In this document: positions 1 to 64,000 of the stretch, piece by piece | Position numbering within the stretch: position 1 is the stretch's first letter | Layout: each line of letters begins with the position of its first letter | Program-made: the position numbers and the translations under genes | UHGV virus genome: UHGV-2031204 | Reading direction: 5' to 3' (one strand) | From: a virus | Length of the DNA: 64,000 nt | Notes under the pieces: model-generated | Database searches by the model: none | What the model was told of the DNA's origin: nothing | What the model saw: the letters and a program-made list of their open reading frames with translations, nothing else

Positions 1-1
1 G

Positions 2-67
2 GATCATGAAAGCGCGGAATTGGACATCACTCTCACGTTAGAAGATGATGGATTAAAACCAGTATAA
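2..67 (+). CDS. 3' end of an upstream ORF running off the window start (function unknown)
   Basis: Open frame from position 2 to TAA at 65-67 (…DITLTLEDDGLKPV*). Confidence 0.3.
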   Translation, partial: DHESAELDITLTLEDDGLKPV

Positions 68-89
68 TAGTCCGCTTATAAAAAATATT

Positions 90-118
90 GGGGGGGGGGT
101 AAAGCACCTCCCCAGATC
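90..118 (+). terminator. G10 tract plus CCTCCCC stem element after upstream ORF (weak terminator or RNA structure)
   Basis: GGGGGGGGGG-TAAAGCACCTCCCC; near-identical element at 21370-21394. Confidence 0.35.
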
Positions 119-147
119 TTTTAGCTCCCGATAGAGAATTAAATATC

Positions 148-3100
148 ATGGCTAAAGCGGTAAAGAAAATTCGTTTACACGATTTACGTCCATACACCGG
201 GGATATAGGTGAAGGCGTTTTACTTTTTTCGAAAGACGAAAAAGATTATAAGTTACCCGTCCGCGAAATTGTTGCGGATATTGACACTGTCAGAAACGCA
301 GTTGCTGATGCACAAACAGCTGCAGCCAAATCGCAACAGTCTGCAACAGAAGCTACGCAAGCAAAAAATTTAGCAGAAACCGCGAAGCAACAAACTGACA
401 CGTTAGCTTCTACAGTTAGTGAGCAAGCGGGAACCGTTGCCACTAAAACTGCTGAGGTTAACAAAAAACACGCTGAAGTGTTGGCAGCGAAAACTGCCGT
501 AGATACTGTTTCACAATCAGTAAATGAGAAGGCTCAAGCTGTCGCTACAAGCGAACAATCGGTGACGGCTACAGCGGCTGATGTAACTAAGAAAGCAGAA
601 ACGGTTACGCAACAGGCCGGGCAAGTTCAACAAACCGCTACCAGTATCGCAGATACCGCAGCTTCAGTTGAGGCCAGTAAAGGTGCAGTGGAGAAGATTG
701 CTGCACAGGTCACGAAAGATAAGGAAAGTTCAGAAGGTGCAGCAACACGATCGGAATCAGCCGCTTTGCGTGCGGAGAAAATCGCTGCACAGGGTTTAGT
801 TGACGCTAGTACGACCGGTAAAGGTATCGTTAAACTTAACAATACCCTGACTAGCGAATCCGTGACTGAGGCTGCCACACCATCCACGGTTAAACAGCTG
901 AATGACGAATTACAGTTAAAAGCCAATAAACATTCGCCGAATTTTACGGGTAAACCGTCATCCCCAACACCCCCGAAGGACTCGAACGACACGAGCATCT
1001 CCACAACGGCCTGGGTGCGTGACGCGATTGCAGAACTGGTTGGTTCTTCACCCGAGACGTTAAACACCTTAGCGGAATTAGCTGAGGCGTTAGGTAATGA
1101 CCCTAACTTCGCAACAACGATTACTGAGGAACTTGCGCAGAAACAACCTCTCAGTCCGTTACTCACCGCTATTGCCGCAGTCACCACAGCGGCAAACAAA
1201 CTCATGTATTTCACCGGCAGTAATAAAGTCGGATTAACGGATTTTACAGAAACGGCCAGATCCTTGTTAGCGAAAGGGTCAACTGCGGATATCATCAATT
1301 TCTTGGGATTAAGAGCCACCGTAGATAAAGCGAATGGTGCGTTACAGAAGAACTCTAACGGCGCTGATATCCCAGATAAAGAAACGTTTGCTCGCAACAT
1401 CGGTCTATCTCCTGACACCTATCTGCGTTTCCGTGGCGAAATGCCTGTAGATGCTGATATTAACACATTTGCTCCAGATGCTAATTACACAGGAACGTGG
1501 GCTAAGTCGACATCAACCAATGCGTCGATGGCAAAACACTTCCCAGAAGACGGCGCAGTCGGTTATCTGGAAGTGTATAAAGCGGGCAACTACAGCGGCG
1601 CGCAACGTTTTACCTGTCGTAATGGTAACGTGTACAACCGTATGTTGTCAGGTGCGTGGAACGGAACTAATGGACCCTGGTCACCGTGGAGAATGGTAAC
1701 TACTGGTGTTCGTCCACTGTCTACCGCTATAGACTTGAACTCTCTGGGTGGCGCTGAGCATATGGGTAACTGGCGGAACTCGTCCAGTTCGTTAGCGGTG
1801 TTCGACCGACATTACCCCGAAGAAGGCGGTGGTGCGCAAGGCGTACTAGAAGTAATGGAAGGTGGTCTTTACGGACGGTTGCAGCGATACACTACGCGTC
1901 GTGGTACAATGTATGTCCGTGGTTTGACTGCAACGTGGGATTCATCAAACCCGCAATGGGAAGATTGGATTCAGGTTGGTTATCAGACTGACGGTGCTTT
2001 CTTTAAAGCCAATTTTAACGATCTCGTTAAACCAGGACGTTTCAGTGTCACTGGTGAAGCAACTAATGGTCCACTTACCGGTTCTTCTGGTGAAACCATA
2101 TTAGGCGTTTGTGAAGTTACCTTACGCTTAGACGGTACAGGGGTCGAACAGAATTATACTACATACGGTACGGGTGTAGAAACTAAAGGTCGTAAATTCC
2201 AACGTATCCGTACGGGTAACGCTTGGAGTGATTGGCGTGAGATTTTCACATCGTATTCGCTTCCGTTAGTATTAGGGGTTGGCGGTGAGCGTGCGAATGT
2301 TGATCCTTTAGACTGGCAAACCTATGACTTTAAACCAGGTGAGTTAATCTGTACGCCACTTAACACCATGAAAAACATTCCTGCGGGAATGGATTGGGGT
2401 GTTATTGACGGTAACTTAATTAGCATCCTGGTTGGACCATCAGATGGTGCATCCTCGGGTCGGAGCATGTTGGTTTGGCGTAGTACGGTGTCTACTGCCA
2501 ACTATCGATTCTTTGCCGTTCGCCTTGCAGGTAATCCGGGTAATCGTACTATTACTCCTCGACAGATGCCTGTATTGACCGCAGCACACACCTGGGCAGA
2601 AAAACAGACCTTTGCAAAAGGGTTAGCAGGTGAGTTAACAGGCAACGCTTCAACCGCCACTAAATTAAAGACGGCGCGTAGAATTGGTGGGGTCGCCTTC
2701 GATGGTAGCGGCGACGTTAACCTCCCAGGTGTTAACCAACAAGGTAATCAAAACACCACGGGTAACGCCGGTACAGCCACTAAACTTCAAACCGCTAGAA
2801 ATATTAACGGTGTGAGGTTCGATGGTTCTGCTGACATCAATATCAACACCTTGGTGGGTCGTGGTCGGGTTACCGCACTAACCGGTTCAAACAAAGGTAC
2901 GCCTGGTATTCAGATGTACGAAGTTTACAATAACGGCTATCCGTACGCTTATGGTAACTTACTCCATTTGGGTGGTGCTGCTGCGCTAGGCGAAGGCGAG
3001 TTGTTAATTGGTTGGTCGGGCACGAGTGGTGCGCACGCGCCAGTTTATATTCGTAGTCGACGTGATACGGCAGATGCGCCGTGGTCAGATTGGGCACAAG

Positions 3101-4770
3101 TTTATACTACACGTGACAGTATCCCTGGCGTAAATACCACAGGTAATCAGGACACTACTGGCAATGCCGCTACCGCGACGAAACTGAAAACCGCTCGCAG
3201 AATCGGCGGCGTTACCTTTGACGGTACTGGGGATATCAATTTACCGGGGGTTAACCAAGCCGGTAACCAGAATACGTCAGGTAATGCTGCAACAGCGACT
3301 AAACTCCAAACTGCTCGAAGTATCGGTGGTGTGGCTTTTGATGGTACTAAAGACATCAGTTTACCTGGGGTAAACCAAACTGGGAATCAGTCAACTACGG
3401 GGAACGCGGCCACTGCAACGAAGTTGCAGACAGCGCGTACCATTAATGGTATTGCTTTCGATGGCACGAAAAATATTGAACTGACCCCAAGAGCCATAGG
3501 CACGATTAACTCAACAACCATGTCTTTTAATGGTGGTGCCGGATGGTTCAAGCTGGCAACTGTAACTATGCCACAAGCCAGTTCCGTGGTTTACATAAGC
3601 ATGATTGGTGGCGCAGGGTTTAACGTTGGCTCCCCGCAGCAAGCTGGCATTTCTGAGCTGGTACTGCGTGCTGGAAATGGTAACCCAAAAGGTATTACTG
3701 GCGCATTATGGCGACGGACATCGGTTGGATTTACTAATTTTGCATGGGTGAATACATCTGGTGACACCTATGACATTTATGTAGAAATAGGTAATTACGC
3801 CACAGGGGTTAATATTCAGTGGGATTACACCAGTAATGCAAACGTAACAATCCACACAACACCAACTTATACAGCAGATAAACCAGCTGGCCTGACTGAT
3901 GGAACGGTATATGTCGTTTACAGTTCACACATTAAACCTACGGCGGGTGATGTTGGGGCGTTGCCATTATCCGGCGGCCAATTGAATGGAGCTTTGGGTA
4001 TTGGAACCGCCAATGCTTTAGGTGGGAACTCCATAGTTTTAGGGGATAATGACACCGGCCTTAAGCAGAACGGGGATGGCGTTCTAGATGTTTACGCCAA
4101 TAATGCTCACGTTTTACGCTTTACGAGTGGGGCTGTTCAAAGCAATAAACCTCTCAACGTTACTGGGGATATAAGAACCAATACTTGGGTTTATGCAAAT
4201 AGATATTCTATTAACAGCAACTCAGGTTCTTGGATTAGCATGAGAGACCATAACGTTATTTTTGGTCTTAATGCGGTAGGAACTAGTTCTGCTCAGGCAT
4301 TGTTAAGACAAGACCATGCTGATAGGAAATATTTTGTTGGTGGTTTAGGTAACAGTCAATTCGGCTTTTACATGATAAACAACTCACGTACTGATAATGG
4401 CACCGATGCCAATGCTTATTTGCAAAATGACGGTACTTGGGTTTGTGGTGGGAACGGTAACTTTAACGACGTTTATATACGTTCAGACGCCCGGCTGAAA
4501 AGTAATTTCTCTCCAATAACTAATGCATTGGAGAAGGTAAAGGAATTGTCAGGTTTAATATACGACAAAAAGGAGAACTTTAAATCCACTAATGTTCATC
4601 GTGAGGCTGGTGTTGTAGCGCAGACCTTACAAAAAGTGTTACCTGAGGCAGTTTCTACTTATAAAGACGCTAATGGTGAGGACGTTTTGACGGTCTCTAA
4701 TTCTGCTCAAATAGCTTTACTTATTGAGGCAATAAAGGAGTTGGCGGAGATAATTGAGACCAAGTTATAA
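148..4770 (+). CDS. Long tail fibre protein (distal-subunit-like) with tandem fibre repeats and C-terminal S74 intramolecular chaperone
   Basis: 1540 aa; Ala/Thr/Gln-rich N-terminal shaft; five tandem ~35-aa repeats TGNAATATKLxTAR.I.G..FDG..DI.L; C-terminal SDARLKSN…NALEKV…ALLIEAIKEL matches the S74 autoproteolytic chaperone signature. Confidence 0.85.
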   Translation: MAKAVKKIRLHDLRPYTGDIGEGVLLFSKDEKDYKLPVREIVADIDTVRNAVADAQTAAAKSQQSATEATQAKNLAETAKQQTDTLASTVSEQAGTVATKTAEVNKKHAEVLAAKTAVDTVSQSVNEKAQAVATSEQSVTATAADVTKKAETVTQQAGQVQQTATSIADTAASVEASKGAVEKIAAQVTKDKESSEGAATRSESAALRAEKIAAQGLVDASTTGKGIVKLNNTLTSESVTEAATPSTVKQLNDELQLKANKHSPNFTGKPSSPTPPKDSNDTSISTTAWVRDAIAELVGSSPETLNTLAELAEALGNDPNFATTITEELAQKQPLSPLLTAIAAVTTAANKLMYFTGSNKVGLTDFTETARSLLAKGSTADIINFLGLRATVDKANGALQKNSNGADIPDKETFARNIGLSPDTYLRFRGEMPVDADINTFAPDANYTGTWAKSTSTNASMAKHFPEDGAVGYLEVYKAGNYSGAQRFTCRNGNVYNRMLSGAWNGTNGPWSPWRMVTTGVRPLSTAIDLNSLGGAEHMGNWRNSSSSLAVFDRHYPEEGGGAQGVLEVMEGGLYGRLQRYTTRRGTMYVRGLTATWDSSNPQWEDWIQVGYQTDGAFFKANFNDLVKPGRFSVTGEATNGPLTGSSGETILGVCEVTLRLDGTGVEQNYTTYGTGVETKGRKFQRIRTGNAWSDWREIFTSYSLPLVLGVGGERANVDPLDWQTYDFKPGELICTPLNTMKNIPAGMDWGVIDGNLISILVGPSDGASSGRSMLVWRSTVSTANYRFFAVRLAGNPGNRTITPRQMPVLTAAHTWAEKQTFAKGLAGELTGNASTATKLKTARRIGGVAFDGSGDVNLPGVNQQGNQNTTGNAGTATKLQTARNINGVRFDGSADININTLVGRGRVTALTGSNKGTPGIQMYEVYNNGYPYAYGNLLHLGGAAALGEGELLIGWSGTSGAHAPVYIRSRRDTADAPWSDWAQVYTTRDSIPGVNTTGNQDTTGNAATATKLKTARRIGGVTFDGTGDINLPGVNQAGNQNTSGNAATATKLQTARSIGGVAFDGTKDISLPGVNQTGNQSTTGNAATATKLQTARTINGIAFDGTKNIELTPRAIGTINSTTMSFNGGAGWFKLATVTMPQASSVVYISMIGGAGFNVGSPQQAGISELVLRAGNGNPKGITGALWRRTSVGFTNFAWVNTSGDTYDIYVEIGNYATGVNIQWDYTSNANVTIHTTPTYTADKPAGLTDGTVYVVYSSHIKPTAGDVGALPLSGGQLNGALGIGTANALGGNSIVLGDNDTGLKQNGDGVLDVYANNAHVLRFTSGAVQSNKPLNVTGDIRTNTWVYANRYSINSNSGSWISMRDHNVIFGLNAVGTSSAQALLRQDHADRKYFVGGLGNSQFGFYMINNSRTDNGTDANAYLQNDGTWVCGGNGNFNDVYIRSDARLKSNFSPITNALEKVKELSGLIYDKKENFKSTNVHREAGVVAQTLQKVLPEAVSTYKDANGEDVLTVSNSAQIALLIEAIKELAEIIETKL

Positions 4771-4774
4771 TTAT

Positions 4775-4796
4775 CAGTGAGGGGTTCCCCTCACTG
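4775..4796 (+). terminator. Stem-loop after fibre gene (CAGTGAGGGG-TTCC-CCTCACTG), no T-run
   Basis: Perfect 9-bp inverted repeat immediately 3' of the stop; weak or attenuating. Confidence 0.3.
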
Positions 4797-4825
4797 ACTC
4801 ACAAGTACGTTATAAGGTGGTTATT

Positions 4826-5608
4826 TTGTCTGTATCAGCGACTCCCGGATGGATTGGTTCTTCAGCAAAAGCTGAAGCTGGTAATGGTTGGATGTCTGGC
4901 GCGATGCGCACACTTGGTGTGCCGGTCCCAGGCTGGATGTCGCAATTGGCGGGAAAATCAAAAGAGGCTCAGTATTCGATCGGGGCTAATCACAATTACA
5001 ATAAAGATACGCTTATTAACTATTTACGTTCCATAGGCTCTACTGCTGTCGTTGTGACCATTACAGGGGATTTAGTGTCTTATAGTAGCGGGGTTCCTTG
5101 TTTAGAGTTCCCTAGCAATCTTCCAAATTCGTATATTACCCTCATCATCAATCCTGGGGTTACAGTATACGGCAGAGGAGGCAACGGCGGTTCTAACTCA
5201 CCAGGCGGTGCAGGTGGAACCGCAATACAGAACGGAATAGGAAACAGACTGCGTATAACCAACCGTGGCGCTATTGCCGGAGGCGGTGGCGGCGGTGGCG
5301 GCGGTAACAGGGGTAGACTAATATTTGGTGGTGGCGGTGGTCGCCCATTCGGTGCTGGTGGGTCTTCCTCTCATATGAGTTCCGGTGCGGCTGCTGGTAC
5401 TATTTCCGCTCCTGGTAGAGGATCTGTTGGTGAGGGGTCTCTTAGTGCATATACAGGCGGTTCGGGTGGTAATGTCGGTGCTGGTGGAGGAAGATGTAAT
5501 ACTCATGGTAACGGTACAGAATATAACGGCGGGGCAGCTGGTGCTGCTGTTACTGGTAATGCGCCAAGATGGGACGCAGTAGGTGCAATATACGGTTCAC
5601 GTGTTTAA
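4826..5608 (+). CDS. T2-type gp38-like tail-fibre tip adhesin with polyglycine motifs
   Basis: GWIGSSAKAEAGNGWMS…GANHNYNKDTLINYLR…ITITGDLVSYS…CLEFPS…GGTAIQNGIGNRLRITNRGAIAGGGGGGGGG…GGGGGRPFGAGG resembles T2/T6-type gp38 (recalled, not searched). Start taken at TTG 4826 (RBS AAGGTGG 5 nt upstream); track start GTG 4817 is possible. Confidence 0.8.
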   Translation: MSVSATPGWIGSSAKAEAGNGWMSGAMRTLGVPVPGWMSQLAGKSKEAQYSIGANHNYNKDTLINYLRSIGSTAVVVTITGDLVSYSSGVPCLEFPSNLPNSYITLIINPGVTVYGRGGNGGSNSPGGAGGTAIQNGIGNRLRITNRGAIAGGGGGGGGGNRGRLIFGGGGGRPFGAGGSSSHMSSGAAAGTISAPGRGSVGEGSLSAYTGGSGGNVGAGGGRCNTHGNGTEYNGGAAGAAVTGNAPRWDAVGAIYGSRV

Positions 5609-5625
5609 TTAAAAAAGGAGGGTAG

Positions 5626-6129
5626 ATGGGGGTAGCGTCAGGATGGGTCGGATCTTCAGCTAGGAATGAAACTGGCCAACAATGGATGAGCGCTGCGGGT
5701 AGTAAATTAGGATTGGGTAGACCTTTTATGATGAGTCAAATGGTGGGACGATCTATGGGCTGTAAAATTGCAACCGCTGCATATAGCGATTCTTTAGGTA
5801 AGAAATGGGGCGCAGTAGGACCAAGCTGGCCGTTAAACCAGAAAAATCAGGGAACCATTCAAAACGCGGGTAACTGCGGGGTGGGAACTTTAGTAGGTAT
5901 TGAGTTACAGTTAACAACGATAGTTGCCAACGCAAAGCCTACTTTAGCGGTTTACTTACAAGGAGGCAGAGCCTCTAACATTACCGTAAATTTAGGTGGT
6001 AACACCTGCGCGCTGACCTATCAGCAGGTTATTAACGGACAGCATTATTACTGGACTAATAACATCAGCGCTGCGTTCCAAAACGTGATGAAATCAACCG
6101 GTACACTGAGAGATTTCAAAATTAGTTAA
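5626..6129 (+). CDS. gp38-like paralog: same N-terminal domain, unrelated non-glycine-rich C-terminal domain
   Basis: MGVASGWVGSSARNETGQQWMSAAG aligns with the N-terminus of 4826..5608; strong RBS AAGGAGGG; C-terminal 100 aa lack polyglycine tracts. Confidence 0.65.
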   Translation: MGVASGWVGSSARNETGQQWMSAAGSKLGLGRPFMMSQMVGRSMGCKIATAAYSDSLGKKWGAVGPSWPLNQKNQGTIQNAGNCGVGTLVGIELQLTTIVANAKPTLAVYLQGGRASNITVNLGGNTCALTYQQVINGQHYYWTNNISAAFQNVMKSTGTLRDFKIS

Positions 6130-6216
6130 TTATTTTTCAAGTGGAAGCGCTTGAAATCGTAATCGGGGGGATGTTTTAAAAGACTTTCTACGTCCCCCTA
6201 AACTTAAAGGTGTGTT

Positions 6217-8151
6217 ATGATGTTGGTGCGCGATATTAAAGATTACACCGAACTAGCAACATACGCGTTAAATTCGTTGTTAACGCTTGACAAACCAGAA
6301 ATACTCGATGAATCCGTCACGATAACGGTAGACCAGGAAACGAACTATGATTACGTTGGTCAAGTTACTGGTCGTGTTTCTGTAGCTAGTCCCACTGAAT
6401 ATAAAATTGCGATGTATACCTATACAACGGGAGAGTACGCGCAAGGTGAATCAGCATTAAACGAATCGGGTGAGTTTAATTTTAAACGAACATGGCCGGG
6501 GACAAAACAATTTCGTTTAATTAGAATTGCTGATGGCAAATGGATTTCTACGTTAGAGTTCCCATTGTGCATCCGTAGTTACCATATGCCAGAAAACGCG
6601 GACCCTGAAACGATCAGGATTATGAAAGATCGGTGTTATACTTACGATCAGGCTGTTGCTGCTCTTGCATTAATGGTATACGGTCATGAAAAGGTAGAAC
6701 AGTTTGTAAAAGGTCTTTTAGCGCTGGTCAATGAAGACGGGGGCGTTAAATTCTACGTAAACCGACTTTCAGCTAAATCTTCGCGAAATTATTACCGTAT
6801 GGGTAACGTCGCGTGGGTACTTTACGCTTTAGCTTTTTATCTTGAAAAATTTCCTGCCGGAAATCTAGCGGCACAGGTTCGTGAAAAATTAACACTTTCC
6901 TTAACCTGGCTGGAAACTTACAAGGTAACGCAGGAGACAGATCGCCGCAAAGGTTTATATCTTGGTGGAAAGGGTCGTTTTGTTACTACCGAATCAGGCG
7001 AACGTGTTTTTGAAGAAGACTACGTTGCACCTTTTGCGGCTTTAGAACATCAGGTAGATATTTGGTTCCTGTTCGAATTACTAGGGCGCGTCGGTTTTGA
7101 TGCATACCAACAAAAAGCAGCGGACTTCGGTAATAGAATAGTAGAAGCTTTTTGGATGGAAGACGAAGGACGTTTTCGTCAGGGTGTGAGAGAAACAGAA
7201 GATGATAACGCAGCTGCGTTAGATCAGTCCAGTTGGGGTGGGCTATTTGCGGCCAAATTTAAACCAGAGTACGCCGAACGTTGTCACGCTTTTATGGAGA
7301 AATTTCGTTCGGAAACCTCTGAGTGTCGTGGCTACACACCATACAAAACCGAGTTTGGTTACCCTAATGCTAAAGAAGGGGTGTGGGTTGAAGGTGCCGC
7401 CGGTGTTGCATTATTCGAACGTCAGTTAGGAAATGATAAACGTGCTGTTGAGATCATTAACGACTTAGATGTTCTTTTATCAGAATACGGTTATCGTGAT
7501 TCTTGCGATGATCCTACCTATGATACGCTGCCGCCGTGGTGGTCAACCACAAACACTGCATGGGTGCTTTTAGTCTGTAAGCCAAGTAATTTTTGGCTTG
7601 TAGATAAGTCTCCTTTAACGGAGAGATATAATCCGCAGAATAAATTTTTACCAGATATTTCATTAAACTCTTTAAATCTTGTAATTTCGTTAGTGAATCA
7701 CGATTTAAAAACAGATTACACGGAGTCTGATGTTGAAATCAGCAAGATTTCACTTAGCACGGAAGAAAATCGTGACACAACAGCGATAATGGAAATAAAA
7801 CGTCCTAATAAACGGTCGTTACAGATCTATTACAACCGTTTAACCGCAGCGCGGTGGTTAAACCAGCAACCTATTCTGGTAAAGGTCACCGGTAATGGTT
7901 TTACTACTCGCGATCTGATCGACGGAATTAACGCTGTCTGTGGTAGTAATTTACAAGCCGACGATCTTACCGATAAAACATTTACCGTAGGGAGGGACGC
8001 TGTAACATTACAAGTTTCACCCAACTCGCTAGGTTATAAAGGCCAATTCTCCGTTCTGGTTTTCGGTAACGACGAAGAAGCCGCTGTAGTAAAAGACAAC
8101 GATTTAATCGTTACTGCAGATAACCGTGTCTTAACATTCGGAGGTCACTAA
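6217..8151 (+). CDS. Hypothetical 644-aa protein, possible (alpha/alpha)6-toroid glycosidase-like fold
   Basis: RBS AAAGGTG; recurring aromatic helix-end motifs (NVAWVLYALAFY, VDIWFLFELL, SSWGGLFAA, GVWVEGAAGVALF, TNTAWVLLV). Fold assignment is inference. Confidence 0.55.
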   Translation: MMLVRDIKDYTELATYALNSLLTLDKPEILDESVTITVDQETNYDYVGQVTGRVSVASPTEYKIAMYTYTTGEYAQGESALNESGEFNFKRTWPGTKQFRLIRIADGKWISTLEFPLCIRSYHMPENADPETIRIMKDRCYTYDQAVAALALMVYGHEKVEQFVKGLLALVNEDGGVKFYVNRLSAKSSRNYYRMGNVAWVLYALAFYLEKFPAGNLAAQVREKLTLSLTWLETYKVTQETDRRKGLYLGGKGRFVTTESGERVFEEDYVAPFAALEHQVDIWFLFELLGRVGFDAYQQKAADFGNRIVEAFWMEDEGRFRQGVRETEDDNAAALDQSSWGGLFAAKFKPEYAERCHAFMEKFRSETSECRGYTPYKTEFGYPNAKEGVWVEGAAGVALFERQLGNDKRAVEIINDLDVLLSEYGYRDSCDDPTYDTLPPWWSTTNTAWVLLVCKPSNFWLVDKSPLTERYNPQNKFLPDISLNSLNLVISLVNHDLKTDYTESDVEISKISLSTEENRDTTAIMEIKRPNKRSLQIYYNRLTAARWLNQQPILVKVTGNGFTTRDLIDGINAVCGSNLQADDLTDKTFTVGRDAVTLQVSPNSLGYKGQFSVLVFGNDEEAAVVKDNDLIVTADNRVLTFGGH

Positions 8152-8771
8152 TGGCTGAACTGGTAGGAAAGGTACGCGTTCACGAACTACCGACACTTTC
8201 AGATGACGTCACAGGTGTAGTCGTCTTAGCGTCTAAAGAACAAACTGAATACCAACTCCCGATTGAGAACTTAGGGGGTGGTGAGGTTACAGTGAGTCCG
8301 TCGGCGAATAACATCCTTAAGTCTAACAGTGATGGGTTGTTTGTTAATGGTGCACATCCGATTGTACCAAAAATGGATGCAAAAACCGTATCGGGAAATA
8401 TGGTAGTAGAAAAAACGTTGACGGGTGGTGCGGTAATCTGCAAAACAACGGTTGACGTTAATAACAGGCTGGGTGTTACGCAATTATCAGGGGTATCAAT
8501 TTATAGCCAGTGTCTGTTGGAAAATAAATTGGTTTACCTGGCAGCAGATGGTGGTATTATTGATGCGTACTTCTACGTTAGTGGTACAAAAACCACAGCG
8601 AGTACAATAACCCACACCATTCGTGTTGTTTTAGCGAAGATACCCTCTAAAGTTATCGATATCACCGATTTGTCTGAAACCGAAGTACAATACGAGAATA
8701 GTAATTTACCTGTTAAGATCGTTATTAAACATCTTGCAGGGACAACACTTTCTCAGAACGGAATGAAATAA
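8151..8771 (+). CDS. Short fibre-like protein sharing the N-terminal anchor domain of the 1540-aa fibre
   Basis: MAELVGKVRVHELPTLSDDVTGVVVLASKEQTEYQLPI aligns with MAKAVKKIRLHDLRPYTGDIGEGVLLFSKDEKDYKLPV of ORF 148..4770; ATG overlaps the upstream stop, RBS GGAGGT. Confidence 0.6.
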   Translation: MAELVGKVRVHELPTLSDDVTGVVVLASKEQTEYQLPIENLGGGEVTVSPSANNILKSNSDGLFVNGAHPIVPKMDAKTVSGNMVVEKTLTGGAVICKTTVDVNNRLGVTQLSGVSIYSQCLLENKLVYLAADGGIIDAYFYVSGTKTTASTITHTIRVVLAKIPSKVIDITDLSETEVQYENSNLPVKIVIKHLAGTTLSQNGMK

Positions 8772-8777
8772 TTTTTA

Positions 8778-8818
8778 GGTAGTAGGGGCTTAGCCCCTAC
8801 TACCTTTTTTATTTTTTC
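8778..8818 (+). terminator. Rho-independent terminator
   Basis: GGTAGTAGGGG-CTTAG-CCCCTACTACC followed by a T-run. Confidence 0.7.
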
Positions 8819-8863
8819 TCAGATATATATTACCTAGAGGAGAGTGAAATTTACGTTCACTCC
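8816..8863 (+). promoter_or_regulatory. Conserved phage promoter-like motif plus 5'-UTR hairpin (copy 1 of 4)
   Basis: TCAGATATATATTACCTAGAGG followed by hairpin GGAGAGTGAA…TTCACTCC; related copies at 13205, 45418, 49705. Confidence 0.45.
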
Positions 8864-8891
8864 ATTAGTTATAGCCGAAAAGGAGGATTAG

Positions 8892-9743
8892 ATGCATTAC
8901 CCGTATTATCTCCCGCACATTCTAGCAAATAGGGACCCTGGTTATTACTACGAACAAACAGAAGGATCTTTTAATCGACTATACATTCGTGAATTTGATA
9001 CCGATGAAATGACGGATGACCAGTATCTGGAGTATCTAAAAGACCTTTACAGTTTTTCAAAATCGAATAAAGATGGCTTTGGACGTCTCTCAGTCATTAG
9101 CGATGGCGAATATCGTCATTTAGCTAAGCCTGTTACGTACCCTATTATTACGCGAGCTTATACATCGGATAGGCAATATCTTGCTGAACTAAAAATTCCT
9201 CTACGGATAGACGGGCCCCAAATTAGCTGTATGGAAGTAGAAATTCAACCGATTGCTGAAGACTACATCGAAGACTACTTCAAGAAAGCTAAAGACTTAC
9301 TCGACGAGGGTTTAAGTTTCTCTGAAGAAGGCACGATTTGTCTTCTCTCGCTACTCTCGAAGACTTATGTCACGGCAAATTTCCGTGTCTCTGATTCCAG
9401 TAACTACAATACACTTACTCCCTCTAAGACAAAACCGGTTTATTGGGACGATCGGTTAGTCGATAGACACCGTTGGCTTACTATCTTAGATAAAGTAAAA
9501 TTCGAACCCCCTAAACACACCGAAGACAATTTTACTTTATTACACAACTTCGACCCGATCTATATCCCGACGCATTTTGAACAAGCCTTACGTCATCGGT
9601 TGAAATATGTGTTGGAATTACGGTACGGGAAGATAAATGGGCTAACCTGTTCTGGTGAATTGGGAGAAGAAGAACGCGAGAAAATAAAAATCGTGTTTGA
9701 TAAGTTGGTTGAAGATTACATTAAGAAGGAAGGGCAATTATGA
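8892..9743 (+). CDS. Hypothetical protein
   Basis: 283-aa ORF with RBS AAAAGGAGG; no motif recognised. Confidence 0.55.
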   Translation: MHYPYYLPHILANRDPGYYYEQTEGSFNRLYIREFDTDEMTDDQYLEYLKDLYSFSKSNKDGFGRLSVISDGEYRHLAKPVTYPIITRAYTSDRQYLAELKIPLRIDGPQISCMEVEIQPIAEDYIEDYFKKAKDLLDEGLSFSEEGTICLLSLLSKTYVTANFRVSDSSNYNTLTPSKTKPVYWDDRLVDRHRWLTILDKVKFEPPKHTEDNFTLLHNFDPIYIPTHFEQALRHRLKYVLELRYGKINGLTCSGELGEEEREKIKIVFDKLVEDYIKKEGQL

Positions 9744-10183
9744 AACCAAATACTACTAACGGCATTATGCTACTTTGTGATTCTGAAACGTTAGCAAACC
9801 GTATTCGCGGTTTGATGCAAGTACGTTGGCAGCAAAAAGTTCTCGTGGATTACGATGCACCGTTTGTTCACATTACATGGTTGCCAGAAGCTAGTGATTT
9901 CAAAGAACGTATAACCACAAGAAGAATTAAAGAATGGTTATCGGCGATCATTAATAAACAGATTACCGTCATCAATTTCCAGTTGTTCGGTACCGCTGAA
10001 GAACATGAAATCTTAAAACAATGTTTAAGAGCGTTGGCTGTTTCCTTTTCTGTTCGTGGTAGCTGCTATACGGCTTACTTTATCGGTTCACTTGAGCTGT
10101 TTAAGAATACGCTAATGCTTCAGCTAAAAGATGACTACAAACTTTTAGATAAAATCGATTTCGAATTCCCAGGTATGATTTAA
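9740..10183 (+). CDS. Hypothetical protein
   Basis: 147-aa ORF, start overlaps upstream stop (translational coupling). Confidence 0.5.
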   Translation: MKPNTTNGIMLLCDSETLANRIRGLMQVRWQQKVLVDYDAPFVHITWLPEASDFKERITTRRIKEWLSAIINKQITVINFQLFGTAEEHEILKQCLRALAVSFSVRGSCYTAYFIGSLELFKNTLMLQLKDDYKLLDKIDFEFPGMI

Positions 10184-10194
10184 GGAACTATAAC

Positions 10195-11040
10195 ATGTTA
10201 CAGTTCGAACTCACCGAAGAAGAAAAAGTCATCACCAAGTTTAAAATTTCCCCTATCCCTACTGAAGAACAAATTAAGGAAATCGCTGAGCTACAAAAAA
10301 CGTACACTTTTTACTATAAAGTTAAATCGGAAACATTTAACATTTTCTGGGTAGAAGGTGATGTCGATTTTCCTAACAAACTCATTAGTGCGATTACGGA
10401 TATTTTAGTACGGTCTGTTGAGGTGTCTAAAGATCCAGAATTACCAGAACAGTCGACTTGTGGGCTAATGGACAAGCCAACTATGAAAGACACCGCTCGT
10501 TACACAAGCGAGTTTCCACTTACCCCTAAACAAGCAGATAAAATTGAACCAATACTACACCATTTTTTCAGCGATAAATTCACGTATGTGATTGAAGACA
10601 ACGTGCTTAAAGCGAGCTATAAATATACTGGTTATCGTGCTCTTATAGATCAACTATTGAAAGATATAGAGGACGAGAATATTCTGCTATTTACCGTTGA
10701 AAATATCACAGAAGCCGATGCTGATGAGCTTATTATCCGAGCCGTGGATGTTGAAAAAGAACTCGGTGGGTTTATAATTTGTCAAAGCAAGTATTTTAAA
10801 GATAATTTACATCTCCTGATCAGAAACAAACCGCGGTTTCTTAAAGCTTTGAAAACTCATGTGCGGGAAATTAAGAGATGTAATGAATCTTTTAAACACG
10901 TTTTCGAGAAATACGAAAAGGAAGTCAGCGAACGTCTTTCACGCCACCTTTTTGGGGAGTTCGAAAAACACGTTGACAAATACGCCCAGTTGTTTGATAA
11001 GTTTTGTAACGAGATGAGAGAAATTCGAAATCTTAAATAA
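10195..11040 (+). CDS. Hypothetical protein
   Basis: 281-aa ORF in tight co-directional array. Confidence 0.5.
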   Translation: MLQFELTEEEKVITKFKISPIPTEEQIKEIAELQKTYTFYYKVKSETFNIFWVEGDVDFPNKLISAITDILVRSVEVSKDPELPEQSTCGLMDKPTMKDTARYTSEFPLTPKQADKIEPILHHFFSDKFTYVIEDNVLKASYKYTGYRALIDQLLKDIEDENILLFTVENITEADADELIIRAVDVEKELGGFIICQSKYFKDNLHLLIRNKPRFLKALKTHVREIKRCNESFKHVFEKYEKEVSERLSRHLFGEFEKHVDKYAQLFDKFCNEMREIRNLK

Positions 11041-11082
11041 CGAAGGCTTAAACACCACACCATCTACCTAAAGGAGCATTAA

Positions 11083-11598
11083 ATGTCAGTAAATATTAAC
11101 ATGAATCTTTATACTAAACGTGAACGTCAGATTCTGGCGAATCAACCTGGCGTTACTGCCATCGACGGTAAACCTATTGACCGTTTAAAAGTTATCGTTG
11201 CGCGAAATTGCCATGAACGCGATTGGGATATCACCTACTTCCGTTGCTGTTCGGTCGCAAACGCGCTTACCCAACTCTCCAACTATCACCCAGGACCGCT
11301 ATTAAAAGACTGGGTTTGGTTAGTCCCTAAAACTCCCTCAGCAATTGAGTATCCCGCTGGGTTAGTCTATATTCGACCTGTCGCTTACCCAGAACGTCTG
11401 AAAGAGTATCTTGAAGTTATCTGGAACCGCCCTCGTAAAGAGCTGGTGTCGATTATTAATTTACTGCAACAGATCGATATCCCCGGTGTTTTGAATTTGA
11501 AACTCACGTCTCGCGATATTAACCAGGCTTACTGGGAACTGGAGTGGACTGAACCGAAATTCGAAAACACTAACCGTATTTTCTTGCACCGGGGGTAA
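11083..11598 (+). CDS. Hypothetical protein
   Basis: 171-aa ORF, RBS AAAGGAG. Confidence 0.5.
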   Translation: MSVNINMNLYTKRERQILANQPGVTAIDGKPIDRLKVIVARNCHERDWDITYFRCCSVANALTQLSNYHPGPLLKDWVWLVPKTPSAIEYPAGLVYIRPVAYPERLKEYLEVIWNRPRKELVSIINLLQQIDIPGVLNLKLTSRDINQAYWELEWTEPKFENTNRIFLHRG

Positions 11599-11600
11599 AA

Positions 11601-11882
11601 ATGTTAGATTGGTTGTTGGGGTTAATTAACTCACGTCAACAGGAGCTTTATAAAGAAAACACGCGATTACGGCAGGAACTTAGTAACAATCGCCAAACCA
11701 AACGACAATTAATTCGGATGGTAAAACAACAGGCGCGTTGTATACGGGATATCGATTATCAGTATCACCGTCTGAATACCTTAGACCCAACAACAAAAGC
11801 TTTAGGCAGTACGATTGGACATGCACGTAAAGTCAGTCACGATGCGTTAGTTCGATTAGATACAATAGAAGAGAAACTGTGA
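11601..11882 (+). CDS. Hypothetical small coiled-coil protein
   Basis: 93-aa ORF, heptad-like basic/Gln-rich sequence; followed by hairpin CTCTCCCTCGG-GAACG-CCGAGGGAG. Confidence 0.45.
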   Translation: MLDWLLGLINSRQQELYKENTRLRQELSNNRQTKRQLIRMVKQQARCIRDIDYQYHRLNTLDPTTKALGSTIGHARKVSHDALVRLDTIEEKL

Positions 11883-11925
11883 TTAGCTCTCCCTCGGGAA
11901 CGCCGAGGGAGATAAGGTGATTTAC

Positions 11926-12315
11926 ATGATGTGTTTATTTTACTTAAAAAGGCGTTTGTCATTAAAAGCCCAACTGTTTGTTAACGGGAAAGTTAAAAAC
12001 TGGCTGTGTGGTAAAAGAGTACAATATGTCGTTAAAGAAGGCGACTGGTATACGGAGGTTGTGACTTCCCCTAACGGTGAACTTATAAACGTTACTATTC
12101 GTGACGTTATGGTTAAGGTTGGCAGGGGAGGCGGTCGGTTGTTTGAATCGGAAACTATAAGAGTCGCTGCTAAACAATTGAAAGAAGGTCGAGTTATATT
12201 CAACTCTACTGCCCAGAAATACTACGACAATTTATTCGAGTGTCAACGAGCAATGGAGAGAATGACCCGTGAGATGCGAAAAATGCACATCACGGAGATC
12301 ACTATAGGAGTTTAA
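11926..12315 (+). CDS. Hypothetical protein
   Basis: Track ORF 11917..12315; ATG at 11926 sits 6 nt after RBS AAGGTG. Confidence 0.45.
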   Translation: MMCLFYLKRRLSLKAQLFVNGKVKNWLCGKRVQYVVKEGDWYTEVVTSPNGELINVTIRDVMVKVGRGGGRLFESETIRVAAKQLKEGRVIFNSTAQKYYDNLFECQRAMERMTREMRKMHITEITIGV

Positions 12316-12317
12316 CG

Positions 12318-12626
12318 ATGGAAAGTAAAATCACAAACACATCGGTACCTGAGAACATTGTCAACTATATTCTCCGCGGTGGGTTGTTAGAAGACAACAA
12401 AGAAACGTGCGATAAACTCGTTTCTCAACTACTGCCTATTCGTTCAGAATACTGCGAAATCGTTATCTTAGGTTCCGAGTATTGCGTACGCTCTTACTGC
12501 CGTCGTTTCGAAGCCTTACGCGTACCTCGTACGTTAGGCGGCGTGATCTTGCTGATTTCGTCTTTTCAAGACGCTCATGTGCGTGTGGCGACCTGGATTG
12601 CCAAAGGAGGCGATAGTGGTTTTTAA
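12318..12626 (+). CDS. Hypothetical Cys-containing small protein
   Basis: 102-aa ORF. Confidence 0.45.
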   Translation: MESKITNTSVPENIVNYILRGGLLEDNKETCDKLVSQLLPIRSEYCEIVILGSEYCVRSYCRRFEALRVPRTLGGVILLISSFQDAHVRVATWIAKGGDSGF

Positions 12627-12924
12627 ATTGCTAGGTTTTGGAAAATGCAAAGCGTGCGCAGAGCACGAAGAATTTATCAAGCTATTAGAAGAAACAGTTG
12701 AAACACAACAAGAACTTATCTCTGAATACCGTGCGAAAACAGGTTCAGTAGAATATTTGACTGTTCTCGTTTGTGCTATTGCTGAATTGGGTTGCGAGGG
12801 TAAATTGCCTAAAGAGGAGATATTAAAACTATTAAAAGAAAAAACGTCGTTTTACCGTAAAGATATTGAAGACTGTAAACGTGAGATTATAAGAGCGAAT
12901 TGGGAGATTATCAATGAAGCGTGA
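12616..12924 (+). CDS. Hypothetical protein with CKAC motif
   Basis: GTG at 12616 preceded by AAAGGAGG; track start 12577 would overlap upstream gene by 50 nt. Confidence 0.4.
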   Translation: MVFKLLGFGKCKACAEHEEFIKLLEETVETQQELISEYRAKTGSVEYLTVLVCAIAELGCEGKLPKEEILKLLKEKTSFYRKDIEDCKREIIRANWEIINEA

Positions 12925-13195
12925 AACTATTGTATTTTGTCAAAACGGTGATGTAAAACAGTACCGGGGTAAGAAGTTAATTCGTACGTTAGATTATCGT
13001 GAAGCAAAACGTTTCGTTGAAGAGTGCGCGTGGTTAATGCATTACGAAGGGAACTATCGTGCCATCTTAGAAGCGCCGCGTTTAGAACGTGCAGTTGCAC
13101 AGATGGCAATAGGTAATCCTAAGAACTGTTACCTGGCACGCAAACCAAAATACCTACAGCGTGTCTCGCTAGGCAGTTTTATTGCGGGATTTTAA
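12914..13195 (+). CDS. Hypothetical protein
   Basis: 93-aa ORF overlapping upstream stop. Confidence 0.45.
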   Translation: MKRETIVFCQNGDVKQYRGKKLIRTLDYREAKRFVEECAWLMHYEGNYRAILEAPRLERAVAQMAIGNPKNCYLARKPKYLQRVSLGSFIAGF

Positions 13196-13204
13196 TAAAA
13201 ATAA

Positions 13205-13247
13205 TTTCAGATATATATTACTTAGGTGAGAGTACAAAAGCTCTCAC
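13205..13247 (+). promoter_or_regulatory. Conserved promoter-like motif plus 5'-UTR hairpin (copy 2 of 4)
   Basis: TTTCAGATATATATTACTTAGGTGAGAGTACAAAAGCTCTCAC; near-identical over ~75 bp to 49700-49776. Confidence 0.5.
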
Positions 13248-13275
13248 TTAACGAACCATTTTAGGAGAATATACC

Positions 13276-13770
13276 ATGAACTTCACTAAACTTGATTACA
13301 CTAACGAATTAGTCGACAAAGAAAAATACAAATTCACAGTTGACTTGGGTTATGGGCTGTGGGACGTAGAAAAAGACGTCCTATACAAAGAATTCCGTGA
13401 GCAGTTCGGTGCTTTGTTCTGCGCAGGTTTCCGTAGAAACTCTATCGATGTCGGTTATAGCGCAACACCGTATACCGACGAAGAAATGTTTAAGCTGATA
13501 ACAGAGATTGTCGGAACACGTGTAGCCAAACGTCTTAACTATTCCAACGAACTTGTTTCGAAAGACCATTACAAATTCACCGTTAGATTACACGTACCCC
13601 TCACCGAAGAAGATAAGAATACACTCTATAAAGCCCTACAAACCGAATTCGGTAAAACACTCAAAGTCGGGTTCCGTAGTCGTAGTATCGACATCGGCAT
13701 TAGCGTAGACTTGTGCAGTGACGATGACCTTTACGAATTAGTTTCGGAAGTTATCAGAAAACATCTCTAA
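13276..13770 (+). CDS. Hypothetical protein built from two tandem ~80-aa internal repeats
   Basis: LDYTNELVDKEKYKFTVDLGY…GFRRNSIDVGYS versus LNYSNELVSKDHYKFTVRLHV…GFRSRSIDIGIS. Confidence 0.55.
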   Translation: MNFTKLDYTNELVDKEKYKFTVDLGYGLWDVEKDVLYKEFREQFGALFCAGFRRNSIDVGYSATPYTDEEMFKLITEIVGTRVAKRLNYSNELVSKDHYKFTVRLHVPLTEEDKNTLYKALQTEFGKTLKVGFRSRSIDIGISVDLCSDDDLYELVSEVIRKHL

Positions 13771-13825
13771 GCATAAATCAACTCATTATCACTTCGACAT
13801 GTAAAAACTAAAAAGGAAGATAAAA

Positions 13826-14602
13826 ATGAAAACTGTTGAGTTTAAAAATAACAGTCTTTGGGCATACTCGCACATCATTACGAGTTTCCTGAAAAACGTT
13901 ACTTCGCACCTCGCTTATCAGTTTTGTGGAAATGAGCTCACTATCGGTGGTTTTAACGAGGAAGAATTAAAACGTGCAAAAGAGTTCATTGACGATGTTC
14001 TTCATGGCGACGCGACGTGTTTAGTTGCGAGTTACGTTGCTAAAGACAAAGGAAGATTAAACATCATGGCAATCTTCAGGGCACACTCCGAGAAAGTATA
14101 CGAAGTTGAGAAGGTTAGTCATGGTGTTTATATTGTTTACTTTAAACGTTCAGCGGAGAAAAACGCTGATAAACTTCTGGAGTATTTCGACTGTAACCCA
14201 GGGGAAGGTATGGATGTCTATACGCTCGGTTATGATGGGGTACCTCACCGGAATAACCTTATTCGTATTGACGAACCTTTTTCAGTCAATGATAGCTCCA
14301 CGCCTATAGAGTTGGTTCTGGTATACAAAGATCGTTTCGCGCATTACGATTCTGATACTATTCAACGTGTCCTGAACAACGTTAATATTCAGTTTTCACA
14401 AACCGAGCACCTGGTACGTGCTTGTGTTAGGTCTAATGGCACAACATCATTTTTCCTCGAACGTCAAATCGTTTGGCAGACTTATCTGGCTTTGATGGAA
14501 GAACTCGATAGGATCGAACCAGTTCAGGTTGGTACAAATTGCTTATATTGGATAAAAACAACGGGGTTCAAGAATGAAAATACTCAATTCAGATTTGCGT
14601 GA
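13826..14602 (+). CDS. Hypothetical protein
   Basis: 258-aa ORF, RBS AAAGGAAG. Confidence 0.5.
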   Translation: MKTVEFKNNSLWAYSHIITSFLKNVTSHLAYQFCGNELTIGGFNEEELKRAKEFIDDVLHGDATCLVASYVAKDKGRLNIMAIFRAHSEKVYEVEKVSHGVYIVYFKRSAEKNADKLLEYFDCNPGEGMDVYTLGYDGVPHRNNLIRIDEPFSVNDSSTPIELVLVYKDRFAHYDSDTIQRVLNNVNIQFSQTEHLVRACVRSNGTTSFFLERQIVWQTYLALMEELDRIEPVQVGTNCLYWIKTTGFKNENTQFRFA

Positions 14603-15002
14603 TTATATCCGTAAGTACCCAGCCAGTATTCCTGTACTGGCTTCACTTACGCTTTCAGGTACTGACGTTAACGTCTTAACTGTGGAACAATTTCACGAGA
14701 TAATAAAAACCGCTTATAACTCCATTACCGCAACCTCAGTACGTAAACGTTGCGATTATCCCGACGGTCCTTTCGGGACAGAGATGTTCACAGACTACGC
14801 AGTTGCGTTTCTGTTAGGACGACACTGTCTCGATAAACTTAACACTGCTGTAGAAGGGGAAACAGTGACGGAAATAGTCAACGCTTGGCAGCAACGTATT
14901 CTGAGCGACCCTTACTGCCGCCAGGCGTTAAAACGAATGTCCACAACGGCGATTACAAACGACCAGCGTGCTTTAGAGTTCTTTAAGCACAATTACAGCT
15001 AA
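14574..15002 (+). CDS. Hypothetical protein, paralog of 16195..16626
   Basis: N-termini align (LNSDLRDYIRKYPASIPVLA vs LNDEIRNYIRNNPIALGVLA). Confidence 0.5.
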   Translation: MKILNSDLRDYIRKYPASIPVLASLTLSGTDVNVLTVEQFHEIIKTAYNSITATSVRKRCDYPDGPFGTEMFTDYAVAFLLGRHCLDKLNTAVEGETVTEIVNAWQQRILSDPYCRQALKRMSTTAITNDQRALEFFKHNYS

Positions 15003-15024
15003 TTTACCAAAAGGAAAAAATGAC

Positions 15025-16125
15025 ATGTTTAATATCGAAATTACCCCGCTCGTTAAAACTGAAATCCGTCCGGTTCCTGAAGCACAGTTACTTGATCAAC
15101 TTTATCGCATATTCCTGGATAAAGGTGTACATTTCCGTGTAGAGCAGGTCAACGATGAAAGCATCGTATTCTACTGGACTCACACCAATGATTACCTTTA
15201 CACTATCGTGAAAGAAATCGGTGAGTTACTCAACCCGGTAGCCGAGAACGCCAAGGTAAAAGCGACCGAGGCTGAGCAACCGAAAGTCGATGGCCAGCAG
15301 TGGCCTGGCAATGATGACACGTCATACGTAAATCAATATGATGTCGAAACGATCGAGAAAATTAAAGAAGCATTAAATATCCTCTATCCCGACGCCTTAT
15401 ACATTAGTCAAAAATACGACATGTTGGCTTTCAGGATGAAGGAATTCGATCCTAAGATCATGAAAGCTATTCGCATCATCGTTTCTCTGATCGTCAAAGA
15501 CGCCGTTCGCCTTATTTCGGTTCGCGATATCGGAAAAGAAGACGCAGATGAAATCATGCGTGGTGCTGTTCACGAATACCAGGGGAAAATTCGTGGGTCT
15601 AATTATGTCGACGGCACTCTAACTGTGCTTGTTGATAATGATCCTGACGTTATTAAATGGTTCGAAGAACTGTATTCCTTTACTTACACTGGCCCAAAGG
15701 CCAAAGTGATTAATGATACATTGACAGCAATCTACTCTAGCAGGGTAGAAACTAAACTCGAGAGCGAACGACTCACCATTAAGTTCCAGTTAGGTGACCT
15801 TTCCTTGCAAGATGAAATTCATAGCCTCATTGATGAGTTTGTTAACAACCGCCTACGTCTTCTAACGATCAATACTATCGGGGAAGAAGATGCTGATCTG
15901 TTTATGGGCGAGATTCTTCACACGTTTCCTGAGAAAGTCCGTCAGTGGACTTACACAGACAATACACTTACCATTCTACTCAACTATGAACCTGGCCTTA
16001 TTAAAAATTTAGAACGCCGTCTAGAGGATTTGTCGCTCAAACGTTTTCTTAAAGATGGCGCGCGTTCAGTCCTTAAAGGATTATTTTCTGATTGCAACTG
16101 CCCTATTTGCCAGAAGCATCGCTAA
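15025..16125 (+). CDS. Hypothetical protein with internal duplication and C-terminal CNCPIC motif
   Basis: 366-aa ORF; repeats around IGKEDADEIMRG / IGEEDADLFMGE. Confidence 0.55.
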   Translation: MFNIEITPLVKTEIRPVPEAQLLDQLYRIFLDKGVHFRVEQVNDESIVFYWTHTNDYLYTIVKEIGELLNPVAENAKVKATEAEQPKVDGQQWPGNDDTSYVNQYDVETIEKIKEALNILYPDALYISQKYDMLAFRMKEFDPKIMKAIRIIVSLIVKDAVRLISVRDIGKEDADEIMRGAVHEYQGKIRGSNYVDGTLTVLVDNDPDVIKWFEELYSFTYTGPKAKVINDTLTAIYSSRVETKLESERLTIKFQLGDLSLQDEIHSLIDEFVNNRLRLLTINTIGEEDADLFMGEILHTFPEKVRQWTYTDNTLTILLNYEPGLIKNLERRLEDLSLKRFLKDGARSVLKGLFSDCNCPICQKHR

Positions 16126-16143
16126 TTAACTAAATTCGTACAA

Positions 16144-16175
16144 GGGGTGGTTTACCACCCCTCTATTATTGTATT
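16144..16175 (+). terminator. Putative terminator
   Basis: GGGGTGGTTTACCACCCC followed by T-rich tract. Confidence 0.5.
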
Positions 16176-16194
16176 TACCTAAAGGAGTATTAAA

Positions 16195-16626
16195 ATGTTT
16201 TTCGTATTAAATGATGAAATCCGTAACTACATTCGTAACAACCCTATTGCTCTGGGCGTTTTAGCAGGTTTCTGTCGTCCAAATACTGATTTCGATTTAG
16301 TTAAGTTAGAAGAATATCAGGAAATTGTGAATACTAACTACATGCACATCTGTAGCTGGGGTAAACGTCCTCGCGAAGAGTACCCTGTAGGTGAGTTAGG
16401 TGACACTATGCATCGTGACCAGAATCTGATGCACGAATTCGTTGAATACACACTGGAAAATCTTAACTATCCGCTTCTGGTCGACACTGTACCAGAAATG
16501 GTTGACGAATGGTTAAGTCGTGTTTACAATGACCGTACTGCCAGCACTCTACTGAGTCAGATGTCGCAAACTTCTCGCGATATCGATACCCGGACCCTGA
16601 TGTACTTAGCACACAACGTTCGTTAA
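16195..16626 (+). CDS. Hypothetical protein, paralog of 14574..15002
   Basis: 143-aa ORF, RBS AAAGGAG. Confidence 0.5.
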   Translation: MFFVLNDEIRNYIRNNPIALGVLAGFCRPNTDFDLVKLEEYQEIVNTNYMHICSWGKRPREEYPVGELGDTMHRDQNLMHEFVEYTLENLNYPLLVDTVPEMVDEWLSRVYNDRTASTLLSQMSQTSRDIDTRTLMYLAHNVR

Positions 16627-16633
16627 GCTCTCA

Positions 16634-16680
16634 CCGCTATAGACTTCGGTCTATAGCGGAATTAATTTTCTTTCCCTTTT
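16634..16680 (+). terminator. Rho-independent terminator
   Basis: CCGCTATAGAC-TTCG-GTCTATAGCGG followed by T-rich run. Confidence 0.7.
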
Positions 16681-16792
16681 CTTTTTTGTTATTTTGACGC
16701 TACTTTGCTTACCCTCTACTCGACTATTCCTATGCTGGCTGAGGGATGTAAAACAACCTCTTAAACCTTTTTACTTATTGTGAGTTAACGCG

Positions 16793-17641
16793 ATGTCTCT
16801 TACGTCAAAACAGAAACTGCTAAAACTCATCAACACTGAAAACAATATTGTTCCGCCATTGACCTTCAGTGATGTTGATATCGGCGAACCTACTGGTACT
16901 GGGGTTGATACCCAGGTGGTTCTGACTTCTAAACTCAAAGGCGACGAGTCTACTACTTTAACGGTGACTTACCATCGTCGTAATTTGCCCGAATACCTAA
17001 CAGGTGAGTTGGTATTCGGTAACGACGGTGTTGTAACCGCTGCAGATTTGCTTAATGCGATCAACGCAAAATACGATTTAAATATTCTGCCGTCGGATAT
17101 CGTTGATGCGAAAGTTGAAGGTAAAACCCATCAGCTTACCGCTAACGAGAAATCCTACGAGTGGTGTGGCGAAGTAACACTTACGCTACGCGATCCTATT
17201 GATCTGGCTAAACTGTTACCTGTTACTCAATTAGAAAACCTGGTAGAGTATCCGTCCACTAAGAAAGGTAACGCGGCAGTTTATTCTTATCCGATTGATT
17301 TCACCGCAGAAAAAGATTACCTTGATCCTATTACCATTAACGACACCGTCGACCTGGCCGAGTTAGCCACTAAACTGACTAACGTCGTTGATGAGAAATG
17401 GGTAAGTGTACCTAAGAACGCTGCTAATAACCTGTACGGTGCTAAGGTTATCTACGATGGCCCTACCGCAGGTTTCGAAGGTGCAAATACGAAGTACACG
17501 CGTGTGCTGGTACTCACCCTAAGCGGTATGTGTTCTAACCTGACCGGTAAACTGTTAATTCACTTTAACGGAACCGATCGTCCGAAGTCGAAGATTGAAT
17601 TAGCCAAGACTAATTCGGTCTTACCGGGATTCTTAGATTAA
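16793..17641 (+). CDS. Member of a four-paralog family of small proteins, possibly virion-associated
   Basis: 282 aa; N-terminal pattern shared with 17655, 20822, 21430. Confidence 0.55.
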   Translation: MSLTSKQKLLKLINTENNIVPPLTFSDVDIGEPTGTGVDTQVVLTSKLKGDESTTLTVTYHRRNLPEYLTGELVFGNDGVVTAADLLNAINAKYDLNILPSDIVDAKVEGKTHQLTANEKSYEWCGEVTLTLRDPIDLAKLLPVTQLENLVEYPSTKKGNAAVYSYPIDFTAEKDYLDPITINDTVDLAELATKLTNVVDEKWVSVPKNAANNLYGAKVIYDGPTAGFEGANTKYTRVLVLTLSGMCSNLTGKLLIHFNGTDRPKSKIELAKTNSVLPGFLD

Positions 17642-17654
17642 GAGGATTACAGTA

Positions 17655-18152
17655 ATGACCAGTCAAGAAACTATCTTCGACCTTATTAAAAAGGCTAACC
17701 CAGACGCTGAGTTCGACACCGCCAAAGTCACGCTGGGCGATCCGGTTGTGACCACCGGTACTTACAACACCGAAATTACGGTTGCGTCAATTAAGAATCT
17801 CGGTTACACTAACGAACAAACGTTCCAGTATAACCGTATTGACGCAGGTTTATATTTCCTGAACGTATTACCGAAGCTGTTGGTAGAATCTGCAACGACT
17901 ACCGCTGACTTACTGCCCGTCATTAACGAGCAGTACAGCCTAACCCTTACAGAAGACGACGTGTGGGTAGAGCAGGTCGGCGAGTTACCGTTAGACGGTA
18001 GCGCAATCGAACACGGTATTTTCTTCCGCCCTGAATGTTTAACCTGGGTAGGAGGTTTTACGGTGCGCGTTGCACGTAAAACTGCTGAAGATGCTGAACC
18101 TGCGCCAAAAGCAGCTAAAGCACGTACAACTCGTGCACGAAAATCCAAGTAA
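17655..18152 (+). CDS. Paralog-family member with basic Ala/Lys-rich C-terminal tail
   Basis: 165 aa; ends …EPAPKAAKARTTRARKSK. Confidence 0.55.
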   Translation: MTSQETIFDLIKKANPDAEFDTAKVTLGDPVVTTGTYNTEITVASIKNLGYTNEQTFQYNRIDAGLYFLNVLPKLLVESATTTADLLPVINEQYSLTLTEDDVWVEQVGELPLDGSAIEHGIFFRPECLTWVGGFTVRVARKTAEDAEPAPKAAKARTTRARKSK

Positions 18153-18157
18153 GATTT

Positions 18158-18193
18158 GGGTGGGGTAAAACCCACCCAACGTTTTTCTTTTTT
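18158..18193 (+). terminator. Rho-independent terminator
   Basis: GGGTGGGG-TAAAA-CCCCACCC plus T-run. Confidence 0.7.
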
Positions 18194-18216
18194 GTGTAAA
18201 ATGGGGGTTAAACAAA

Positions 18217-18807
18217 ATGGCTGAACGTTGGACTAAAGAAGGTATTATTGAATCCAAAACGGATTTAGAAGGCGGGTACGTCAACGACCCTGACGACTTA
18301 GGTGCAGAAACGAACCACGGTATCACGGTAACGACTGCACGTGAGTATGGTTATAAAGGGAAAATGAAAGACCTTACCCGTGCTCAAGCTTTTGACATTT
18401 ACGATCGTGGTTGGTGGAAGAAACTCAAACTCGATGAGATTTTTGCTATCTCGCCTTTACTGGCTGACCGGATGTTTGATTTCGGAATTAACGCAGGTCG
18501 TGCCAACTGCGTGAAATCGCTCCAGCGTATTCTCAACGTGTTGAACAACGAAGGTAAACTCTACGCGGACATCGATGCTGACGGTGGAATGGGGCCTAAA
18601 ACGCTGGGCGCGTTGAACGCGTATCTGAAATACCGTAAAGATAAAGGGTTAAGCATTTTAATCTTTGCGTTAATCTCGCACCAAGTAACTTACTACACGG
18701 AAATCTCCGAAAAACGTAAGAGAAACGAGAAATACACCTACGGCTGGTACGGCCGCGTGTTCAGAGAAATGGCAGATTATGCGGTGAAAGCGGGGTTAGT
18801 AAAATGA
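18217..18807 (+). CDS. Endolysin-like GH108 glycosidase with C-terminal peptidoglycan-binding region
   Basis: EGGYVNDPDDLGAETNHGIT matches the GH108 N-terminal signature. Confidence 0.8.
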   Translation: MAERWTKEGIIESKTDLEGGYVNDPDDLGAETNHGITVTTAREYGYKGKMKDLTRAQAFDIYDRGWWKKLKLDEIFAISPLLADRMFDFGINAGRANCVKSLQRILNVLNNEGKLYADIDADGGMGPKTLGALNAYLKYRKDKGLSILIFALISHQVTYYTEISEKRKRNEKYTYGWYGRVFREMADYAVKAGLVK

Positions 18808-18908
18808 ACTGGTTTGCTAAACTCTTAGTGTTATTGTGGAAAGCGTTAACGTTTGGTCGAAAACGTAAAGACGAAAAACGTGGGCAAGAATTCTTCTGGT
18901 TTTTGTAA
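18804..18908 (+). CDS. Small 34-aa hydrophobic/basic ORF overlapping the endolysin stop (possible lysis accessory protein)
   Basis: ATGA overlap at 18804; MNWFAKLLVLLWKALTFGRKRKDEKRGQEFFWFL; not in track (under 60 aa). Confidence 0.3.
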   Translation: MNWFAKLLVLLWKALTFGRKRKDEKRGQEFFWFL

Positions 18909-18923
18909 GGAAAGGTGTGGGTA

Positions 18924-19589
18924 ATGGAAAAGCTTCAATATAAACGTTTAGATAATAAGTGGTTTGTATTAACGGAGGATTACCATTATCCGTTTACGTT
19001 ACGTGAGATTTATCACGACCACGTACACTTAGACCGTGCGGTTTATTTAACCGGTGTATTACCTGACACGCAACTGTGGTTAACCGCTCCGAAAGGGTTC
19101 GTAACGGACTTAGCGTCGATACCCGAACGCTTACAGGGAATTTTCCATCCTGACGGGCCTTGGGCACCGGCTGCGTGTATTCACGACTTACTCTATCAAA
19201 AATGTAACACGGAGCGTAGCTATCCCATGACACCGGGTGGTAACGTTTCACGTATTATCGATAAAGAGTTCTCTGACTTAACATTCCTGCGTATTATGCA
19301 GTCGTTGGAAATCTCGCCTTATATCTGCCAAACATTTTATAAGGCCGTTGTTGAATTCGGCTGTGATGCCTACGTAGATCCTAATGCAAAACCATCCTAC
19401 AGCACTAACGCGTTTCGTACGTTAGATTACAATCGAAACTATTTATTCGTTCGTGAGTTTAGGGAACCTGCAATCCCTAACCACGAACGTATTGATATCA
19501 CCACAGAACAACCCGTTAATGTCAAATACCTGAACATCAAACGTGCTTTTCTGTCTGGGAGGGAAGATGTTTCATCCAAATCCGAGTAA
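18924..19589 (+). CDS. DUF1353-like protein
   Basis: GFVTDLASIPERL and IHDLLYQ motifs; ATG 18924 follows RBS GGAAAGGTG. Confidence 0.6.
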   Translation: MEKLQYKRLDNKWFVLTEDYHYPFTLREIYHDHVHLDRAVYLTGVLPDTQLWLTAPKGFVTDLASIPERLQGIFHPDGPWAPAACIHDLLYQKCNTERSYPMTPGGNVSRIIDKEFSDLTFLRIMQSLEISPYICQTFYKAVVEFGCDAYVDPNAKPSYSTNAFRTLDYNRNYLFVREFREPAIPNHERIDITTEQPVNVKYLNIKRAFLSGREDVSSKSE

Positions 19590-20082
19590 CTTTAAACTCA
19601 GAGAGTTAGTACCACAGTCCTATATTGCCAAATACGGCGATTCTGCAATTCGGTTTATGAATCCGTTGCTAATGATTTCACTGCAACAGATTCGTAACCG
19701 TTTCGGTAGAATGGTGATTAACTCAACCGCCTCACAACAACGCGGACTAAGAACCTTAGATTTCTTTATTAATCAAGAAAAGCCTAAGGGCGGTAGTTAT
19801 AAACAACGTGCGTTACAGCTTTACGCCGATTCAGGAAGTCAACACAAGTTCGGTAACGCCATTGATGCAACGTTGTTGGACAGTACCGTAAAACAGGTTC
19901 ACGACTATATCGCTGCTAACCCTGATGAGTTTCCGTTCATTCACTTTATTGAATGTGACATCAGTTGGTTACACATCGACGTTCGTAACCAGCCTAACAT
20001 TACTTTCTGGTCACCAAATCGTGGTACTGTGAAAGTGGTTAAGCAAAAACCAATCGATTGGAGCGCCTTAGTCGAGATTTAA
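19567..20082 (+). CDS. Peptidase M15-like zinc cell-wall peptidase (possible L-Ala-D-Glu peptidase)
   Basis: SQHKFGNAIDAT (H-x6-D) and WLHIDVR zinc-ligand motifs; ATG 19567 after RBS GGGAGGGAAG. Confidence 0.7.
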   Translation: MFHPNPSNFKLRELVPQSYIAKYGDSAIRFMNPLLMISLQQIRNRFGRMVINSTASQQRGLRTLDFFINQEKPKGGSYKQRALQLYADSGSQHKFGNAIDATLLDSTVKQVHDYIAANPDEFPFIHFIECDISWLHIDVRNQPNITFWSPNRGTVKVVKQKPIDWSALVEI

Positions 20083-20167
20083 CTATTTCTAAGGCGTTTA
20101 TACCTTATTTTGTATAAAGACGCTTAGAATGCGTTTTACGCACGATTTGGCGGTTAAAATGAATATA

Positions 20168-20199
20168 CCCTACTCCTTAATAGGAGTAGGGTAGTTTTT
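20168..20199. terminator. Terminator between convergent genes
   Basis: CCCTACTCC-TTAAT-AGGAGTAGGG plus T-run; same stem family as 61200 and 61811. Confidence 0.65.
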
Positions 20200-20680
20200 A
20201 TTGTTCCGCAGGATGGAGCATTGTTCCAGTGTCAGGCGCTACACCTTCAATACAGCGGAAGAACGTAATGCCTTTACCATCACCCGTTTTATATTCTAAA
20301 GTAGAATACGCAAACGTTGGTGTTTTTGAAAGTAAACCGTTTACACGGTAATAACGTTGTCCTGTGATAGGATCAATATTCCCATTGACTTTACCTAATA
20401 AATCTTTATAAAGTTGGGGCGACTCAATCTTACCATTTGGCCAAGTGGCTACCCAATTAGCACCAGTATCGACTACGGTTACTGAACCTAACATGAGGTT
20501 AGTCGAACTGACGACAGGTTTGTAATTTGCAAAATCTTGCTCTACGCCCATACAGGTGTAAATAACCATGTCGTGTGGTTCCACCGGCACAGTCGAGAAT
20601 TGACCGTTAGCGGTGGGTTGTAAAGCACATCCTGCTAATGAAAAAACACCAACCATAACGGTAAGAAAACGCTTTATCAT
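20198..20680 (-). CDS. Lipoprotein (signal peptide with lipobox LAG-C), opposite-strand moron
   Basis: MIKRFLTVMVGVFSLAGC…; ATG 20680 after RBS AAGGTGA; track start GTG 20689. Confidence 0.65.
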   Translation of the reverse strand: MIKRFLTVMVGVFSLAGCALQPTANGQFSTVPVEPHDMVIYTCMGVEQDFANYKPVVSSTNLMLGSVTVVDTGANWVATWPNGKIESPQLYKDLLGKVNGNIDPITGQRYYRVNGLLSKTPTFAYSTLEYKTGDGKGITFFRCIEGVAPDTGTMLHPAEQ

Positions 20681-20821
20681 ACTTTTCACCTTTTTTATAA
20701 AAAGTTAAAAAAAAATATTTTTACAGACAAGCCTTACTGCCGTCTGTCATAACAATTAACACCACTTCTATAATCCGAACAATACTATGCAATCCACCCT
20801 GCCAACCACGAGGTAAATACG

Positions 20822-21361
20822 ATGGCTAAGGCTTTTCAACAGCAACTTATTGACGCCGTTAATGCCAAAAACGGTTCCCTGGAACACCAACTGACTGTTG
20901 GAGATGTTAATTTCGGTACTGTAGAACTTTATAGTCCTTCTGGCGAAGACGACAACCGTAACACTAAAGTTGTCCTGACCGCAAAAGACGAAAGCGCTAA
21001 CTTTACCGGAAGCAAAGAGTTCCATTATATCCGTCTGGTCGCTGAATCTTTAATCGGTGTGAAAACCGTTACCGATGCAACTACAGATGTCGCTAACGAT
21101 GTTATCGTAGCTGCTCTGAATGCCGACATGATTACTAAAGGTTATGTCAATGATGCCTTTACCGCTGAAGAACTGGAAATCCAGAAAACTGATGCAGGTG
21201 AAGGCGGTTTCAACTATACCGTTCAGGTAAAAGAAGGTCATATCAAGTTCCAGGCTGGTATGATCGCAAACTACCAGTACCGTGTACCGGCTCCTCCGAA
21301 GGTAGCTCTGGACGGCCTGGACGGTGAGCTTGACGGCTTCAATGCAGAAGCGGTTATGTAA
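20822..21361 (+). CDS. Paralog-family member (family of 16793/17655/21430)
   Basis: 179 aa; …NTKVVLTAKDESANFTGSKEFHYIRL…GELDGFN. Confidence 0.55.
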   Translation: MAKAFQQQLIDAVNAKNGSLEHQLTVGDVNFGTVELYSPSGEDDNRNTKVVLTAKDESANFTGSKEFHYIRLVAESLIGVKTVTDATTDVANDVIVAALNADMITKGYVNDAFTAEELEIQKTDAGEGGFNYTVQVKEGHIKFQAGMIANYQYRVPAPPKVALDGLDGELDGFNAEAVM

Positions 21362-21369
21362 GTTAAATC

Positions 21370-21394
21370 GGGGGGGGGGGTAACCTCCCCCGAT
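21370..21394 (+). terminator. G11 tract plus CCTCCCCC stem element
   Basis: CGGGGGGGGGGG-TAAC-CTCCCCCG directly after stop; related to element at 90-118. Confidence 0.4.
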
Positions 21395-21429
21395 ATTTCT
21401 CTAACTCGTATTATTAAGGACCTAAGATA

Positions 21430-21960
21430 ATGGCCGCTACTAACCAGATGATGTTGGTCGCGCTTTATAATGCTGCTAACACTGAGCTACCACATCAGAT
21501 TACTGATAAAGAAGTGTCCTTTGGTCTCCCTACTGCGCTGGAGGGCGAAAGTAAGAATACCAAAGTTACCATGACTGCACTACCAGGTTCTGAGAATTTC
21601 AAAGGTGCAATCGAACTGCATTACGATCGTCTGGAACCGGGTGTTGTAGGACGTATTGAACTAACTGACGATCTGTCTCGTTGGGAAGATCAAAACGAAT
21701 TGCGCGCATGGTTACAATATTACATCAACAAAGTAAAACCTGACGATGCTATCGCACCAGCTGACGTTTCTTATTCTACCGAAGACCAGAAAGACGAACA
21801 TGAAAACGTCACTCTGCGTACGGTAACGTGCACCGTTACTGAAAAGAACCTCCGTTATAAACCGGGCGTAATGGCAACTTTCGTAATTACACCGAAAGTT
21901 GTTGATAATCGTATTGACCTGGCCACCACCAACGGTGAGCTGGACGGTTTTACGTCCTAA
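21430..21960 (+). CDS. Paralog-family member
   Basis: 176 aa; …NTKVTMTALPGSENFKGAIELHYDRL…GELDGFT. Confidence 0.55.
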   Translation: MAATNQMMLVALYNAANTELPHQITDKEVSFGLPTALEGESKNTKVTMTALPGSENFKGAIELHYDRLEPGVVGRIELTDDLSRWEDQNELRAWLQYYINKVKPDDAIAPADVSYSTEDQKDEHENVTLRTVTCTVTEKNLRYKPGVMATFVITPKVVDNRIDLATTNGELDGFTS

Positions 21961-21973
21961 GAAAAAATAAAAA

Positions 21974-22013
21974 TACCTACCTCCCGTAATAGGAGGTAGG
22001 TATACTTTTTTTT
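21974..22013. terminator. Bidirectional terminator between convergent gene blocks
   Basis: TACCTACCTCC-CGTAAT-AGGAGGTAGGTA flanked by A-run and T-run. Confidence 0.7.
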
Positions 22014-22022
22014 CGCTGTCGA

Positions 22023-22694
22023 TTACAGCCCTTGCTCTAACGCAAACGCTTTTATCGAATCGTAATCACGTGCTTCAGCCCAAGCCCTGACTTCTCTCTT
22101 CTGCTCAGACATTGCGTGGTGTAATCTTTGATCGCGCTCAACGATTGCTGCCAGCAACGTCTTGCACTGTTCTAACGTAAACGGTTCGATACGGGTGTTG
22201 TTAGCCGTTAACCAATACGCTGGCGCAGTTTCTGACTGGATATAACGACTCAGTGCTACCTGTGACTTCTCATCTGCCTGGAAAGTGAAATCACCTACCT
22301 GAATCTCAGCATAGCGCGCATCCTGATAACGGAATTCCAAAGCGCTTAGAATTTTCTGAACATCGGTAAAGATATACCGCACCGTGGAACGTAAACCTGT
22401 ACGAATTTCTTCCAGGTCAATCCCCAACGTGTCGTTAACAAAGTCTTTCGCTTTCTGTAGCGTAAACCGTGCTTCGATTTCAGACATGTCGTAGTTACGC
22501 ATTTGTTCCAATGCTTCGCGATCAGACATCCCATCAATCAGCTTATAGTGCAGTAACGCACAAAACCCTGTACGGCCGTGATCTTCGCTACCGATTTTCT
22601 CCATGTAGTTACCATGACGGTCAATCGGTAAATCATGCGCAAAATAACGGCGACGGATTTCTTCTTTCGTTAAGCCTTCACCAGTAGCAGACAT
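22023..22694 (-). CDS. Hypothetical protein, last gene of the radical-SAM operon
   Basis: 223-aa ORF overlapping upstream gene by 25 nt. Confidence 0.5.
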   Translation of the reverse strand: MSATGEGLTKEEIRRRYFAHDLPIDRHGNYMEKIGSEDHGRTGFCALLHYKLIDGMSDREALEQMRNYDMSEIEARFTLQKAKDFVNDTLGIDLEEIRTGLRSTVRYIFTDVQKILSALEFRYQDARYAEIQVGDFTFQADEKSQVALSRYIQSETAPAYWLTANNTRIEPFTLEQCKTLLAAIVERDQRLHHAMSEQKREVRAWAEARDYDSIKAFALEQGL

Positions 22695-23242
22695 TCATCG
22701 TCTCCTTTAATCAACCCTAATTCGATTAACAGTTCAAAATCGATATGACGGAATCTTGTGTCGAAATCCGATTCCCAATCGATACGGATACCCTGGCATT
22801 CTTCTGGCGTTAGCTCAGGAAAAATCACGGTATTAAATTTCTCTCGCTCATCGTAAAACCCATCAATCGGTGAGTTCGGGTTACGTGTTGCGAAGATAGT
22901 AATGCCGGGGAAGGACAATGCCAACACAGTGATAGATTCTGCGCTGGGTTCGCTTAAAGAGCGGCGTAGAAACGCAATTTTGTGACGTGGGAAATCCAAT
23001 ACCCGTTCTTCAAACCCTGGGTTACGTTTTTCAATTTCCGCGACCGACAGGTCAGTAAGTTCGGTGCAGTACATTGGGATGATTACAGTCACGCCGTGAC
23101 GAATCAGTAAGCGTTTTACGTCATCGGTAAAATCTTCACCGTTAATCACCGCATAGCAACCGAATAGCTTACTGTTTTCCAGAAACTTATCCAGAAGTCG
23201 AATTCTACGCTTCGTAATATTGTTGATCAGAATTGGTTTCAT
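22670..23242 (-). CDS. Hypothetical protein in the radical-SAM operon
   Basis: 190-aa ORF; RBS AAGAGAAG; overlaps the 3' end of the upstream gene. Confidence 0.5.
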   Translation of the reverse strand: MKPILINNITKRRIRLLDKFLENSKLFGCYAVINGEDFTDDVKRLLIRHGVTVIIPMYCTELTDLSVAEIEKRNPGFEERVLDFPRHKIAFLRRSLSEPSAESITVLALSFPGITIFATRNPNSPIDGFYDEREKFNTVIFPELTPEECQGIRIDWESDFDTRFRHIDFELLIELGLIKGDDECLLLVKA

Positions 23243-24527
23243 CTTTGGCTTCTCTTAATAATTTTTCCTTTTGGGCACGTTCACGAACACAGCGTGGGCA
23301 ATAACACATACTCGTGTCGTGGAACGCTTTTGCTGACGTCGTACCCATCTTCTGTTTCCAGTATTCCGCCACCATCAGTTTCGCTGTCGTCCAGCCGCAC
23401 TGGCGTCGTTCAGCGTGATACGCTTTACGGTCTTCTAACGTTCCTTCCCCGTTCTCGTAAGAAGCCGCCGCACAGCTACCACAAGCGTGTTTCATCGGAC
23501 AACCTAAACAGGTTTCTGGGTAGTTGGTATATTGCGTTTGAATCTCTTCTAGCAGCTTACCGTTGTCCAGACTGACGAATTCCCGACCTACCAACTCAAA
23601 CACCGCAGAACGCGACGTTACCGTTGACATAAAGCGGTTACAGCCAAAGATCTTACGGTCAAATCCTAAGCACGTCATGTGCGTTAATGTCCCACAGAAC
23701 GGACGTAAGCGTTCTGGGTTCAACCGTACGGTGTCATTATACAGTAACTGGTCACGCCAGTTCGGTTCCCAAATCGTATCGAAATCCAACCCTTCTGGAA
23801 TGATGTGCGATAAGATATTACGTGGGTTGGTGTGTAATCCTTTCTCAACCCAGTAATCTATCACATCCATCATCTGTAAAGCGATTGACGTCGCCATGCT
23901 ACGTGGCATAACGTCTTCGAAAGTTACGTTTCCAGAAATTGTCCCACCGCCAGTAATGTCAATTAATGACTTCATCCCCGCAGCATAGAACGGCAGCGTT
24001 TCTAACGTAAAGGTTGCTTTTACGCCGAGCTCTGCAATGCCAACCTCTTTTAAGTAGTTATAGCCACGTACTGCGGCTTCGTAAGAACCCTGGCGTGTTG
24101 TTGTGAAGATACGATAACGGTCATGGGATTCAGGTAAGCCATCAATCGAAACCCCAACCGAAAGTTTATCTTTCCAACGTTCTACAATCTCACGGTTCAA
24201 CGGACGATCTAACAGCGTTCCGTTCGTGGAGATACTAAACATAAACGGTCGGTTGTGTTCTTTACACAACTGCTCAGCGGTTTCAAACGCAGCCAGCAGC
24301 AGTTTAGGCTGCATGAACGGTTCGCCACCGATAATGTCGATAATAACTTCAACATTCGGTTCGTTTTTATCGCGTTCAAAACAGGCGTGCAAGAAATCAA
24401 CAATATCTGCCGCTTTGTTGTTACGTGGGTACTTACGTTCGTAACAATATTCGCAGTCCAGGTTACATGAAAGGTTGGTTACGATCTGATACGTTAACTG
24501 CTTAGGGAATTCATTTACTTGACTCAT
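23205..24527 (-). CDS. Radical SAM enzyme with C-terminal SPASM-like Cys cluster
   Basis: CNLDCEYC (CxxxCxxC) near N-terminus; C-terminal cysteines CLGCPMKHACGSC…CGW…CYCPRC. Confidence 0.75.
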   Translation of the reverse strand: MSQVNEFPKQLTYQIVTNLSCNLDCEYCYERKYPRNNKAADIVDFLHACFERDKNEPNVEVIIDIIGGEPFMQPKLLLAAFETAEQLCKEHNRPFMFSISTNGTLLDRPLNREIVERWKDKLSVGVSIDGLPESHDRYRIFTTTRQGSYEAAVRGYNYLKEVGIAELGVKATFTLETLPFYAAGMKSLIDITGGGTISGNVTFEDVMPRSMATSIALQMMDVIDYWVEKGLHTNPRNILSHIIPEGLDFDTIWEPNWRDQLLYNDTVRLNPERLRPFCGTLTHMTCLGFDRKIFGCNRFMSTVTSRSAVFELVGREFVSLDNGKLLEEIQTQYTNYPETCLGCPMKHACGSCAAASYENGEGTLEDRKAYHAERRQCGWTTAKLMVAEYWKQKMGTTSAKAFHDTSMCYCPRCVRERAQKEKLLREAKDETNSDQQYYEA

Positions 24528-25434
24528 TTGCCGCCCCTCTATTACGCCCTGCCATCACTACGCGACGAATATATTCGTACGCCTCTACACCGATAGAGAA
24601 GGCCAGTTGGTTACATCCCGATTCCAGAACGTTAGGTGCATTCTGGAGTTGGTGCTCACCACCGTCTGCATTAATCCAAAGACTTTCGCTGCAAACGTTA
24701 CACCCTTCTTCAAACACTTTACTTACCGTAAAGCCACATTCACGACTATTTACTACATTCAGTCGTTCAATGTTGTCCTGAACCTGATAGTAGCCGTAAA
24801 TAAAGTTCATGACGTGGTCGGGCGATAAAGGTTTTGGCATTTTCGCATCTAAGAGTAACGTCATTGCACGGAAACCGTAATGGTAAATCGCGCTGTGCAG
24901 CTGAATAATATCTTCGTGCCAGCGTTTGTCCCCTAAACGGTCCCGTGTCAGGACACCCCAAGTCTGGACATTATCCAGCTCGTAGATCGTTTCCAGTGCT
25001 TCGTAACAGCCTTCGTCAATAAAGCGCATAAACGGGCGCTCAGACGACTTAAACCCATCGATGCTAACGTAGACATTGTCAAACTGTTTTAGCAACGGGA
25101 GATGCGATTTACGCATCTTTAAGCCATTGGTATACAACTGGTGTTTGAGTTCTGGACGAATCACTTTTAATTCGTCAACAAACGCCTCAATTTTACGGGT
25201 TGCCAGTAATGGCTCACCACCCGTCCACTGAATTTCGGTAATGGTTGGATTAGCTTCCAGCGCTTCCAAAATTCGCTCACGTTGAAACTCTCGCGGAGAA
25301 TCTTCACGATTCATGTAATAGGCTCCACCGCAGAAGCTACAGTCCAGGTTACACTTGGACGTAGCGACTACGGACAATACGGTGGGTTTATCGTATAAAC
25401 GATTCGATAACCTTGGTTCTGCATTGGTTGTCAT
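24511..25434 (-). CDS. Radical SAM enzyme (second maturase-like protein)
   Basis: CNLDCSFC motif; C-terminal CGF…CNVC…GCNQ cysteines; 17-nt overlap with downstream gene. Confidence 0.7.
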   Translation of the reverse strand: MTTNAEPRLSNRLYDKPTVLSVVATSKCNLDCSFCGGAYYMNREDSPREFQRERILEALEANPTITEIQWTGGEPLLATRKIEAFVDELKVIRPELKHQLYTNGLKMRKSHLPLLKQFDNVYVSIDGFKSSERPFMRFIDEGCYEALETIYELDNVQTWGVLTRDRLGDKRWHEDIIQLHSAIYHYGFRAMTLLLDAKMPKPLSPDHVMNFIYGYYQVQDNIERLNVVNSRECGFTVSKVFEEGCNVCSESLWINADGGEHQLQNAPNVLESGCNQLAFSIGVEAYEYIRRVVMAGRNRGAANESSK

Positions 25435-25455
25435 TGCAGGTGACTCCGGTCGTTT

Positions 25456-26343
25456 TTAAATATAATCAATGGCGAACAAAGGATCGTCGTCTACGTTAGC
25501 ACCAGGGGTTAACAAGAATGGAGAGTTATACGCTTCCAAAATACGGTTAAGGTCTTTATAACGGACATTTAAACGTTCTAAATCCGCTAACGTTACGTTA
25601 CGGTCCAACACCGCCGACACTGCTGCTTTCTCTTCGTCAGTTAACGTGACTTTCGTCATTAAGAAACTAACGAGTTTTGCCAGATCCGCTTCTGTTGACG
25701 GATGCTCGCCAATACGCGTTTGAATCAAATGCTGCATCCAAGGCTTACGGATGCGTTTTGTGATTTCGTGTTCATCCGTCAGGGCAACCCACACAGAACG
25801 TTCACGATCCCACACGAACTTATAGCTATACGCCATTAAATCCGCTAAGCAATTAATCCCTAACGCTTCGTACCCTTCAATTTCGATATACGATTCCGTA
25901 TCGAAATAGTTCTTCGTTTCTGGTGTTACCAGGGTAAAGAAATACGGGAACGAGCCTAAGTAATCCGGTGACCACCAACGACGGGCAACCGGTTTTGCGC
26001 CCATTTCTTCAAATGGGGTAAAGAACAATTCCATATCTACGGAGTTATTCAAAATCCCATCACTAAAGAAATATTTACCCGCAACCAGTTTACCACGCAA
26101 CTCGGAGTCACCGGTAAAGACCACTACACTTTCTGCCGACAGATCACGAATCTTAAACGTATTTTCTACACGATAGTTTTTACGATCGGTAAAGAAACGC
26201 CCGCGCACTTTAGGCCATTCGCCCGGCAACTGTGTCAACAGACGAACTTCGTCTGCTAAGTGTGCACGTACGGAATCAGGGGAAGAAATGTGAAGTGGAT
26301 GATTGAAAATTGTTTTGTACGCTAAATGTAAATCATTCTTCAT
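25456..26343 (-). CDS. Hypothetical protein, first gene of the enzyme block
   Basis: ATG 26343 follows GGAG; track start TTG 26355. Confidence 0.5.
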   Translation of the reverse strand: MKNDLHLAYKTIFNHPLHISSPDSVRAHLADEVRLLTQLPGEWPKVRGRFFTDRKNYRVENTFKIRDLSAESVVVFTGDSELRGKLVAGKYFFSDGILNNSVDMELFFTPFEEMGAKPVARRWWSPDYLGSFPYFFTLVTPETKNYFDTESYIEIEGYEALGINCLADLMAYSYKFVWDRERSVWVALTDEHEITKRIRKPWMQHLIQTRIGEHPSTEADLAKLVSFLMTKVTLTDEEKAAVSAVLDRNVTLADLERLNVRYKDLNRILEAYNSPFLLTPGANVDDDPLFAIDYI

Positions 26344-26492
26344 TGATTGCTCCAATTATTTCACGGTCAAACGGGCATTCAGGGTATAGAACCCACCGCG
26401 CCATTGCCTACCGGTAACTTGAAACTCAGTAGTAAACCCGTACGATTAACTCGGTTATTGCGTAATAGACATACTACCACTGGAGGGCTTAG

Positions 26493-26699
26493 TTACCTTC
26501 CCCCCGCACCTTTACTACAGCTACCACTGCACGACCAGCTACATCCGCCGTTACAGTTATAATGGCTTAAAGGTAAACCGGCAAGGTTATTGGTTGAAGA
26601 CACAGTGCCTTGGTTTGCAATATAGTTGTTTGCGTTAGCGGTCGTAATATACCCTTCCGCTGTTACTAACCGATCACGAAGGTTCTTAAGGCTAATCAC
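26493..26699 (-). CDS. Short Cys-repeat peptide 3 (precursor-like: leader plus short Cys core)
   Basis: GTG 26699 after RBS GGGAGGT; MISLKNLRDRLV…SHYNCNGGCSWSCSGSCSKGAGGR; track start TTG 26729 would overlap upstream gene. Confidence 0.5.
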   Translation of the reverse strand: MISLKNLRDRLVTAEGYITTANANNYIANQGTVSSTNNLAGLPLSHYNCNGGCSWSCSGSCSKGAGGR

Positions 26700-26701
26700 A
26701 A

Positions 26702-27100
26702 TTACCTCCCAGAACACCCACCAGAACAACTACCTGAGCAGCCTGCAGAACAGTTTCCTACACACGAGTTAGAACAACTCCCCGTACAGCTTCCTGAACA
26801 GCCACCAGAACAGGTATTCGAACATCCACTACAGCCTGCACTACAACCTGATACACAGTTTGCAGAACACGAAGAACCACAGCCGCCTGATGCGTTCCCT
26901 GTACAACCACCAGAACAGCTCGAACAGGTCCAGCTACAGCTCCCACCACAGTCGTAGTGGTTGCGAGCTTGCCCACCGAATAAGTCTGCGTTGTTCGTCG
27001 CTTTCCCACGAATATAGTTTTGCACTGCACCCGTATTCTTCAATGCAGTGTTGTCAATGTTATTTAGCCGCGCTTGTAGCGCAGGTAATCCAATTGCCAT
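26702..27100 (-). CDS. Cys-tetrad-repeat peptide 2 (precursor-like)
   Basis: RBS AAGAGGTGA; ~50-aa leader then …HYDCGGSCSWTCSS followed by ~19 C-[ST]-[GSN]-x repeats. Confidence 0.6.
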   Translation of the reverse strand: MAIGLPALQARLNNIDNTALKNTGAVQNYIRGKATNNADLFGGQARNHYDCGGSCSWTCSSCSGGCTGNASGGCGSSCSANCVSGCSAGCSGCSNTCSGGCSGSCTGSCSNSCVGNCSAGCSGSCSGGCSGR

Positions 27101-27110
27101 TTTTCACCTC

Positions 27111-27506
27111 TTAGGTTGGGCCAGAACAGCCACCAGAGCAAGCACCAGAACAACCCGTAGAGCAACGGCCCGAGCAAGCACCCCCACAGGTCCCACTGCA
27201 ACCTGAGCAGCCACCGGAACACGTTGAACTACATCCAGTACACTGGTTACCGCACGCAGAGGAGCAGCTACCTACACACACTGACGTACAGGTGCCCGAA
27301 CAACTCGTACAGCCATGCGTACAACCGTTTGAGCACGTCCAGCTGCAGCTCCCCCCGCAGTCTAACCGACTTGGCGTCCAACCCGAAAAAGTGTCGGCGG
27401 CATTATGTGCTTTCGACGCAACTTGCGGATCAACACGTGGGCCAGTTGCCATTTGGTTCTCTACGTTGGTGATTCGGTCACGTACATTTTTAACACTGAT
27501 CGCCAT
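27111..27506 (-). CDS. Cys-tetrad-repeat peptide 1 (precursor-like)
   Basis: ATG 27506 after RBS AAGGA; leader …SRLDCGGSCSWTCSNGC then 21 Cys at period-4 spacing. Confidence 0.6.
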   Translation of the reverse strand: MAISVKNVRDRITNVENQMATGPRVDPQVASKAHNAADTFSGWTPSRLDCGGSCSWTCSNGCTHGCTSCSGTCTSVCVGSCSSACGNQCTGCSSTCSGGCSGCSGTCGGACSGRCSTGCSGACSGGCSGPT

Positions 27507-27573
27507 CACGTATCCTTAAAATAAAAAAGAATGGAGGACTACGCCCATAAGCATAGTTCCTCCTGTAATAAAG

Positions 27574-28773
27574 TTATCGCGTACCCGCTTCTGCCTGAAC
27601 GTCATCACGGGACGTCAAGTTAGCGTTAACGTGTACTGGAGCCTGAACCACACCACCATATTTCTTGTGGAGATAGCCCGTATGTGGGTTATCCGCCGCA
27701 ATATGGTTTTGCAGGTTCTGATTCGCCTGACTGATTGCGTTCGTGTTATTCGCAACCTGTTGTTTAAGCGCATCCAGGTTTTGTTGCAGATTATCAATTT
27801 TCTGATCGGACTCATTACCCCGCTGTTCTAACGCAGCAATGCGCTGAATCGCTTGGTTGAGTTTGGTGCTCAGATCGTTGATATTTTTCTGTAACTGTAA
27901 CACTAGCGAATTTAGGTTCGCCAATGCCAATGCCATCTTCTGGTAGTTTTGTGCAACGATGTTAAGTTGGTCGTTCCACGCTTCCAAAGATTTGACAACA
28001 GCATCAATACGTTTTCCTAACGCTTCGTCTGCTTTCTTCAACGCATTAATATCAGTAATGGTTGCATCGATGGCAGACTGTACGTCACGGATAAGTGCAC
28101 GGATCTCCGTTTCTGTTAACCCGTTAACCTGGTGAATATCCAGATGGTGGACGTTACCCGTGGCGTTAATGTGCGCGTTCAGCGCGTCCAGGAAATCGTT
28201 TTTCAGGCTTTCGAGAATCGCTTTGATGTTCTCAAGCTGTACAGCATCGCCCGCCGTTATCGCATCTTTGATGCCAGCGAGCACTGTAATAATGTATTCG
28301 AAGCCGTAAATATCGCCGACGTCTTTATACGTCGGTGCCGACGGAAATGTATCAGGAACATTTCGCAAGTCTTTAAAGCCAACAGTTCGATTATCGAGAT
28401 TCAACTCAGCAATCGCCTGTTCTATCGCAGTCACGTTTGCCGACTGCGGACCCCCGACTACTTGCGCCGATACCGTGATATCGGTCGGAATCGCGGTGTT
28501 CGTTACAACAACCGCCATTACCACTTCCCGGTTCTTCGTCAATTTCTCGTAAGCCGGGTGTGCAAAAATCAACTCATAGTCCGTTCCGCGCTCATACGTC
28601 GCATCGGGGCGGTTAGCAACCCGCAAGCGGAACGTATCAGCATAAAACGGTCCGTCAGGAAAAGCAAACGCACGGTTAACTTTACCTGTACCTAACGTAA
28701 CCTGACGCTCCACGGCGTTAGAGGTTAGGCTTCCCGTTAAATCTAAAGGGTATTGGTATACAATGGAGGCCAT
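27574..28773 (-). CDS. Fibre protein with N-terminal anchor domain and long coiled coil (fibritin/whisker-like)
   Basis: ATG 28773 after RBS AAGGAGA; heptad-rich 250-380 region; N-terminal motif shared with the three giant proteins. Confidence 0.6.
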   Translation of the reverse strand: MASIVYQYPLDLTGSLTSNAVERQVTLGTGKVNRAFAFPDGPFYADTFRLRVANRPDATYERGTDYELIFAHPAYEKLTKNREVVMAVVVTNTAIPTDITVSAQVVGGPQSANVTAIEQAIAELNLDNRTVGFKDLRNVPDTFPSAPTYKDVGDIYGFEYIITVLAGIKDAITAGDAVQLENIKAILESLKNDFLDALNAHINATGNVHHLDIHQVNGLTETEIRALIRDVQSAIDATITDINALKKADEALGKRIDAVVKSLEAWNDQLNIVAQNYQKMALALANLNSLVLQLQKNINDLSTKLNQAIQRIAALEQRGNESDQKIDNLQQNLDALKQQVANNTNAISQANQNLQNHIAADNPHTGYLHKKYGGVVQAPVHVNANLTSRDDVQAEAGTR

Positions 28774-28813
28774 GGCCACTCTCCTTAATCCGAGACGTCC
28801 TTGTCTCGTGGCG

Positions 28814-31800
28814 TTAAGATGTAAACATAAGATTGAACTGGAGCTTATCGATATCGCGCGTTTGTGCTGGGTTAACCGCGTCGTACGTGGTTGCCACGTA
28901 AACCGTTAATGTCCCGTCAGCAAACGAGGTTTTCACCGGTGGTGTAGTCCCTGTTTGTCCGTCGGTTACAATGACAACAGGTTGAGCTGGAAGTTGATGG
29001 AACTGACCCTTAACCGCTTTGTACACCAAACCAGATTGCGCTGCTAACTCCGTGTCGGTATACACGATAAACGGTGTGTCGATATCTGTCTGTTTAATGA
29101 CAGTGTTCGTCTCAACGTCAATCAGCTGAACAGCACCGAACTTCATACGGTAGCTATCGTATTCATTTTTTGGAATGACAAACGTAGCATGTACACGGAC
29201 TTCTTCGGCGGGTTTAAATCCGGCGTGTTCTTTTTCCAGATAGCTGTTAGCAGTTAACGTTACTGTCTGTTCAGTCATCGTACCACCAGACTGGTTTAAC
29301 CCGTAACGAACTTGGGTTATACCTGTCGGAGCCGCAAGCCTGATTTTTAGTCTACGGTTAGCGGTGCCGGGATTACCAGGCACTCTAACACGCAGGCTCA
29401 AAGCCAGATATGCATTCGTACCGGTAGTCGGTTTCGTATACGCACCCAACCACTTCATATTCGCGGTTGCCGCTTGACTGTTCTCAGAAGCAGTAGCCGC
29501 TACAACGTTTGCAGCGACCGCTTTCTGCCAGAACTGGTCAGCGCAGTTCTCATACGCTACTCTACCGATACTTTTATAACCTGCATAGGTTTCCTGTATC
29601 GGCAGCTTGGGGCGTGTTGTGATCCCGCTCAACGCATTCCATCTCTGACCATCGACATACCCCGCACCATTGCTCGCGGATGCCGTGGGGGCTTTCAGCG
29701 GTTGGTTAACCAAGGTTTGGAGTGGACCCGTTTTTCGATCGTACGCCGCTGCAACGTCGTGCTGATCTCTAACAGCAGCGTGTTCTTCTAATTCACGAAC
29801 CCTGCCTAACCGTTTCACTTTATCGATGTTAATAGCAACTATACGCTTTTTATCGGTTGTAACTGTACCAACAAATAATCGCGAACTCGTATCCGGCAGC
29901 TTTTCCAGACCGATCTGATATTGAGCTTTCGAACCTACAAGAGCAGCATGAACATAGAACGTCTGGTTAGCATGGTTTTCTGGGAATTCGTTGCTTAAAT
30001 CCACCGACCACGTCGGTAATGTATAGCTATTACTACCGAAATCTAACCTGACCTCTTCCGTCAAGTATAGAATCCAACCTTCCGCGGTTTCCACGCCTGC
30101 GATAATAACTGCCTGCCCCGCTGTTGAGAATGTGGTATCATTAACGAACTCTTCGACTGTGTATGCGTTACCTGAACAGAAAACGCGGTCAGCTTTAGAG
30201 AAAATTCGTGCCATCTTGTCCCAATTACCCGCACCCATGTAACAACCAGATTCTGGGTTGTGGGCAGGAGCCATCTGACGCAACTGTGACTTACCGGGAA
30301 CTCGCGTCCAACCCGACCCAGGGTTAAAGGTATACTTCGCAGCGTAACCCAAAGCATTTAGGTCCCCGATATTCCGTATTGTCAGCGTATAAGGCAGCCA
30401 TAGACCGAAGTTTACACCGTCGGCAGAAGCAAAAATTGGCTGGCCTACACGTCGCGTTTTATTACCCGCTTCTTCCCTCAGAGACTGATAACTTAAGCCG
30501 TAATCAAGGTCTAAGAACCAATCAACGAGTTTGAAAGTAGCCGAGTTAAAACGTAGATAACCATTTTCTTTAGTCGGACTTACCATGAAGTAATAGATGT
30601 CGAGGACCCGACGTCCGTTACTCAAGATTTTCATGCATGAAACTTGTAATAAGTCGAACTCACAAACGGTGTTAATACCTAACATCCAAAGAGCAAACAA
30701 TGCATTGCCGCTTTGGTGTGCTGCACTGATGCGCTCGTTCGCGTAACCATTTGCCTGACCAGATGGTGCGCCATCGACAATCATCCTAATCATCTTCTGG
30801 CGATCCGCTTCCTCTAACGTCAGCCGTTCTGATGACAGGGCAAAGTTACCGTAGATGTTTCGATATGGGAAGGTTTCCGCTTTCGTCAAATACCAACCGT
30901 TTAACTGACCGTGACGCTCCTCTGGAGTCATACATGCAGCCATACAGCTTAACTGTTCGTAAAGCGTCGGATCAACTTCTCGGCGGTTGTTGTTCGGACC
31001 ATAGCCGCTATATCCGGGAACGTCATAAGGTTTACTTGGGTCAACTTCTACTTCGATCGTATAACGGTTACGTGGATTGGATAGCCATACTTTGTTTGAG
31101 CCACCGATACCAACAGGATGAGAAAGACCGATGGTATAGATAGAACCACGACCTTTATCCCAAGTAAATGTTGCTTCGCCTGAGGTATTGTTTGGGTTAT
31201 CGTAACGCAGATAATCAAAAAACTCTTTGCCTTGCGTACTTTTAATAGTAACGTTCGGCATCTGGTCCGCATCGTTAATCTGCCAGCAGGAAAGCATCAT
31301 CCCTGAGACATTAGGTTTAGCATACATCGCAAAACAACGATTGTTTGCCTGTCCACCGCCCCACTTACGACTGGTTTCTACAGTTGAGCCATCCGCGAAC
31401 GATAGTCTGGTAGCATCAACCTTAATGGGGAAACGTTCGGCACCCTCTAACGTAACTCTGCCCGTTAACGTATCGATTGTGAAACTTGTTGACCATTGAC
31501 GGAAATTAATCGTCGTACCGTCGGCAGCCGCAAACCACACGCTGGGCACATGATTCACACGAATCACGCTGTCGCGTACCGCACAAGCATGGTTACATTC
31601 TGGACCGTGAACAAAGTTGTGACCGATTGTCCATTTAGCCCGTGCCTCTGGCGGGTAATACGTAAAGAACTGACCAGTCTGCGACTCTTCGGTCTTCTGA
31701 CCAATTCGTAAACAGAGGTTATCTCCGAATTGCCCCATTTCTCCGGTTAGGGTTACACGTTCAAATTCTAACTCAGTATTAGCAGACAAGTCGGCTTTAC

Positions 31801-33997
31801 GTAAACGCCATGCCGCCACGGCATAAGCAGCGTTATTTACCGTGGAGCGAAGAAGATAAACGTGGTCGTCAACTAACACAACATCGTCAGCTTCTGGCCA
31901 AGGATTCCAGGTTTGTTCCACAGTACCGCTGGGGTTGCCATTACGGTATTTAGGCATTGTAACACGACATACCACCATGTGTTTACTGTGGTCCATTGAA
32001 CCATTGAACAACACCAAATAACGGTTATTGTCAGAACCCAGACAAATAATCGCTTCCTGACCACCGATCAATATAGCTTTTAAGGTCACTCCAGGATATT
32101 TACTCATCCCAACAGGATGGTATTTCACCGAAGTTTGCTGAGGGTTCACAAACACATTCGACGTATTGATATCAGCATAACCGTAGTAAATCGCCTCTGT
32201 ACCAGGTACACCATTAGAAGCATTACGTAACGAATAAACTTTACCTTGTTGGAATCCTACGACACCTTTCTGATAAGACTGATTCTTTGTAAAACCTGAA
32301 TAATTACCGAGTGCCGGGATGGGTAAGAAGTTTTTGTTACCGAACTTCGCCCCACCGACAGTCCACGCAGGTAAGATGGTATTCAGTTTATCGGAAACCT
32401 TCTTGATCTCTTTTGCGAACAACCACCCTTGACGCGACGTGACAGCTTTGTCGTTCGTGGCATCAATCGCATCCCACAGCTGTAAAATACCATCTACAGT
32501 CGCACTACCAATCGGGACATTATCCAAATCGGCGGTAGTGTGCGTGTGCTCCTTCACACTTTTATTTTTCAGCACGTTCGCTAACGCTTTTGTTACCGGT
32601 TTAGCGATCGGCATGGTGTTATCCATCTTATCGATACCGAAATCGGTTTTCGTTAAGGTTAACACCATTTTATCGCCCGTCTTAACAAACCCTTTACCGT
32701 TAACCGTGTAGTCATCGTCAACGTACAAGTCTAACCGGTCTTTTAATTCGGTCACCGCCTTTTGGGAAATAGCAGTGCCTAGTGCTACGGAGGTTGCGAT
32801 ATTCGTAATCGAAAACACCCCATAAACCGACTCGGTTGCTGTGGGAATATTCGCGTTCAACGTTAGCGGGTTAGACTGCTTCGCTGTACCGTATGGTTTT
32901 ACGGTGTCTGATGGTTTGAAATAGGCATTTGCTTCAAGTAACGTTACAGACGTCAGGTACATGTTCACCATTTCTGGTGTAACCAAATACACGGAGTTGT
33001 AAACCGGGGCTAATACATCTTGTTCTGTCCCAGAGTGTACCCAAAGCGTATTCAGGCCCGCACTAAATTCAACCGCCAAACCCGATTCGTTGTTGTCCTG
33101 GTCCGCTTTAATCACTAACGGTTGTGGTGAGGTAATTAACCACTTATCACCACGGATACTGATAATGTGCCCGCCTGCGGTTTTAAACGTCAGTTCGTTA
33201 CCATTCGTGCTCCCCCATCGACCGTAAACAGTACCGAGGGCTTCACCCATTAACTGATCGACGTCTGACTGCTCAATGCCCGCCGAACCCATCAGCGTAG
33301 CCAATTCGTCAATCGTCAGTCCAAACGCTTTTGTCGCGTCAACAGCACGTCCTAAGACTGGAAGGGCACCAACGTCAGTGGTCGTATACTGGTGTGCGTT
33401 AGGATTAAGGTGGTGTTGGTATAACCCCTCGTCGAAAACCTTTTTACCGTTCTCGTAAATCAGGTTAGTGACTTCGGTAAACGCTGCATCTAACTCTGTT
33501 GAACGTTGAACGATTTTCTTACGGATGTCGTTTAACGCTTTAACAACCTCATCCCTCAGAATAGCTTCTTCTAAGTTAGCAGGAGGATCGATGGGTTGAA
33601 TAACTGGCGCATACGCCATTAACTCTGACCAGTCCACGTTACGTGGGTCTTTCAGGTCAGTACGAACTAAGAACTTTCCGATTTCAGATTGTGGTACACG
33701 ATACTGGCGTGCTACCCCTAAAATCTCATATTCGATTTCTGTTGCGGTCAGCAACATGAACCCGCCGTAGATCTGATCTTGCTCAGCTTCTGCGAGTTCT
33801 TTAAAGTAATAGCCTAAATAGTAGTCCAACCCCTCAATCAGAGTACGACGTCCGTTAGGCGCGGTATCGTCGGCTACTGTGAGTTTTAATCCGATACGAT
33901 AAAAAGGTCCTTCAGGCGGAATGACCACATTAAATCGGTTAGGGTACGTCGCTGTGCTTAACGTACCGTTAAACTGCGCCGCGTCTTCTCTCGGCAT
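28814..33997 (-). CDS. Giant fibre-like structural protein (1727 aa)
   Basis: N-terminal VVIPPEGPFYRIGLKL…GLDYYLGYY shared-anchor motif. Confidence 0.7.
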   Translation of the reverse strand: MPREDAAQFNGTLSTATYPNRFNVVIPPEGPFYRIGLKLTVADDTAPNGRRTLIEGLDYYLGYYFKELAEAEQDQIYGGFMLLTATEIEYEILGVARQYRVPQSEIGKFLVRTDLKDPRNVDWSELMAYAPVIQPIDPPANLEEAILRDEVVKALNDIRKKIVQRSTELDAAFTEVTNLIYENGKKVFDEGLYQHHLNPNAHQYTTTDVGALPVLGRAVDATKAFGLTIDELATLMGSAGIEQSDVDQLMGEALGTVYGRWGSTNGNELTFKTAGGHIISIRGDKWLITSPQPLVIKADQDNNESGLAVEFSAGLNTLWVHSGTEQDVLAPVYNSVYLVTPEMVNMYLTSVTLLEANAYFKPSDTVKPYGTAKQSNPLTLNANIPTATESVYGVFSITNIATSVALGTAISQKAVTELKDRLDLYVDDDYTVNGKGFVKTGDKMVLTLTKTDFGIDKMDNTMPIAKPVTKALANVLKNKSVKEHTHTTADLDNVPIGSATVDGILQLWDAIDATNDKAVTSRQGWLFAKEIKKVSDKLNTILPAWTVGGAKFGNKNFLPIPALGNYSGFTKNQSYQKGVVGFQQGKVYSLRNASNGVPGTEAIYYGYADINTSNVFVNPQQTSVKYHPVGMSKYPGVTLKAILIGGQEAIICLGSDNNRYLVLFNGSMDHSKHMVVCRVTMPKYRNGNPSGTVEQTWNPWPEADDVVLVDDHVYLLRSTVNNAAYAVAAWRLRKADLSANTELEFERVTLTGEMGQFGDNLCLRIGQKTEESQTGQFFTYYPPEARAKWTIGHNFVHGPECNHACAVRDSVIRVNHVPSVWFAAADGTTINFRQWSTSFTIDTLTGRVTLEGAERFPIKVDATRLSFADGSTVETSRKWGGGQANNRCFAMYAKPNVSGMMLSCWQINDADQMPNVTIKSTQGKEFFDYLRYDNPNNTSGEATFTWDKGRGSIYTIGLSHPVGIGGSNKVWLSNPRNRYTIEVEVDPSKPYDVPGYSGYGPNNNRREVDPTLYEQLSCMAACMTPEERHGQLNGWYLTKAETFPYRNIYGNFALSSERLTLEEADRQKMIRMIVDGAPSGQANGYANERISAAHQSGNALFALWMLGINTVCEFDLLQVSCMKILSNGRRVLDIYYFMVSPTKENGYLRFNSATFKLVDWFLDLDYGLSYQSLREEAGNKTRRVGQPIFASADGVNFGLWLPYTLTIRNIGDLNALGYAAKYTFNPGSGWTRVPGKSQLRQMAPAHNPESGCYMGAGNWDKMARIFSKADRVFCSGNAYTVEEFVNDTTFSTAGQAVIIAGVETAEGWILYLTEEVRLDFGSNSYTLPTWSVDLSNEFPENHANQTFYVHAALVGSKAQYQIGLEKLPDTSSRLFVGTVTTDKKRIVAINIDKVKRLGRVRELEEHAAVRDQHDVAAAYDRKTGPLQTLVNQPLKAPTASASNGAGYVDGQRWNALSGITTRPKLPIQETYAGYKSIGRVAYENCADQFWQKAVAANVVAATASENSQAATANMKWLGAYTKPTTGTNAYLALSLRVRVPGNPGTANRRLKIRLAAPTGITQVRYGLNQSGGTMTEQTVTLTANSYLEKEHAGFKPAEEVRVHATFVIPKNEYDSYRMKFGAVQLIDVETNTVIKQTDIDTPFIVYTDTELAAQSGLVYKAVKGQFHQLPAQPVVIVTDGQTGTTPPVKTSFADGTLTVYVATTYDAVNPAQTRDIDKLQFNLMFTS

Positions 33998-34091
33998 CGT
34001 AAAGACTCCTACTTTTAAATAAAATGGATACCCCTCCCCATTACAGGGAGGGGTTACCTACGGACACACAACTGCCCGCAGGCAGCCTGTC

Positions 34092-37000
34092 CTAAGTACG
34101 ATCCCCTAACTGCTTCCCGTTAAGTTCTCGTTTCAGTACAGCCAAAATCCACTTCCACGCTTTACTCGTGATGTGGTACGGATTGCGTTTCTCCATTAAG
34201 AACTGACTTTCGCCGCTACGGAGTTCGAAGCTCTGCGCATTGAGTTGGTCTTGACGAACACCGTTCTCGTCAGTGACATCTAACGAACAGGTAAAGTTAA
34301 GCTCGTAGCCTTCAGGATTATTACCCGGTGGTTCTAAGACAATATAAATGTCCTGCCCTACACGTTGGTCCTTTGGCGTAAGGGTAACTGCTTTACCTGT
34401 GTCCGCGTTGGTCGAAAGCGCAAACGGTACGCTATCGATAGCTGATACATACGCGTCCTTCCCAGCATCACCGATAATCACCTTACCCGGCCAGTTACAC
34501 TTCACCGTTCCTGTCACTTTTGCAACACGGTACTGCTGTTTATCAGCACCTTGTGCAAAGCGTAAAATGAGTTTATGCCGATACCGGTTTGCGGCAACTT
34601 TGGATGTACTCCACTCATTGTTCCAGGAGGCATGAAGTTCACCTTTCTTGGCCATCAAAGCACCACGAGACAGCTTACGTGGGAAGAATTGTGCCGGAAG
34701 TTGCCCTTCGTGGGAAATCGCTACACTCCCTTGTCCGGTTGGAAGTGCTATTGTTTCCGTAGGGCAATAATTTAACTCGTACACGTGTGTTGTAGGATCG
34801 ATCAATTTCTGATAGTAATCACCGTCCTTACTGTCCGCTAACCAACCAACGGAAGAATCCGTATACGATTCAAACAGTGAACGTAAATAGTGATACTTAT
34901 CGATATCGATGTTGCCCGTTTTTGGATCGATCAGTGCATGGTTAATAGTGAGGAAACACTTCTCACTCAAACCATTAAACGCCAGCCCCACACCGTCACC
35001 GGTAAAATAGTCTACCAGGTCAAATGGAAGCGTCATTTCTATTTGTCGCAGGTTGATAGTCGTTGAACCAAACTGCGAAAAAGATAGCGCTAAACGAAGT
35101 ACACGAGTATTAACATTATAACGATAACGAATCATCCCACGCGGCGCATGGTTCGCGGAGATCTTATCACCGTTTGCACCCCACCCAATTAAATCGAGTA
35201 TTTCGGCGTTTGCTACTTCACCATTAAACAAAACGTCTTTAGTCGTGACTTCAACTGACGTTTCCCTTCCGGCATCCATCAACATCGAACCGTTATTCAA
35301 CTCGAAGCTCTTGTGCCAAACTTCAGAAGTCGAACCAGCACCTACACCCACCTTACAAGTTTTACTAGTAAGGTTAATACGCACATAACGGCGTCCCACT
35401 GTACCGCCCTGCGAGCTTGCACACAAAATAAGATCAGGTGCCGCAGACAGTGCCTTGGTCCCTCCAATGTCATCAACATCGAAAACGAATGAACCTTCGA
35501 ACGTTGGTGCGTTATTTTCCTTCGGGTTAAATGGCGTAAACCAACAATAAGGCGTCGCGCCCTCGGTTGAGAAAATCAACTCTAAGTCAGATTTAACATT
35601 TAATCCGTGGGAATAAGAAAAAAGACCGCGACTTAAGGTACAGAGCGTTCCACCGCTTCCGCTACCTAACGTTTTTCGATATATTAAAGCGCGGGGTTCT
35701 GGGATAGCACGGTTTAATAACGGCAACCGTGGGTTATCCGTTAACGCCCAGTCTACAGAACTGAGTCCGTGCGCTTTGCGTGTGTCAATATGTTCACTAA
35801 CCTCGGTACTTTTCCCGAAATCAAACGTGGTTTCAAAACTCACGGTTTTATTCGAGTAAGATTCACCGGCAACAATATCAACGTAGCCAATATATCCGCG
35901 CTCAGGGTCAACTGCAATACTCTGAATTGGCTCAGTACGCGAATACAGAGAGCCTGTGAGCATGTTAACGTACAGATAATGACGAATGCCTACGTGTGTT
36001 GTAACGAACTCTTGGAGAAGCTCTACGTGCGTTTCAGGACCACTGAAATAAACGGGGTAGTCACCGTCGTAAATTTCGAATTGCACCGCTGCGGATTTAG
36101 CCGTGTCGCTACACTCAGCTTTAACCGCTACGGTGTAGTTTTCAACGTCTGCTGATGTTTCATACACTGCAACAAGCGGAGACTGGCCTGTGGCTGCCTG
36201 GATACCGTTAATGTAAACTGTAACCGGGCCACCCCCTGCGGCATAAACCCAAAGCTTCGGCTGGCGTGCTCTTACCCGCGTTTTTGCCAACACAGTAACA
36301 ACTGACTGGTCACCCATCTGTGAGGCAGTTTTACCTACCGGAACAGATTGGAAACCCATTAGTGGTGGTTCTTCAATACCTGTCCAGCTAATGCCCTTAC
36401 CAGCACTCACTTTCCCCGTAGGCCAAGTCGTCTCAATTTGGTTGTTCGGTGAGAACCAGTTAAACATCGGTGTAGTTTGCAGGTCAATCGAACCTGTAAC
36501 GGCGCTATCAGCTTTCGCGCCGTTCAGCAAATAGAAATATTTCAAATCTTGAACGGAGATTGCCGTACCCTGGCTATTAAAGCGCCAGTCTGCGCCTTTT
36601 ACCGCAGCGAAATCCGTTACCGACCCTTCTTTCGCGTTTGCAATCGCCGCAGCAACCACATCTAAACGCGCCGAAAGTTCTTTTAAAATGTTCGGCACCA
36701 CTGCACGGTTTTCAACCAAACCGTTCTGGTTAGTTGCGTAACGACCGATACCGTAAACGGATTGCGAGGCTTTATAAATGCCTAGTTCCGACCAATCGTG
36801 GTGGTGGCCTGCATCCGCTAAGCCGCTAAGTGCCGCATTTAACTCGGTAGACAACGGCTTGTCAACGTCTGCGGTGTTATCCGCTTGCCCTAACCCCAGA
36901 TCAGCTTTCGTGATTGTCCTGGAGCCGTCGTTCATCGGCTTACCGTTAATCATGGTCGTTTTAGCCACATACCCCGATAGGTCGGTCGAGTATGGTGCTA

Positions 37001-38297
37001 ACGAAGCCGGAGTTGCAGCAACCCCAGTCGTTTCTGTACCTTTACCTGTTTTAAGTTTAGCGACGCCTTTTTCGGCGGTTGTCGCTTTTGTTGGGTCGAT
37101 AGTCCCCACGATAGGGTCGGCGCGAGAACCTTTACCGGTAAAGCTAATCCCATTACGGCCTTCAATGTACACCTTCGAGTCATCAGGGTCGCCACCGCCA
37201 CCAGAACCCGCATCTGGATCTTGTTGGTATTCCATCAATGTCGTGGTAGTCAGTAACGGGTTACCGTTCAGGGTGAGTTTGTTCATCCCTAAAGCATCGC
37301 CTGTTGACTCGATGCGTAATGTGTTTTTACCGGCACGCCAATTAATGTAACGTCCTGCACCTGTGCCTTCCAGATGTCCTACCGCTAATACCACAGAACC
37401 GTTGGATTTTAACGTAAAACCATCGTTGGCAAAAATGATTTCTGACTCACCGTTTTTCGAACGGAACTGTGCGCGGTTTCCTGACACCGTACAGTTAAAC
37501 ACGCCCCGTACTTCCGAAGAAATCCAGTGAGAGATATACGTGTCGATAACCGACTGCGGTAAACGAAACGCTTTCAGCTCATCCGTCAGTGCTTTCAACT
37601 TTAACCCGTACGCCATAAAGGTGTCGGGGGTTTTCAAGTTAACAGGATGCGCGTTAATCTGCGCGGATGTGGTTTCGTGCGGGTTCTTCGCTGCGATGTG
37701 TGCCGGGTAGTTAAATGCTTCGATTTCTTTACCCAACGCAGTCACTAACGCTTTAACTTCAGCTAATTTGTCTTTAATTAACTGGTTAGCGTCGTCGGTT
37801 TTCAATTCAATATCGTGAACTGCCGACGCTAAATATTTTTTGTTCAGCAAATCCGCCCAGGACGTTGCTGCTGGCGTCGCTGGATATAACGATGGTCTAC
37901 CGTCTAATAACAACCAGTCAGCACTGACTGGGTTATTCAAATATTTCACCAGTTCATCAAGAATATCAACGAACGGGTCGTAGAACGTACCACCGAGCAT
38001 TTGTCCTTCAAAGGTTACGATGCCTTTGATGGATGGGTTGATAAGGTGTACCCCACAATACACGTTGGCTGCTACCGAGTCATCCAGTTCCGTCAGCTGA
38101 TATTGCAGTTCGTAGTCCACCCCACGACTCAGTGGGGTGGTTGAACCTGGTTGTCTGACGACCAAATCTTCAAAGAACGGGCGGTGGTCTAAAATCACCA
38201 CCCGATCGTTGTTGTTCTCTGACCCGATGATACGCTCCTCTAAGAAGTGATTCTCGGCTTTCGTCCCCCGAGGATCGTAAGGATACGCTTTCATCAA
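34092..38297 (-). CDS. Giant fibre-like structural protein (1401 aa)
   Basis: N-terminal VVILDHRPFFEDLVVRQ…GVDYELQYQ anchor motif; hairpin at 34012-34040 between this gene and the next. Confidence 0.7.
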   Translation of the reverse strand: MMKAYPYDPRGTKAENHFLEERIIGSENNNDRVVILDHRPFFEDLVVRQPGSTTPLSRGVDYELQYQLTELDDSVAANVYCGVHLINPSIKGIVTFEGQMLGGTFYDPFVDILDELVKYLNNPVSADWLLLDGRPSLYPATPAATSWADLLNKKYLASAVHDIELKTDDANQLIKDKLAEVKALVTALGKEIEAFNYPAHIAAKNPHETTSAQINAHPVNLKTPDTFMAYGLKLKALTDELKAFRLPQSVIDTYISHWISSEVRGVFNCTVSGNRAQFRSKNGESEIIFANDGFTLKSNGSVVLAVGHLEGTGAGRYINWRAGKNTLRIESTGDALGMNKLTLNGNPLLTTTTLMEYQQDPDAGSGGGGDPDDSKVYIEGRNGISFTGKGSRADPIVGTIDPTKATTAEKGVAKLKTGKGTETTGVAATPASLAPYSTDLSGYVAKTTMINGKPMNDGSRTITKADLGLGQADNTADVDKPLSTELNAALSGLADAGHHHDWSELGIYKASQSVYGIGRYATNQNGLVENRAVVPNILKELSARLDVVAAAIANAKEGSVTDFAAVKGADWRFNSQGTAISVQDLKYFYLLNGAKADSAVTGSIDLQTTPMFNWFSPNNQIETTWPTGKVSAGKGISWTGIEEPPLMGFQSVPVGKTASQMGDQSVVTVLAKTRVRARQPKLWVYAAGGGPVTVYINGIQAATGQSPLVAVYETSADVENYTVAVKAECSDTAKSAAVQFEIYDGDYPVYFSGPETHVELLQEFVTTHVGIRHYLYVNMLTGSLYSRTEPIQSIAVDPERGYIGYVDIVAGESYSNKTVSFETTFDFGKSTEVSEHIDTRKAHGLSSVDWALTDNPRLPLLNRAIPEPRALIYRKTLGSGSGGTLCTLSRGLFSYSHGLNVKSDLELIFSTEGATPYCWFTPFNPKENNAPTFEGSFVFDVDDIGGTKALSAAPDLILCASSQGGTVGRRYVRINLTSKTCKVGVGAGSTSEVWHKSFELNNGSMLMDAGRETSVEVTTKDVLFNGEVANAEILDLIGWGANGDKISANHAPRGMIRYRYNVNTRVLRLALSFSQFGSTTINLRQIEMTLPFDLVDYFTGDGVGLAFNGLSEKCFLTINHALIDPKTGNIDIDKYHYLRSLFESYTDSSVGWLADSKDGDYYQKLIDPTTHVYELNYCPTETIALPTGQGSVAISHEGQLPAQFFPRKLSRGALMAKKGELHASWNNEWSTSKVAANRYRHKLILRFAQGADKQQYRVAKVTGTVKCNWPGKVIIGDAGKDAYVSAIDSVPFALSTNADTGKAVTLTPKDQRVGQDIYIVLEPPGNNPEGYELNFTCSLDVTDENGVRQDQLNAQSFELRSGESQFLMEKRNPYHITSKAWKWILAVLKRELNGKQLGDRT

Positions 38298-38307
38298 AAA
38301 AATCTCC

Positions 38308-41300
38308 TTAATCGCGAATGATTACCGCCTGCACTTTATTGTTGGTGTCGATAAACGACATTACGCGCTCCTTGTTAAGATAAGGAGGTATCGGTAACGC
38401 AGCGTAATCCGCCAGGTTGTTATTAAATTCAGTTGCCACTAACGCATTAAGCGTTTCGGGGTCTGAACTGACACCGGTCAAATCCATAACGCGCACACGA
38501 TTTAATGAGGAATAGTTGCTAATATAGTCTAACAACGTACCATAGACTTTATTCGCGGTTGCGCTATCTGCCGTAGAACGGATGTTGGCACGAACCTCAT
38601 CCTCATAAAGTCCCCCTAAACCGTAGTAAATAGGGGTATACGGATCGTTAACGATAGGTGCGATATTGAACCCTGTTAAACGGTCAGTTAGAGGGATTTT
38701 CTGCGTAGCTCCCCCTGCTGCCGTGCAGCTTACGTATTTATCTGTCGCAGATAAAAACACCACGATGGTATACGTAGTGCCCGCTAAGGTCAATGTTGCG
38801 TTAAACGTTATTGCGTTATTTGCAGCACGGGTGTGGGTAAACGTTACGTCAGGTTGTAACGTATTCCACGGCGCAGGCGTAACACGCTTCGTTGGTGTGA
38901 AACCTAACACTACCGATTTCCCGCTACCGAAGTTCAAACCGAACCCTGCGTAACAATATTCACCGTTGCTGTCAGTTAAACGATAACCACGAGTGATAAG
39001 TAACGACAACCGCATAAACTCGCCGTCGGTGTTTTTCCAACAACCTAAAACAGTTTCTAACACCGTGCCAGTTTTTGCGTTGCTTTCTGTTTCCCAACTT
39101 ACCCGCATTCCTGCGTTCTTAAAAGCTGGGAACGTGTTGTGGATAAACCCGTGTAGGTTATCGCTTACTCCTTTCGCGTCAAAAATCCACTTGGATGCAA
39201 GCTGGTCGTATTTCACCCCGTCTAAAGCTTTATACTGCCCCCCGGCAACATAACGCCAATCTGCTTCACCGCGTACTACTGCCTGGAGTCCAGAAGCCCA
39301 GCAAGGCGCGCCTACCGTTAAGTTAGCTAACCCAAGCGCTGCACGTGACGCGGTGCGTTGAATGTGTGCGTTGTCATCGGCCTTATGATCTTTCAGTTCA
39401 CGGAAATCACCCAACCGTGTGACATTACGCATCTCCGTAACGAACACCTCAGAAATGTCGTTAACACCAATCAACCCTACACGCGTCATGGTATCCGTTT
39501 CAGCCTGACTGTAGCTGTCGTGGACAATATACTTCGCTTTGTTGTCAACAATATCAACAAAAATCCCTGCGTAGATTTCTGTATTCAATTTCGGAAAACG
39601 TTCACTGACGTTAATCGTCATCAACGGAACGTCGTATGTTTCACCACCGATAAAATACGTTGAAGCTGGAAGCGTGACCAGAATTTTGTCTTTGACCGTA
39701 AGGTCTATTAAGTCGTTACCAGACTCACCAAAACGTATAATGTCAAGACGTGCCTCCGAGTCAACACCGCTGACAGCGCGCTCCAATTTTTCAATCTGAG
39801 AAGTCTGCGCCATTACCACACTCCCATCGAGTGCTAAAGTCGCATCATCCACATCCAGACCAAATTTAATCAGACCACGTTTCGCGGTGGTTGCGTTTCC
39901 AGTACCAAAAGCGGTAAACGGGTGTTGGTGAACTTTAGGCGAGTATTTATCTAACTCCGCACGTTGTGCTGTAGAAATCGGTAAATCGACATCGGGCGTA
40001 TTCGCAACATTACCTAAACCAAAGGTAATCTTATCGATAGTAACCGAGCTGGTAAGTTGCATGTCGTTAATGTACGATTTAACTGCAACTAACTTACCGG
40101 TGAACTCCGCATCGAGTTTTTCAATCAGTGCTGGCGTTGCTGCAAGGTTTTCAGCGGTACCGAACTCATCGGTCAACTGCCAAGCTGCCAGAGTTGTTGT
40201 ATCGGTCGCGGTAGGAAGAATAAAGGTCGCTACGAACGGCGAGGCTTTTATCCCGCTACCGGTGATCGTAACCGTTGTTGTCGAGTTTGCGTAGAATAAA
40301 CCTGTACCACCTGCGGTATTGCCTGGCAGATACGGGGCTACGGTGGTGGGGTCTAAGAGTTTTTTACCACGCCACAACAATCCTCGGTCATCGGGGTATA
40401 GCACAAGCTGGTTAGTACCTGCTTGGAACGTTACGGGGTTGTTACCCACGTTAACATCAGTTGAACCTTGGCCAATAAACTTAATGGATTTCGGATCAAC
40501 AACAAACTGAGCGCCTAAACGTGTCTCGTCAACAACATCCGGTGCTTTCTTAATGGTAACCGTGTTACCTTTGTTTTGCGAACTAATGGTAACGGCGTCG
40601 GCAACATTATTGATCAGCGATTTAAAGTGGTGCTGATTCTCTAATGCTTCTAACGCAGCGTCCATGTTATTGAAGTTGATCCGACCGCTATACGTTTTAC
40701 TGTTTACGGTAATAACGACGTCAAACACATTCCCTGTACGCTTCAGTTGAAAACGTAGCGTAAAATCCCCATCCGGTATTGCCGGGTTAGGAGCTTGTGA
40801 AATATACCGAACTGCCGGTACCGGACTACCGTAACCGTGCAACGCCAGTTCGATAGTAAGAGTACCGGACCAGACTTCACCGGTAATCTCTACGTACTTA
40901 CCGGAGTTACTACCAGGATTTTCGTAGAAACGTAAACCAACCCTACCGACCGCTTCATTACCAGACGCTGTTTTACGTCCAGTAACAATAAAGTCAATAT
41001 CTTGCAGGTTGGCAGGCACCGCATTAAAGTTAGCACTGAAACCGCTTTTCGCTCCTGTATAACGAAGCGCACCGTGATATCTGTGACCACTACTAACATA
41101 GCTTTCGCTAAAATAAGGACTCACGTATTTCGACATCGAGACCGGATCAACTTCCGTCGTGAACGAAGTAAAACCCGGAAGTGTGGTAATCGTGCCGTTA
41201 ACGTTCTTGCTCGCCGATTCACGAAGCAGTTTTTTCTGTGCGGTTAACGTTGCTTGTGTTGGGTACTTAGCATTAACGTAATCCGTTAACTGCTGTTTCG

Positions 41301-42630
41301 TTTTCCCGTAAGCTAACGCGGCATCCGACGCAATACCATTCAGCTCTAACGCACGGATCGGACCCCACGTATCGGTGTGCGGGTTGTCCTTACGTGTAAC
41401 GTGTTCGTGTGCAGGCGCGTTACGATACAGCTGCTCAACTAACTGATGGTATTTAACTATTAACTGGTAAACATCGTTATCGACGTCAGGTTCTGGTGCG
41501 CCGGGTAAAGAACGAATTTGAATATAATCATTTTCGGCCGCATACCAGTTTAGATTAATGTTCGTTTTAAACTTCAACCATTTAGCAACATCCGTTTTCG
41601 AATACCCTGCCGAGAACTCATCAGGCGGCGTATCGACGTTGAATGTGTAATCCATGGTCTGTTTATTTGTTTTTACTACGATGACGTAAACACCGTTTCC
41701 GGGTTGACGGGTTACACTAAAATCGATATCGTTTTTTAACTCATCGTCAGTTAAACCGTTGATTAACGTATAATCGTAGTTTGTTGAACCGCTACCAATA
41801 GCGACCGTTAAGACCAGTGAGATTTTGCGCTGTTTTAGCTGCAGCCGTAGAATACTTGCACCGCCGTTAGCATAACAGAGCATCCAATCGATCTGTTCGT
41901 TTGGATTCAATTTCGTCATGTCTGGCAGAATAGCAGGAATTCTGTGTTTCACTGACAGGACGTAGTCGTTAAAGGTTGCAGTTTTATAACTCAAGCTATA
42001 ACGATGACGGGTAGTGTTGTAGGTGAAGCCACCTTTATTGTCGTATACGGCATACTGCTCGGAAGTGATAACCTTGCTATTAGCACGGTATTCCAAATCC
42101 AGGGTATTGCGTGCGATGGGGTTAAGCCGACTCACGACTTCCCCTAACGAATCGCCTAATCCAGCAATAGCCTGCATTAATTCCAGTTCACCTTTCCAAT
42201 TCTCCCAATCGAACTGGATATCAACCGGCGGAAAGTAAACGTCCCCGATGACGGTGTCCCACTGACACGCAGACGGGTATTTATCTTTATTGAGTTCGCG
42301 TTCTGCGGTAATCTGTTGTTGGGTAGCCTGACCGCAACCAACGGCGTGGTAATCTACCGTAAAATTCGATTTGTATTTGTCATTAACAATCCAAATCATC
42401 CCGTGAATGAGATAGGCTGTGCGCAACATACCGGTCTCGTACGGGTGTGTAATAATGTAATCGTCGCCTAAGGTCAGTGTTTTGCCGCCGCTCTTGACCA
42501 CCAGGGATGTGGTGAAAAAAGGGGCGTGGGCAGGTACCAACATTCGGTATTTCGTACCAATGACGGCGACCGCTTCACCGGTTATTTTATTCCCCGGTTT
42601 TTTGAAGTGTGGGTCTAAGACGACAGCCAT
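38308..42630 (-). CDS. Giant fibre-like structural protein (1440 aa)
   Basis: N-terminal MLVPAHAPFFTTSLVVK…GDDYIITHPYE anchor motif; first gene of the minus-strand operon. Confidence 0.7.
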   Translation of the reverse strand: MAVVLDPHFKKPGNKITGEAVAVIGTKYRMLVPAHAPFFTTSLVVKSGGKTLTLGDDYIITHPYETGMLRTAYLIHGMIWIVNDKYKSNFTVDYHAVGCGQATQQQITAERELNKDKYPSACQWDTVIGDVYFPPVDIQFDWENWKGELELMQAIAGLGDSLGEVVSRLNPIARNTLDLEYRANSKVITSEQYAVYDNKGGFTYNTTRHRYSLSYKTATFNDYVLSVKHRIPAILPDMTKLNPNEQIDWMLCYANGGASILRLQLKQRKISLVLTVAIGSGSTNYDYTLINGLTDDELKNDIDFSVTRQPGNGVYVIVVKTNKQTMDYTFNVDTPPDEFSAGYSKTDVAKWLKFKTNINLNWYAAENDYIQIRSLPGAPEPDVDNDVYQLIVKYHQLVEQLYRNAPAHEHVTRKDNPHTDTWGPIRALELNGIASDAALAYGKTKQQLTDYVNAKYPTQATLTAQKKLLRESASKNVNGTITTLPGFTSFTTEVDPVSMSKYVSPYFSESYVSSGHRYHGALRYTGAKSGFSANFNAVPANLQDIDFIVTGRKTASGNEAVGRVGLRFYENPGSNSGKYVEITGEVWSGTLTIELALHGYGSPVPAVRYISQAPNPAIPDGDFTLRFQLKRTGNVFDVVITVNSKTYSGRINFNNMDAALEALENQHHFKSLINNVADAVTISSQNKGNTVTIKKAPDVVDETRLGAQFVVDPKSIKFIGQGSTDVNVGNNPVTFQAGTNQLVLYPDDRGLLWRGKKLLDPTTVAPYLPGNTAGGTGLFYANSTTTVTITGSGIKASPFVATFILPTATDTTTLAAWQLTDEFGTAENLAATPALIEKLDAEFTGKLVAVKSYINDMQLTSSVTIDKITFGLGNVANTPDVDLPISTAQRAELDKYSPKVHQHPFTAFGTGNATTAKRGLIKFGLDVDDATLALDGSVVMAQTSQIEKLERAVSGVDSEARLDIIRFGESGNDLIDLTVKDKILVTLPASTYFIGGETYDVPLMTINVSERFPKLNTEIYAGIFVDIVDNKAKYIVHDSYSQAETDTMTRVGLIGVNDISEVFVTEMRNVTRLGDFRELKDHKADDNAHIQRTASRAALGLANLTVGAPCWASGLQAVVRGEADWRYVAGGQYKALDGVKYDQLASKWIFDAKGVSDNLHGFIHNTFPAFKNAGMRVSWETESNAKTGTVLETVLGCWKNTDGEFMRLSLLITRGYRLTDSNGEYCYAGFGLNFGSGKSVVLGFTPTKRVTPAPWNTLQPDVTFTHTRAANNAITFNATLTLAGTTYTIVVFLSATDKYVSCTAAGGATQKIPLTDRLTGFNIAPIVNDPYTPIYYGLGGLYEDEVRANIRSTADSATANKVYGTLLDYISNYSSLNRVRVMDLTGVSSDPETLNALVATEFNNNLADYAALPIPPYLNKERVMSFIDTNNKVQAVIIRD

Positions 42631-42698
42631 TCTCTACTCCTATAATCCGTGGGCGTCGAAGTTCATACTATGACTTGAATCTATAGAGGAAAAGAGCT

Positions 42699-43961
42699 GT
42701 GACTACTGCTTATCAAGTGCGGCCCGACAGCGCTTTTGGCTTCTCTCGAGAGTCCCGTACCTGGGGAGCCATCGATGTCACGCAACCCTTAAATACGTTG
42801 TGTTCAGACTACCACACCTTTGAGATCGGTTTAAGTGCACTTGGTAAAGACTATACGTTAGTCAGCCAATACCATCTTGCCGAACTACAAAACCGAACAG
42901 ACACTTTACAAGATTGGTTAAATGAAAAAGCCGGAAACGTCATCCCCACTCTAAAAGCCGGATTGCCGAAACTGGAATTCAGTTGGGCGCATTACCAATC
43001 AATTAATGCCGATGTACCTGTCGAAACGTACCTGTGTCCGCCGGGGTACCACCACAGTCAAGATTTCAGCTTAGACGATGCTGATGACGTTGTCGTCGTT
43101 TGTGAGGACAAGTGGAAGGACAAATACCGTAATAGTGTACTGTACAACATTAACGGTCAATGGGTACCGCATCAGACAGATACCGTAGGTGTCCGATTAC
43201 CCGGGGCCGGTAAAATCGTACGGAGAGCCTGTACGCCTGATATCGGCTGTATGGTTTTTGGTCAGTTAGGGAATGTTAAAACTTACCCCATTGCCAACCT
43301 TACCCTAAACAAGCTCGACACTACACGTGACTATTACTCCACGTTAATGATTTCGCTGCCCGAATCTATTACGGGAAAAACGGTGGGTTTCGTCATCGGT
43401 GGACTGTTACGTTGGTTGCCTCCGGGCGGTTATTTCTCCGACCGTGCGATCATGATTTCTTTGCCGAATTTTGATCTTGCTCGGACCGTTCTAGAAACCC
43501 GTCGCTATTACGACTGGGATGCCATCGGTGTGGGGGATTTATCAACGCCTACTAATGTCCAACGCATTCGCAACCCCGAAACATTAAAGGCGCTTTTACT
43601 CCACGAGTCTTCGTTTATCTTTACGGTAGATAACCCGTATTTAGAAGAAGAGGTTGTGGGTGTATCGCATAACGCAGTTTGGGGACGTTGTTATCTCAAG
43701 GACCCTAGCGATCCTGATTCTGAAAAACCATTAGGGTACTTAAATAATCGCTTCGGGAAGACGGTGGGCTATTGGCCTACATGGGAGGAGGGTGAGTGGG
43801 TATTTAACACCACCGAATTCGACAGTCAAAACTACGTCTTTCGTGAAGCCCGGTGGTATAATCAGAAGAAGATTAACGACGCGCAAGCAATCGTCGGTCC
43901 ATTCGGTCCCTGGGAAAAAGTGTATTTAGAAATGCATCGCTTTAGAGCACGAAAAAAATAA
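42699..43961 (+). CDS. Hypothetical 420-aa protein
   Basis: GTG start; isolated plus-strand gene between minus-strand blocks. Confidence 0.5.
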   Translation: MTTAYQVRPDSAFGFSRESRTWGAIDVTQPLNTLCSDYHTFEIGLSALGKDYTLVSQYHLAELQNRTDTLQDWLNEKAGNVIPTLKAGLPKLEFSWAHYQSINADVPVETYLCPPGYHHSQDFSLDDADDVVVVCEDKWKDKYRNSVLYNINGQWVPHQTDTVGVRLPGAGKIVRRACTPDIGCMVFGQLGNVKTYPIANLTLNKLDTTRDYYSTLMISLPESITGKTVGFVIGGLLRWLPPGGYFSDRAIMISLPNFDLARTVLETRRYYDWDAIGVGDLSTPTNVQRIRNPETLKALLLHESSFIFTVDNPYLEEEVVGVSHNAVWGRCYLKDPSDPDSEKPLGYLNNRFGKTVGYWPTWEEGEWVFNTTEFDSQNYVFREARWYNQKKINDAQAIVGPFGPWEKVYLEMHRFRARKK

Positions 43962-43966
43962 AGTAA

Positions 43967-44009
43967 CCTCCTACCCTCTAAGAGGGTAGGAGTAGCACGT
44001 TTTTTTTTC
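43967..44009. terminator. Bidirectional terminator
   Basis: CTCCTACCCTC-TAAG-AGGGTAGGAG flanked by A-run and T9 run. Confidence 0.7.
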
Positions 44010-44011
44010 GC

Positions 44012-44221
44012 TTAGTCTTTTTTGTAGACAATTGCGTTACCGTGCAGTTTGTTGTTGCCGGAAATACCGATAACTTTGAATGCGTCGCCGCCAATTTTTT
44101 CAGCTTCAGCAGCCAGCTTACCCGTTACATGATCAACGGTGTCGCCGAAAGCGCTAACGTTACCGATTTTCTTAAACTCTTCTGGAATATGCTCAGCAGA
44201 AGAGAACTCTTTAATAGACAT
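44012..44221 (-). CDS. DUF1471 (YhcN/BhsA-family)-like small protein without signal peptide
   Basis: …IGNVSAFGDTVDHVTGKLAAEAEKIGGDAFKVIGISGNNKLHGNAIVYKKD; ATG 44221 after RBS GGAGAG. Confidence 0.55.
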   Translation of the reverse strand: MSIKEFSSAEHIPEEFKKIGNVSAFGDTVDHVTGKLAAEAEKIGGDAFKVIGISGNNKLHGNAIVYKKD

Positions 44222-44427
44222 AACAGCTCTCCATTTCAAAAGGAAGGTGGTCTAAGACCGACGTGTGTTACAACCGAAGCATAAGATAGCTCCTCCCCGT
44301 AGGGAGGAGTAGAGTGCGCGAAAAAAGTGGCCTGCTTAACTAAACGATGGGTTTAAGAAAAGTGTTGATAAAAAGCTTTACCAACGTCAGGTCACAATAT
44401 ATAAACACAACGTAAGAAAAAGGGGAA

Positions 44428-45393
44428 TTATTGCGGAGGTGATGTCGGACCATGTTTACCTTGGTGAATGTGAACGCTAAAGGTAATACCGGAAATAATG
44501 GCATCTTTAACCGTAAAGACACCCACGCCTTCACCCGTACCACCGTATTTGAAGTTCTTAGCGACTTCCAGATTACCGGTGAACATCGCTTCCTTCCCTT
44601 CTTGTTTAAAGTTCGGCGTTTTGAACGTTGTCGAACTGCCCGCTTCTGTTAACCAGGTTTGTGTTTTAAACGTAACGGAATTCGCTGCTTCCGTATTGCG
44701 GACTTCACATTTTTCATTAATCGTTTTCGTTTCCAGGTTAATAGAACGCTTTGAATAAATGAACGCATCTTCTTTGTTGATGTTCACTTTTGAAAGCATC
44801 GCATTCTCAAACCCGAGATCATCTTCAACCGAGTTAATGTAATACTTGTTTCCTTTATGGTCAACGCACTGCCACGTACCGTTTGCATTATCAAACTGAA
44901 ACAACCACGCCGCTTTCTCGCCATTCACCATACTCGTTCTTAGCGTGATATGTTTGTCAATCGTCGAAACGTTCAACACATACGCATTGGACAAGTCATC
45001 CGCCATTTGGTTTTCAGGGTCAGCCGACCACGCATAAACCGCATCTTCTAATCGCTTAACGTTAGCGAAGTTCAGATCAATCCAAAAATAAATATCGGTT
45101 TTCCCCAAACGTAACAAGATAACGTAGTCTTCTCGTTTAACGTCAGGGGAATTAATTCGGTTGGAGTTAAACTTCCACCACTTTGCTGTTATCGTGTTAC
45201 CCGTCTTAATGGTTAGGTTATCTGTTGCACCAGACGTTTCATGCGTCTTTTCAGTTGCTGAAGAAACAGATTGTACCACGGTAGGGTTAGCAAAGTTAGT
45301 TTCAATTGGTATCACTTTTACCCGATCTGTACCACGGGGTTTGTCTTCCGCGACGATACCAATTGAGAAAAAATCAACACTGGATTTCTCCAT
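44428..45393 (-). CDS. Putative central tail spike (P2 gpV-like) with C-terminal HxH apex
   Basis: C-terminus …ITFSVHIHQGKHGPTSPPQ resembles the His-rich apex of P2 gpV (…LHTHKHPGDSGGTTGSPL). Confidence 0.5.
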   Translation of the reverse strand: MEKSSVDFFSIGIVAEDKPRGTDRVKVIPIETNFANPTVVQSVSSATEKTHETSGATDNLTIKTGNTITAKWWKFNSNRINSPDVKREDYVILLRLGKTDIYFWIDLNFANVKRLEDAVYAWSADPENQMADDLSNAYVLNVSTIDKHITLRTSMVNGEKAAWLFQFDNANGTWQCVDHKGNKYYINSVEDDLGFENAMLSKVNINKEDAFIYSKRSINLETKTINEKCEVRNTEAANSVTFKTQTWLTEAGSSTTFKTPNFKQEGKEAMFTGNLEVAKNFKYGGTGEGVGVFTVKDAIISGITFSVHIHQGKHGPTSPPQ

Positions 45394-45417
45394 CGGGACG
45401 TTCCTTAGATCGGAATT

Positions 45418-45473
45418 GATTTCAGATATATTTTACTTAAGTGAATAGGGACTGAAGTACCAGTTCAGTCCCT
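45418..45473 (+). promoter_or_regulatory. Conserved promoter-like motif plus hairpin (copy 3 of 4)
   Basis: GATTTCAGATATATTTTACTTAAGTGAA then hairpin GGGACTGAA-GTACCA-GTTCAGTCCC. Confidence 0.45.
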
Positions 45474-45714
45474 ACGGACACGTTACCCTTTTAGTACCTT
45501 TCGTTAAAGGTTACTAAAAAATTACATTATGTCCCTTTATTCTGCTACTCGGGATACCGGTAGGGGATAGGGGGCATTATGTATACGGATATAAATAGCG
45601 GAGGTATACGGAGTATACCGACATACTCTTCCCAGAGGAACGTAGTGACTTCCTTATACCTCTTTTACAATCCATAATAATAGCCTTCCCTTCATTGGGA
45701 TTAGCGAGTAAATC

Positions 45715-46449
45715 ATGAAAGAATTATTAGACGATATCTTTACCAATACCAGTTTAGAACTTTCTTCTACGGTGGTTAACGAACTAATAAAACAATCGCA
45801 ACCTGCTAAGTTAGGCGCTGCCAGGGTAGTTAACCCTAAAGATTATCTAGGCTGCGATATCATAGGTGGTACGATCGATGAGTACGCAATTGGTATTTAC
45901 CCCAACTGGGTCTTCTTTGTTCTTAATACCGAAACCGGTGTCATGTTAACCTACACGATGAGTAGTGATGCCGAACACGAAGTTGTAGCGGAACATATTC
46001 GCCACATCGCCAGCACGCCTATCTTTTCCGACGTTACGTTTATTGGGGGAAGCACTATGCTGACGTTATTCTCTTACTTCCCACTGTTTAGACATGGGGT
46101 AGGGTTAATCAAGCATGTAGAAAACCTTCCCGATAACGTAGAGTTATCACTGCTTGGCCCCGGCATCGATCTTTATCCATTAAAAGATAACGGTAAGTTA
46201 TACGGTTTACGTATCTATGTTTCTTGGTTAAAGGGATACCGCGTTATTGAACTGATTGCATCAGACTTAACAAAACAGATCCCAGAAGTAGAAACGATTT
46301 CTAAAGCCACCCACCTGGTTGAGATTAACCCAGACGATCCGTTTTTACAGTACCACAAAGAAATTGCCCTTCGTGGTATCGCGGCCGTAAAAGGGTGGGG
46401 CTGTGCTGAGATTACGAAGGGCTATCTGCTTCTAATTAAAACCGCGTAA
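45715..46449 (+). CDS. Paralog-family protein A (conserved C-terminal GW…LLF module)
   Basis: 244 aa; N-terminal MKELLDDIFTNT resembles 48282 ORF. Confidence 0.55.
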   Translation: MKELLDDIFTNTSLELSSTVVNELIKQSQPAKLGAARVVNPKDYLGCDIIGGTIDEYAIGIYPNWVFFVLNTETGVMLTYTMSSDAEHEVVAEHIRHIASTPIFSDVTFIGGSTMLTLFSYFPLFRHGVGLIKHVENLPDNVELSLLGPGIDLYPLKDNGKLYGLRIYVSWLKGYRVIELIASDLTKQIPEVETISKATHLVEINPDDPFLQYHKEIALRGIAAVKGWGCAEITKGYLLLIKTA

Positions 46450-46478
46450 TTAAGAAAACCGAAAAAGGAGAATATACC

Positions 46479-47033
46479 ATGTTTCAAACTGAACTGAAAA
46501 ATGAAATTATCCAAACCCTTGAAAAGGGCGTAGGCGAACATTTCTTTGTCCGTCCTTATACCGTACTGACCAATACCATTATTCAGCCAGGTGCGATGAT
46601 AGTAGGGGTGAGTGTACAAGCTGTGGAGGAAACCCCACTGCGTCGCAACATCACACGTAAAACCCATATCCCGTTTAGAACAGGTTTTACAGATTACTTT
46701 CAGAGCTTACTGAAAGATAGCGTTTGGAAAACAGGTAGCTTCTTCCACGAAGGGAAGACTTCCACGCTGGTTTATAAAGAGAACACCAAGTATCTGGTCG
46801 ATTTTCTCTTAGCGCGTCAGTATGCTTTCTTTCCAACCCCTACTGACTGCACCACAGACAACCCAGGTAAGTTATTAAACCAAAGCGAAGCCGAGGCACT
46901 CTTTACAAGACTTCGGAATGAGCAGTGCGATGTTGACGACTGGGAAACATTGATCGCGGTCGCTAAAGCCCACGGTTGGTATACCGTACGTAAACTCGGT
47001 CAGCAGTTGTTGTTCTTAGCTTACCCTGCTTAA
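46479..47033 (+). CDS. Paralog-family protein B
   Basis: 184 aa; C-terminal AKAHGWYTVRKLGQQLLFLAYPA. Confidence 0.55.
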   Translation: MFQTELKNEIIQTLEKGVGEHFFVRPYTVLTNTIIQPGAMIVGVSVQAVEETPLRRNITRKTHIPFRTGFTDYFQSLLKDSVWKTGSFFHEGKTSTLVYKENTKYLVDFLLARQYAFFPTPTDCTTDNPGKLLNQSEAEALFTRLRNEQCDVDDWETLIAVAKAHGWYTVRKLGQQLLFLAYPA

Positions 47034-47062
47034 GTAACGAAAAAACCTAAAGGAGAGTAAAA

Positions 47063-48214
47063 ATGCGAAATATTATTTCTAAACCAGGACATGTCAAAAT
47101 CCTAAAAGAACTGATGGACAGATGCTATAATCGGACTTGGTCACTACCAAGCTTAACCATCGAGTCTTCATTACAACGTGAGTTGTTTGGTTATAACTTG
47201 GGCTGTTGTGTACTTACTGAATACAATGAGATTATCGCGCCTGTCGATGTCTGTACTTACGATGAAGAAATTGAAGGTTACAAGTTCGCGGTTTACACAA
47301 ATTGTGGACTAAATTACCGTAAACTCGTTGTTAGGGAAAAGAGTAGCAGCCGGAAGATTATGTTTAAGGTCTTCCCAAGTGGTAAAGTCAGTAATTTATG
47401 TTTTCAGCTTGAGAAAGTGCCCTTTCACGGTGCGGACATTTTAACTAAACCGGAGCTCGCGTTATTAAGCGGGTTAATTGGCTTTGAAGCAAAAACCATC
47501 AAAGTTGAGCAGGAACTTACACGAAACGATTTCGGGTCAACTTGGTACGAAAGTTTCTTCCGCTACGAAATGTTAAGTGATAAAGCTATCAAACTCACTT
47601 ACCGTTCTACCGACGACATCGTTTACCACATTTTAATTAGCGGCGAACCCCACCAGATTATTGAAGTCGAAGGAGAAAAATCCGTGCGTACCTTAAAAGA
47701 TGAATTAACTGATTTTGTTAACAAAATTGATAACGTGGGTATCAGTGAATTATTATTCCCGATTCAACATCCAGAGTTGCTTGACGAGAAATGTGAAAAC
47801 ATGATTATGGCGGTGCATTTACTTCCTGACCATCTTGCTATCTACCGTACACTTTCTAAGAACCAACTTAAAGTGTGGTGTCTGTTAAAAGGTCTTTTAA
47901 CAGAGGCGGGGTGGTCGTGTAGTGTAGATGTTAACTGTGAAGGAGTTGCGTTCTTCATCACAATAGGCAATCGTAGTTTTTCTGTCGATTTACCTACTCG
48001 CAGCTATTACGATTTCTTCCCGACCGCAGAAGGACGTACTGAAAAAGAACCCGCATTACTGCTCAGTGCTGAGGAGTCCAATGCGTTAATGGCGAAACTG
48101 AAGGCGAAAGACGAGAAGCTGGATGCTTTACATCTACCTATAATCGGGAAAGACTACGGTTGGGCTGACGTGCAAAAATACGGCAGTCAGCTGTTGTTTG
48201 TTGCTGACCTCTAA
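47063..48214 (+). CDS. Paralog-family protein C
   Basis: 383 aa; C-terminal GKDYGWADVQKYGSQLLFVADL. Confidence 0.55.
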   Translation: MRNIISKPGHVKILKELMDRCYNRTWSLPSLTIESSLQRELFGYNLGCCVLTEYNEIIAPVDVCTYDEEIEGYKFAVYTNCGLNYRKLVVREKSSSRKIMFKVFPSGKVSNLCFQLEKVPFHGADILTKPELALLSGLIGFEAKTIKVEQELTRNDFGSTWYESFFRYEMLSDKAIKLTYRSTDDIVYHILISGEPHQIIEVEGEKSVRTLKDELTDFVNKIDNVGISELLFPIQHPELLDEKCENMIMAVHLLPDHLAIYRTLSKNQLKVWCLLKGLLTEAGWSCSVDVNCEGVAFFITIGNRSFSVDLPTRSYYDFFPTAEGRTEKEPALLLSAEESNALMAKLKAKDEKLDALHLPIIGKDYGWADVQKYGSQLLFVADL

Positions 48215-48281
48215 TAAGTGAAAATACACTTTCTCTAACTGCCGCGCTTTAGTCGCGGCTTTTGTTAAGAAGGAAATAGAA

Positions 48282-49055
48282 ATGAAAGTCCATTTAGACG
48301 ACATCTTTAAAACCGAACCGTATATGATCGAAGGCCCGCTATCATCACTACTATTTGCCGATAGATTAGATCGTACGCTGCAATTACAATCGGTCGAAAC
48401 TGCACCCGTTGACGATGTAGAGCGTTACGAGCGCATCAACTATACGCGTGGTGAGTATCGTCGCTATAAGCCAAATTCACTAAGCATCAAGCTTTGGAAT
48501 GTGAGCACAGGTAAAGTATTAACTTATCGCGCTGTTGGTAGTTATTACATTCAACAAGCCAAAGAGTGGTTAGAAAAAGTTAAAGAACTGAACTTCGATC
48601 TACTGAGCAAAAAACTGCGCGATCATAACGCCAGTTTGCCGATACGTAATTATTTCTCCACGATTGAAAATAGTCGTTGTTTCGTTTCACGTGAAACCAC
48701 GATATTACCTGGGGATGATGTTCAGACAACACTAAAAGATGTGGTTGTGAAGAAAATCTTTCATGAATCTGAACACGTTGGATTTCGTATCTATTTAACG
48801 CATAAGAGACCATTTACCGTGATTCACGTTGTTACCGCACCCGAAGGCTCAGCGATTATTCGTGAACTTCCTGATGCTCGAGACCGTTGCCCTAATGAGC
48901 CGCTTTATTTAATGTCAGGAACAAAATCAACCGCGTTGATGTCCCGTTACAGCATGTTAGATGTTGTTGACGCTGCTATGAAACTAGGTTGGAAAGAAGT
49001 GCAGCAACATGGTAAACAATTGCTGTTTATTGCCGATGTAAAACTTAATCAATAG
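48282..49055 (+). CDS. Paralog-family protein D
   Basis: 257 aa; C-terminal AMKLGWKEVQQHGKQLLFIADV. Confidence 0.55.
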   Translation: MKVHLDDIFKTEPYMIEGPLSSLLFADRLDRTLQLQSVETAPVDDVERYERINYTRGEYRRYKPNSLSIKLWNVSTGKVLTYRAVGSYYIQQAKEWLEKVKELNFDLLSKKLRDHNASLPIRNYFSTIENSRCFVSRETTILPGDDVQTTLKDVVVKKIFHESEHVGFRIYLTHKRPFTVIHVVTAPEGSAIIRELPDARDRCPNEPLYLMSGTKSTALMSRYSMLDVVDAAMKLGWKEVQQHGKQLLFIADVKLNQ

Positions 49056-49067
49056 TGAGGTGGTACC

Positions 49068-49646
49068 GTGTACCGATTAATAGAAATGCGAAAAGACGTT
49101 TGGTTGGAAAACCTCGTCGATGGGGAGCTTGAGGGAATAGAGCTTTCCTTACCAGAAAGAGCGGACACGGTATTGGTCTTTCTGATAAAACAGGCAGCGA
49201 AGGAACCGGTAGGAATCTTCAGCGTGGACTATAAAGACCCACGAGGGATTCATTTACGGAACATTTGCAGTGGTTTAGAAAGCTTACCGGCTAATCCGTT
49301 CTTAAACTACGCAAAACGTAAACTCCAGCCAGGGCAACATCTCTGGGTAGTTCTAGCGCCTGATACACGCATTATACGTGACGACCAGACTGCGTTTGTC
49401 CAAGCAACGAAAGTCAGTTTGTACAATCCTAATGCGGATCGTACCGATATGCCGTTTACAATCACCTTAGAAGACGATGGAACGCAAGAGGGTATTGAGG
49501 CAATTACGGAATTAGTAAACTCTTATCCGGTAGCATCTATTGAGTTAGAAAACCCAAACCGATTACCGTTGGGTGATTTACTCGAATGGATTGAGCTGAA
49601 TACCGAGTTCCTCATTAACTCCCGGCAGTACCGGTTCGATGTATAA
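49068..49646 (+). CDS. Hypothetical protein
   Basis: 192-aa ORF, GTG start after RBS GAGGTGG. Confidence 0.45.
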   Translation: MYRLIEMRKDVWLENLVDGELEGIELSLPERADTVLVFLIKQAAKEPVGIFSVDYKDPRGIHLRNICSGLESLPANPFLNYAKRKLQPGQHLWVVLAPDTRIIRDDQTAFVQATKVSLYNPNADRTDMPFTITLEDDGTQEGIEAITELVNSYPVASIELENPNRLPLGDLLEWIELNTEFLINSRQYRFDV

Positions 49647-49650
49647 CATC

Positions 49651-49683
49651 GGTGGGGGTAAACCCCCACCTTTTATTTTTTTG
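49651..49683 (+). terminator. Rho-independent terminator
   Basis: GGTGGGGG-TAAA-CCCCCACC plus T-run. Confidence 0.7.
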
Positions 49684-49704
49684 TTCGTTAATATTAAAAA
49701 TAAT

Positions 49705-49747
49705 TTCAGATATATATTACTTAAGTGAGAGTACAAAAGCACTCACT
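49705..49747 (+). promoter_or_regulatory. Conserved promoter-like motif plus 5'-UTR hairpin (copy 4 of 4)
   Basis: TTTCAGATATATATTACTTAAGTGAGAGTACAAAAGCACTCAC; near-duplicate of 13205-13247. Confidence 0.5.
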
Positions 49748-49776
49748 TAACGAAAACCATTTTAGGAGAACTAAAG

Positions 49777-50148
49777 ATGAAAAACGAATTATTCAAAGAC
49801 CCGTTTGTTGTATTAATGATCGTTACTCGCGCTGCCACTAACCCAGAAAACCTGAAACGTTTACTTACTAACGAAGCATACCTTATCGAACAGCGTGACG
49901 CGCAGTTAGCCAAACCACACGCTGAAGGCCAGGCGAAAGACCTTATCTCTATTTTCCGTAACGAAGAATGGCGTAAAAACAACGAGCTGTCCGACAACCT
50001 GACGGTTGCAATTGCAAAACTCTTGACACTGTTCAATCTTGACAAAGACATTAACCAAAGCCTTTCTACAGAAGAGCGTCTGGAAATGATAAGAGGTATC
50101 GGAGATAGTTATACACAGATTAAAGCATTACCCAACACAGTTATTTAA
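49777..50148 (+). CDS. Hypothetical protein
   Basis: 123-aa ORF; RBS TAGGAGAA. Confidence 0.5.
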   Translation: MKNELFKDPFVVLMIVTRAATNPENLKRLLTNEAYLIEQRDAQLAKPHAEGQAKDLISIFRNEEWRKNNELSDNLTVAIAKLLTLFNLDKDINQSLSTEERLEMIRGIGDSYTQIKALPNTVI

Positions 50149-50194
50149 TTTCATAATTTGTGGGAACTTCCCCATAACCCGAAGGAGCATTTCA

Positions 50195-50656
50195 ATGAAA
50201 ACCTTTATCACTTTCTTAATAACTATTTTAACTTTCGGCCTCAATACTGCACACGCCGCTATCAACAGCTGGGAACAAATACAAAACCCTGGCCAGGCAG
50301 TTTACGAAATTGAAGACACCGCCGGAAACGGACTGTCTATCAACTGTGACACTGAAACTGCGAATCGCAAATTTTACGGTCGCATGGTTTGGTATTACGG
50401 GGAACCCGTAGGTGCAACTAACGCTGAAGATAACACGATGGATATTGTCGTAAACGGCAAGACCTATAACATCCCTACCGTGGACGGTAGTGACAAAGCA
50501 GAACACGCTTGGGTTGCTTTCGTTAATGCTATCGGTAATGCCAAAACTTTCAGTGTGAGTATCAATGGTAACGATGCCGCTAACTTTACCGTAGAAGGCG
50601 AACGTCTGTCTGAAACTTTCTTCCAGAACTGTGGACACACCCGTCCTAACAAATAA
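50195..50656 (+). CDS. Small secreted protein (signal peptide, 2 Cys)
   Basis: MKTFITFLITILTFGLNTAHA-AINSW; RBS GAAGGAG. Confidence 0.6.
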   Translation: MKTFITFLITILTFGLNTAHAAINSWEQIQNPGQAVYEIEDTAGNGLSINCDTETANRKFYGRMVWYYGEPVGATNAEDNTMDIVVNGKTYNIPTVDGSDKAEHAWVAFVNAIGNAKTFSVSINGNDAANFTVEGERLSETFFQNCGHTRPNK

Positions 50657-50684
50657 GTATTAATCTTTTTTAGAGTGCGTGAAA

Positions 50685-51071
50685 ATGAATATCAGAACTA
50701 TACTTTATACTATCATTATTTTCTGTGCGGTCGGAATTACTGGCACTTATGCTTTCGGTGATTCAGATGTCCGTTATTACGAACCGGCTCCTGACTCACC
50801 GATTATCAACCCGGATGAGACGCCTACGTTAATGCGCAGTTTCGGTAAACTGCAAGTTTATCGTTTAGTGCGTGGTGAAACCTGTACGGGTTTACTCATT
50901 GCTGACACCCGTGCACAAGTCTACCAACGTCTAACCGATATCGCCTGCGAACAACCAAAAGTAATGTCAGTTAGTATCCATCCGCTATCAGTTGGTAACT
51001 ATACCGCTGTGGACTTCTTTCACAACGCCGAATTAATCGGACGCGTTACCTTAAATCGTCCTGCCGAATAA
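50685..51071 (+). CDS. Small secreted protein (signal peptide, 2 Cys)
   Basis: MNIRTILYTIIIFCAVGITGTYA-FG; track start GTG 50679. Confidence 0.55.
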   Translation: MNIRTILYTIIIFCAVGITGTYAFGDSDVRYYEPAPDSPIINPDETPTLMRSFGKLQVYRLVRGETCTGLLIADTRAQVYQRLTDIACEQPKVMSVSIHPLSVGNYTAVDFFHNAELIGRVTLNRPAE

Positions 51072-51089
51072 TCTAAAGGAGTAGTTACA

Positions 51090-51575
51090 ATGAAACGTTT
51101 ACATACACTGATGTTCTTTCTGGTTTTCTTGTTTATCGGTGCCACGCCAACTGTAGATGCGGCCTCCGTAGACGAATTGCTTACCTGCGATGGAAACGCT
51201 TGGGAAGGTCAGCCAAATGCGTGCCCAAACATCAACGACTTGTACGATACCGATAAGTCGTTTAAAGCCGTTGTTGATAAAACACTAGACCCCGTAGGGC
51301 TGGATGGTATGTTCGGCTCTAAAGGTTACATGGATGGCCCTGGCGGTAACATGTATCCGGTAAACATCAACAACAAAATCTGGATTGAAAGCGGCGGTTG
51401 TAAAGCTAACGCTTGTGGTTGGGAATACATCGTAACGCTATACAACCCACACACTAAGAAACTCGTCGGCTATTACTACAACATCGACCCCGGTTACCTG
51501 ATTTGGTTCGGTGATATCGGTGTTGCCGAATTCGCTTACCTGGTTAAGAAATACGTAGAACAATCTAAATACTAA
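51090..51575 (+). CDS. Small secreted protein (signal peptide, 4 Cys)
   Basis: MKRLHTLMFFLVFLFIGATPTVDA; RBS AAAGGAG. Confidence 0.6.
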   Translation: MKRLHTLMFFLVFLFIGATPTVDAASVDELLTCDGNAWEGQPNACPNINDLYDTDKSFKAVVDKTLDPVGLDGMFGSKGYMDGPGGNMYPVNINNKIWIESGGCKANACGWEYIVTLYNPHTKKLVGYYYNIDPGYLIWFGDIGVAEFAYLVKKYVEQSKY

Positions 51576-51586
51576 GGACTTTTATC

Positions 51587-51997
51587 ATGAAAACTATCAT
51601 TAATACTCTTCTCATTGCAATGGCTGTTCTGTTCTCTGTCAACGCTACAGCAAAAACAATACAGTTGCCAGACAATATTAAGTACGTCAATAGCACCGAT
51701 GATTTCTATTGTACGGAAATTGACGGCTTGTACTGTCAGGCAAAGAGCCTGTTTAAATACAAAGGTAGCAGATACGTATTCATCGTTGAGCAAGGTGGTG
51801 CCTGGTGCTACGACAGCCCAATGTCCGTACTCAACCTCGAAACGTGGAAGGCTCAGCGTCTCGAATACAACGACAAACGTCTGTGCTCTGGTAATAACAA
51901 ACCATTCTTCGAAGTCGTAGATGGTGTGCCAATGGTAGGGATATTAGACACTTCGGAAAAACCTATCGTTGTAGCTATGGATAAACTTAAAATTTAA
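51587..51997 (+). CDS. Small secreted protein (signal peptide, 4 Cys)
   Basis: MKTIINTLLIAMAVLFSVNATA. Confidence 0.6.
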   Translation: MKTIINTLLIAMAVLFSVNATAKTIQLPDNIKYVNSTDDFYCTEIDGLYCQAKSLFKYKGSRYVFIVEQGGAWCYDSPMSVLNLETWKAQRLEYNDKRLCSGNNKPFFEVVDGVPMVGILDTSEKPIVVAMDKLKI

Positions 51998-52007
51998 GGA
52001 GTAACTC

Positions 52008-52397
52008 ATGCGTCTCGTCTGCGTTTTAGCATTCTTCTTCTCCCTGAGTGTAGCAGCATCTACCCAAGTTAACGATTTACTGCTAACCCCAAACAACAAT
52101 ACCGATTATCAGTACAATCCTCCGGGGTTTGAAGTTTGCGAAGTCGGTGAAACAATCTGCCAAGAAGTCGGCGCAGACGGGCGCTATATTCTGGTAAAAG
52201 CTGACGGTGGCACAATGTGTCCCGCAGGTTATTACTTTCTGCTCGATTCCGTCGCAAGAGAGGTTCTTCCTATCACCACGAAAACGTGCGACCCTACCGT
52301 TGTCTTAACTCTCGCTAAAAGTAAATCTCGCGACCGTTATCTGATCGTTATCGAAGAACGGGGCAAGATGGCGGGTGCTATTGAATTAGATCATTGA
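52008..52397 (+). CDS. Small secreted protein (signal peptide, 4 Cys)
   Basis: MRLVCVLAFFFSLSVAAS; RBS TAAGGAG. Confidence 0.6.
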   Translation: MRLVCVLAFFFSLSVAASTQVNDLLLTPNNNTDYQYNPPGFEVCEVGETICQEVGADGRYILVKADGGTMCPAGYYFLLDSVAREVLPITTKTCDPTVVLTLAKSKSRDRYLIVIEERGKMAGAIELDH

Positions 52398-52407
52398 GTG
52401 TAGTCTT

Positions 52408-52434
52408 GACCCCGGTACGTCCGGGGTCCTTTTT
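52408..52434 (+). terminator. Rho-independent terminator
   Basis: GACCCCGG-TACGT-CCGGGGTC then CTTTTT. Confidence 0.65.
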
Positions 52435-52463
52435 ACGACATGTTTACCTAAAGGAGTATTAAA

Positions 52464-52940
52464 ATGCAATTATCTAACGTTTACCAAGCTGCGCAATTTC
52501 ATCATGACCTGTCGGCTAAACCTGAACAAATTCGCCACAACTTAACGGTGGCCTGGAAACTGCTACGTATCGCCGAAGCCTCGCGCCTTAACGATCAGTC
52601 GACGATTATCGAAACGGTGCGCACACTACATCCAGTCGACCTGGAAACAATCTGGACCTTTGATTTAACCCGAATTTATCACCGTCGTTTTAATGCGGCA
52701 GTTGATGCAATCCGTCCTTACTTTCACCACCTGCGAACAACACGCGAAAATGATACCGCACTTGAGTGGGTGTTGGTACAAAGCGTATGGAGCGACTACA
52801 TTTATCTCCTTTCTTTAGAGACGGGTGAATGTATCGTTGCTAACGAAGTTTTTTCAAGTAACGCAGAAATGTATCGTTCCTACGCGACGATTAAAGGTGA
52901 AACACAACCTATTTTATCACTCACGCACTTAGGGCTGTAA
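52464..52940 (+). CDS. Hypothetical protein
   Basis: 158-aa ORF; RBS AAAGGAG. Confidence 0.5.
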   Translation: MQLSNVYQAAQFHHDLSAKPEQIRHNLTVAWKLLRIAEASRLNDQSTIIETVRTLHPVDLETIWTFDLTRIYHRRFNAAVDAIRPYFHHLRTTRENDTALEWVLVQSVWSDYIYLLSLETGECIVANEVFSSNAEMYRSYATIKGETQPILSLTHLGL

Positions 52941-52948
52941 TTAGCCCG

Positions 52949-52976
52949 GCCCCGTTTACTCGGGGCTTCTTTTTTT
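52949..52976 (+). terminator. Rho-independent terminator
   Basis: GCCCCG-TTTACT-CGGGGC plus T7. Confidence 0.65.
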
Positions 52977-52996
52977 GATCTAAAAGGAAAGACCAG

Positions 52997-53605
52997 ATGA
53001 ACGAAATTACATTAGTTCGTTTTCTTGAAGCGATGCAAAATGCAGAGCGCTTTTCGCACGCGCCTTTATTCATTGACTTAATGGAAGAAGAAGTAGAGGG
53101 CTTCCTGGCATACCCTCGCTTACGGGAGTATTTTAAACGTAAAACACCGACTGCTTACGAAAAGTTGGTTTACGCGCTTGAGAACAGTACAACATTGTTA
53201 ACGTCGCCTTTTAAGGCGTTGGAGGCTTTAGACCCGGCTGGTACCACAAGTATCCCACAACGTGTTGTGTTCTACTATATCGACCACGATCGAATTAAAG
53301 CCGATGTTGTTAACTGGATCTCTGAAAACGCAGTTCCTGAAACACGCACTTTTAATCTCTGTCCTGTAGAAGAAGGATGGAAGGTCGGTAGCCACTATTC
53401 TTACCCGTACCAATCCATTAAATCGCCGTTTTTATACCCGGTTTATCTGGATGATGTTACACCTGGAAATTGTATCCCGGTAACAAATCTGATCTGTACA
53501 TTGACGATGGAAGTCTTAGCCACAAAGGCGGGACAGGTTTGGGTAGAAAACACGAAGAACGTCGATTATTGGACTTCAATGGGTTATCACCTGTACACCA
53601 AATAA
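52997..53605 (+). CDS. Hypothetical protein (no Mre11/SbcD phosphoesterase motifs)
   Basis: 202-aa ORF; RBS AAAGGAAAG. Confidence 0.5.
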   Translation: MNEITLVRFLEAMQNAERFSHAPLFIDLMEEEVEGFLAYPRLREYFKRKTPTAYEKLVYALENSTTLLTSPFKALEALDPAGTTSIPQRVVFYYIDHDRIKADVVNWISENAVPETRTFNLCPVEEGWKVGSHYSYPYQSIKSPFLYPVYLDDVTPGNCIPVTNLICTLTMEVLATKAGQVWVENTKNVDYWTSMGYHLYTK

Positions 53606-53610
53606 CGTTT

Positions 53611-53653
53611 GGGAGAACCTTCGGGTTCTCCCTTTCTTTATTTTTTTCTTTTT
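53611..53653 (+). terminator. Rho-independent terminator
   Basis: GGGAGAACC-TTC-GGGTTCTCCC plus T-rich tract. Confidence 0.7.
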
Positions 53654-53683
53654 ACACCACACTCCGTCTTTATGGAGGTGGGT

Positions 53684-56188
53684 ATGCTAAAAGTTGAACG
53701 CATTATACTCAAAGGTTTTACGGGGATGGGATTACATGAAATTGAAACTTTCGATTTCACTATCCAGTCTCCAACAACAATTATCCTAGGTGGGAACGGT
53801 TGCGGGAAAACCAGTCTACTGTCTGTATTCTTACCCTTAGCACCGGCTAAAACTGAATTCAGAGACGGCGGTTCTTACACGAACTACTGTTTAGTTGGCG
53901 ATCAACGCTATCGTTTCAAAGTTGCCCGTAAAGGCAACTCTTTGGTTTGCGATATTGAGAACCTGACCACGGGGACAAAGATCGTCGAACAAGGCAATGC
54001 GAAAGTCTACAACTCCCGTGTTGAAGAAATCACGGGTATTACGAAAGAGATTAAAGAATTATTAAATGGTGAGGTGTTGTTAACTGATGCGGGAACCGAA
54101 CTACGTCGCAAGTGGTTTTACCGTTTAAGTACCTCTGACCTCACTTACGCGTTAGGGTTTTATCAACGTTTACGTAAAAACCTTACTGCCTTAAATGGGG
54201 GGATTGAAATCACCAGCCGTAAGATCGCCGAATTACGGACGCGTGTTATTGAGAACGAGGAAGAACGTCAGCAATTAGCGACGAGATTAAAAGGTTTGGA
54301 ATCGGATTTACGTGAACTGAACCGAGAAATCGAACAGTTGCCAGGATTAAATCGCGGCGTCACCATCGAAACAATCCAAGCGTCATTAAACAGCTTGGGT
54401 CCAACCATCGACGCAATATTACAACATCGTGGTGGTCTGCCTACTGATGAACAGATACAGGTCGCACGACAAAACGAGGCGACCGCCCGCGAAGCCGTCG
54501 TGTCTACTGAAACAGAGGTATCGATGTTGAATAAAGACTTGTCGCTATTGATGGATGAGTCGACACGACAAGACTACCTGATGCGGAATCACGAAGGTCT
54601 CAAGAATACACTGGCACGTTTACGTGAGTTACTTACCAAATGGGACACCGAGCATCTCTTTCCGGGTTTATTTAACGACAACGTCAATTTAGACCAACTT
54701 CGTGCGGCTACCGATGCGCGTGTCTGGGGGCAACGGTTAGGAACAACACTGGACGCAATTCATTCAACCGAAAAACTCAATGTTTTGGAAGAACGGCTTC
54801 TGGTGATGGATCAAAAAACCGCAGGGTTGCGGGATAGACTCCAGCGAGTGGAGAACGTTTTACAGAATTTAAATCACGAACGTAATCACTACTTAGAAAC
54901 AGCGGAAGTGGATTGCCCGCAGTGTCGGTTTAAGTTCCGTCCTGGTGTTACGCGTTCTTTACCTGAACTTGAGTCTTCGATTCGCGGACAACAACAGCAG
55001 CGCACGGAACTGCAAACGCAGTTAGAGACCTTATTACGCGATCGTGTTGAATTAGAATCTGATGTAACTTATATGCGGCAGGTTCGTGAGATTGTACTGA
55101 CGTATTCAAAGGACCCGGTATTGAGCATGTTCTTTAAGCGTTTGCAAGAACGTAACGTTTTCACAGAATCACGCGAGCAGTTCGGGAGTCTATGCGCAGC
55201 GTTTGACAGCGAGTTGTACTCTGCTATTGAGTACCATGAAACCCGTCAACGGTTAGTGAAGGCGGAAAAAGAATGGCAGGATGCCGTGGCGGCCGTTGGT
55301 AACGTCGATGGTGCTTTACAACAAAAAATCGCTTTCCAACAGTCACGATTAGGTAAAGCCACAGAGATGCTCTCAATGCGTCGTAGAGAGCACGAACTGG
55401 CTAACACGACACTTACCTATCTGGTGAATGTTAAACGTGCTGTAGATGATTTCAGTGCGTTATTCGAACGGTTAGAGAGTGATGTTAAGGTTACGTTGAC
55501 AAATACAGTCGTCGAGGAACTCTTACGTACACGAGAAGGGAAGCTGGATGCTTTTACAACCGCACGCGAACGTTATCGTCAAATGGAAAATGAATTGAAC
55601 CAGCTCAACAGTTTGGAACGCGAACTTGCTGACTTACAAGCCCAGCAGTTCAATAACAAACTGATGATTCAAGCCTTCTCGCCAGAAAAGGGTGTACTTA
55701 GAAAGTATTTTTACAACGCTATCGTTAGAATCACAGAGTTAATGACGCGTTATATCGAACAGGTCTGGACGTACCCCATGCGTGTTATGCCTTGTGATCT
55801 CACTGACGGCGATTTGGATTATACTTTTCCTGTCCAGCTAAAAACGCATCCTGAGCCTGTTCCTGACGTGCGTAAAGGGTCAAAGGCGCAGCGTGCGATA
55901 TTTAATCTGATGTTCAGACTGACTGCGTACAAAGCGCTGAAGTTGCATCAGTTTCCGTTGCTTTTGGACGAGCCTTCGGAGGGTATGGATGAGGAGCACC
56001 GTAACAACCTGGTCGGCTTTATTAAAACGTTAGCAAACTCAGGAGATTTTTCACAACTGTTGGTAGTCTCCCACGAAGCTGAGGTTCATTCTAAACTTAA
56101 TGAAGCATCGTACTGTGTCATCGAACCGGAAGGGGTGACATTACCTGCGGTGTATAACGAAGGAGTAAAAATTGTTTATGCAAACTGA
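53684..56188 (+). CDS. SbcC/Rad50-like SMC-family ATPase with coiled coil and CxxC zinc hook
   Basis: Walker A GGNGCGKTS; central CPQC; C-terminal LLLDEPSEGMD and VVSHE; ATG 53684 after RBS GGAGGTG (track start 53609 lies in the terminator). Confidence 0.75.
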   Translation: MLKVERIILKGFTGMGLHEIETFDFTIQSPTTIILGGNGCGKTSLLSVFLPLAPAKTEFRDGGSYTNYCLVGDQRYRFKVARKGNSLVCDIENLTTGTKIVEQGNAKVYNSRVEEITGITKEIKELLNGEVLLTDAGTELRRKWFYRLSTSDLTYALGFYQRLRKNLTALNGGIEITSRKIAELRTRVIENEEERQQLATRLKGLESDLRELNREIEQLPGLNRGVTIETIQASLNSLGPTIDAILQHRGGLPTDEQIQVARQNEATAREAVVSTETEVSMLNKDLSLLMDESTRQDYLMRNHEGLKNTLARLRELLTKWDTEHLFPGLFNDNVNLDQLRAATDARVWGQRLGTTLDAIHSTEKLNVLEERLLVMDQKTAGLRDRLQRVENVLQNLNHERNHYLETAEVDCPQCRFKFRPGVTRSLPELESSIRGQQQQRTELQTQLETLLRDRVELESDVTYMRQVREIVLTYSKDPVLSMFFKRLQERNVFTESREQFGSLCAAFDSELYSAIEYHETRQRLVKAEKEWQDAVAAVGNVDGALQQKIAFQQSRLGKATEMLSMRRREHELANTTLTYLVNVKRAVDDFSALFERLESDVKVTLTNTVVEELLRTREGKLDAFTTARERYRQMENELNQLNSLERELADLQAQQFNNKLMIQAFSPEKGVLRKYFYNAIVRITELMTRYIEQVWTYPMRVMPCDLTDGDLDYTFPVQLKTHPEPVPDVRKGSKAQRAIFNLMFRLTAYKALKLHQFPLLLDEPSEGMDEEHRNNLVGFIKTLANSGDFSQLLVVSHEAEVHSKLNEASYCVIEPEGVTLPAVYNEGVKIVYAN

Positions 56189-56357
56189 TTGGTTCCGTCG
56201 TTTTATGGACGCGGCGGGGTTTGGTTTCATGTCCATTCTAGCGGTTCTTTATGTCATGTTTTGCGTGGTGATGATTTTATGGGTAGTTTCATCTTATCTG
56301 ATTAAACTATCGTGGGGTTCAATTTGGCGTCAACGCGAATGCGAATGGCGGAATTAG
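56172..56357 (+). CDS. Small membrane protein (61 aa)
   Basis: Hydrophobic core FGFMSILAVLYVMFCVVMILWVVSSYLI; overlaps SbcC-like stop. Confidence 0.45.
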   Translation: MFMQTDWFRRFMDAAGFGFMSILAVLYVMFCVVMILWVVSSYLIKLSWGSIWRQRECEWRN

Positions 56358-56367
56358 GAGAGGGAAT

Positions 56368-56466
56368 ATGGTTGTAGGGGTTCTGTTAACACTTGGCTCG
56401 TTGTGGTTAATTGGTAAAGGTTTAAACTGGCTGATTAAACGTCACCGTTGGGCATTCGAAGATTAA
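56368..56466 (+). CDS. Tiny single-TM protein (32 aa)
   Basis: Strong RBS AGGAGAGGG; MVVGVLLTLGSLWLIGKGLNWLIKRHRWAFED; not in track. Confidence 0.4.
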   Translation: MVVGVLLTLGSLWLIGKGLNWLIKRHRWAFED

Positions 56467-56523
56467 CCACCCAAATAATCCAGAAGATACCCTCCGGTGT
56501 GAGGGTATTGATAGGAGCAGAAA

Positions 56524-56652
56524 ATGACCACGATAAACGCTACGAATGTAGCGATATCCGCACTATACGACGCGGAACTTTCATGGGGTGGGTTAATAAT
56601 CACCACAGCCATATTAGCCGCTGCGGCTTTCGTCATCGCGCGTTGGTTTTAA
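56524..56652 (+). CDS. Tiny single-TM protein (42 aa)
   Basis: RBS AGGAGCAG; …GGLIITTAILAAAAFVIARWF; not in track. Confidence 0.4.
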   Translation: MTTINATNVAISALYDAELSWGGLIITTAILAAAAFVIARWF

Positions 56653-56683
56653 TTTTACTTTTTTGCGTCTCTAAGGTTTGCAA

Positions 56684-57127
56684 ATGGAAATTTATTTGTT
56701 GAACGCATCTTCTAAAGTCGGCGAACGACAAGCTGCCGATTTACTCAAACTGCACTACCGTTACTTAGACCACCAGGCCACGTTACTGAAAATCAAAATG
56801 TCGGTGCCGAAGTTAAATGCGCGACAGCTGATCGAAGGTAACTGCATAGTTCTGGTGTATCAGGATGATGTCGCGGTAGGATACTGTAGTTATCGGAATC
56901 GTAACGGTTCACTTAAGATACGTTCGGTATACGTGCTCCCAGACTATCGTCAACGGGGTGTAATGAAAGAGATTTTCAAAGCAATTGCAGCTGATGAGGT
57001 TTTCGGCGAGATTGTTACTGGCATGTATGCGAAATGTAAAGAAGCAAAAGAGTATTTCATCCGACGCGGCTATCAAGCGGTTTACTCACGCGATCGTGAG
57101 TGGGTCGATTTTAGCAAAACATTCTAA
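56684..57127 (+). CDS. GNAT-family N-acetyltransferase-like protein
   Basis: VYVLPDYRQRGVMKEIF resembles the GNAT acetyl-CoA-binding motif. Confidence 0.55.
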   Translation: MEIYLLNASSKVGERQAADLLKLHYRYLDHQATLLKIKMSVPKLNARQLIEGNCIVLVYQDDVAVGYCSYRNRNGSLKIRSVYVLPDYRQRGVMKEIFKAIAADEVFGEIVTGMYAKCKEAKEYFIRRGYQAVYSRDREWVDFSKTF

Positions 57128-57193
57128 AAACAATAAAGCTCTCTTGGCGTACCTCACTATGAGTGTGAGAAATTTACGTCAGGAGAGCTAATT

Positions 57194-57439
57194 ATGTTAA
57201 AATCGTACGGAGTGGGTGGTTTGGATACGAGTATTTGTTGGAAGGAATACGAACGTGCGAAAGCGTTCTTACAGCATCCCAATGTAGGGACAATAGGTAA
57301 GGTCTGTTTCGGCAAACCTTCACTGACGGCTTGTATCCAAGGGGCTTTAGGGACGTTGCCACCCGAATCACATTTCGAGCCTGAGGAGAATATGAATGTT
57401 CACAGAGAACCCATCAATTTACGGTATACCGTTGAATGA
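57194..57439 (+). CDS. Hypothetical protein
   Basis: 81-aa ORF; RBS AGGAGAG. Confidence 0.45.
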   Translation: MLKSYGVGGLDTSICWKEYERAKAFLQHPNVGTIGKVCFGKPSLTACIQGALGTLPPESHFEPEENMNVHREPINLRYTVE

Positions 57440-57764
57440 AATTGATATTCTACAAATTTGTTATCAGTGTGGTGACTTCGGTAAGACGCAGGTAACGCCG
57501 TTAGTTAAGCTTTTAGGTTACTTGCCTGAAATCGAGTTGCCTTTTGTTAAACCTAGCTTAGTTCGTCGTGCATCGTGTCGTGAAGCTTATTTGCTCTGGA
57601 AACACAATATTGCGGTAGAGAAGGTCTGGGATCGTATGAACGATCATCAGTTCCGTGAGCAGGTCGTACATACGCTTAACTTGGCACTGACTATGCAGCG
57701 CCTGGGCTTACAACACGAAGGTTTAGAAGCGGCGGTCAAGCAATGGATTACGAAAAATCGATAA
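57396..57764 (+). CDS. Hypothetical protein
   Basis: 122-aa ORF; RBS GAGGAGAA; overlaps previous ORF. Confidence 0.45.
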   Translation: MFTENPSIYGIPLNEIDILQICYQCGDFGKTQVTPLVKLLGYLPEIELPFVKPSLVRRASCREAYLLWKHNIAVEKVWDRMNDHQFREQVVHTLNLALTMQRLGLQHEGLEAAVKQWITKNR

Positions 57765-57788
57765 TGGGTAAAACATATATCGCTATAC

Positions 57789-58349
57789 TTGTCGAGCTAT
57801 CAATCGGCGGTACACGTTTTAATGCTACACATCAGCTCCGGGCGTTTCGTTATGTTAACGGTACGTAAAGAATCTGAAATTGGTAACGATCTTTTTAATG
57901 CACCCGAAGACTATAAAGTCGTTACCATTAACTGCGTAGGAGCGATGGGTCGCGGTATTGCACTCGCGTGTCGTGAACGCTACCCCAACCTTTACCAGGA
58001 TTATCGTAAGCGGTGTCGTGAAGACGAAATTAAGATTGGTAGCGTTTACGTTTACTCTGACGAAAAGTGTATCTTGCTCCCCACGAAAACCCATTGGCGC
58101 TTAAAGTCCCAGGTTTCTTATGTTACTGCGGGCATTACCGCACTAGCAGACTGTGCTGAGGATCTAGATACCAGCGTTGCTATCCCTCCACTGGGAATGG
58201 CAAATGGGTGGTTAGATTCCTGGGAAAGACAAGAAATCTTTTTGTGGCTTTACAAAAAACTTGAACCGAGGAGACAACACTACACGTTATACTTACCCGA
58301 TAGTTTGTACCGAGAAGCAGAGTCATTAATTCCAAACTCTTTTAAATAG
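57789..58349 (+). CDS. Macro-domain protein (TARG1/O-acyl-ADP-ribose deacylase-like)
   Basis: DLFNAPEDYKVVTINCVGAMGRGIALACRERYP…LLPTKTHWRLKS…IPPLGMANG; start uncertain (TTG 57789, ATG 57822 or 57852). Confidence 0.65.
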   Translation: MSSYQSAVHVLMLHISSGRFVMLTVRKESEIGNDLFNAPEDYKVVTINCVGAMGRGIALACRERYPNLYQDYRKRCREDEIKIGSVYVYSDEKCILLPTKTHWRLKSQVSYVTAGITALADCAEDLDTSVAIPPLGMANGWLDSWERQEIFLWLYKKLEPRRQHYTLYLPDSLYREAESLIPNSFK

Positions 58350-58449
58350 ATATTATCATTAGGGCACACAACAAAGGAGTATTAGCTGTCCGCGCCGTCA
58401 TTTCGTCTTACGGAATACGGAAATGTATAAATCCAACTGGAGAAACAAA

Positions 58450-59148
58450 ATGTTTCGTATCTTCTTTCTTTTACTGGTAACACTTTTCGCGTTTAACGCA
58501 CAGGCGTCAACGTCAACGCCACATTCTAAACATCAGCGTGAGTTTACACAAATCCAACATCGGTTCGAAAAAGTCAGTCCGTTAATTGTGGAAATCTCAC
58601 GAAAGCAAGGCGTTGATCCTAAGCTGATGATTACGCTGATTTATCGTGAATCGCGTTTTGATCCCAAGGCTTACAACAAAAGCTCACGAGCACACAGCCT
58701 GGTACAGATGCTTCCAAGTACCAAGCGTAATCTGCTAAGGCTTTATGGAAAAGAATTAGGTCTTAGTCAGAACGCCGATTTGTATAATCCGCGTAATGCT
58801 GTTTTGCTGGCTGCCGCGTATGTTAAACATCTTGAAAAGGGGTTAACCAAACGACTCAAACGCAAGCCCACCATGGCTGAAGTTGCGTTAGCTTACCACT
58901 GGGGTGAAAGTGGCGCTCACACGCGAATCAAAAGCAAATCTCGAGCAGCACAACGAGAAATGGCAGGCTTTATGAAAGACGCCTCGTTCTATAGCGCGAA
59001 AATCGATGTGCCTGTTGTTGTGGGCTCGGCCCCACGTCAGCTTGCGTTTGCGAAGAAAACACCACGTCAGATTCAATTGGCGGAAGTTAGTAAAATTTGG
59101 GATACGATAAACACGAGTTTTCCAATCAATAGAGGAGTTACCCTTTGA
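58450..59148 (+). CDS. Secreted lytic transglycosylase (SLT domain)
   Basis: Signal peptide MFRIFFLLLVTLFAFNAQA; YRESRFDPKAYNKSSRAHSLVQMLPST matches the SLT motif; RBS GGAGAAAC before ATG 58450. Confidence 0.7.
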   Translation: MFRIFFLLLVTLFAFNAQASTSTPHSKHQREFTQIQHRFEKVSPLIVEISRKQGVDPKLMITLIYRESRFDPKAYNKSSRAHSLVQMLPSTKRNLLRLYGKELGLSQNADLYNPRNAVLLAAAYVKHLEKGLTKRLKRKPTMAEVALAYHWGESGAHTRIKSKSRAAQREMAGFMKDASFYSAKIDVPVVVGSAPRQLAFAKKTPRQIQLAEVSKIWDTINTSFPINRGVTL

Positions 59149-59654
59149 GCATCGTAGTAACCGATTGGTATAAAGGCATTACAAAAGCCGCACAATTGAC
59201 CGCGAAAGACGTTTACAGTATCGTCCGAAGCAGCATCGAAGACGAGATTAAGTCGGATGAAGAATTCGCAGAGAAACACGAATTTTACGATGCTTTACCC
59301 ACAGCATTCGGTGATGACGAAGAAGAAGGTTTAGAGTTTGACTGGAACGTCAACCTTGCCTTGTTGTGGATTTGTGGTTTACGACCAACGGTAAAAGAAA
59401 CCGAAGAAGGGAAAGTCTTGCTTTGGAATTTTACCGGACAGTATAATCGTAGTTTAGTCTTTAAACAGGCGTATATGGACGCTACTGTAGAACTTCAAAA
59501 TCTACTGCTTGGTGAAAACACATACTGCCAGCGTAGTTTTTTAACGATTCTGGAAAAACTTGTGACGACGCACAAAGTCTGGCGTAAAGAAGACGCCCCA
59601 GAACACATGTTCATTTTAGAGTACGCTGTCATTCCAAATCAGCCGTTCTTCTAA
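59145..59654 (+). CDS. Hypothetical acidic protein
   Basis: TTG start after RBS AGAGGAG. Confidence 0.45.
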   Translation: MSIVVTDWYKGITKAAQLTAKDVYSIVRSSIEDEIKSDEEFAEKHEFYDALPTAFGDDEEEGLEFDWNVNLALLWICGLRPTVKETEEGKVLLWNFTGQYNRSLVFKQAYMDATVELQNLLLGENTYCQRSFLTILEKLVTTHKVWRKEDAPEHMFILEYAVIPNQPFF

Positions 59655-59660
59655 CCTCTA

Positions 59661-59698
59661 CCCCTTACCCTATACGGAGTAAGGGGTACTTTTATTTT
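59661..59698 (+). terminator. Rho-independent terminator
   Basis: CCCCTTACCC-TATACGGAG-TAAGGGG plus T-run. Confidence 0.65.
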
Positions 59699-59720
59699 CA
59701 TTCCCTAAAGGAGCAGAGTT

Positions 59721-60200
59721 ATGATAAAATTCATTTGGCGTTATCCAACGCGTTTTTGGTTTGTGGTACTTGAACTGTGTATGGTTCTTGTAGCAGTTAC
59801 TTTTGTCGATGCACCTGCCTCACAGTTGACCATTTTCTGTCTATTCGTGACTGTTCCTGTATGGGTTATTGCGAAGGCTATTAAGTTCCTCATGGTGAGT
59901 TGGGCGAATTATACGTGTCCGTATAAGCCCAGACAAATCATGAACTGGCTAATGTATATTGAAGAACGTTTACCGGCGCAACGTAAATTACTGGGCTGGT
60001 CGTCAATGTTGGATATTGCGCTAGAAACCAATGCAAAGTTCCCCGGTGCGAAAAATCCGTATTTGTTGATGGCGGTAATTGTTGCACAACAAAAACTGGT
60101 AGGCGATCGTTGGTTGCCAGAAGAAGCGAAAGCGTATATCCGTAAACATCCAAAAGCTTTTTACTCGGTAGGGCAATGGCGTAACTTGCCATTATTTTAA
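59721..60200 (+). CDS. Membrane protein (two N-terminal TM helices)
   Basis: 159-aa ORF; RBS AAAGGAG. Confidence 0.5.
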   Translation: MIKFIWRYPTRFWFVVLELCMVLVAVTFVDAPASQLTIFCLFVTVPVWVIAKAIKFLMVSWANYTCPYKPRQIMNWLMYIEERLPAQRKLLGWSSMLDIALETNAKFPGAKNPYLLMAVIVAQQKLVGDRWLPEEAKAYIRKHPKAFYSVGQWRNLPLF

Positions 60201-60253
60201 CTTTTTACATAACCCTTAGTTGATTTGAACAAACCTAAAAGAGGACTATTAAA

Positions 60254-61189
60254 ATGACTTTTCCATCTGAAGTAATTCACGAACTGGCTAACACGCTACG
60301 TCGTTACCATAGCAGCAAGACGATGCAAACCAATGTGGGCGCGACCGCCGACTTTTTACGTGGTTATTTCCTAGGCAGAAATCCAACGTCGATTACACAG
60401 GAAACGGTTTTCTCTATCGAACGTACCTCCTTAATCCTTCCAATTGATAATTTCACTGCGTTTCAAGAAAGGAATACGTTCAACTTCTCTATGGGAATGC
60501 TGTATTCGACCATCGCCATTAATCCCATCATGAGAGATGACCCATCTTTCGTGCCTTACCAACATACAACGGATCACGGTAATTGGTTCGTTGTGGTAGA
60601 ACAAGGTGCGAATCAGTATGATGTTGTTGCGGCTCGTGACGAAGCTTTCTTTGATTTAGGACAGATTTATCGCCGTCAAGAAATTGCGTTTGACCTACGT
60701 CAAGGTAATATCGGATTAAGTGGGTCTGCTGTCTATTTCATCCTGAGCAGTTGGTCACATGTAGGTTTTGTGTTGATGAAAAAAGGACCGTTGTTCAACT
60801 CACCGTTGGTAAAATACCATAACCCTGAGGAAGGAGATCATGACGAAAAAGAAACGGTACCTGGCACAGAAGTCGCCGTTTGTGAAAACTACGATGATCT
60901 GAAATCTGTGCTCGTTAAACGTGATGTTTTCGAATCGTTAAACCTGGATTTCCCTGGTGACGAAAAAGAAATATCCGTAGCTGACCTGGTAGAAGCATTG
61001 TGTCAGAAAGACCAAGCTAATGAGATCAGTGACGAAGAAGCGGAACTCTTCCAAGTTCAACAACTCGTCAGCAAGGTTATCGGCGGCCAGGAAATCGTTG
61101 ACACCCTTATGGCTTTACCACCGAAGAAACGTACTCAAAAGTACATTCGTGAACTGGTTCTTAAAAACCTGGGTCAAGTCAAAAAGTAA
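60254..61189 (+). CDS. Hypothetical protein, N-terminus paralogous to 61251 ORF
   Basis: 311 aa; FPSEVIHELANTLRRY vs FPSSEYLTHLAYGIRR. Confidence 0.5.
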   Translation: MTFPSEVIHELANTLRRYHSSKTMQTNVGATADFLRGYFLGRNPTSITQETVFSIERTSLILPIDNFTAFQERNTFNFSMGMLYSTIAINPIMRDDPSFVPYQHTTDHGNWFVVVEQGANQYDVVAARDEAFFDLGQIYRRQEIAFDLRQGNIGLSGSAVYFILSSWSHVGFVLMKKGPLFNSPLVKYHNPEEGDHDEKETVPGTEVAVCENYDDLKSVLVKRDVFESLNLDFPGDEKEISVADLVEALCQKDQANEISDEEAELFQVQQLVSKVIGGQEIVDTLMALPPKKRTQKYIRELVLKNLGQVKK

Positions 61190-61199
61190 TTTAAGTCCC

Positions 61200-61230
61200 C
61201 TACTCCTCCGGGAGTAGGGTTAATTCTTTC
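61200..61230 (+). terminator. Terminator hairpin (CCCTACTCC family)
   Basis: CCCCTACTCC-TCCG-GGAGTAGGG then T-rich. Confidence 0.6.
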
Positions 61231-61250
61231 TCCATCTTAGGAATATTAAA

Positions 61251-61799
61251 ATGTTTCCATCGTCTGAATATTTAACTCATCTGGCTTACGGTATTCGCCG
61301 TGGTTCTGTTTTCCGCTCACGTTTAAAGGATATAAATTTCCTGGCTAATTTCTTATATAACCATTTTGGAGATGGCAATAGCGTTTACAAAAAGATCACC
61401 ACAACACAACTTTATTCCCTTATAGCAGCGTCTGAAATTGTACCTACAGATATTTGCCGATTCAAACGGTATTGCGAGGAAATTACGATCATTTTTCTTG
61501 ATCATTCTACGATTACCGTTGAAATCGTCGATCGCGTTGATATTAATAGTGAAGTATCAGGTTGGAAGATTCTGTTCGATTGTGGCAATCGTTACGCGGT
61601 ACTCGGTTCCTCTGATGAACGTGACTTCCCATTCGACAAACCCTACTACTACCTTAGCGAGGATGATTTCCCGGATAAAGAATCCAATATCTATTTAAAC
61701 GGGGATACCGTTTACTTCATTTTTCGTACTTGGAACGATGTTGCTGCTATGATTGCTCAAGGCGTCATCGATTACCGTAAACTAGAAGTCGACATTTAA
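61251..61799 (+). CDS. Hypothetical protein
   Basis: 182-aa ORF. Confidence 0.5.
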   Translation: MFPSSEYLTHLAYGIRRGSVFRSRLKDINFLANFLYNHFGDGNSVYKKITTTQLYSLIAASEIVPTDICRFKRYCEEITIIFLDHSTITVEIVDRVDINSEVSGWKILFDCGNRYAVLGSSDERDFPFDKPYYYLSEDDFPDKESNIYLNGDTVYFIFRTWNDVAAMIAQGVIDYRKLEVDI

Positions 61800-61810
61800 A
61801 ATAAAAGCTA

Positions 61811-61842
61811 CCCTACTCCTTCGGGAGTAGGGTAATCTTTTT
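61811..61842. terminator. Bidirectional terminator (CCCTACTCC family)
   Basis: CCCTACTCC-TTCG-GGAGTAGGG plus T-run, A-run upstream. Confidence 0.7.
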
Positions 61843-62465
61843 TAGTTAACTAACCCGTTAGCTTTAAGAATCTCTAACATTTGGTTGTTTAACTCTTTTA
61901 ATTTTTTGTTTTCTTCTGTCAACGCAGCAACTTTCTCACCCAACGGAATAGACTCACGAATTTTATTTTTTCGTGCCGCTTCCATCTGCAAGTGTTGTTC
62001 CTCCGTTACCTTCCCCTCATACTCGAGTGTTGTAATCTCAACTTTCGGCTCAATCCCCAGTGTATGCGTGAGAATATCTGAAACGTCTTTTGTTATAGAC
62101 GACACTTTCACGTAATCTGGTACCAGTGCCAAATCTACCACTAACACATTTCGTTGATACGTGATACCGGATAAACCCGGGTACGATTCCAGGTAGGTGT
62201 CGGGTATGTATACAACCTGACCATCGCGTGATTTAAATGTCAGTATCGACGCACTAACATTCGCATCTGCTAAATATTCTTCACGTCCTAGCCCTACTGG
62301 CTGGTAATACGAGTTATAAACATCGATATTCTGACGTACTAAATCTGGGAAGGTGCGCGATGCCTCTACCGTATAAATGACGGTCTCGGCTAAAGTAAAA
62401 GGCGTTTTTACTCTAAACAGACCCGTGGTGTTGACTGGTACCTGAAGTGGTAAACGCGTAGCCAT
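61842..62465 (-). CDS. Hypothetical protein with C-terminal coiled coil, possibly structural
   Basis: 207-aa ORF. Confidence 0.5.
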   Translation of the reverse strand: MATRLPLQVPVNTTGLFRVKTPFTLAETVIYTVEASRTFPDLVRQNIDVYNSYYQPVGLGREEYLADANVSASILTFKSRDGQVVYIPDTYLESYPGLSGITYQRNVLVVDLALVPDYVKVSSITKDVSDILTHTLGIEPKVEITTLEYEGKVTEEQHLQMEAARKNKIRESIPLGEKVAALTEENKKLKELNNQMLEILKANGLVN

Positions 62466-62468
62466 TCA

Positions 62469-63842
62469 TTACTCCTCGTCTAACTCGGTGTACCATTTCG
62501 CTTTCCGAGACAGGATTCGATATTCTACGTTGTCGTATTCGAACACCCAGAAGTAGTTGTCAGGGTCAGCCTCGTCGACCAGTTTTACAACATCTAAACT
62601 GGTTTGATACGGGTGGTATTCTTCCGCAGCAATAAGTGCCTGGAAGAATAACGCCAACCATTCGGTTGTTGATTTCGACATACGCGCAATATCAGGGTTA
62701 GTCGTCGCAATTAACGCATAATCCGGGATAGTTTCGTGTAAGGTCGCTTTCCGTGTATCGTTTTCCGGCCCACTGATTACAACACAGTTTAATGATTTAT
62801 AAACTGTTGGTAAGTCAGTTACGTCTGTTGTAGGTTTACTGATCGTTTTAGTATTTCTTTCTGCTACCGTCTGGTCTGCCCATTCTCCAAACCGACTGAT
62901 AGCTTTGACCCAGAAATCATATGGAAGGATGGGGGAATAAAGCGCCGCCACATCTTCCTCATTGGGTATCCCACGAATTTTCCATCCAGGGACAATTGTA
63001 AATTTCGTGGTAGTGAAAATTTCGGGAAATACTTTTACCCCGATAGGGACAGTAAAGCTAGAATTAGCGAGAATGTGTTCTCGCAACGCTTGCTTTATTT
63101 TCGTTGGGTTTTTTCCCGCACGTCCGTAGATAATAACCGACATTGGGACAACTAGGGTAGACTCGTAGTTTTCTTGATCGTGCCAAGTATAGTAGTTGGT
63201 TTGGATAGCGGTATAAGGAAACCCTGCCATTAACTCATTGATTTTCTTATGGTGTTCGGTAAGGTTAAACCCTTCCATCGCCTTTTCAACGACTGACTTG
63301 GTCGACAAAAATGTGTCGATTGGTGAAATCGGCATCTGTACTTCGATTTCGTACCCTGTGTAATCTTGATCGAAGTCTTCATCCGAGAACCAAACAATGA
63401 TCTGATTATCTACATCAGTGTCATCTTGTACTTGATCTGCCGTTACTTCATATTTCCAGCTCACCCAACGTGGGAACCAGTTACTGTTCGTCTGGATCAT
63501 CGCACCGGACTGAACGCCAGAAATGGTTGATTGGAATTGGCCTAGTAATAGGCGCTGGAATTCAAGTTCGTCATTTCTCAGATTACCCAAGATGGCTTGC
63601 TGGTAAATCCATTGAGAAACGGTTAGAATATGATCAGAAAATTCGGCTGGTACAACAACCGTCTGTTTTTCTCGTTTAGACGTAAAAGTCACCAATTGAA
63701 CTTGCAAATTGGTTTTAGTAAACGTCTGTTTACTCTTCGCGTACGAGAGTGTCAAATCCGACAGCTCGCCCACCGGAGCGGTGACGCCGTCCTGATTGTC
63801 AAACAGTGCCGGTATCTGAATAAAACCTTGTAAGTCTAACAT
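62469..63842 (-). CDS. Hypothetical 457-aa protein, possibly structural
   Basis: ORF tightly coupled to the downstream gene. Confidence 0.5.
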   Translation of the reverse strand: MLDLQGFIQIPALFDNQDGVTAPVGELSDLTLSYAKSKQTFTKTNLQVQLVTFTSKREKQTVVVPAEFSDHILTVSQWIYQQAILGNLRNDELEFQRLLLGQFQSTISGVQSGAMIQTNSNWFPRWVSWKYEVTADQVQDDTDVDNQIIVWFSDEDFDQDYTGYEIEVQMPISPIDTFLSTKSVVEKAMEGFNLTEHHKKINELMAGFPYTAIQTNYYTWHDQENYESTLVVPMSVIIYGRAGKNPTKIKQALREHILANSSFTVPIGVKVFPEIFTTTKFTIVPGWKIRGIPNEEDVAALYSPILPYDFWVKAISRFGEWADQTVAERNTKTISKPTTDVTDLPTVYKSLNCVVISGPENDTRKATLHETIPDYALIATTNPDIARMSKSTTEWLALFFQALIAAEEYHPYQTSLDVVKLVDEADPDNYFWVFEYDNVEYRILSRKAKWYTELDEE

Positions 63843-63867
63843 AATTAAAAATACTCCGAGGTGAGCA

Positions 63868-64000
63868 ATGGGTTCATTTTTTAAAGTGCTTCCGTTCTTC
63901 CTTCAGATGTTAATGGAAGCATTTAAACCAGGAGAAGGAGAAAACGTATCAAGAGCAAGCAAGATAATGACTTTAATCATCACGATCTTGTTGTCGTATT
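63868..64000 (+). CDS. 5' end of a membrane-protein ORF running off the window end
   Basis: RBS GAGGTGA before ATG 63868; MGSFFKVLPFFLQ…IMTLIITILLSY. Confidence 0.3.
   Translation, partial: MGSFFKVLPFFLQMLMEAFKPGEGENVSRASKIMTLIITILLSY

What the first reader, a model, noticed from the sequence alone, without database searches (positions are those of the whole stretch)
148..42630. Two families of fibre N-terminal anchor domains imply several distinct fibre sets
The 1540-aa fibre and the 206-aa ORF at 8151 share one N-terminal ~45-aa domain (MA..V.K.R.H.L…G.V.L.SK.E.Y.LP). The four minus-strand proteins (399, 1727, 1401, 1440 aa) share a different one (P.F[FY]…YxLxY). Over 6000 codons of fibre proteins in total suggests a multi-fibre particle, and the shared N-termini are likely recombination points.
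Basis: seen in the sequence. Interest (0 to 1): 0.5.

Follow-up and report, generated by a model that had tools for sequence, protein, structure and literature searches.

The report
Two fibre anchor domains, jumbo phage
A giant gut phage related to Salmonella phage SPN3US carries two real, unrelated N-terminal attachment domains on its tail-fibre proteins: one is the already known phiKZ gp131-type baseplate-fibre anchor, and the other is a small undescribed 45-residue tag on swappable receptor-binding cassettes, so this is a well-documented example of ordinary modular fibre evolution.

Summary
Both similarities are real. An HMM built only from phiKZ gp131/133/134/135 N-termini finds exactly the four minus-strand proteins in the six-frame window (E 6e-26 to 4e-4). 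An HMM built only from SPN3US gp123 and Asesino gp140 finds exactly the 1540-aa fibre and the 206-aa ORF (E 5e-15, 2e-9).

The four minus-strand proteins are orthologues of SPN3US gp167-170, which include its published "paralog family C". They lie next to a phiKZ gp130 homologue at 42699-43961. In phiKZ, cryo-EM shows six such N-domains plus a six-helix bundle docked under gp130, twelve fibres per baseplate. They therefore most likely co-assemble into one peripheral fibre type, not four sets.

The second domain ("N-A") is gapless, about 45 aa, always at residue 1, and confined to SPN3US-like phages. It is joined at residue 40-48 to unrelated C-terminal modules. It sits in a hypervariable locus: relatives carry one to three N-A genes, and deletion scars remain.

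Verdict: observation confirmed, interpretation partly supported. "Anchor" and "module boundary" hold. "Several fibre sets" holds only as two anchoring systems. Family B is already known. N-A is a new member of a known kind. Interest is modest.

The parts
148..4770 (+). p1540: long tail fibre. N-A anchor domain (aa 1-46, nt 148-285), Ala/Gln-rich shaft, T-even/Mu-like distal part, C-terminal Peptidase_S74 intramolecular chaperone (aa 1446-1502).
   Evidence: N-A HMM E 4.9e-15. Pfam Phage_fiber_2 and Peptidase_S74. Many tail-fibre PHROGs. PDB Mu fibre S 5yvq E 4e-41 and S16 gp37 6f45.
4817..5608 (+). p263: T2/RB49-type gp38 adhesin (Gp38_N + GP38).
   Evidence: Pfam GP38 E 6e-69, Gp38_N 2.3e-11. 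77-81% nt identity to gp38 of JSE/Phi1/RB49.
5626..6129 (+). p167: second adhesin-like protein with a Gp38_N attachment domain and a different C-terminus. 92% identical in the sister phages.
   Evidence: Pfam Gp38_N E 2.9e-20. PHROG 1121 tail fiber adhesin..
6217..8151 (+). p644: fusion of a receptor-binding or enzymatic fibre C-terminal module (aa 1-475) with a DUF7941 domain (aa 480-644). Its stop overlaps the start of p206.
   Evidence: PHROG 13714/7032 C-terminal halves. 56% identity to the Stx2k prophage tail protein. Pfam DUF7941 52.3 bits against a cut-off of 27. DUF7941 is a standalone gene in L010, L011 and L013.
8151..8771 (+). p206: N-A anchor domain (aa 1-46, nt 8151-8288), flexible linker, C-terminal beta-sandwich (aa 72-200).
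   Evidence: N-A HMM E 1.7e-9. PHROG 33169 C-terminal end. AF2 model with pLDDT about 90 for aa 72-200.
1..64 (+). 3' part of a deletion scar: remnant of the last ~30 codons of a SPN3US gp124-like tail protein. The 5' part, a remnant of a gp123-like N-A start, lies just upstream of the window.
   Evidence: tblastn 58-61% over 18-19 aa. In the source contig the frame reads YQDLTIPDHESAELDITLTLEDD against SPN3US YRDLAIPDHTTASLDITFTIPDD, preceded by MTTQLRKTRLQKLDGFTG against gp123 MATVVKKKRLHELDSYDG.
27574..28779 (-). p399/401: short gp131-family member, orthologue of SPN3US gp167 and closest to phiKZ gp135. N-B beta domain aa 18-125, helices 160-204, long helix 223-361.
   Evidence: phiKZ HMM E 6.1e-26. 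BLASTP against gp135 4.7e-13, 77% identity to SPN3US gp167. AF2.
28814..33997 (-). p1727: long gp131-family member, orthologue of SPN3US gp168. N-B domain about aa 21-209 (nt ~33370-33937).
   Evidence: phiKZ HMM E 4.2e-4. PHROG 2163 E 1.7e-41. 48-56% identity to SPN3US and Asesino orthologues.
34092..38297 (-). p1401: long gp131-family member, orthologue of SPN3US gp169. N-B domain about aa 3-217.
   Evidence: phiKZ HMM E 2.8e-18. BLASTP against gp131 1.3e-8.
38308..42630 (-). p1440: long gp131-family member, orthologue of SPN3US gp170. N-B domain about aa 5-155. About 200-aa insertion at aa 495-700 (nt 40531-41148).
   Evidence: phiKZ HMM E 6.1e-14. BLASTP against gp131 1.7e-8. Sliding identity.
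42699..43961 (+). p420: homologue of phiKZ gp130 and SPN3US gp171, the baseplate outer-periphery protein under which the gp131-type fibres dock. Transcribed divergently from the four paralogues, as in phiKZ.
   Evidence: BLASTP against phiKZ gp130 E 1.2e-11 over 416 aa, 77-81% identity to SPN3US and Asesino. phiKZ gene order. PMC13250141.

Best explanation
The window comes from a ~225-kb phiKZ-related jumbo phage of the SPN3US/Asesino group, found in human-gut and enterobacterial assemblies. It holds two separate receptor-binding loci, each with its own N-terminal attachment domain.

(B) 27574-43961 is the conserved baseplate-fibre module.
- One gp130-type platform protein (p420) lies next to four gp131-type paralogues.
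- Shown: the first ~150-220 residues of each paralogue (beta domain plus helix) are homologous to phiKZ gp131/133/134/135.
- Inferred from phiKZ cryo-EM: six such N-domains and a six-helix bundle dock under each gp130, giving twelve peripheral fibres. The four proteins would then be subunits of one hetero-oligomeric fibre type.
- The one short paralogue (p399) groups with phiKZ gp133-135 and the three long ones with gp131. My prediction is therefore 3 x p399 + p1440 + p1401 + p1727 per fibre base.
- The variable C-terminal parts would contact the host.

(A) 148-8771 is a hypervariable accessory locus.
- Shown: each receptor-binding protein starts with the same gapless ~45-aa N-A domain and continues with a module borrowed from other phages. 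Examples are a T-even/Mu-type long fibre with gp38 adhesins, a beta-sandwich, and, in sister phages, a SASA esterase and others.
- Shown: relatives carry one to three such genes, whole cassettes are exchanged, and scars of deleted ones remain.
- Inferred: N-A plugs each protein into a common tail site, probably with help from the DUF7941 protein encoded just upstream.
For: Identity of the phage
- The window is identical over 18.8 kb to a 171-kb JGI contig.
- It shows ~74% nt identity to Asesino and SPN3US in conserved parts.

Family B
- The phiKZ-only HMM hits exactly four ORFs.
- BLASTP: p401 against gp135 4.7e-13; p1401 and p1440 against gp131 ~1e-8; p420 against gp130 1.2e-11.
- The same five-gene arrangement occurs in SPN3US, Asesino, phiKZ and an E. 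coli 222-kb element.
- SPN3US gp167-171 are all non-head virion proteins of similar abundance: SC/M 1.90, 1.08, 1.41, 1.00 and 0.74, against 0.93-1.29 for the 12-copy portal. gp167 is the highest.
- The phiKZ hexamer model and the count of 12 fibres come from PMC13250141.
- In the NJ tree the split 'short type + gp133-135 | long type + gp131' appears in 158 of 300 bootstraps. The four phiKZ paralogues are never monophyletic.
- The AF2 model of p401 has a confident beta domain followed by helices.

Family A
- A profile search of 1.84 billion representatives gives 19 hits at E <= 0.001. Eighteen start at residue 1 and end at residue 28-49. One (P0146, E 3.4e-5) matches internally at residues 257-276 and looks unrelated. 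One other weak hit (P0144, E 4.5e-6) has its best stretch at residues 67-78. Protein lengths range from 31 to 1494 aa.
- The C-termini are unrelated and match C-terminal parts of different PHROGs from residue 40-48 onward.
- Sister loci L011 and L013 have swapped cassettes and two or three N-A genes.
- SPN3US-like genomes have one N-A gene.
- SPN3US gp123 (N-A) and gp124 are non-head virion proteins.
- Deletion scars are shown.
- DUF7941 and N-A identities co-vary across seven gene pairs (Spearman 0.71).
Against: - No structure or proteome exists for this phage.
- The phiKZ hetero-hexamer is called 'candidate' by its authors and rests on 4.5-6 A density with docked AlphaFold models.
- The SPN3US gp167 excess is only 1.3-1.9-fold, not 3-fold. 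Spectral counts are semi-quantitative.
- p1727 matches the phiKZ profile only weakly (E 4e-4). Its membership rests mainly on p1401 and PHROG 2163.
- The short/long split has only ~53% bootstrap support.
- No PDB chain matches the N-B model (best Foldseek E 0.04) or the family profile, so fold-level confirmation failed.
- Nothing shows where N-A binds. The N-A part of the p206 model has only moderate confidence (pLDDT 60-76).
- DUF7941 is not next to every N-A gene (L013 273-aa gene).
- SPN3US gp122 (DUF7941) was not detected in wild-type virions (PMC5694885).
- The DUF7941/N-A co-variation could simply reflect co-transfer.
Confidence: 0.7

Rival explanations
1. One reading: each of the six proteins forms its own homotrimeric fibre. 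The four gp131-type paralogues would then compete for, or occupy, separate equivalent sites, for example two different trimers per six-domain docking site. The particle would carry four or more distinct baseplate fibre sets plus the N-A fibres.
For: - Six N-domains per site (PMC13250141) is also compatible with two homotrimers.
- The three long paralogues have very different, fast-diverging C-terminal halves (16-40% identity to orthologues), as expected for independent receptor binders.
- Distant N-B homologues end in a Peptidase_S74 chaperone, typical of homotrimeric fibres.
- The SPN3US abundances do not discriminate between the two models.
Against: - The set of four is invariant in number, order and size class in all relatives examined, unlike the N-A locus, where independent fibres come and go.
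- The phiKZ authors fit four different paralogues into one site.
- The short paralogue (399 aa: N-domain plus coiled coil only) has no obvious receptor-binding part.
Confidence: 0.2
2. N-A is not a baseplate plug. It is the binding site for the DUF7941 protein encoded upstream, which acts as an adaptor or assembly chaperone, or it attaches the accessory proteins as branches onto another fibre. The p644 fusion (receptor-binding part + DUF7941) would then ride on p206 or p1540.
For: - A DUF7941 gene or domain immediately precedes the N-A gene in SPN3US, Asesino, both window positions, L010, L011 and L013 positions 1 and 3, often with overlapping stop and start codons.
- The two co-vary.
- At position 2 the exchanged DNA segment spans the DUF7941 3' end plus the whole N-A gene.
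- Branched receptor-binding complexes are well known in other large phages (my own knowledge: CBA120, G7C, phi92).
Against: - SPN3US gp122 was not found in wild-type virions, whereas gp123 was. This fits a chaperone but not a structural adaptor.
- The L013 273-aa N-A gene has no DUF7941 in front.
- The E. coli element keeps DUF7941 after losing p206.
- The co-variation is confounded by linkage.
Confidence: 0.25
3. The N-terminal resemblances are chance or compositional, for example generic start-of-gene bias.
For: The N-A region is short (45 aa) and pairwise identity is only 33-37%. The p1727 match to the phiKZ profile is weak (E 4e-4).
Against: Independent profiles pick out exactly the predicted ORFs and nothing else. 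0 of 2000 shuffles reach the observed score. The N-A alignment of 18 members is gapless.
Confidence: 0.01

Closest known systems
phiKZ gp131/gp133/gp134/gp135 fibre-base paralogues with gp130 (Sycheva 2012; structural atlas PMC13250141), corresponding to SPN3US 'paralog family C' gp168-170 (PMC5694885)
   Same: - The N-terminal domain is homologous.
- The gp130 homologue is divergently transcribed next door.
- There are four paralogues with conserved N-termini and divergent C-termini.
- The SPN3US orthologues are tail virion proteins.
   Different: - Here there are three long proteins (1400-1727 aa) plus one short one, whereas phiKZ has one long (771 aa) plus three short (~460 aa).
- No match to the gp131 beta-propeller was found.
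- The SPN3US papers list only gp168-170 as paralogues. The 399-aa gp167 type also belongs by profile (6e-26).
- Assembly state is untested here.
SPN3US gp122-gp123-gp124 locus (PHROG 9017 'tail fiber protein', 156 aa)
   Same: The N-A domain is 52% (p1540) and 43% (p206) identical to gp123 residues 1-50. A DUF7941 gene lies upstream. The genomic position is the same.
   Different: The gp123 C-terminal domain and the 1005-aa gp124 are absent here and survive only as a scar. They are replaced by a 1540-aa fibre with gp38 adhesins and by a second DUF7941/N-A module.
Conserved N-terminal anchor with exchangeable receptor-binding modules in other phages: T7-like gp17, K1E/K1-5 adaptors, CBA120 TSP1-4, Klebsiella depolymerase systems (my own knowledge, not tested here)
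   Same: The logic is the same: a short conserved N-terminus fixes the protein to the tail, everything downstream is swapped horizontally, and several receptor-binding proteins sit on one particle.
   Different: There is no sequence relation. N-A is found only in SPN3US-like jumbo phages: 19 representative clusters in 1.84 billion. PHROG 9017 contains SPN3US gp123, but neither the N-A region of p1540 or p206 nor the 56-aa N-terminus alone matched any Pfam or PHROG model at the thresholds used.
T-even distal long tail fibre with gp38 adhesin (T2/S16/RB49 type)
   Same: The p1540 distal part and p263 match gp37/gp38 families. Window 4996-5610 (p263) is 77-81% identical at DNA level to gp38 of JSE/Phi1/RB49 (Krischvirus), and 3469-5572 is 82% identical to Escherichia phage CMS-2020a.
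   Different: The fibre is attached through the jumbo-phage N-A domain rather than a gp36/gp35/gp34 chain. It ends in a Peptidase_S74 chaperone and is followed by two Gp38_N proteins.

Membership tests
phiKZ gp131-type N-terminal fibre-base domain (SPN3US paralog family C) | Sequence homology of the N-terminal ~150-220 aa to phiKZ gp131/133/134/135 | tested here: met
   The phiKZ-only HMM gives p401 6.1e-26, p1401 2.8e-18, p1440 6.1e-14 and p1727 4.2e-4, with no other window ORF.
phiKZ gp131-type N-terminal fibre-base domain (SPN3US paralog family C) | Domain at the extreme N-terminus, followed by a helix able to form the six-helix bundle | tested here: met
   Matches start at residues 3-21. 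The AF2 model of p401 has a beta domain at 18-125 (pLDDT >90) and helices at 160-204 and 223-361. The helix is a prediction, and the bundle itself was not tested.
phiKZ gp131-type N-terminal fibre-base domain (SPN3US paralog family C) | Adjacent, divergently transcribed gp130-type platform gene | tested here: met
   p420 (42699-43961, +) against phiKZ gp130: E 1.2e-11 over 416 aa. The gene order matches phiKZ, SPN3US and Asesino.
phiKZ gp131-type N-terminal fibre-base domain (SPN3US paralog family C) | Protein present in the tail of the virion | not testable with these tools
   Only by proxy: SPN3US gp167-171 are non-head virion proteins (PMC5694885).
phiKZ gp131-type N-terminal fibre-base domain (SPN3US paralog family C) | Six N-domains of different paralogues assembled under gp130 (hetero-hexamer) | not testable with these tools
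   Known only for phiKZ at low resolution. No multimer prediction was available.
phiKZ gp131-type N-terminal fibre-base domain (SPN3US paralog family C) | Fold identity with a solved gp131-type N-domain | tested here: inconclusive
   No such chain is in the PDB copy. The best Foldseek E was 0.04, and the profile search found nothing relevant.
SPN3US gp123-type tail fibre protein (PHROG 9017) | N-terminal ~45-aa N-A domain | tested here: met
   An HMM from gp123 and Asesino gp140 gives p1540 4.9e-15 and p206 1.7e-9.
SPN3US gp123-type tail fibre protein (PHROG 9017) | gp123 C-terminal domain (aa ~60-156) followed by a gp124-type 1005-aa tail protein | tested here: not met
   tblastn matches end at residue 44-52. 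gp124 matches only a 19-aa remnant. The window proteins share the domain but are not members of this protein family.
T-even gp38 adhesin | Gp38_N attachment domain plus GP38 receptor-binding domain | tested here: met
   p263: GP38 E 6e-69 (232.6 bits, cut-off 25) and Gp38_N 2.3e-11. p167 has Gp38_N only.
DUF7941 (PF25613; SPN3US head 'paralog family B' candidates) | Pfam match above the gathering score | tested here: met
   p644 aa 482-620 scores 52.3 bits against a cut-off of 27. The upstream 188-aa protein scores 66.6 bits and SPN3US gp122 scores 65.3 bits.

The most novel reading that the evidence does not exclude
DUF7941 may be the cognate docking partner of the N-A domain, and therefore a general display scaffold for receptor-binding modules.
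- The family is known in SPN3US only as a 20-member set of head proteins of unknown function.
- Here one DUF7941 copy is fused directly behind a horizontally acquired receptor-binding or enzyme module (p644).
- Each DUF7941 copy co-varies with the N-A gene that follows it.

If true, part of the host-recognition apparatus of SPN3US-like jumbo phages would be built on a protein family so far assigned to the capsid. That would imply either capsid- or neck-borne receptor-binding proteins, or a tail role for some DUF7941 paralogues.
Probability: 0.12. Interest if true: 0.65.

Novelty: new member of a known kind. Interest (0 to 1): 0.3.

Why it matters
- It gives an explicit map of which parts of a jumbo phage's ~7,800 codons of fibre genes are fixed scaffold and which are exchangeable host-range modules. 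That map is useful for engineering the host range of SPN3US-like phages.
- It adds the 399-aa gp167 type to the gp131 family.
- It yields a testable stoichiometry for the SPN3US-type fibre base: three short subunits plus one each of the three long ones, mirroring phiKZ's three gp131 plus gp133, gp134 and gp135.
- It defines a small transplantable anchor (N-A, 45 aa) that nature has already fused to T-even-type fibres, esterases and lectin-like domains.

None of this overturns current understanding.

Tried and rejected
1. phiKZ gp145 as an N-A homologue. By eye the N-terminus looks similar, but Smith-Waterman z-scores were 0 to 5 and inconsistent, and an 18-sequence N-A HMM found nothing in phiKZ 122-189 kb. 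Rejected. phiKZ gp143 matches DUF7941 only below threshold (18.3 bits against 27), so that is left open.
2. Felixounavirus tblastn hits to the p1540 N-terminus (E 0.1-1). The match lies at the C-terminal end of a 176-aa early hypothetical protein. Treated as chance.
3. PDB sequence searches with p401, p1401, p1727, p1440, p206 and the p401 family profile found no relevant chains.
4. Foldseek of the p401 and p206 models against the PDB gave nothing with E <= 0.001. The weak top hits, podophage tail-fibre N-domains 8ck1 and 7ey9 at E 0.04-0.09, are not usable.
5. Pfam has no model for either anchor domain.
6. The N-domain junction as a recombination point in family B was not seen. Divergence is graded.
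7. A third N-A gene inside the window was not found.
8. The first attempt at a bootstrap tree timed out and the second crashed. The third succeeded.

Full report
**What the window is.** Megablast of 26000-44000 finds only SPN3US-like jumbo phages (Erwinia phages Asesino, Stratton and phiEaH2; Salmonella phage SPN3US and relatives), at about 74% identity over the most conserved tenth of the query. The 206-aa ORF is encoded, identical, on metagenome contigs of 160-225 kb from human gut samples, and the window matches one of them base for base over 18.8 kb. Close homologues of the ORF also occur in Salmonella, Shigella and E. coli assemblies. The window therefore comes from an uncultured enterobacterial jumbo phage of the phiKZ-related SPN3US/Asesino group.

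**Observation, family A.**
- The first 41 residues of the 1540-aa protein (148-4770) and the 206-aa protein (8151-8771) align without gaps at 36.6% identity.
- The Smith-Waterman score of 82 lies 14.8 standard deviations above shuffles, and none of 2000 shuffles reach it.
- An HMM built only from the N-termini of SPN3US gp123 and Asesino gp140 finds exactly these two ORFs among 1017 six-frame ORFs (E 4.9e-15 and 1.7e-9; next best 1.9).

I call this domain N-A.

**Observation, family B.**
- An HMM built only from residues 1-230 of phiKZ gp131, gp133, gp134 and gp135 finds exactly four window ORFs. These are 27574-28779 (6.1e-26), 34092-38297 (2.8e-18), 38308-42630 (6.1e-14) and 28814-33997 (4.2e-4).
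- All four match the N-terminal part of PHROG 2163.
It consists of a beta domain, a helix and an H..NPH..T..QV motif.

Both observations are confirmed.

**What family B is.**
- The four proteins are orthologues of SPN3US proteins of 400, 1727, 1376 and 1237 aa and of Asesino gp187-190, in the same order and orientation.
- The SPN3US papers name gp168, gp169 and gp170 (188, 149 and 135 kDa) "paralog family C". They relate them to phiKZ gp131 and find them absent from tailless particles (PMC5694885; PMC5105663).
- The plus-strand gene at 42699-43961 is the homologue of SPN3US gp171 and phiKZ gp130 (E 1.2e-11). As in phiKZ, it is transcribed divergently from the paralogue row.
- The 2026 cryo-EM atlas of phiKZ places fibre attachment sites beneath gp130. 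[quoted passage not shown] The authors interpret it as a candidate hetero-hexamer of gp131 x3 + gp133 + gp134 + gp135, with twelve fibres per baseplate (PMC13250141).

"N-terminal anchor" is therefore well founded for family B. The known precedent, however, is co-assembly of paralogues, not one fibre set per paralogue.

**Further evidence on family B.**
- The five-gene block is also present, unchanged in number and order, in a 222-kb circular element deposited as a plasmid of E. coli 98232.
- In SPN3US virions gp167, 168, 169, 170 and 171 are all non-head proteins. Their mass-normalised spectral counts are 1.90, 1.08, 1.41, 1.00 and 0.74, close to the 12-copy portal at 0.93-1.29.
- Bit scores and an NJ tree of the N-domains group the short 399-aa type with phiKZ gp133-135, and the three long types with gp131. 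This split appears in 158 of 300 bootstraps, and the four phiKZ paralogues never form a clade.

I infer that the split into a short and a long type predates the divergence of the two phage groups. phiKZ then multiplied the short type and the SPN3US group multiplied the long type. If the 3 + 3 composition is conserved, the fibre base here would be three copies of the 399-aa protein plus one each of the 1440-, 1401- and 1727-aa proteins. This is a prediction, not a result.

**Divergence pattern in family B.** Identity to the SPN3US and Asesino orthologues falls gradually from 70-86% in the first 100 residues to 16-40% at the C-terminus. There is a ~200-aa insertion in the 1440-aa protein (aa 495-700) and a locally replaced stretch at aa 201-400 relative to Asesino. 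That is the usual fibre gradient, and it shows no breakpoint at the end of the N-domain. Over longer evolutionary distance the N-domain is joined to other C-termini, including 480-700-aa proteins ending in Peptidase_S74 in other jumbo phages.

**Structure checks for family B.** An AlphaFold2 model of the 399/401-aa protein has a confident beta domain (aa 18-125) followed by helices. No solved structure matched it by fold or by profile. The gp131-type N-domains appear not to be in the PDB copy.

**What family A is.**
- A profile search of 1.84 billion cluster representatives finds only 19 proteins at E <= 0.001. Eighteen of them match from residue 1 to residue 28-49 of the protein. One weak hit (E 3.4e-5) is internal and looks unrelated. 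Protein lengths range from 31 to 1494 aa.
- Eighteen members align without a single gap.
- Downstream sequences are unrelated to each other. They include the gp123-type 110-aa domain, a beta-sandwich (p206), a SASA esterase (706 aa), a 710-aa protein, a 273-aa protein and the long fibre.
- In each case the downstream part matches the C-terminal portion of a different PHROG from residue 40-48 onward.
- The long fibre continues into T-even/Mu-like distal domains and a Peptidase_S74 chaperone. It is followed by a full gp38 adhesin and a second Gp38_N protein. Window 3469-5610 is 77-82% identical at DNA level to E. coli phages.
- SPN3US-like genomes have a single N-A gene, gp123. gp123 and the following gp124 are non-head virion proteins.

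**Comparison with sister phages.** Two sister contigs of about 226 kb share the locus.
- L011 carries a standalone 170-aa DUF7941 gene followed by the N-A-SASA esterase where the window has p644-p206.
- L013 carries three N-A genes of 1438, 273 and 709 aa.
- DNA identity between the window and L011 is 89-93% in the flanks. It drops to 75% within DUF7941, becomes unalignable from window 8065 to 8779, and resumes right after the p206 stop codon.
- In the E. coli 222-kb element p206 is gone. Only its last ~12 codons remain after DUF7941.
- Between the upstream DUF7941 gene and the start of p1540 lies a scar. It contains about 20 codons resembling the start of gp123, followed in another frame by about 30 codons resembling the end of gp124. 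The latter occupy window 1-64.

The lineage therefore lost a gp123-gp124 pair and gained other N-A proteins. Every protein that occupies this locus as a receptor binder carries N-A, which is the main argument that N-A is the common attachment element. Where it attaches is not known.

**DUF7941.**
- A DUF7941 gene or domain (PF25613) immediately precedes most N-A genes.
- In the window the second copy is fused behind a 475-aa module that is 56% identical to the C-terminus of an Stx2k prophage tail protein.
- In a Logan contig the same DUF7941 is a separate gene.
- DUF7941 and N-A identities co-vary across seven gene pairs (Spearman 0.71). Linkage alone could explain this.
- SPN3US gp122, its DUF7941 orthologue, is a candidate member of the head "paralog family B" and was not detected in wild-type virions.

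I treat a functional DUF7941/N-A partnership as a hypothesis.

**Verdict.** There are two anchoring systems, and N-A is a true module boundary with documented cassette turnover. The four family-B proteins are a fixed, already described paralogue set that most likely builds one hetero-oligomeric peripheral fibre. Family B is already known. N-A is an undescribed small domain that follows a familiar principle. Interest is modest (0.3).

Noticed in passing
window 1-64 (continues upstream: L007 1752-1913): Deletion scar between the upstream DUF7941 gene and p1540. It holds about 20 codons resembling the start of SPN3US gp123 (N-A), then in another frame about 30 codons resembling the C-terminal end of SPN3US gp124, ending in two stop codons. 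It is conserved at 90% nt identity in sister contig L013.
   Followed up: yes
window 6217-8151: p644 is an in-frame fusion of a horizontally shared fibre C-terminal module with a DUF7941 domain. The module is 56% identical to an Stx2k prophage tail protein and 52% to E. coli jumbo phage ph0011. In L010, L011 and L013 the DUF7941 is a standalone 170-171-aa gene.
   Followed up: partly
window 4817-6129: Two consecutive gp38-type proteins follow a fibre that ends in a Peptidase_S74 self-cleaving chaperone. p263 is a full T2/RB49-type adhesin. p167 has Gp38_N plus a different C-terminus and is 92% conserved in sister phages, while p263 is swapped. How a gp38 adhesin docks on an S74-processed tip is unclear.
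   Followed up: partly
L016 (NZ_CP173450.1, E. coli 98232, 221,873 bp circular) and NZ_CP134650.1 (Enterobacter ludwigii, 222,441 bp): Relatives of this jumbo phage (~83.5% nt identity) are deposited as complete circular 'plasmids' of clinical and wildlife isolates. p206 homologues also occur in Salmonella and Shigella assemblies on contigs up to 225 kb. This suggests a carrier state or pseudolysogeny, or phage carried along in cultures.
   Followed up: partly
L016 about 43816-44085: In the E. coli 222-kb element the p206 gene is deleted. Only its last ~12 codons (..AGTTLSQNGMK*) remain directly after the DUF7941 stop, and the 283-aa downstream gene is also missing.
   Followed up: yes
window 40531-41148 (aa 495-700 of the 1440-aa protein): An insertion of about 200 aa relative to the SPN3US and Asesino orthologues. 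Residues 201-400 are 70% identical to SPN3US but only 15-28% identical to Asesino, so the shaft is mosaic.
   Followed up: partly
window 16793-18152, next to 18217-18807: Two more DUF7941 paralogues (282 and 165 aa) lie directly upstream of a GH108 / PG_binding_3 endolysin. In phiKZ a weak DUF7941-like protein (gp143) also sits next to the endolysin gp144.
   Followed up: no
window 27574-28779: The 399/401-aa protein (SPN3US gp167 type) is not listed in the published SPN3US paralog family C. It is nevertheless the strongest window match to the phiKZ gp131-135 N-domain profile (6e-26), and its orthologue is the most abundant of the four in SPN3US virions.
   Followed up: yes

What the first reader, a model, noticed from the sequence alone, without database searches (positions are those of the whole stretch)
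4483..4770. Predicted autoproteolytic release of a 94-aa chaperone from the long tail fibre
The C-terminus carries the S74 signature (…YIRS-DARLKSNFSPITNALEKV…); the conserved Ser is codon 4483-4485 (residue 1446). After cleavage the mature fibre would end at S1446, the likely docking surface for the downstream adhesins.
Basis: partly seen in the sequence, partly recalled or inferred. Interest (0 to 1): 0.45.

Follow-up and report, generated by a model that had tools for sequence, protein, structure and literature searches.

The report
Self-cleaving chaperone on jumbo-phage tail fibre
The last 95 residues of this 1540-residue phage tail fibre are a standard self-cleaving folding chaperone (Peptidase S74) whose release should expose the docking tip for the two adhesin genes downstream, a mechanism already known from T2/S16-type phages but found here in an SPN3US-like giant phage.

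Summary
ORF 148-4770 (+) encodes a 1540-aa fibre. Its C-terminus matches Pfam Peptidase_S74 (E 5.7e-15, 55.8 bits against a cutoff of 22), with profile position 1 on S1446 (codon 4483-4485). S1446, D1447, R1449, K1451, G1488, A1491, Q1492 and P1499 are invariant in 22 homologues. An AlphaFold model of 1446-1540 is confident, and its best PDB matches are solved S74-type chaperone domains.

In T5, K1F and S16 the catalytic Ser leaves with the chaperone. The mature fibre should therefore end at R1445 (…NFNDVYIR) and the released piece is 95 aa (10.4 kDa), not 94.

The adhesin-docking idea is well supported. Both downstream ORFs carry the Gp38_N attachment domain. In 50 of 52 independent loci chosen only for a Gp38_N gene, an S74-ended gene stops about 110 nt or less upstream.

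This is the established T2/S16 gp37-gp38 mechanism. Two things are new: the setting, a mosaic single-chain fibre in an SPN3US/phiEaH2-like jumbo phage, and two tandem adhesins for one tip. Cleavage and docking are inferred, not shown. Verdict: new member of a known kind, modest interest.

The parts
148..4770 (+). Tail-fibre gene, 1540 aa (162.9 kDa precursor). It is a mosaic of an SPN3US-type N-terminal adaptor, a P2 H-like segment (388-859), P1 S/Goslar-like repeats, a Mu S-like distal shaft and an S74 chaperone.
148..273 (+). N-terminal adaptor, about 42 aa (MAKAVKKIRLHDLRPYTGD…KDYKLPVREI). It is shared at 52% identity with the start of the SPN3US 'tail fiber protein' gp143 and is the presumed baseplate attachment.
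3163..3378 (+). Tandem 120-nt (40-aa) fibre-shaft repeats (…ATKLKTARRIGGVTFDG…NLPGVNQ…).
4114..4482 (+). Distal shaft, residues 1323-1445, homologous to phage Mu tail fibre S (PDB 5yvq residues 320-447, E 2e-36). It ends in …GGNGNFNDVYIR.
4468..4482 (+). DVYIR (D1441-R1445), the predicted C-terminal strand of the mature fibre and part of the exposed adhesin-docking tip. The scissile bond is R1445|S1446 (4482|4483).
4483..4767 (+). Peptidase_S74 intramolecular chaperone, S1446-L1540, 95 aa, 10.4 kDa. The catalytic Ser is at 4483-4485 and the Lys at 4498-4500. The conserved G..AQ……P motif lies at 4609-4644. A C-terminal helix (about residues 1518-1539) probably forms the coiled coil.
4774..4797 (+). 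10-bp GC-rich hairpin between the fibre and the first adhesin gene (fold of 4765-4830: -20 kcal/mol, z -3.1). It has no T-run, and the stem is kept in relatives L002, L003 and L010.
4826..5608 (+). Adhesin 1, a T2/S16-type Gp38 with Gp38_N plus the polyglycine GP38 domain. The likely start is TTG 4826, after the Shine-Dalgarno sequence AAGGTGG at 4811-4817, giving 260 aa. All three attachment Trp are present (W9, W22, W37).
5626..6129 (+). Adhesin 2, 167 aa. It has a Gp38_N attachment domain (W7 and W20; the third Trp position is M35, after invariant F34) and a confidently predicted beta-sandwich head (residues 45-167) of no assigned family.

Best explanation
The C-terminal 95 residues (S1446-L1540) form a Peptidase_S74 intramolecular chaperone. 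By analogy with solved family members, three copies drive trimerisation and registration of the distal beta-helical shaft. Once the trimer is correctly folded, K1451 activates S1446, the R1445-S1446 peptide bond is cut, and the 10.4-kDa chaperone trimer leaves. The 152.5-kDa mature fibre then ends in …NFNDVYIR. Its blunt three-fold tip becomes free for one monomeric adhesin, which attaches through the three-helix Gp38_N domain by inserting aromatic side chains into three equivalent pockets. Two such adhesins are encoded directly downstream. One is a T2/S16-type polyglycine-sandwich Gp38, which in T-even phages binds outer-membrane porins. The other is a small beta-sandwich protein. Shown here: domain identity, catalytic residues, predicted fold, gene linkage and module boundaries. 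Inferred: that cleavage occurs, its exact bond, and that either adhesin binds the tip.
For: Pfam S74 match at E 5.7e-15, with profile position 1 on S1446. S1446, D1447, R1449, K1451, G1488, A1491, Q1492 and P1499 are invariant in 22 diverse homologues. All 32 S74 homologues examined carry SDxRxK, and 26 of them carry the exact junction VYIR|SD. In the AF2 model, residues from about 1450 to 1540 have pLDDT above 90. Its Foldseek PDB hits are the MyRF ICA domain 7dc3 (E 2.7e-5), the endoNF chaperone 3gw6 and the GA-1 chaperone 3gud. Sequence matches include S16 gp37 (6f45), which aligns DLNVSSDRRIKK with DVYIRSDARLKS. Published cleavage data cover S16 and the fPS phages (PMC7917993) and T5 pb1 S1264/K1269 (PMC4690869). 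Both downstream ORFs have Gp38_N (E 2.3e-11 and 2.9e-20), and the first also has GP38 (E 6e-69). The gp38 Trp-into-pocket docking mode is published (PMC6851490), and the Trp residues are conserved here. In 50 of 52 IMG/VR loci retrieved only by a Gp38_N gene, an S74-ended gene stops about 110 nt or less upstream. The same locus layout recurs in ~225-kb relatives.
Against: There is no experimental evidence of cleavage or binding for this protein. The model is a monomer, so the trimer-dependent activation geometry (a neighbouring-subunit Arg, as in T5) was not examined. The chaperone is short, 95 aa against 113 in S16, 133 in T5 and about 150 in endoNF. Foldseek E-values to the phage chaperones 3gw6 and 3gud are only about 1e-2. 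Adhesin 2 lacks the third Trp. Only 64 kb of a genome of about 225 kb is visible, so another docking partner for one adhesin cannot be excluded.
Confidence: 0.82

Rival explanations
1. [quoted passage not shown]
For: The phi29 appendage structure was modelled with the Ser as the last mature residue (reported in PMC4690869).
Against: The same paper calls that density less convincing, and it reports the Ser missing from mature T5 pb1 and K1F. S16 gp37 is cut before the conserved Ser, and the identical DVYIR^SD motif of the fPS phages is predicted likewise (PMC7917993).
Confidence: 0.1
2. The S74 domain is retained: it acts as an uncleaved structural cap or a degenerate domain, and the full-length protein sits in the virion.
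For: The chaperone is unusually short (95 aa), and cleavage has not been shown.
Against: Every family-invariant residue, including the Ser-Lys dyad, is intact. A retained chaperone would occupy the tip that the Gp38_N proteins need. The uncleaved T5 mutant cannot bind its receptor. The S74-to-Gp38_N gene linkage is near-universal.
Confidence: 0.05
3. The chaperone is cleaved but the fibre tip itself binds the receptor, as in T5 pb1. The downstream Gp38_N proteins would then act only as assembly factors, as T4 gp38 does, or would serve another fibre encoded outside the window.
For: The Mu S-like shaft is derived from receptor-binding fibres. Only about a quarter of the genome is visible.
Against: Adhesin 1 is the T2-type adhesin family PF05268, about 80% identical at the DNA level to Krischvirus gp38 adhesins, not the T4 chaperone type. 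Mu/P1-type homologues carry their variable receptor-binding heads after the junction …GNFDSRYV[RK], and that part is exactly what the chaperone replaces here. The window holds no other S74 domain.
Confidence: 0.05

Closest known systems
Salmonella phage S16 (and T2/T6) long tail fibre gp37 with its C-terminal intramolecular chaperone, plus the gp38 adhesin (PDB 6F45)
   Same: Both have an S74 chaperone at the C-terminus of the distal fibre protein, an SDxRxK dyad, and an adhesin gene with Gp38_N and a polyglycine sandwich immediately downstream. In S16, removal of the chaperone exposes the docking tip.
   Different: This fibre is one 1540-aa chain in an SPN3US-like jumbo phage, not the four-protein gp34-gp37 fibre of Straboviridae. 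The chaperone is 95 aa against 113. A Mu S-like domain of about 95 aa lies between the S16-like triangular-domain segment and the tip. Two Gp38_N genes follow instead of one.
[quoted passage not shown]
   Same: The junction motif is the same: DVYIR^SDGRLKI there and DVYIR^SDARLKS here. A T2-type Gp38 follows in both, and cleavage is predicted between Arg and Ser (PMC7917993).
   Different: The phage family and the upstream fibre body differ.
Phage T5 L-shaped tail fibre pb1 chaperone (PDB 4UW8) and K1F endosialidase C-terminal chaperone (PDB 3GW6)
   Same: Same Peptidase_S74 family, the same Ser-x4-Lys dyad, trimer-dependent self-cleavage, and a Ser that leaves with the chaperone.
   Different: In T5 and K1F the uncovered tip is itself the receptor-binding or enzymatic end, with no separate adhesin. 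Their chaperones are longer (133 and about 150 aa).
Phage Mu tail fibre S with chaperone Tfa (PDB 5YVQ), and P1 S
   Same: Residues 1323-1445 are homologous to Mu S 320-447 (E 2e-36). The shared shaft runs up to …GNF(D/N)xxY(V/I)(R/K).
   Different: Mu and P1 continue with a variable receptor-binding head of about 60 aa and use a separate Tfa chaperone. Here that head is replaced by the S74 chaperone plus separate adhesins.
Escherichia phage CMS-2020a (SSU5-like, 107.6-kb circular record)
   Same: This is the closest nucleotide relative of the module, at 82% identity over window 3469-5572. Its 1576-aa fibre ends …SFNDVYIR|SDRRSK with a 96-aa chaperone, followed by a 279-aa Gp38.
   Different: The phage type is unrelated, and it has a single adhesin gene.

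Membership tests
Peptidase_S74 / C-terminal intramolecular chaperone domain (PF13884) | Profile match above the curated threshold | tested here: met
   55.8 bits against a cutoff of 22, E 5.7e-15, residues 1446-1502 matching profile positions 1-57 of 58
Peptidase_S74 / C-terminal intramolecular chaperone domain (PF13884) | Catalytic Ser-Lys dyad in the motif S-D-x-R-x-K | tested here: met
   S1446 and K1451 are invariant in the 22-sequence alignment A1 and present in all 32 homologues examined
Peptidase_S74 / C-terminal intramolecular chaperone domain (PF13884) | Located at the extreme C-terminus of a trimeric fibre or spike protein | tested here: met
   It occupies residues 1446-1540 of 1540. 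Upstream lie a Phage_fiber_2 repeat and P2 H-, P1 S- and Mu S-like fibre segments
Peptidase_S74 / C-terminal intramolecular chaperone domain (PF13884) | Chaperone fold: an alpha/beta body with beta-hairpins and a C-terminal coiled-coil helix | tested here: met
   The AF2 model has pLDDT above 90 from about residue 1450 to 1540. Top Foldseek PDB hits are 7dc3 (E 2.7e-5, prob 1.0), 3gw6 and 3gud (E about 1e-2, prob 0.97-1.0)
Peptidase_S74 / C-terminal intramolecular chaperone domain (PF13884) | Trimer-dependent activation through a neighbouring-subunit residue such as T5 Arg1250 | not tested
Peptidase_S74 / C-terminal intramolecular chaperone domain (PF13884) | Actual autoproteolysis and release | not testable with these tools
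   This needs protein chemistry or virion mass spectrometry
T2/S16-type fibre-tip plus Gp38 adhesin system | An adhesin with the Gp38_N attachment domain and the GP38 polyglycine domain | tested here: met
   ORF 4826-5608 matches GP38 at E 6e-69 and Gp38_N at E 2.3e-11
T2/S16-type fibre-tip plus Gp38 adhesin system | Three conserved Trp at the apices of the attachment helices | tested here: met
   Adhesin 1 has W9, W22 and W37. Adhesin 2 has W7 and W20 but M35 at the third position, so it meets this feature only partly
T2/S16-type fibre-tip plus Gp38 adhesin system | A fibre protein ending in an S74 chaperone, genetically coupled to the adhesin | tested here: met
   The gap is 55 nt in the window. 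In 50 of 52 IMG/VR loci picked by Gp38_N alone, an S74-ended gene lies directly upstream
T2/S16-type fibre-tip plus Gp38 adhesin system | Physical attachment of the monomeric adhesin to the trimeric tip | not testable with these tools
   This needs multimer modelling or biochemistry
Straboviridae (T-even) long tail fibre, gp34-gp35-gp36-gp37 | A four-protein fibre within a T4-like genome | tested here: not met
   This is a single 1540-aa chain. The backbone genes are SPN3US/phiEaH2-like (a virion protein is 83% identical to phiEaH2). The locus is syntenic with the SPN3US gp143 region

The most novel reading that the evidence does not exclude
Release of the chaperone exposes a single three-fold docking site per fibre. 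Two structurally unrelated monomeric adhesins then compete for it: a porin-type polyglycine Gp38 and a small beta-sandwich Gp38_N protein. Each virion of this jumbo-phage lineage would therefore carry a mixed set of fibre tips and recognise two receptors. The tandem pair is kept in the ~150-225-kb relatives (L002, L004-L006, L009-L011) even though the adhesin heads are swapped between them.
Probability: 0.35. Interest if true: 0.5.

Novelty: new member of a known kind. Interest (0 to 1): 0.3.

Why it matters
The result correctly defines the mature tail-fibre end (…DVYIR, R1445) and the host-range determinants of an uncultured or poorly described lineage of giant enterobacterial phages. It shows that the T2/S16 'cleave, then cap with an adhesin' cassette moves as a unit, at a sharp module boundary, into unrelated phages: an SPN3US-like jumbo phage, an SSU5-like phage and many prophages. 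It has practical uses. Host range could be re-targeted by swapping only the small adhesin genes. Annotation pipelines could use an S74-ended fibre as a flag for a separate adhesin downstream. The mechanism itself is not new.

Tried and rejected
- **Megablast of 3800-4900 against phages:** no match. The wider 1-12000 query was needed to find the mosaic matches.
- **Megablast of 44000-64000:** only a 60-nt hit, so the backbone had to be placed by protein searches.
- **Phi1 (Krischvirus) as a comparator locus:** unhelpful, because its gp38 is unlinked from gp37 (in line).
- **Paper search for Ser911/Lys916 of endoNF:** returned nothing. One search failed on a term that was too short. The T5 paper supplied the mechanistic statement instead.
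- **PDB fold search for adhesin 2:** no match with E below 1e-3. Only the viral predicted-structure library gave relatives.
- **A second S74 fibre or further Gp38_N genes in the window:** none found.
- **Whether the gene is split, as in the gene calls of relatives L002 and L003:** in the window it is one uninterrupted frame.
- **My first regular expression for S74 in the IMG/VR loci:** it missed six loci with …GLFAQ…. Inspection by eye corrected the count from 44 to 50 of 52.

Full report
**Observation.** The window has one long ORF at 148-4770 (+), encoding 1540 aa. S1446 is codon 4483-4485 (TCA), R1445 is 4480-4482 and K1451 is 4498-4500. Pfam Peptidase_S74 (PF13884) matches residues 1446-1502, profile positions 1-57 of 58, at E 5.7e-15 and 55.8 bits against a curated cutoff of 22. 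The profile starts exactly on the conserved Ser. The only other Pfam hit in the protein is a Phage_fiber_2 repeat at 221-261. No other in-frame S74-like motif occurs in the 64-kb window.

**Catalytic residues and fold.** A homologue search with residues 1300-1540 returned 254 proteins. All 32 S74-bearing hits I examined carry SDxRxK. In 26 of them the junction reads VYIR|SD, nearly always as NFNDVYIR or SFNDVYIR. An alignment of 22 diverse members has these invariant columns: S1446, D1447, R1449, K1451, G1488, A1491, Q1492 and P1499.

An AlphaFold2 model of residues 1381-1540 is confident for the chaperone part. Ten-residue blocks average pLDDT 91-97 from about residue 1450 to the end. It is poor for the preceding shaft, as expected for one chain of a trimer.

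Foldseek against the PDB returns the MyRF ICA domain (7dc3, E 2.7e-5, prob 1.0), the K1F endosialidase chaperone (3gw6) and the GA-1 chaperone (3gud), the latter two at E about 1e-2 and prob 0.97-1.0. All three are S74-type domains. Sequence searches of the PDB also find S16 gp37 (6f45), a tail fibre (8jov) and MyRF. The S16 alignment places DLNVSSDRRIKK over DVYIRSDARLKS.

**Where the cut falls.**
- PMC7917993 reports that S16 gp37 is cleaved between the two serines of DLNVS^SDRRIKK, releasing a 113-aa chaperone and exposing the Gp38 docking surface.
- The same paper predicts that the fPS phages are cut at DVYIR^SDGRLKI, the motif present here.
- PMC4690869 shows that in T5 pb1 Ser1264 is activated by Lys1269, with a neighbouring-subunit Arg acting as the folding sensor.
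- It also shows that the Ser is not seen in the mature fibre, as in K1F. Only the phi29 appendage was modelled with the Ser retained, on weaker density.

By analogy the scissile bond here is R1445|S1446. The mature fibre is residues 1-1445 (152.5 kDa) and the released piece is S1446-L1540, 95 aa and 10.4 kDa.

**Surroundings.**
- ORF 4817/4826-5608 is a full T2/S16-type Gp38 adhesin (GP38 E 6e-69, Gp38_N E 2.3e-11). It is about 80% identical at the DNA level to Krischvirus gp38.
- A Shine-Dalgarno sequence (AAGGTGG, 4811-4817) favours TTG 4826 as its start, giving 260 aa. That agrees with the 260- and 261-aa products called in relatives.
- Its three attachment tryptophans are present (W9, W22, W37). 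They correspond to the Trp residues that insert into three equivalent pockets of the S16 gp37 base (PMC6851490).
- ORF 5626-6129 (167 aa) has a strong Gp38_N match (E 2.9e-20) and nothing else in Pfam. It keeps W7 and W20. The third Trp position is M35, after an invariant F34.
- Residues 45-167 of this second protein are predicted with pLDDT around 90 as a beta-sandwich. It has no PDB match with E below 1e-3. It resembles predicted small Gp38_N proteins of the Proteus T4-like phages phiP4-3 and PM2 and a Vibrio phage.
- A hairpin at 93-113 lies upstream of the fibre gene. A strong terminator at 8777-8805 follows the ORF at 8151-8771. This suggests a single fibre/adhesin transcription unit.

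**Comparative test of the docking idea.** I scanned IMG/VR with patterns derived only from the Gp38_N part of the short adhesins and obtained 52 loci.
- In 50 of them, a gene ending in an S74 domain stops about 110 nt or less upstream of the Gp38_N gene. The junction is ND[VIT][YQ]IR|SDxRxK and the chaperone is 92-103 aa.
- One locus (L037) holds a frameshifted remnant.
- One locus (L047, a 164.7-kb Krischvirus-like contig) has the adhesin unlinked, as published for that genus.

This near-obligate coupling across jumbo-phage contigs, prophage-sized contigs and an SSU5-like phage (CMS-2020a) is the strongest evidence here that the S74-ended tip and Gp38_N proteins work together. Tandem pairs of Gp38_N genes occur in the window and in L002, L004-L006 and L009-L011, all contigs of about 150-225 kb, and in L045.

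**What the fibre and the phage are.** The backbone is an SPN3US/phiEaH2-like jumbo phage.
- Three paralogous giant virion proteins and other genes hit the PHROG families typical of that group.
- A 457-aa virion protein is 83% identical to phiEaH2 and 78% identical to SPN3US.
- There is no nucleotide-level relative in the phage collection.
- Closely related ~225-kb contigs exist in a Salmonella assembly and in metagenomes, with the same locus order.

The fibre itself is a mosaic.
- Its first ~42 residues match the start of SPN3US 'tail fiber protein' gp143, in a syntenic locus that has no S74 or Gp38.
- Residues 388-859 are about 61% identical to P2 tail fibre H.
- Other stretches match P1 S and the Goslar fibre.
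- Residues 1289-1347 match the S16 gp37 distal segment, and 1323-1445 match Mu S (5yvq, E 2e-36).

Mu/P1-type homologues share the shaft up to …GNFDSRYV[RK] and then diverge into variable receptor-binding heads. The chaperone therefore begins exactly at a module boundary used by other fibres. GC content is 46-50% in the fibre body, against about 40% in the S74 segment and 37-42% in the backbone.

**Comparison with what is known.** A recent preprint states the paradigm explicitly. In T2, T6 and S16, gp37 carries an intramolecular chaperone and self-cleaves on trimerisation, and gp38 supplies receptor binding (bioRxiv 10.64898/2026.05.12.724579). The present case fits that paradigm feature by feature. 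It is not a Straboviridae fibre, because it is a single chain in an SPN3US-like genome.

**Verdict.** The finding is a correct functional annotation of a known mechanism with a one-residue boundary correction. I rate it a new member of a known kind. The less ordinary aspects are the transfer of the cassette into a giant-phage lineage and the conserved presence of two different adhesins for what appears to be a single docking site.

**Limits.** Cleavage and docking are inferred. No trimer or complex model could be made because the prediction jobs were exhausted. Only 64 kb of the genome is visible.

Noticed in passing
window 5626-6129 (+): A second Gp38_N protein (167 aa) has a confidently predicted beta-sandwich head with no PDB fold match below E 1e-3. 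Its relatives are small uncharacterised Gp38_N proteins in Proteus and Vibrio T4-like phages and many enterobacterial prophage contigs. Its third attachment Trp is replaced by Met after an invariant Phe.
   Followed up: partly
window 4774-4797 (+): A 10-bp GC-rich hairpin with no T-run lies between the fibre stop and the first adhesin gene (fold of 4765-4830: -20 kcal/mol, z -3.1). The stem is conserved in L002, L003 and L010 while the loop differs. It may be an mRNA-stability or attenuation element.
   Followed up: partly
window 4817-4828 (+): The mechanical ORF for adhesin 1 starts at GTG 4817. The Shine-Dalgarno sequence AAGGTGG (4811-4817) and the 260-261-aa products in relatives point to TTG 4826 as the real start.
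   Followed up: partly
window 4444-4500 (+), compared with Mu S (PDB 5yvq residues ~435-447): The similarity to Mu and P1 fibres runs a few residues past the cleavage site: NFDSRYVR-DVRLG against NFNDVYIRSDARLK. The catalytic Ser is missing and Lys is replaced by Gly. This could be a relic of a shared junction or simply a recombination boundary.
   Followed up: no
window 6217-8151 and 8151-8771 (+): A 644-aa protein carries DUF7941 at residues 482-620, and a 206-aa protein of no family follows it. In relatives the same position holds a 170-aa DUF7941 protein plus a ~706-aa SASA/DUF6645 esterase-like protein. This is a second variable receptor-binding module in the same transcription unit, which ends at the strong terminator 8777-8805.
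   Followed up: no
L002 3059-10810 and L003 6472-11032: In two close relatives the fibre gene is called as fragments: 1001 aa, then a gap, then 269 aa in L002; and overlapping 1190-aa and 343-aa products in L003. These are frameshifts or assembly errors in the repeat-rich shaft. The window copy is intact.
   Followed up: no
window 28814-42630 (-): Three adjacent paralogous giant virion proteins (1727, 1401 and 1440 aa) cross-hit each other's PHROG families (7449, 8078, 7557, 2163). A 401-aa relative lies at 27574-28779. This paralogue set is typical of SPN3US/phiKZ-like phages.
   Followed up: no
window 23205-24527 (-) and 53609-56188 (+): A radical-SAM domain protein (440 aa) and an SbcC-like nuclease subunit (859 aa) are encoded in the jumbo-phage backbone.
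   Followed up: no
window 3163-3378 (+): A tandem 120-nt (40-aa) repeat lies in the fibre shaft, with further diverged copies upstream (…TATKLxTAR.I.GV.FDG…). It is a likely site of length variation between relatives, whose fibres are 1439, 1479 and 1540 aa.
   Followed up: no

Follow-up and report, generated by a model that had tools for sequence, protein, structure and literature searches.

No host-range determinants of the T-even phages are better understood or more easily engineered than the gp38 adhesins. In phage S16, gp38 docks on the base of gp37 via three conserved tryptophan residues at the apex of three helices (PMC6851490), and lock-and-key subtypes of the gp37 tip and the gp38 N-terminus have been described (Trojet et al., PMC3157838). 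The gp38 of phage T4 shares its gene name, and its position after gene 37, with the gp38 genes analysed in the present study, but its sequence is very different, and it serves as a fibre assembly chaperone that does not form part of the virion (PMC6851490). As in T2, T6 and S16 of the Straboviridae, in which gp38 sits on gp37, the locus described here has a fibre gene with an S74 end followed by an adhesin gene, and the adhesin has three docking tryptophan residues. Unlike in those phages, the locus belongs to a jumbo phage, the shaft of its fibre is unrelated to gp37, the distal domain of the fibre is Mu-S-like and a second gp38-like gene follows the first. Both protein families were already annotated, as were the tandem short gp38 genes of the phages PEi20 and PEi26. 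In the literature searched, we found no gp38-type adhesins in a jumbo phage, no heterotypic pair of heads behind one fibre and no recurrent modular maintenance of such a pair.

The window, by which we mean the whole 64-kb stretch of DNA analysed, comes from an enterobacterial jumbo phage that is distantly related to SPN3US and is not T4-like. It encodes three paralogous virion proteins of 1400–1727 aa, and its radical-SAM genes, the sole region matching Seoulvirus-like jumbo phages, have ~72% nucleotide identity to the SPN3US-like Seoulvirus phages. The nearest relatives are metagenomic contigs of 221–226 kb and contigs in Salmonella assemblies. A tblastn search with a conserved 283-aa neighbour protein gave no match in 50697 phage records, indicating a clade without a deposited isolate there. 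The outermost two hairpins of Table 1 bracket the fibre gene, ORF1, ORF2 and two more fibre-like genes as one unit, and a hairpin scan from the fibre gene to ORF2 gave only weak 5–6-bp stems within coding sequences and none in the intergenic gaps. The GC-rich hairpin listed between the fibre gene and ORF1 was calculated at −20 kcal/mol (z −3.1), and in an alignment its stem core was kept at the same place in the phage-plasmid CMS-2020a CP053388, whose fibre end is similar and whose gp38 is T2-type. Regarding the two genes downstream of the adhesins, the 644-aa protein is probably another host-recognition module, outside the gp38 pair. The N-terminus of the 206-aa protein matched that of the long fibre in tblastn (37% identity, E 9e-7), and this protein is possibly a second, short fibre using the same virion attachment site as the long one.

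Table 1. Features of the fibre and adhesin operon, with positions counted from the first nucleotide of the window
Feature	Position	Strand	Assignment or remark
Terminator-like hairpin	93..113	+	Left operon boundary, 5' of the fibre gene
Tail-fibre protein, 1540 aa	148..4770	+	Phage_fiber_2 repeat, Mu-S-like distal domain, C-terminal Peptidase_S74
S74 intramolecular chaperone domain	4483..4770	+	Pfam S74 match from aa 1446
10-bp GC-rich hairpin CAGTGAGGGG/CCCCTCACTG, without a T-run after it	4774..4797	+	Between the fibre gene and ORF1
ORF1, 260-aa tip adhesin	4826..5608	+	Pfam GP38, Gp38_N, 6F45_D, phrog_2056
ORF2, 167-aa tip adhesin	5626..6129	+	Gp38_N, phrog_1121
Structured intergenic region, two hairpins	6135..6199	+	3' of ORF2; second hairpin built on a G6 run at 6165–6170
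644-aa co-operonic protein	6217..8151	+	Tail-fibre-C-terminus-like domain (aa 7–464) fused to DUF7941 (aa 480–634)
206-aa co-operonic protein	8151..8771	+	phrog_33169; first ~41 aa resemble the long-fibre N-terminus
Strong intrinsic terminator, 13-bp stem and T-run	8777..8805	+	Right operon boundary

The long tail fibre had Pfam matches to PF13884 (Peptidase_S74; 5.7e-15) and PF03406 (Phage_fiber_2; 1.7e-10). Its distal domain (aa 1323–1451, nt 4114–4500) resembles the S fibre of phage Mu (PDB 5yvq_A, 1.1e-36), and its last ~270 residues aligned with the crystallized S16 gp37 fragment 6f45_A (1e-11), chaperone part included. From what is generally known of the position at which S74 chaperone domains are cut, autocleavage is predicted at NFNDVYIRS/DARLK, between Ser1446 and Asp1447 (nt 4485/4486), and the C-terminal end of the mature fibre would then be the docking base for gp38. 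With an S74 end on the fibre and a gp38 gene after it, the locus therefore has the standard S16/T2 arrangement and is no oddity in that respect. No second protein with an S74 chaperone end was found in the window.

A preliminary description of this DNA had reported two tandem gp38-like ORFs at 4826–6129 and had called the first T2-type with polyglycine tracts; both ORFs are present there, and the first is a full-length T2/S16-type gp38 adhesin. ORF1 covered all 218 positions of the Pfam GP38 profile (PF05268; 5.8e-69, aa 47–260), matched Gp38_N (PF21721) at 4.4e-11 and phrog_2056 ('tail fiber protein; host specificity') at 1.9e-90, and aligned over aa 8–258 with S16 gp38 (PDB 6F45_D, 9.2e-50). 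The docking domain occupies aa 1–47 (nt 4826–4966), the rest being a β-helix and a polyglycine-sandwich specificity domain, and the protein has one G9 and one G5 run. Its start codon is a TTG located five bases after a Shine–Dalgarno sequence (AAGGTGG, 4814–4820), with an alternative in-frame GTG at 4817. The GRM/HVS region of ORF1 is 82–88% identical to that of gp38 from the coliphages Bas45 PaulHMueller, FL18 and FL20, all of which are OmpA-dependent (PMC8594841; PMC12032242). Because its specificity region is so similar to those of OmpA-dependent phages, ORF1 probably binds OmpA.

ORF2 starts 17 bases after ORF1 with an ATG, which has AGGAGG four bases upstream. Its sole Pfam match was Gp38_N, covering 40/40 profile positions (aa 1–40, 2.9e-20). 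BLASTP between the N-termini of ORF1 and ORF2 gave 20/38 identities (53%, E 4e-9), and tblastn against the whole window gave E 2e-8 and no third copy of the domain. The N-terminal ~45 aa that the preliminary description had seen in both proteins, when checked in this way, proved to be significantly similar. Past the first ~45 residues, no similarity between the two proteins was detectable. The docking domain of ORF2 spans aa 1–45 (nt 5626–5760) and is followed by a β-domain head at aa 46–166, and the AF2 model (pLDDT 87) has short helices at aa 8–16, 21–27 and 36–39. In ORF1, Trp9, Trp22 and Trp37 align with the S16 docking positions (three of three), and the corresponding residues of ORF2 are Trp7, Trp20 and Met35, with a predicted helix beginning immediately after each. 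A methionine at the third position was also present in those ORF2 homologues whose phage has no other gp38, and in other PHROG 1121 members this position is occupied by W, N, Y, L, Q or R.

The head of ORF2 had been described as unrelated to that of ORF1 and free of glycine tracts, and both points stood, as its glycine runs never exceed two residues. The head is not unique to this locus. ORF2 matched phrog_1121 ('tail fiber adhesin') at 4.3e-45 over aa 1–161 and carries the PHROG 1121-specific C-terminal head of about 120 aa. Judged by these matches, ORF2 is no orphan but a member of a family of short gp38-like adhesins that had already been annotated and is found in Stx phages, SSU5-like phage-plasmids and some T4-like phages of Proteus, Kosakonia and Edwardsiella. 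Full-length homologues are found in the CMS-2020a phage-plasmid (63% identity) and in the Stx2 phages P13374, phi191 and 75/02 (59%), and a further full-length homologue is the second of two tandem gp38 genes in the Edwardsiella phages PEi20 and PEi26. A search of 1.8 billion cluster representatives returned a modest set of 160–180-aa ORF2 homologues that align end to end. The very long proteins P0023, P0026 and P0061 also matched short stretches of the ORF2 head repeatedly, which could reflect repeat or low-complexity similarity. No solved structural relative of the head was found, and no receptor or structure of the PHROG 1121 family is reported in the literature searched. The adhesin of the Karamvirus Pet-CM3-4 was considered as experimental evidence for the short type and rejected, since its GRM/HVS motifs make it T2-type. 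The dN/dS of ORF2 was 0.085 against its orthologue in contig L004 and 0.21 against that in L007, values which indicate that ORF2 and its orthologues are under purifying selection.

A clue to the targets of this family may come from its neighbours. A sister short-head type adjoins the gene of a Cor superinfection-exclusion lipoprotein (1.3e-25), which is an expected neighbour of a receptor-binding protein. In phages such as phi80 and N15, Cor acts by blocking FhuA. By analogy, the pairing of Cor with the sister head suggests that the ORF2 family targets outer-membrane proteins. Winklervirus, the genus of a distant relative, is OmpW-dependent according to work that did not include mapping of the binding protein (PMC10132071).

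The sister genomes have a common gene order and differ in the adhesin slot. In three of them (L004–L006), the slot contains just an ORF2-type gene, whose start is three bases downstream of the fibre gene. In another group (L007–L020), it comprises, in this order, a third short type, the gene of a 76-aa Cor-like lipoprotein and the ORF2 orthologue. The arrangement of the window, with a T2-type gene followed by a short-type gene, was found in the IMG/VR contigs L027, L028 and L029, whose matched blocks have 72–93% nucleotide identity. In the phage-plasmid contig L067, a single fibre gene precedes, in this order, a short gp38 gene, a Cor-like gene and a T2-type gp38 gene; dual adhesins therefore extend beyond the jumbo-phage clade. 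Two separate Gp38_N genes were present in 4/67 of the IMG/VR loci fetched. In L004–L006, in the Stx phage P13374 and in CMS-2020a CP054387 (an SSU5-like phage-plasmid), no gp38 other than the ORF2 type stands behind the fibre, and in all relatives examined this type comes after the same fibre gene, either directly or behind another gp38.

The fibre itself has two types of end. Type A, which is Mu-S-like, ends in ...GGNGNFNDVYIRS/D and type B in ...GNGNGSFNDVQIRS/D, and both tips finish with the conserved G-N-G-x-F-N-D-V-x-I-R-S. This conservation of the mature fibre end would explain how one socket could accept both plugs. The adhesin pair stands behind a type A tip in the window and L028 and behind a type B tip in L027 and L029. 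The short heads vary as well: L028 and L029 carry a different allele with 63–65% identity to ORF2, and they cease to match the window at nt 5778, an exchange breakpoint that lies six codons beyond the ORF2 docking domain. From these comparisons, the adhesin pair is maintained across diverged genomes while tips and heads swap as modules, which argues that both proteins are genuine adhesins of one fibre. We considered the idea that the Mu-S-like tip A and ORF1 had come in as one cassette, leaving ORF2 without its cognate tip, on the basis that tip A occurs with a T2-type gene alone in CP053388 and tip B with a short type alone in CP054387 and P13374. This idea was rejected because L027 and L029 combine tip B with both the T2-type and the short-type gene, and the tip type therefore does not dictate the adhesin type. 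The region 3965–5625, comprising the distal fibre and ORF1, had no nucleotide match in L004–L010 but was 93% identical in L028, and one partner of the pair may therefore be a recent arrival. The T2-type gene of L027 has a 44-aa deletion.

The preliminary description had also raised the possibility of switchable tips. For the window this found no support, as the two genes are co-oriented in one operon, no invertase or other recombinase gene and no inversion segment was noticed beside them, and the G-run that follows the ATG of ORF2 is only five bases long. In the relatives L007–L020, the ATG of the ORF2 orthologue is followed by a G-run of 8, 9, 10 or 11 depending on the assembly, and the orthologue was in frame in ~8/24 and out of frame in ~16/24 of the contigs read; these are consensus assemblies from essentially one study, in which homopolymer errors are possible. 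With the reading frame lost in ~16/24 assemblies, the orthologue is therefore dispensable in this group. A second G-run, in a hairpin after the ORF2 gene, is G6 in the window and varies between 9 and 11 G in relatives. No match to the poly-G start of the relatives was found when JGI metagenome contigs were scanned. The run after the ATG is a candidate on/off switch in the L007–L020 group only. In Campylobacter phages, receptor-binding genes contain hypermutable poly-G tracts (Sorensen et al. 2021, as cited in PMC10579305). The G8–G11 runs after the ATG in L007–L020, in or out of frame by assembly, are like those tracts, and the G5 run of the window is unlike them.

Taken together, we favour a model in which the two adhesins compete for a single docking site, so that fibres are mixed and specificity is dual, and we put its probability at roughly 60%. 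According to this model, the 1540-aa fibre would trimerize, aided by the S74 chaperone that it carries at its C-terminus; this chaperone would then cut itself off at NDVYIRS/D and leave a three-fold symmetric base, as in the gp37 of S16 and T2. A single gp38-type monomer would cap this base via its N-terminal three-helix docking domain. ORF1 and ORF2 would compete for the site because they have the same docking domain and would be made from the same late operon, so that each fibre would end in either the polyglycine-sandwich head of ORF1 or the small β-domain head of ORF2 and the virion would carry a mixture. With ORF1 binding OmpA and ORF2 a different outer-membrane structure, the phage would be able to use either receptor for adsorption, giving it a wider host range and protection against the loss of one receptor. 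Several observations weigh against the model: Met35 at the third docking position, the identity of only 53% between the docking domains, the TTG/GTG start of ORF1 and the deletion in L027. The lock-and-key subtypes, the unmatched distal fibre and ORF1, and the out-of-frame ORF2 orthologues are also on that side.

Some of these observations would also be expected if only one adhesin were used here and the other were an intact passenger of recombination, at most a spare cassette. Relatives with a single gp38 exist (L004–L006), the ORF2 orthologue is frameshifted in about two-thirds of the L007–L020 assemblies, the T2-type gene of L027 has its deletion, and the locus is mosaic, with 3965–5625 lacking a match in L004–L010. 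A passenger would, however, hardly account for a pair that is kept in four diverged genomes with differing tip types and head alleles, nor for the dN/dS of 0.085–0.21 of ORF2 or its ATG and strong Shine–Dalgarno sequence in the same operon, and we regard this explanation as unlikely. Less probable still is that the two adhesins serve two fibres, with ORF2 docking on one encoded beyond the window. In favour of this, the genome is ~225 kb, of which the window covers 64 kb, and the operon has further fibre-like genes (encoding the 644-aa and 206-aa proteins); against it, just one S74-ended protein is encoded in the window, and the ORF2 type follows the same fibre gene in every relative examined.

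Just as improbable, in our view, is that ORF2, like T4 gp38, acts as a fibre assembly factor or transient cap and would be missing from mature virions. The name 'distal long tail fiber assembly catalyst' is common for such genes in the databases, and, as the head of ORF2 lacks a solved structural relative, its fold does not reveal a binding function. Yet the fibre carries its own chaperone domain, the docking domain of ORF2 is that of the permanent S16-type adhesin and not that of T4 gp38, and the docking domain is retained where the hypervariable head is exchanged as a module. In some phages, the ORF2 type is moreover the sole gp38, and their fibres have no other tip. Neither ORF1 nor ORF2 matched a fibre-assembly chaperone family of the T4 gp38 or Tfa type in Pfam, PHROGs or NCBIfam.

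Competition of both adhesins for one site, our preferred reading, has a wider version, which we offer tentatively and hold to be rather doubtful. The G-N-G-x-F-N-D-V-x-I-R-S end might be a universal socket and Gp38_N a universal plug, common to jumbo phages, SSU5-like phage-plasmids, Stx podophages and T4-like phages. The present clade might routinely load two heads from tandem genes to give mosaic virions, and in part of the clade poly-G slippage might randomly switch the second head on and off. If true, such random switching of heads would be a bet-hedging host-range system new for enterobacterial phages. Should the variable poly-G runs of the relatives be real, the range of phase-variable receptor binding would grow from phages of Campylobacter to those of Enterobacteriaceae. 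If the same plug-in system as in the T-even phages were shown in jumbo phages, it would provide a simple natural design for dual-receptor phages, since one fibre can be followed by two unrelated heads, and bacteria escape such phages less easily. In addition, it would draw attention to an uncharacterised family of small heads, known from phage-plasmids and from Stx phages of the O104:H4 outbreak type.

Among the known systems, the phages with PHROG 1121 adhesins (ORF66 of P13374 and phi191, CMS-2020a and SSU5) have their short adhesin at the same position, after an S74-ended fibre, but it is usually their only gp38, unlike the pair in the window. Closer in gene order are PEi20 and PEi26 (Kanagawavirus), in which two Gp38_N genes stand in a row after gene 37, the second with an ORF2-type head. 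In these T4-like phages, both genes are of the short type, and they are annotated, with no study found in the literature searched. The G segment of Mu and the C segment of P1 likewise encode two receptor-binding ends side by side for one shaft, and the S distal domain of Mu is common to the fibre of the window. In Mu and P1, however, inversion selects one alternative per genome, whereas the two genes of the window face the same way in one operon.

Nucleotide homology to two relative loci (L028 and L029), the phage-plasmid CMS-2020a and Stx phage P13374 stops at window position 5778, in codon 51 of ORF2, the gene of the short gp38-like tip adhesin. This end of homology lies six codons beyond the junction of docking domain and head in ORF2, and the ORF2 head is a module swapped as a unit. 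Short stretches of the same head were also matched 7–14 times per protein in three large cluster representatives of 1795–2972 aa (P0023, P0026 and P0061); these matches may reflect a repeated domain related to the ORF2 head, or else repeat or low-complexity similarity.

The start of the ORF2 orthologue was variable in one group of 225-kb relatives (L007–L020). There, a G-run directly after the ATG differed in length between assemblies (8, 9, 10 or 11 bases), and the reading frame was intact in about 8 of 24 contigs, making this orthologue a candidate phase-variable adhesin. At the same position the run is G5 in the window compared with G8 in the relative locus L027. A second G-run lies in a hairpin-forming intergenic region 3' of ORF2, about 57–63 nt past the stop codon of the orthologue in L004–L027; it consists of six bases in the window, whereas its length is variable (9–11 bases) in the relatives.

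Coordinates of features in the window and in relative loci
Feature	Location	Strand	Remarks
Fibre-gene internal repeats	window 2638-2840, 3141-3480, 3260-3471		secondary BLAST matches between repeat copies, window and relatives
Segment missing from L027 T2-type gp38	L027 about 5720-5731		absent part corresponds to window 5218-5349
ORF2-orthologue start G-run	L008 8800-8812; L011-L020 about 2300; window equivalent 5626-5632		
Second G-run, hairpin-forming intergenic region 3' of ORF2	window 6165-6170		
Cor-like superinfection-exclusion lipoprotein	L007 8557-8787; L067 7461-7706		phrog_1119, 1.3e-25
Three paralogous virion structural proteins in a row, 1401-1727 aa	window 28814-42630	minus	phrog_7449, 8078, 7557

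Upstream, the long-fibre gene is separated from the T2-type gp38 gene by a GC-rich hairpin without a T-run (window 4774–4797), the stem core of which is kept in CMS-2020a (CP053388; L021 about 5923–5953). The start codon of the T2-type gene is non-ATG in both, being TTG or GTG in the window and GTG in CMS-2020a. This arrangement may serve to reduce adhesin output compared with fibre output. In L027, 44 aa (132 nt, reading frame kept) are missing from the T2-type gp38, and the nine-glycine tract falls within the missing part. The loss could be real, or the glycine-codon repeats could have collapsed during assembly.

In the jumbo relatives, a Cor-like gene is located 11 bases 3' of a third short gp38 type, and in the phage-plasmid contig L067 it lies about 0.9 kb downstream of the short gp38, with two small ORFs between. 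The proximity of the Cor-like gene suggests that the head of the third type binds FhuA or a similar receptor.

Beyond ORF2, a 644-aa protein (window 6217–8151) has over aa 7–464 a domain that resembles the C-terminal region of phrog_13714/7032, annotated as 'tail fiber proteins', with DUF7941 fused at aa 480–634; in relatives, a 170-aa DUF7941 protein is all that occurs here. The first ~41 residues of the following 206-aa ORF (window 8151–8771) match the N-terminus of the long fibre (148–315; 37% identity, E 9e-7), and in L007–L010 its place is taken by a SASA/DUF6645 protein of 706 aa whose N-terminus is similar (L007 9920–12040). The 206-aa ORF looks like a second, exchangeable fibre sharing the attachment site of the long fibre.

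Elsewhere, the window contains radical-SAM genes, one of them at 23205–24527, and positions 15207–18354 share about 72% identity with the corresponding radical-SAM region in phages of the SPN3US type. These genes and the row of virion-protein paralogues are typical of the SPN3US-like jumbo-phage group.

The long-fibre gene itself contains internal repeats with the motif ...GN(Q/A)xT(S/T)GNAxTATKLxTAR.IGGVxFDG.... Towards its distal end, aa 1323–1451 (window 4114–4500) strongly resemble tail fibre protein S of phage Mu (5yvq_A aa 320–447, 1.1e-36). Next in the window fibre comes an S74 chaperone domain, in place of the Mu tip.
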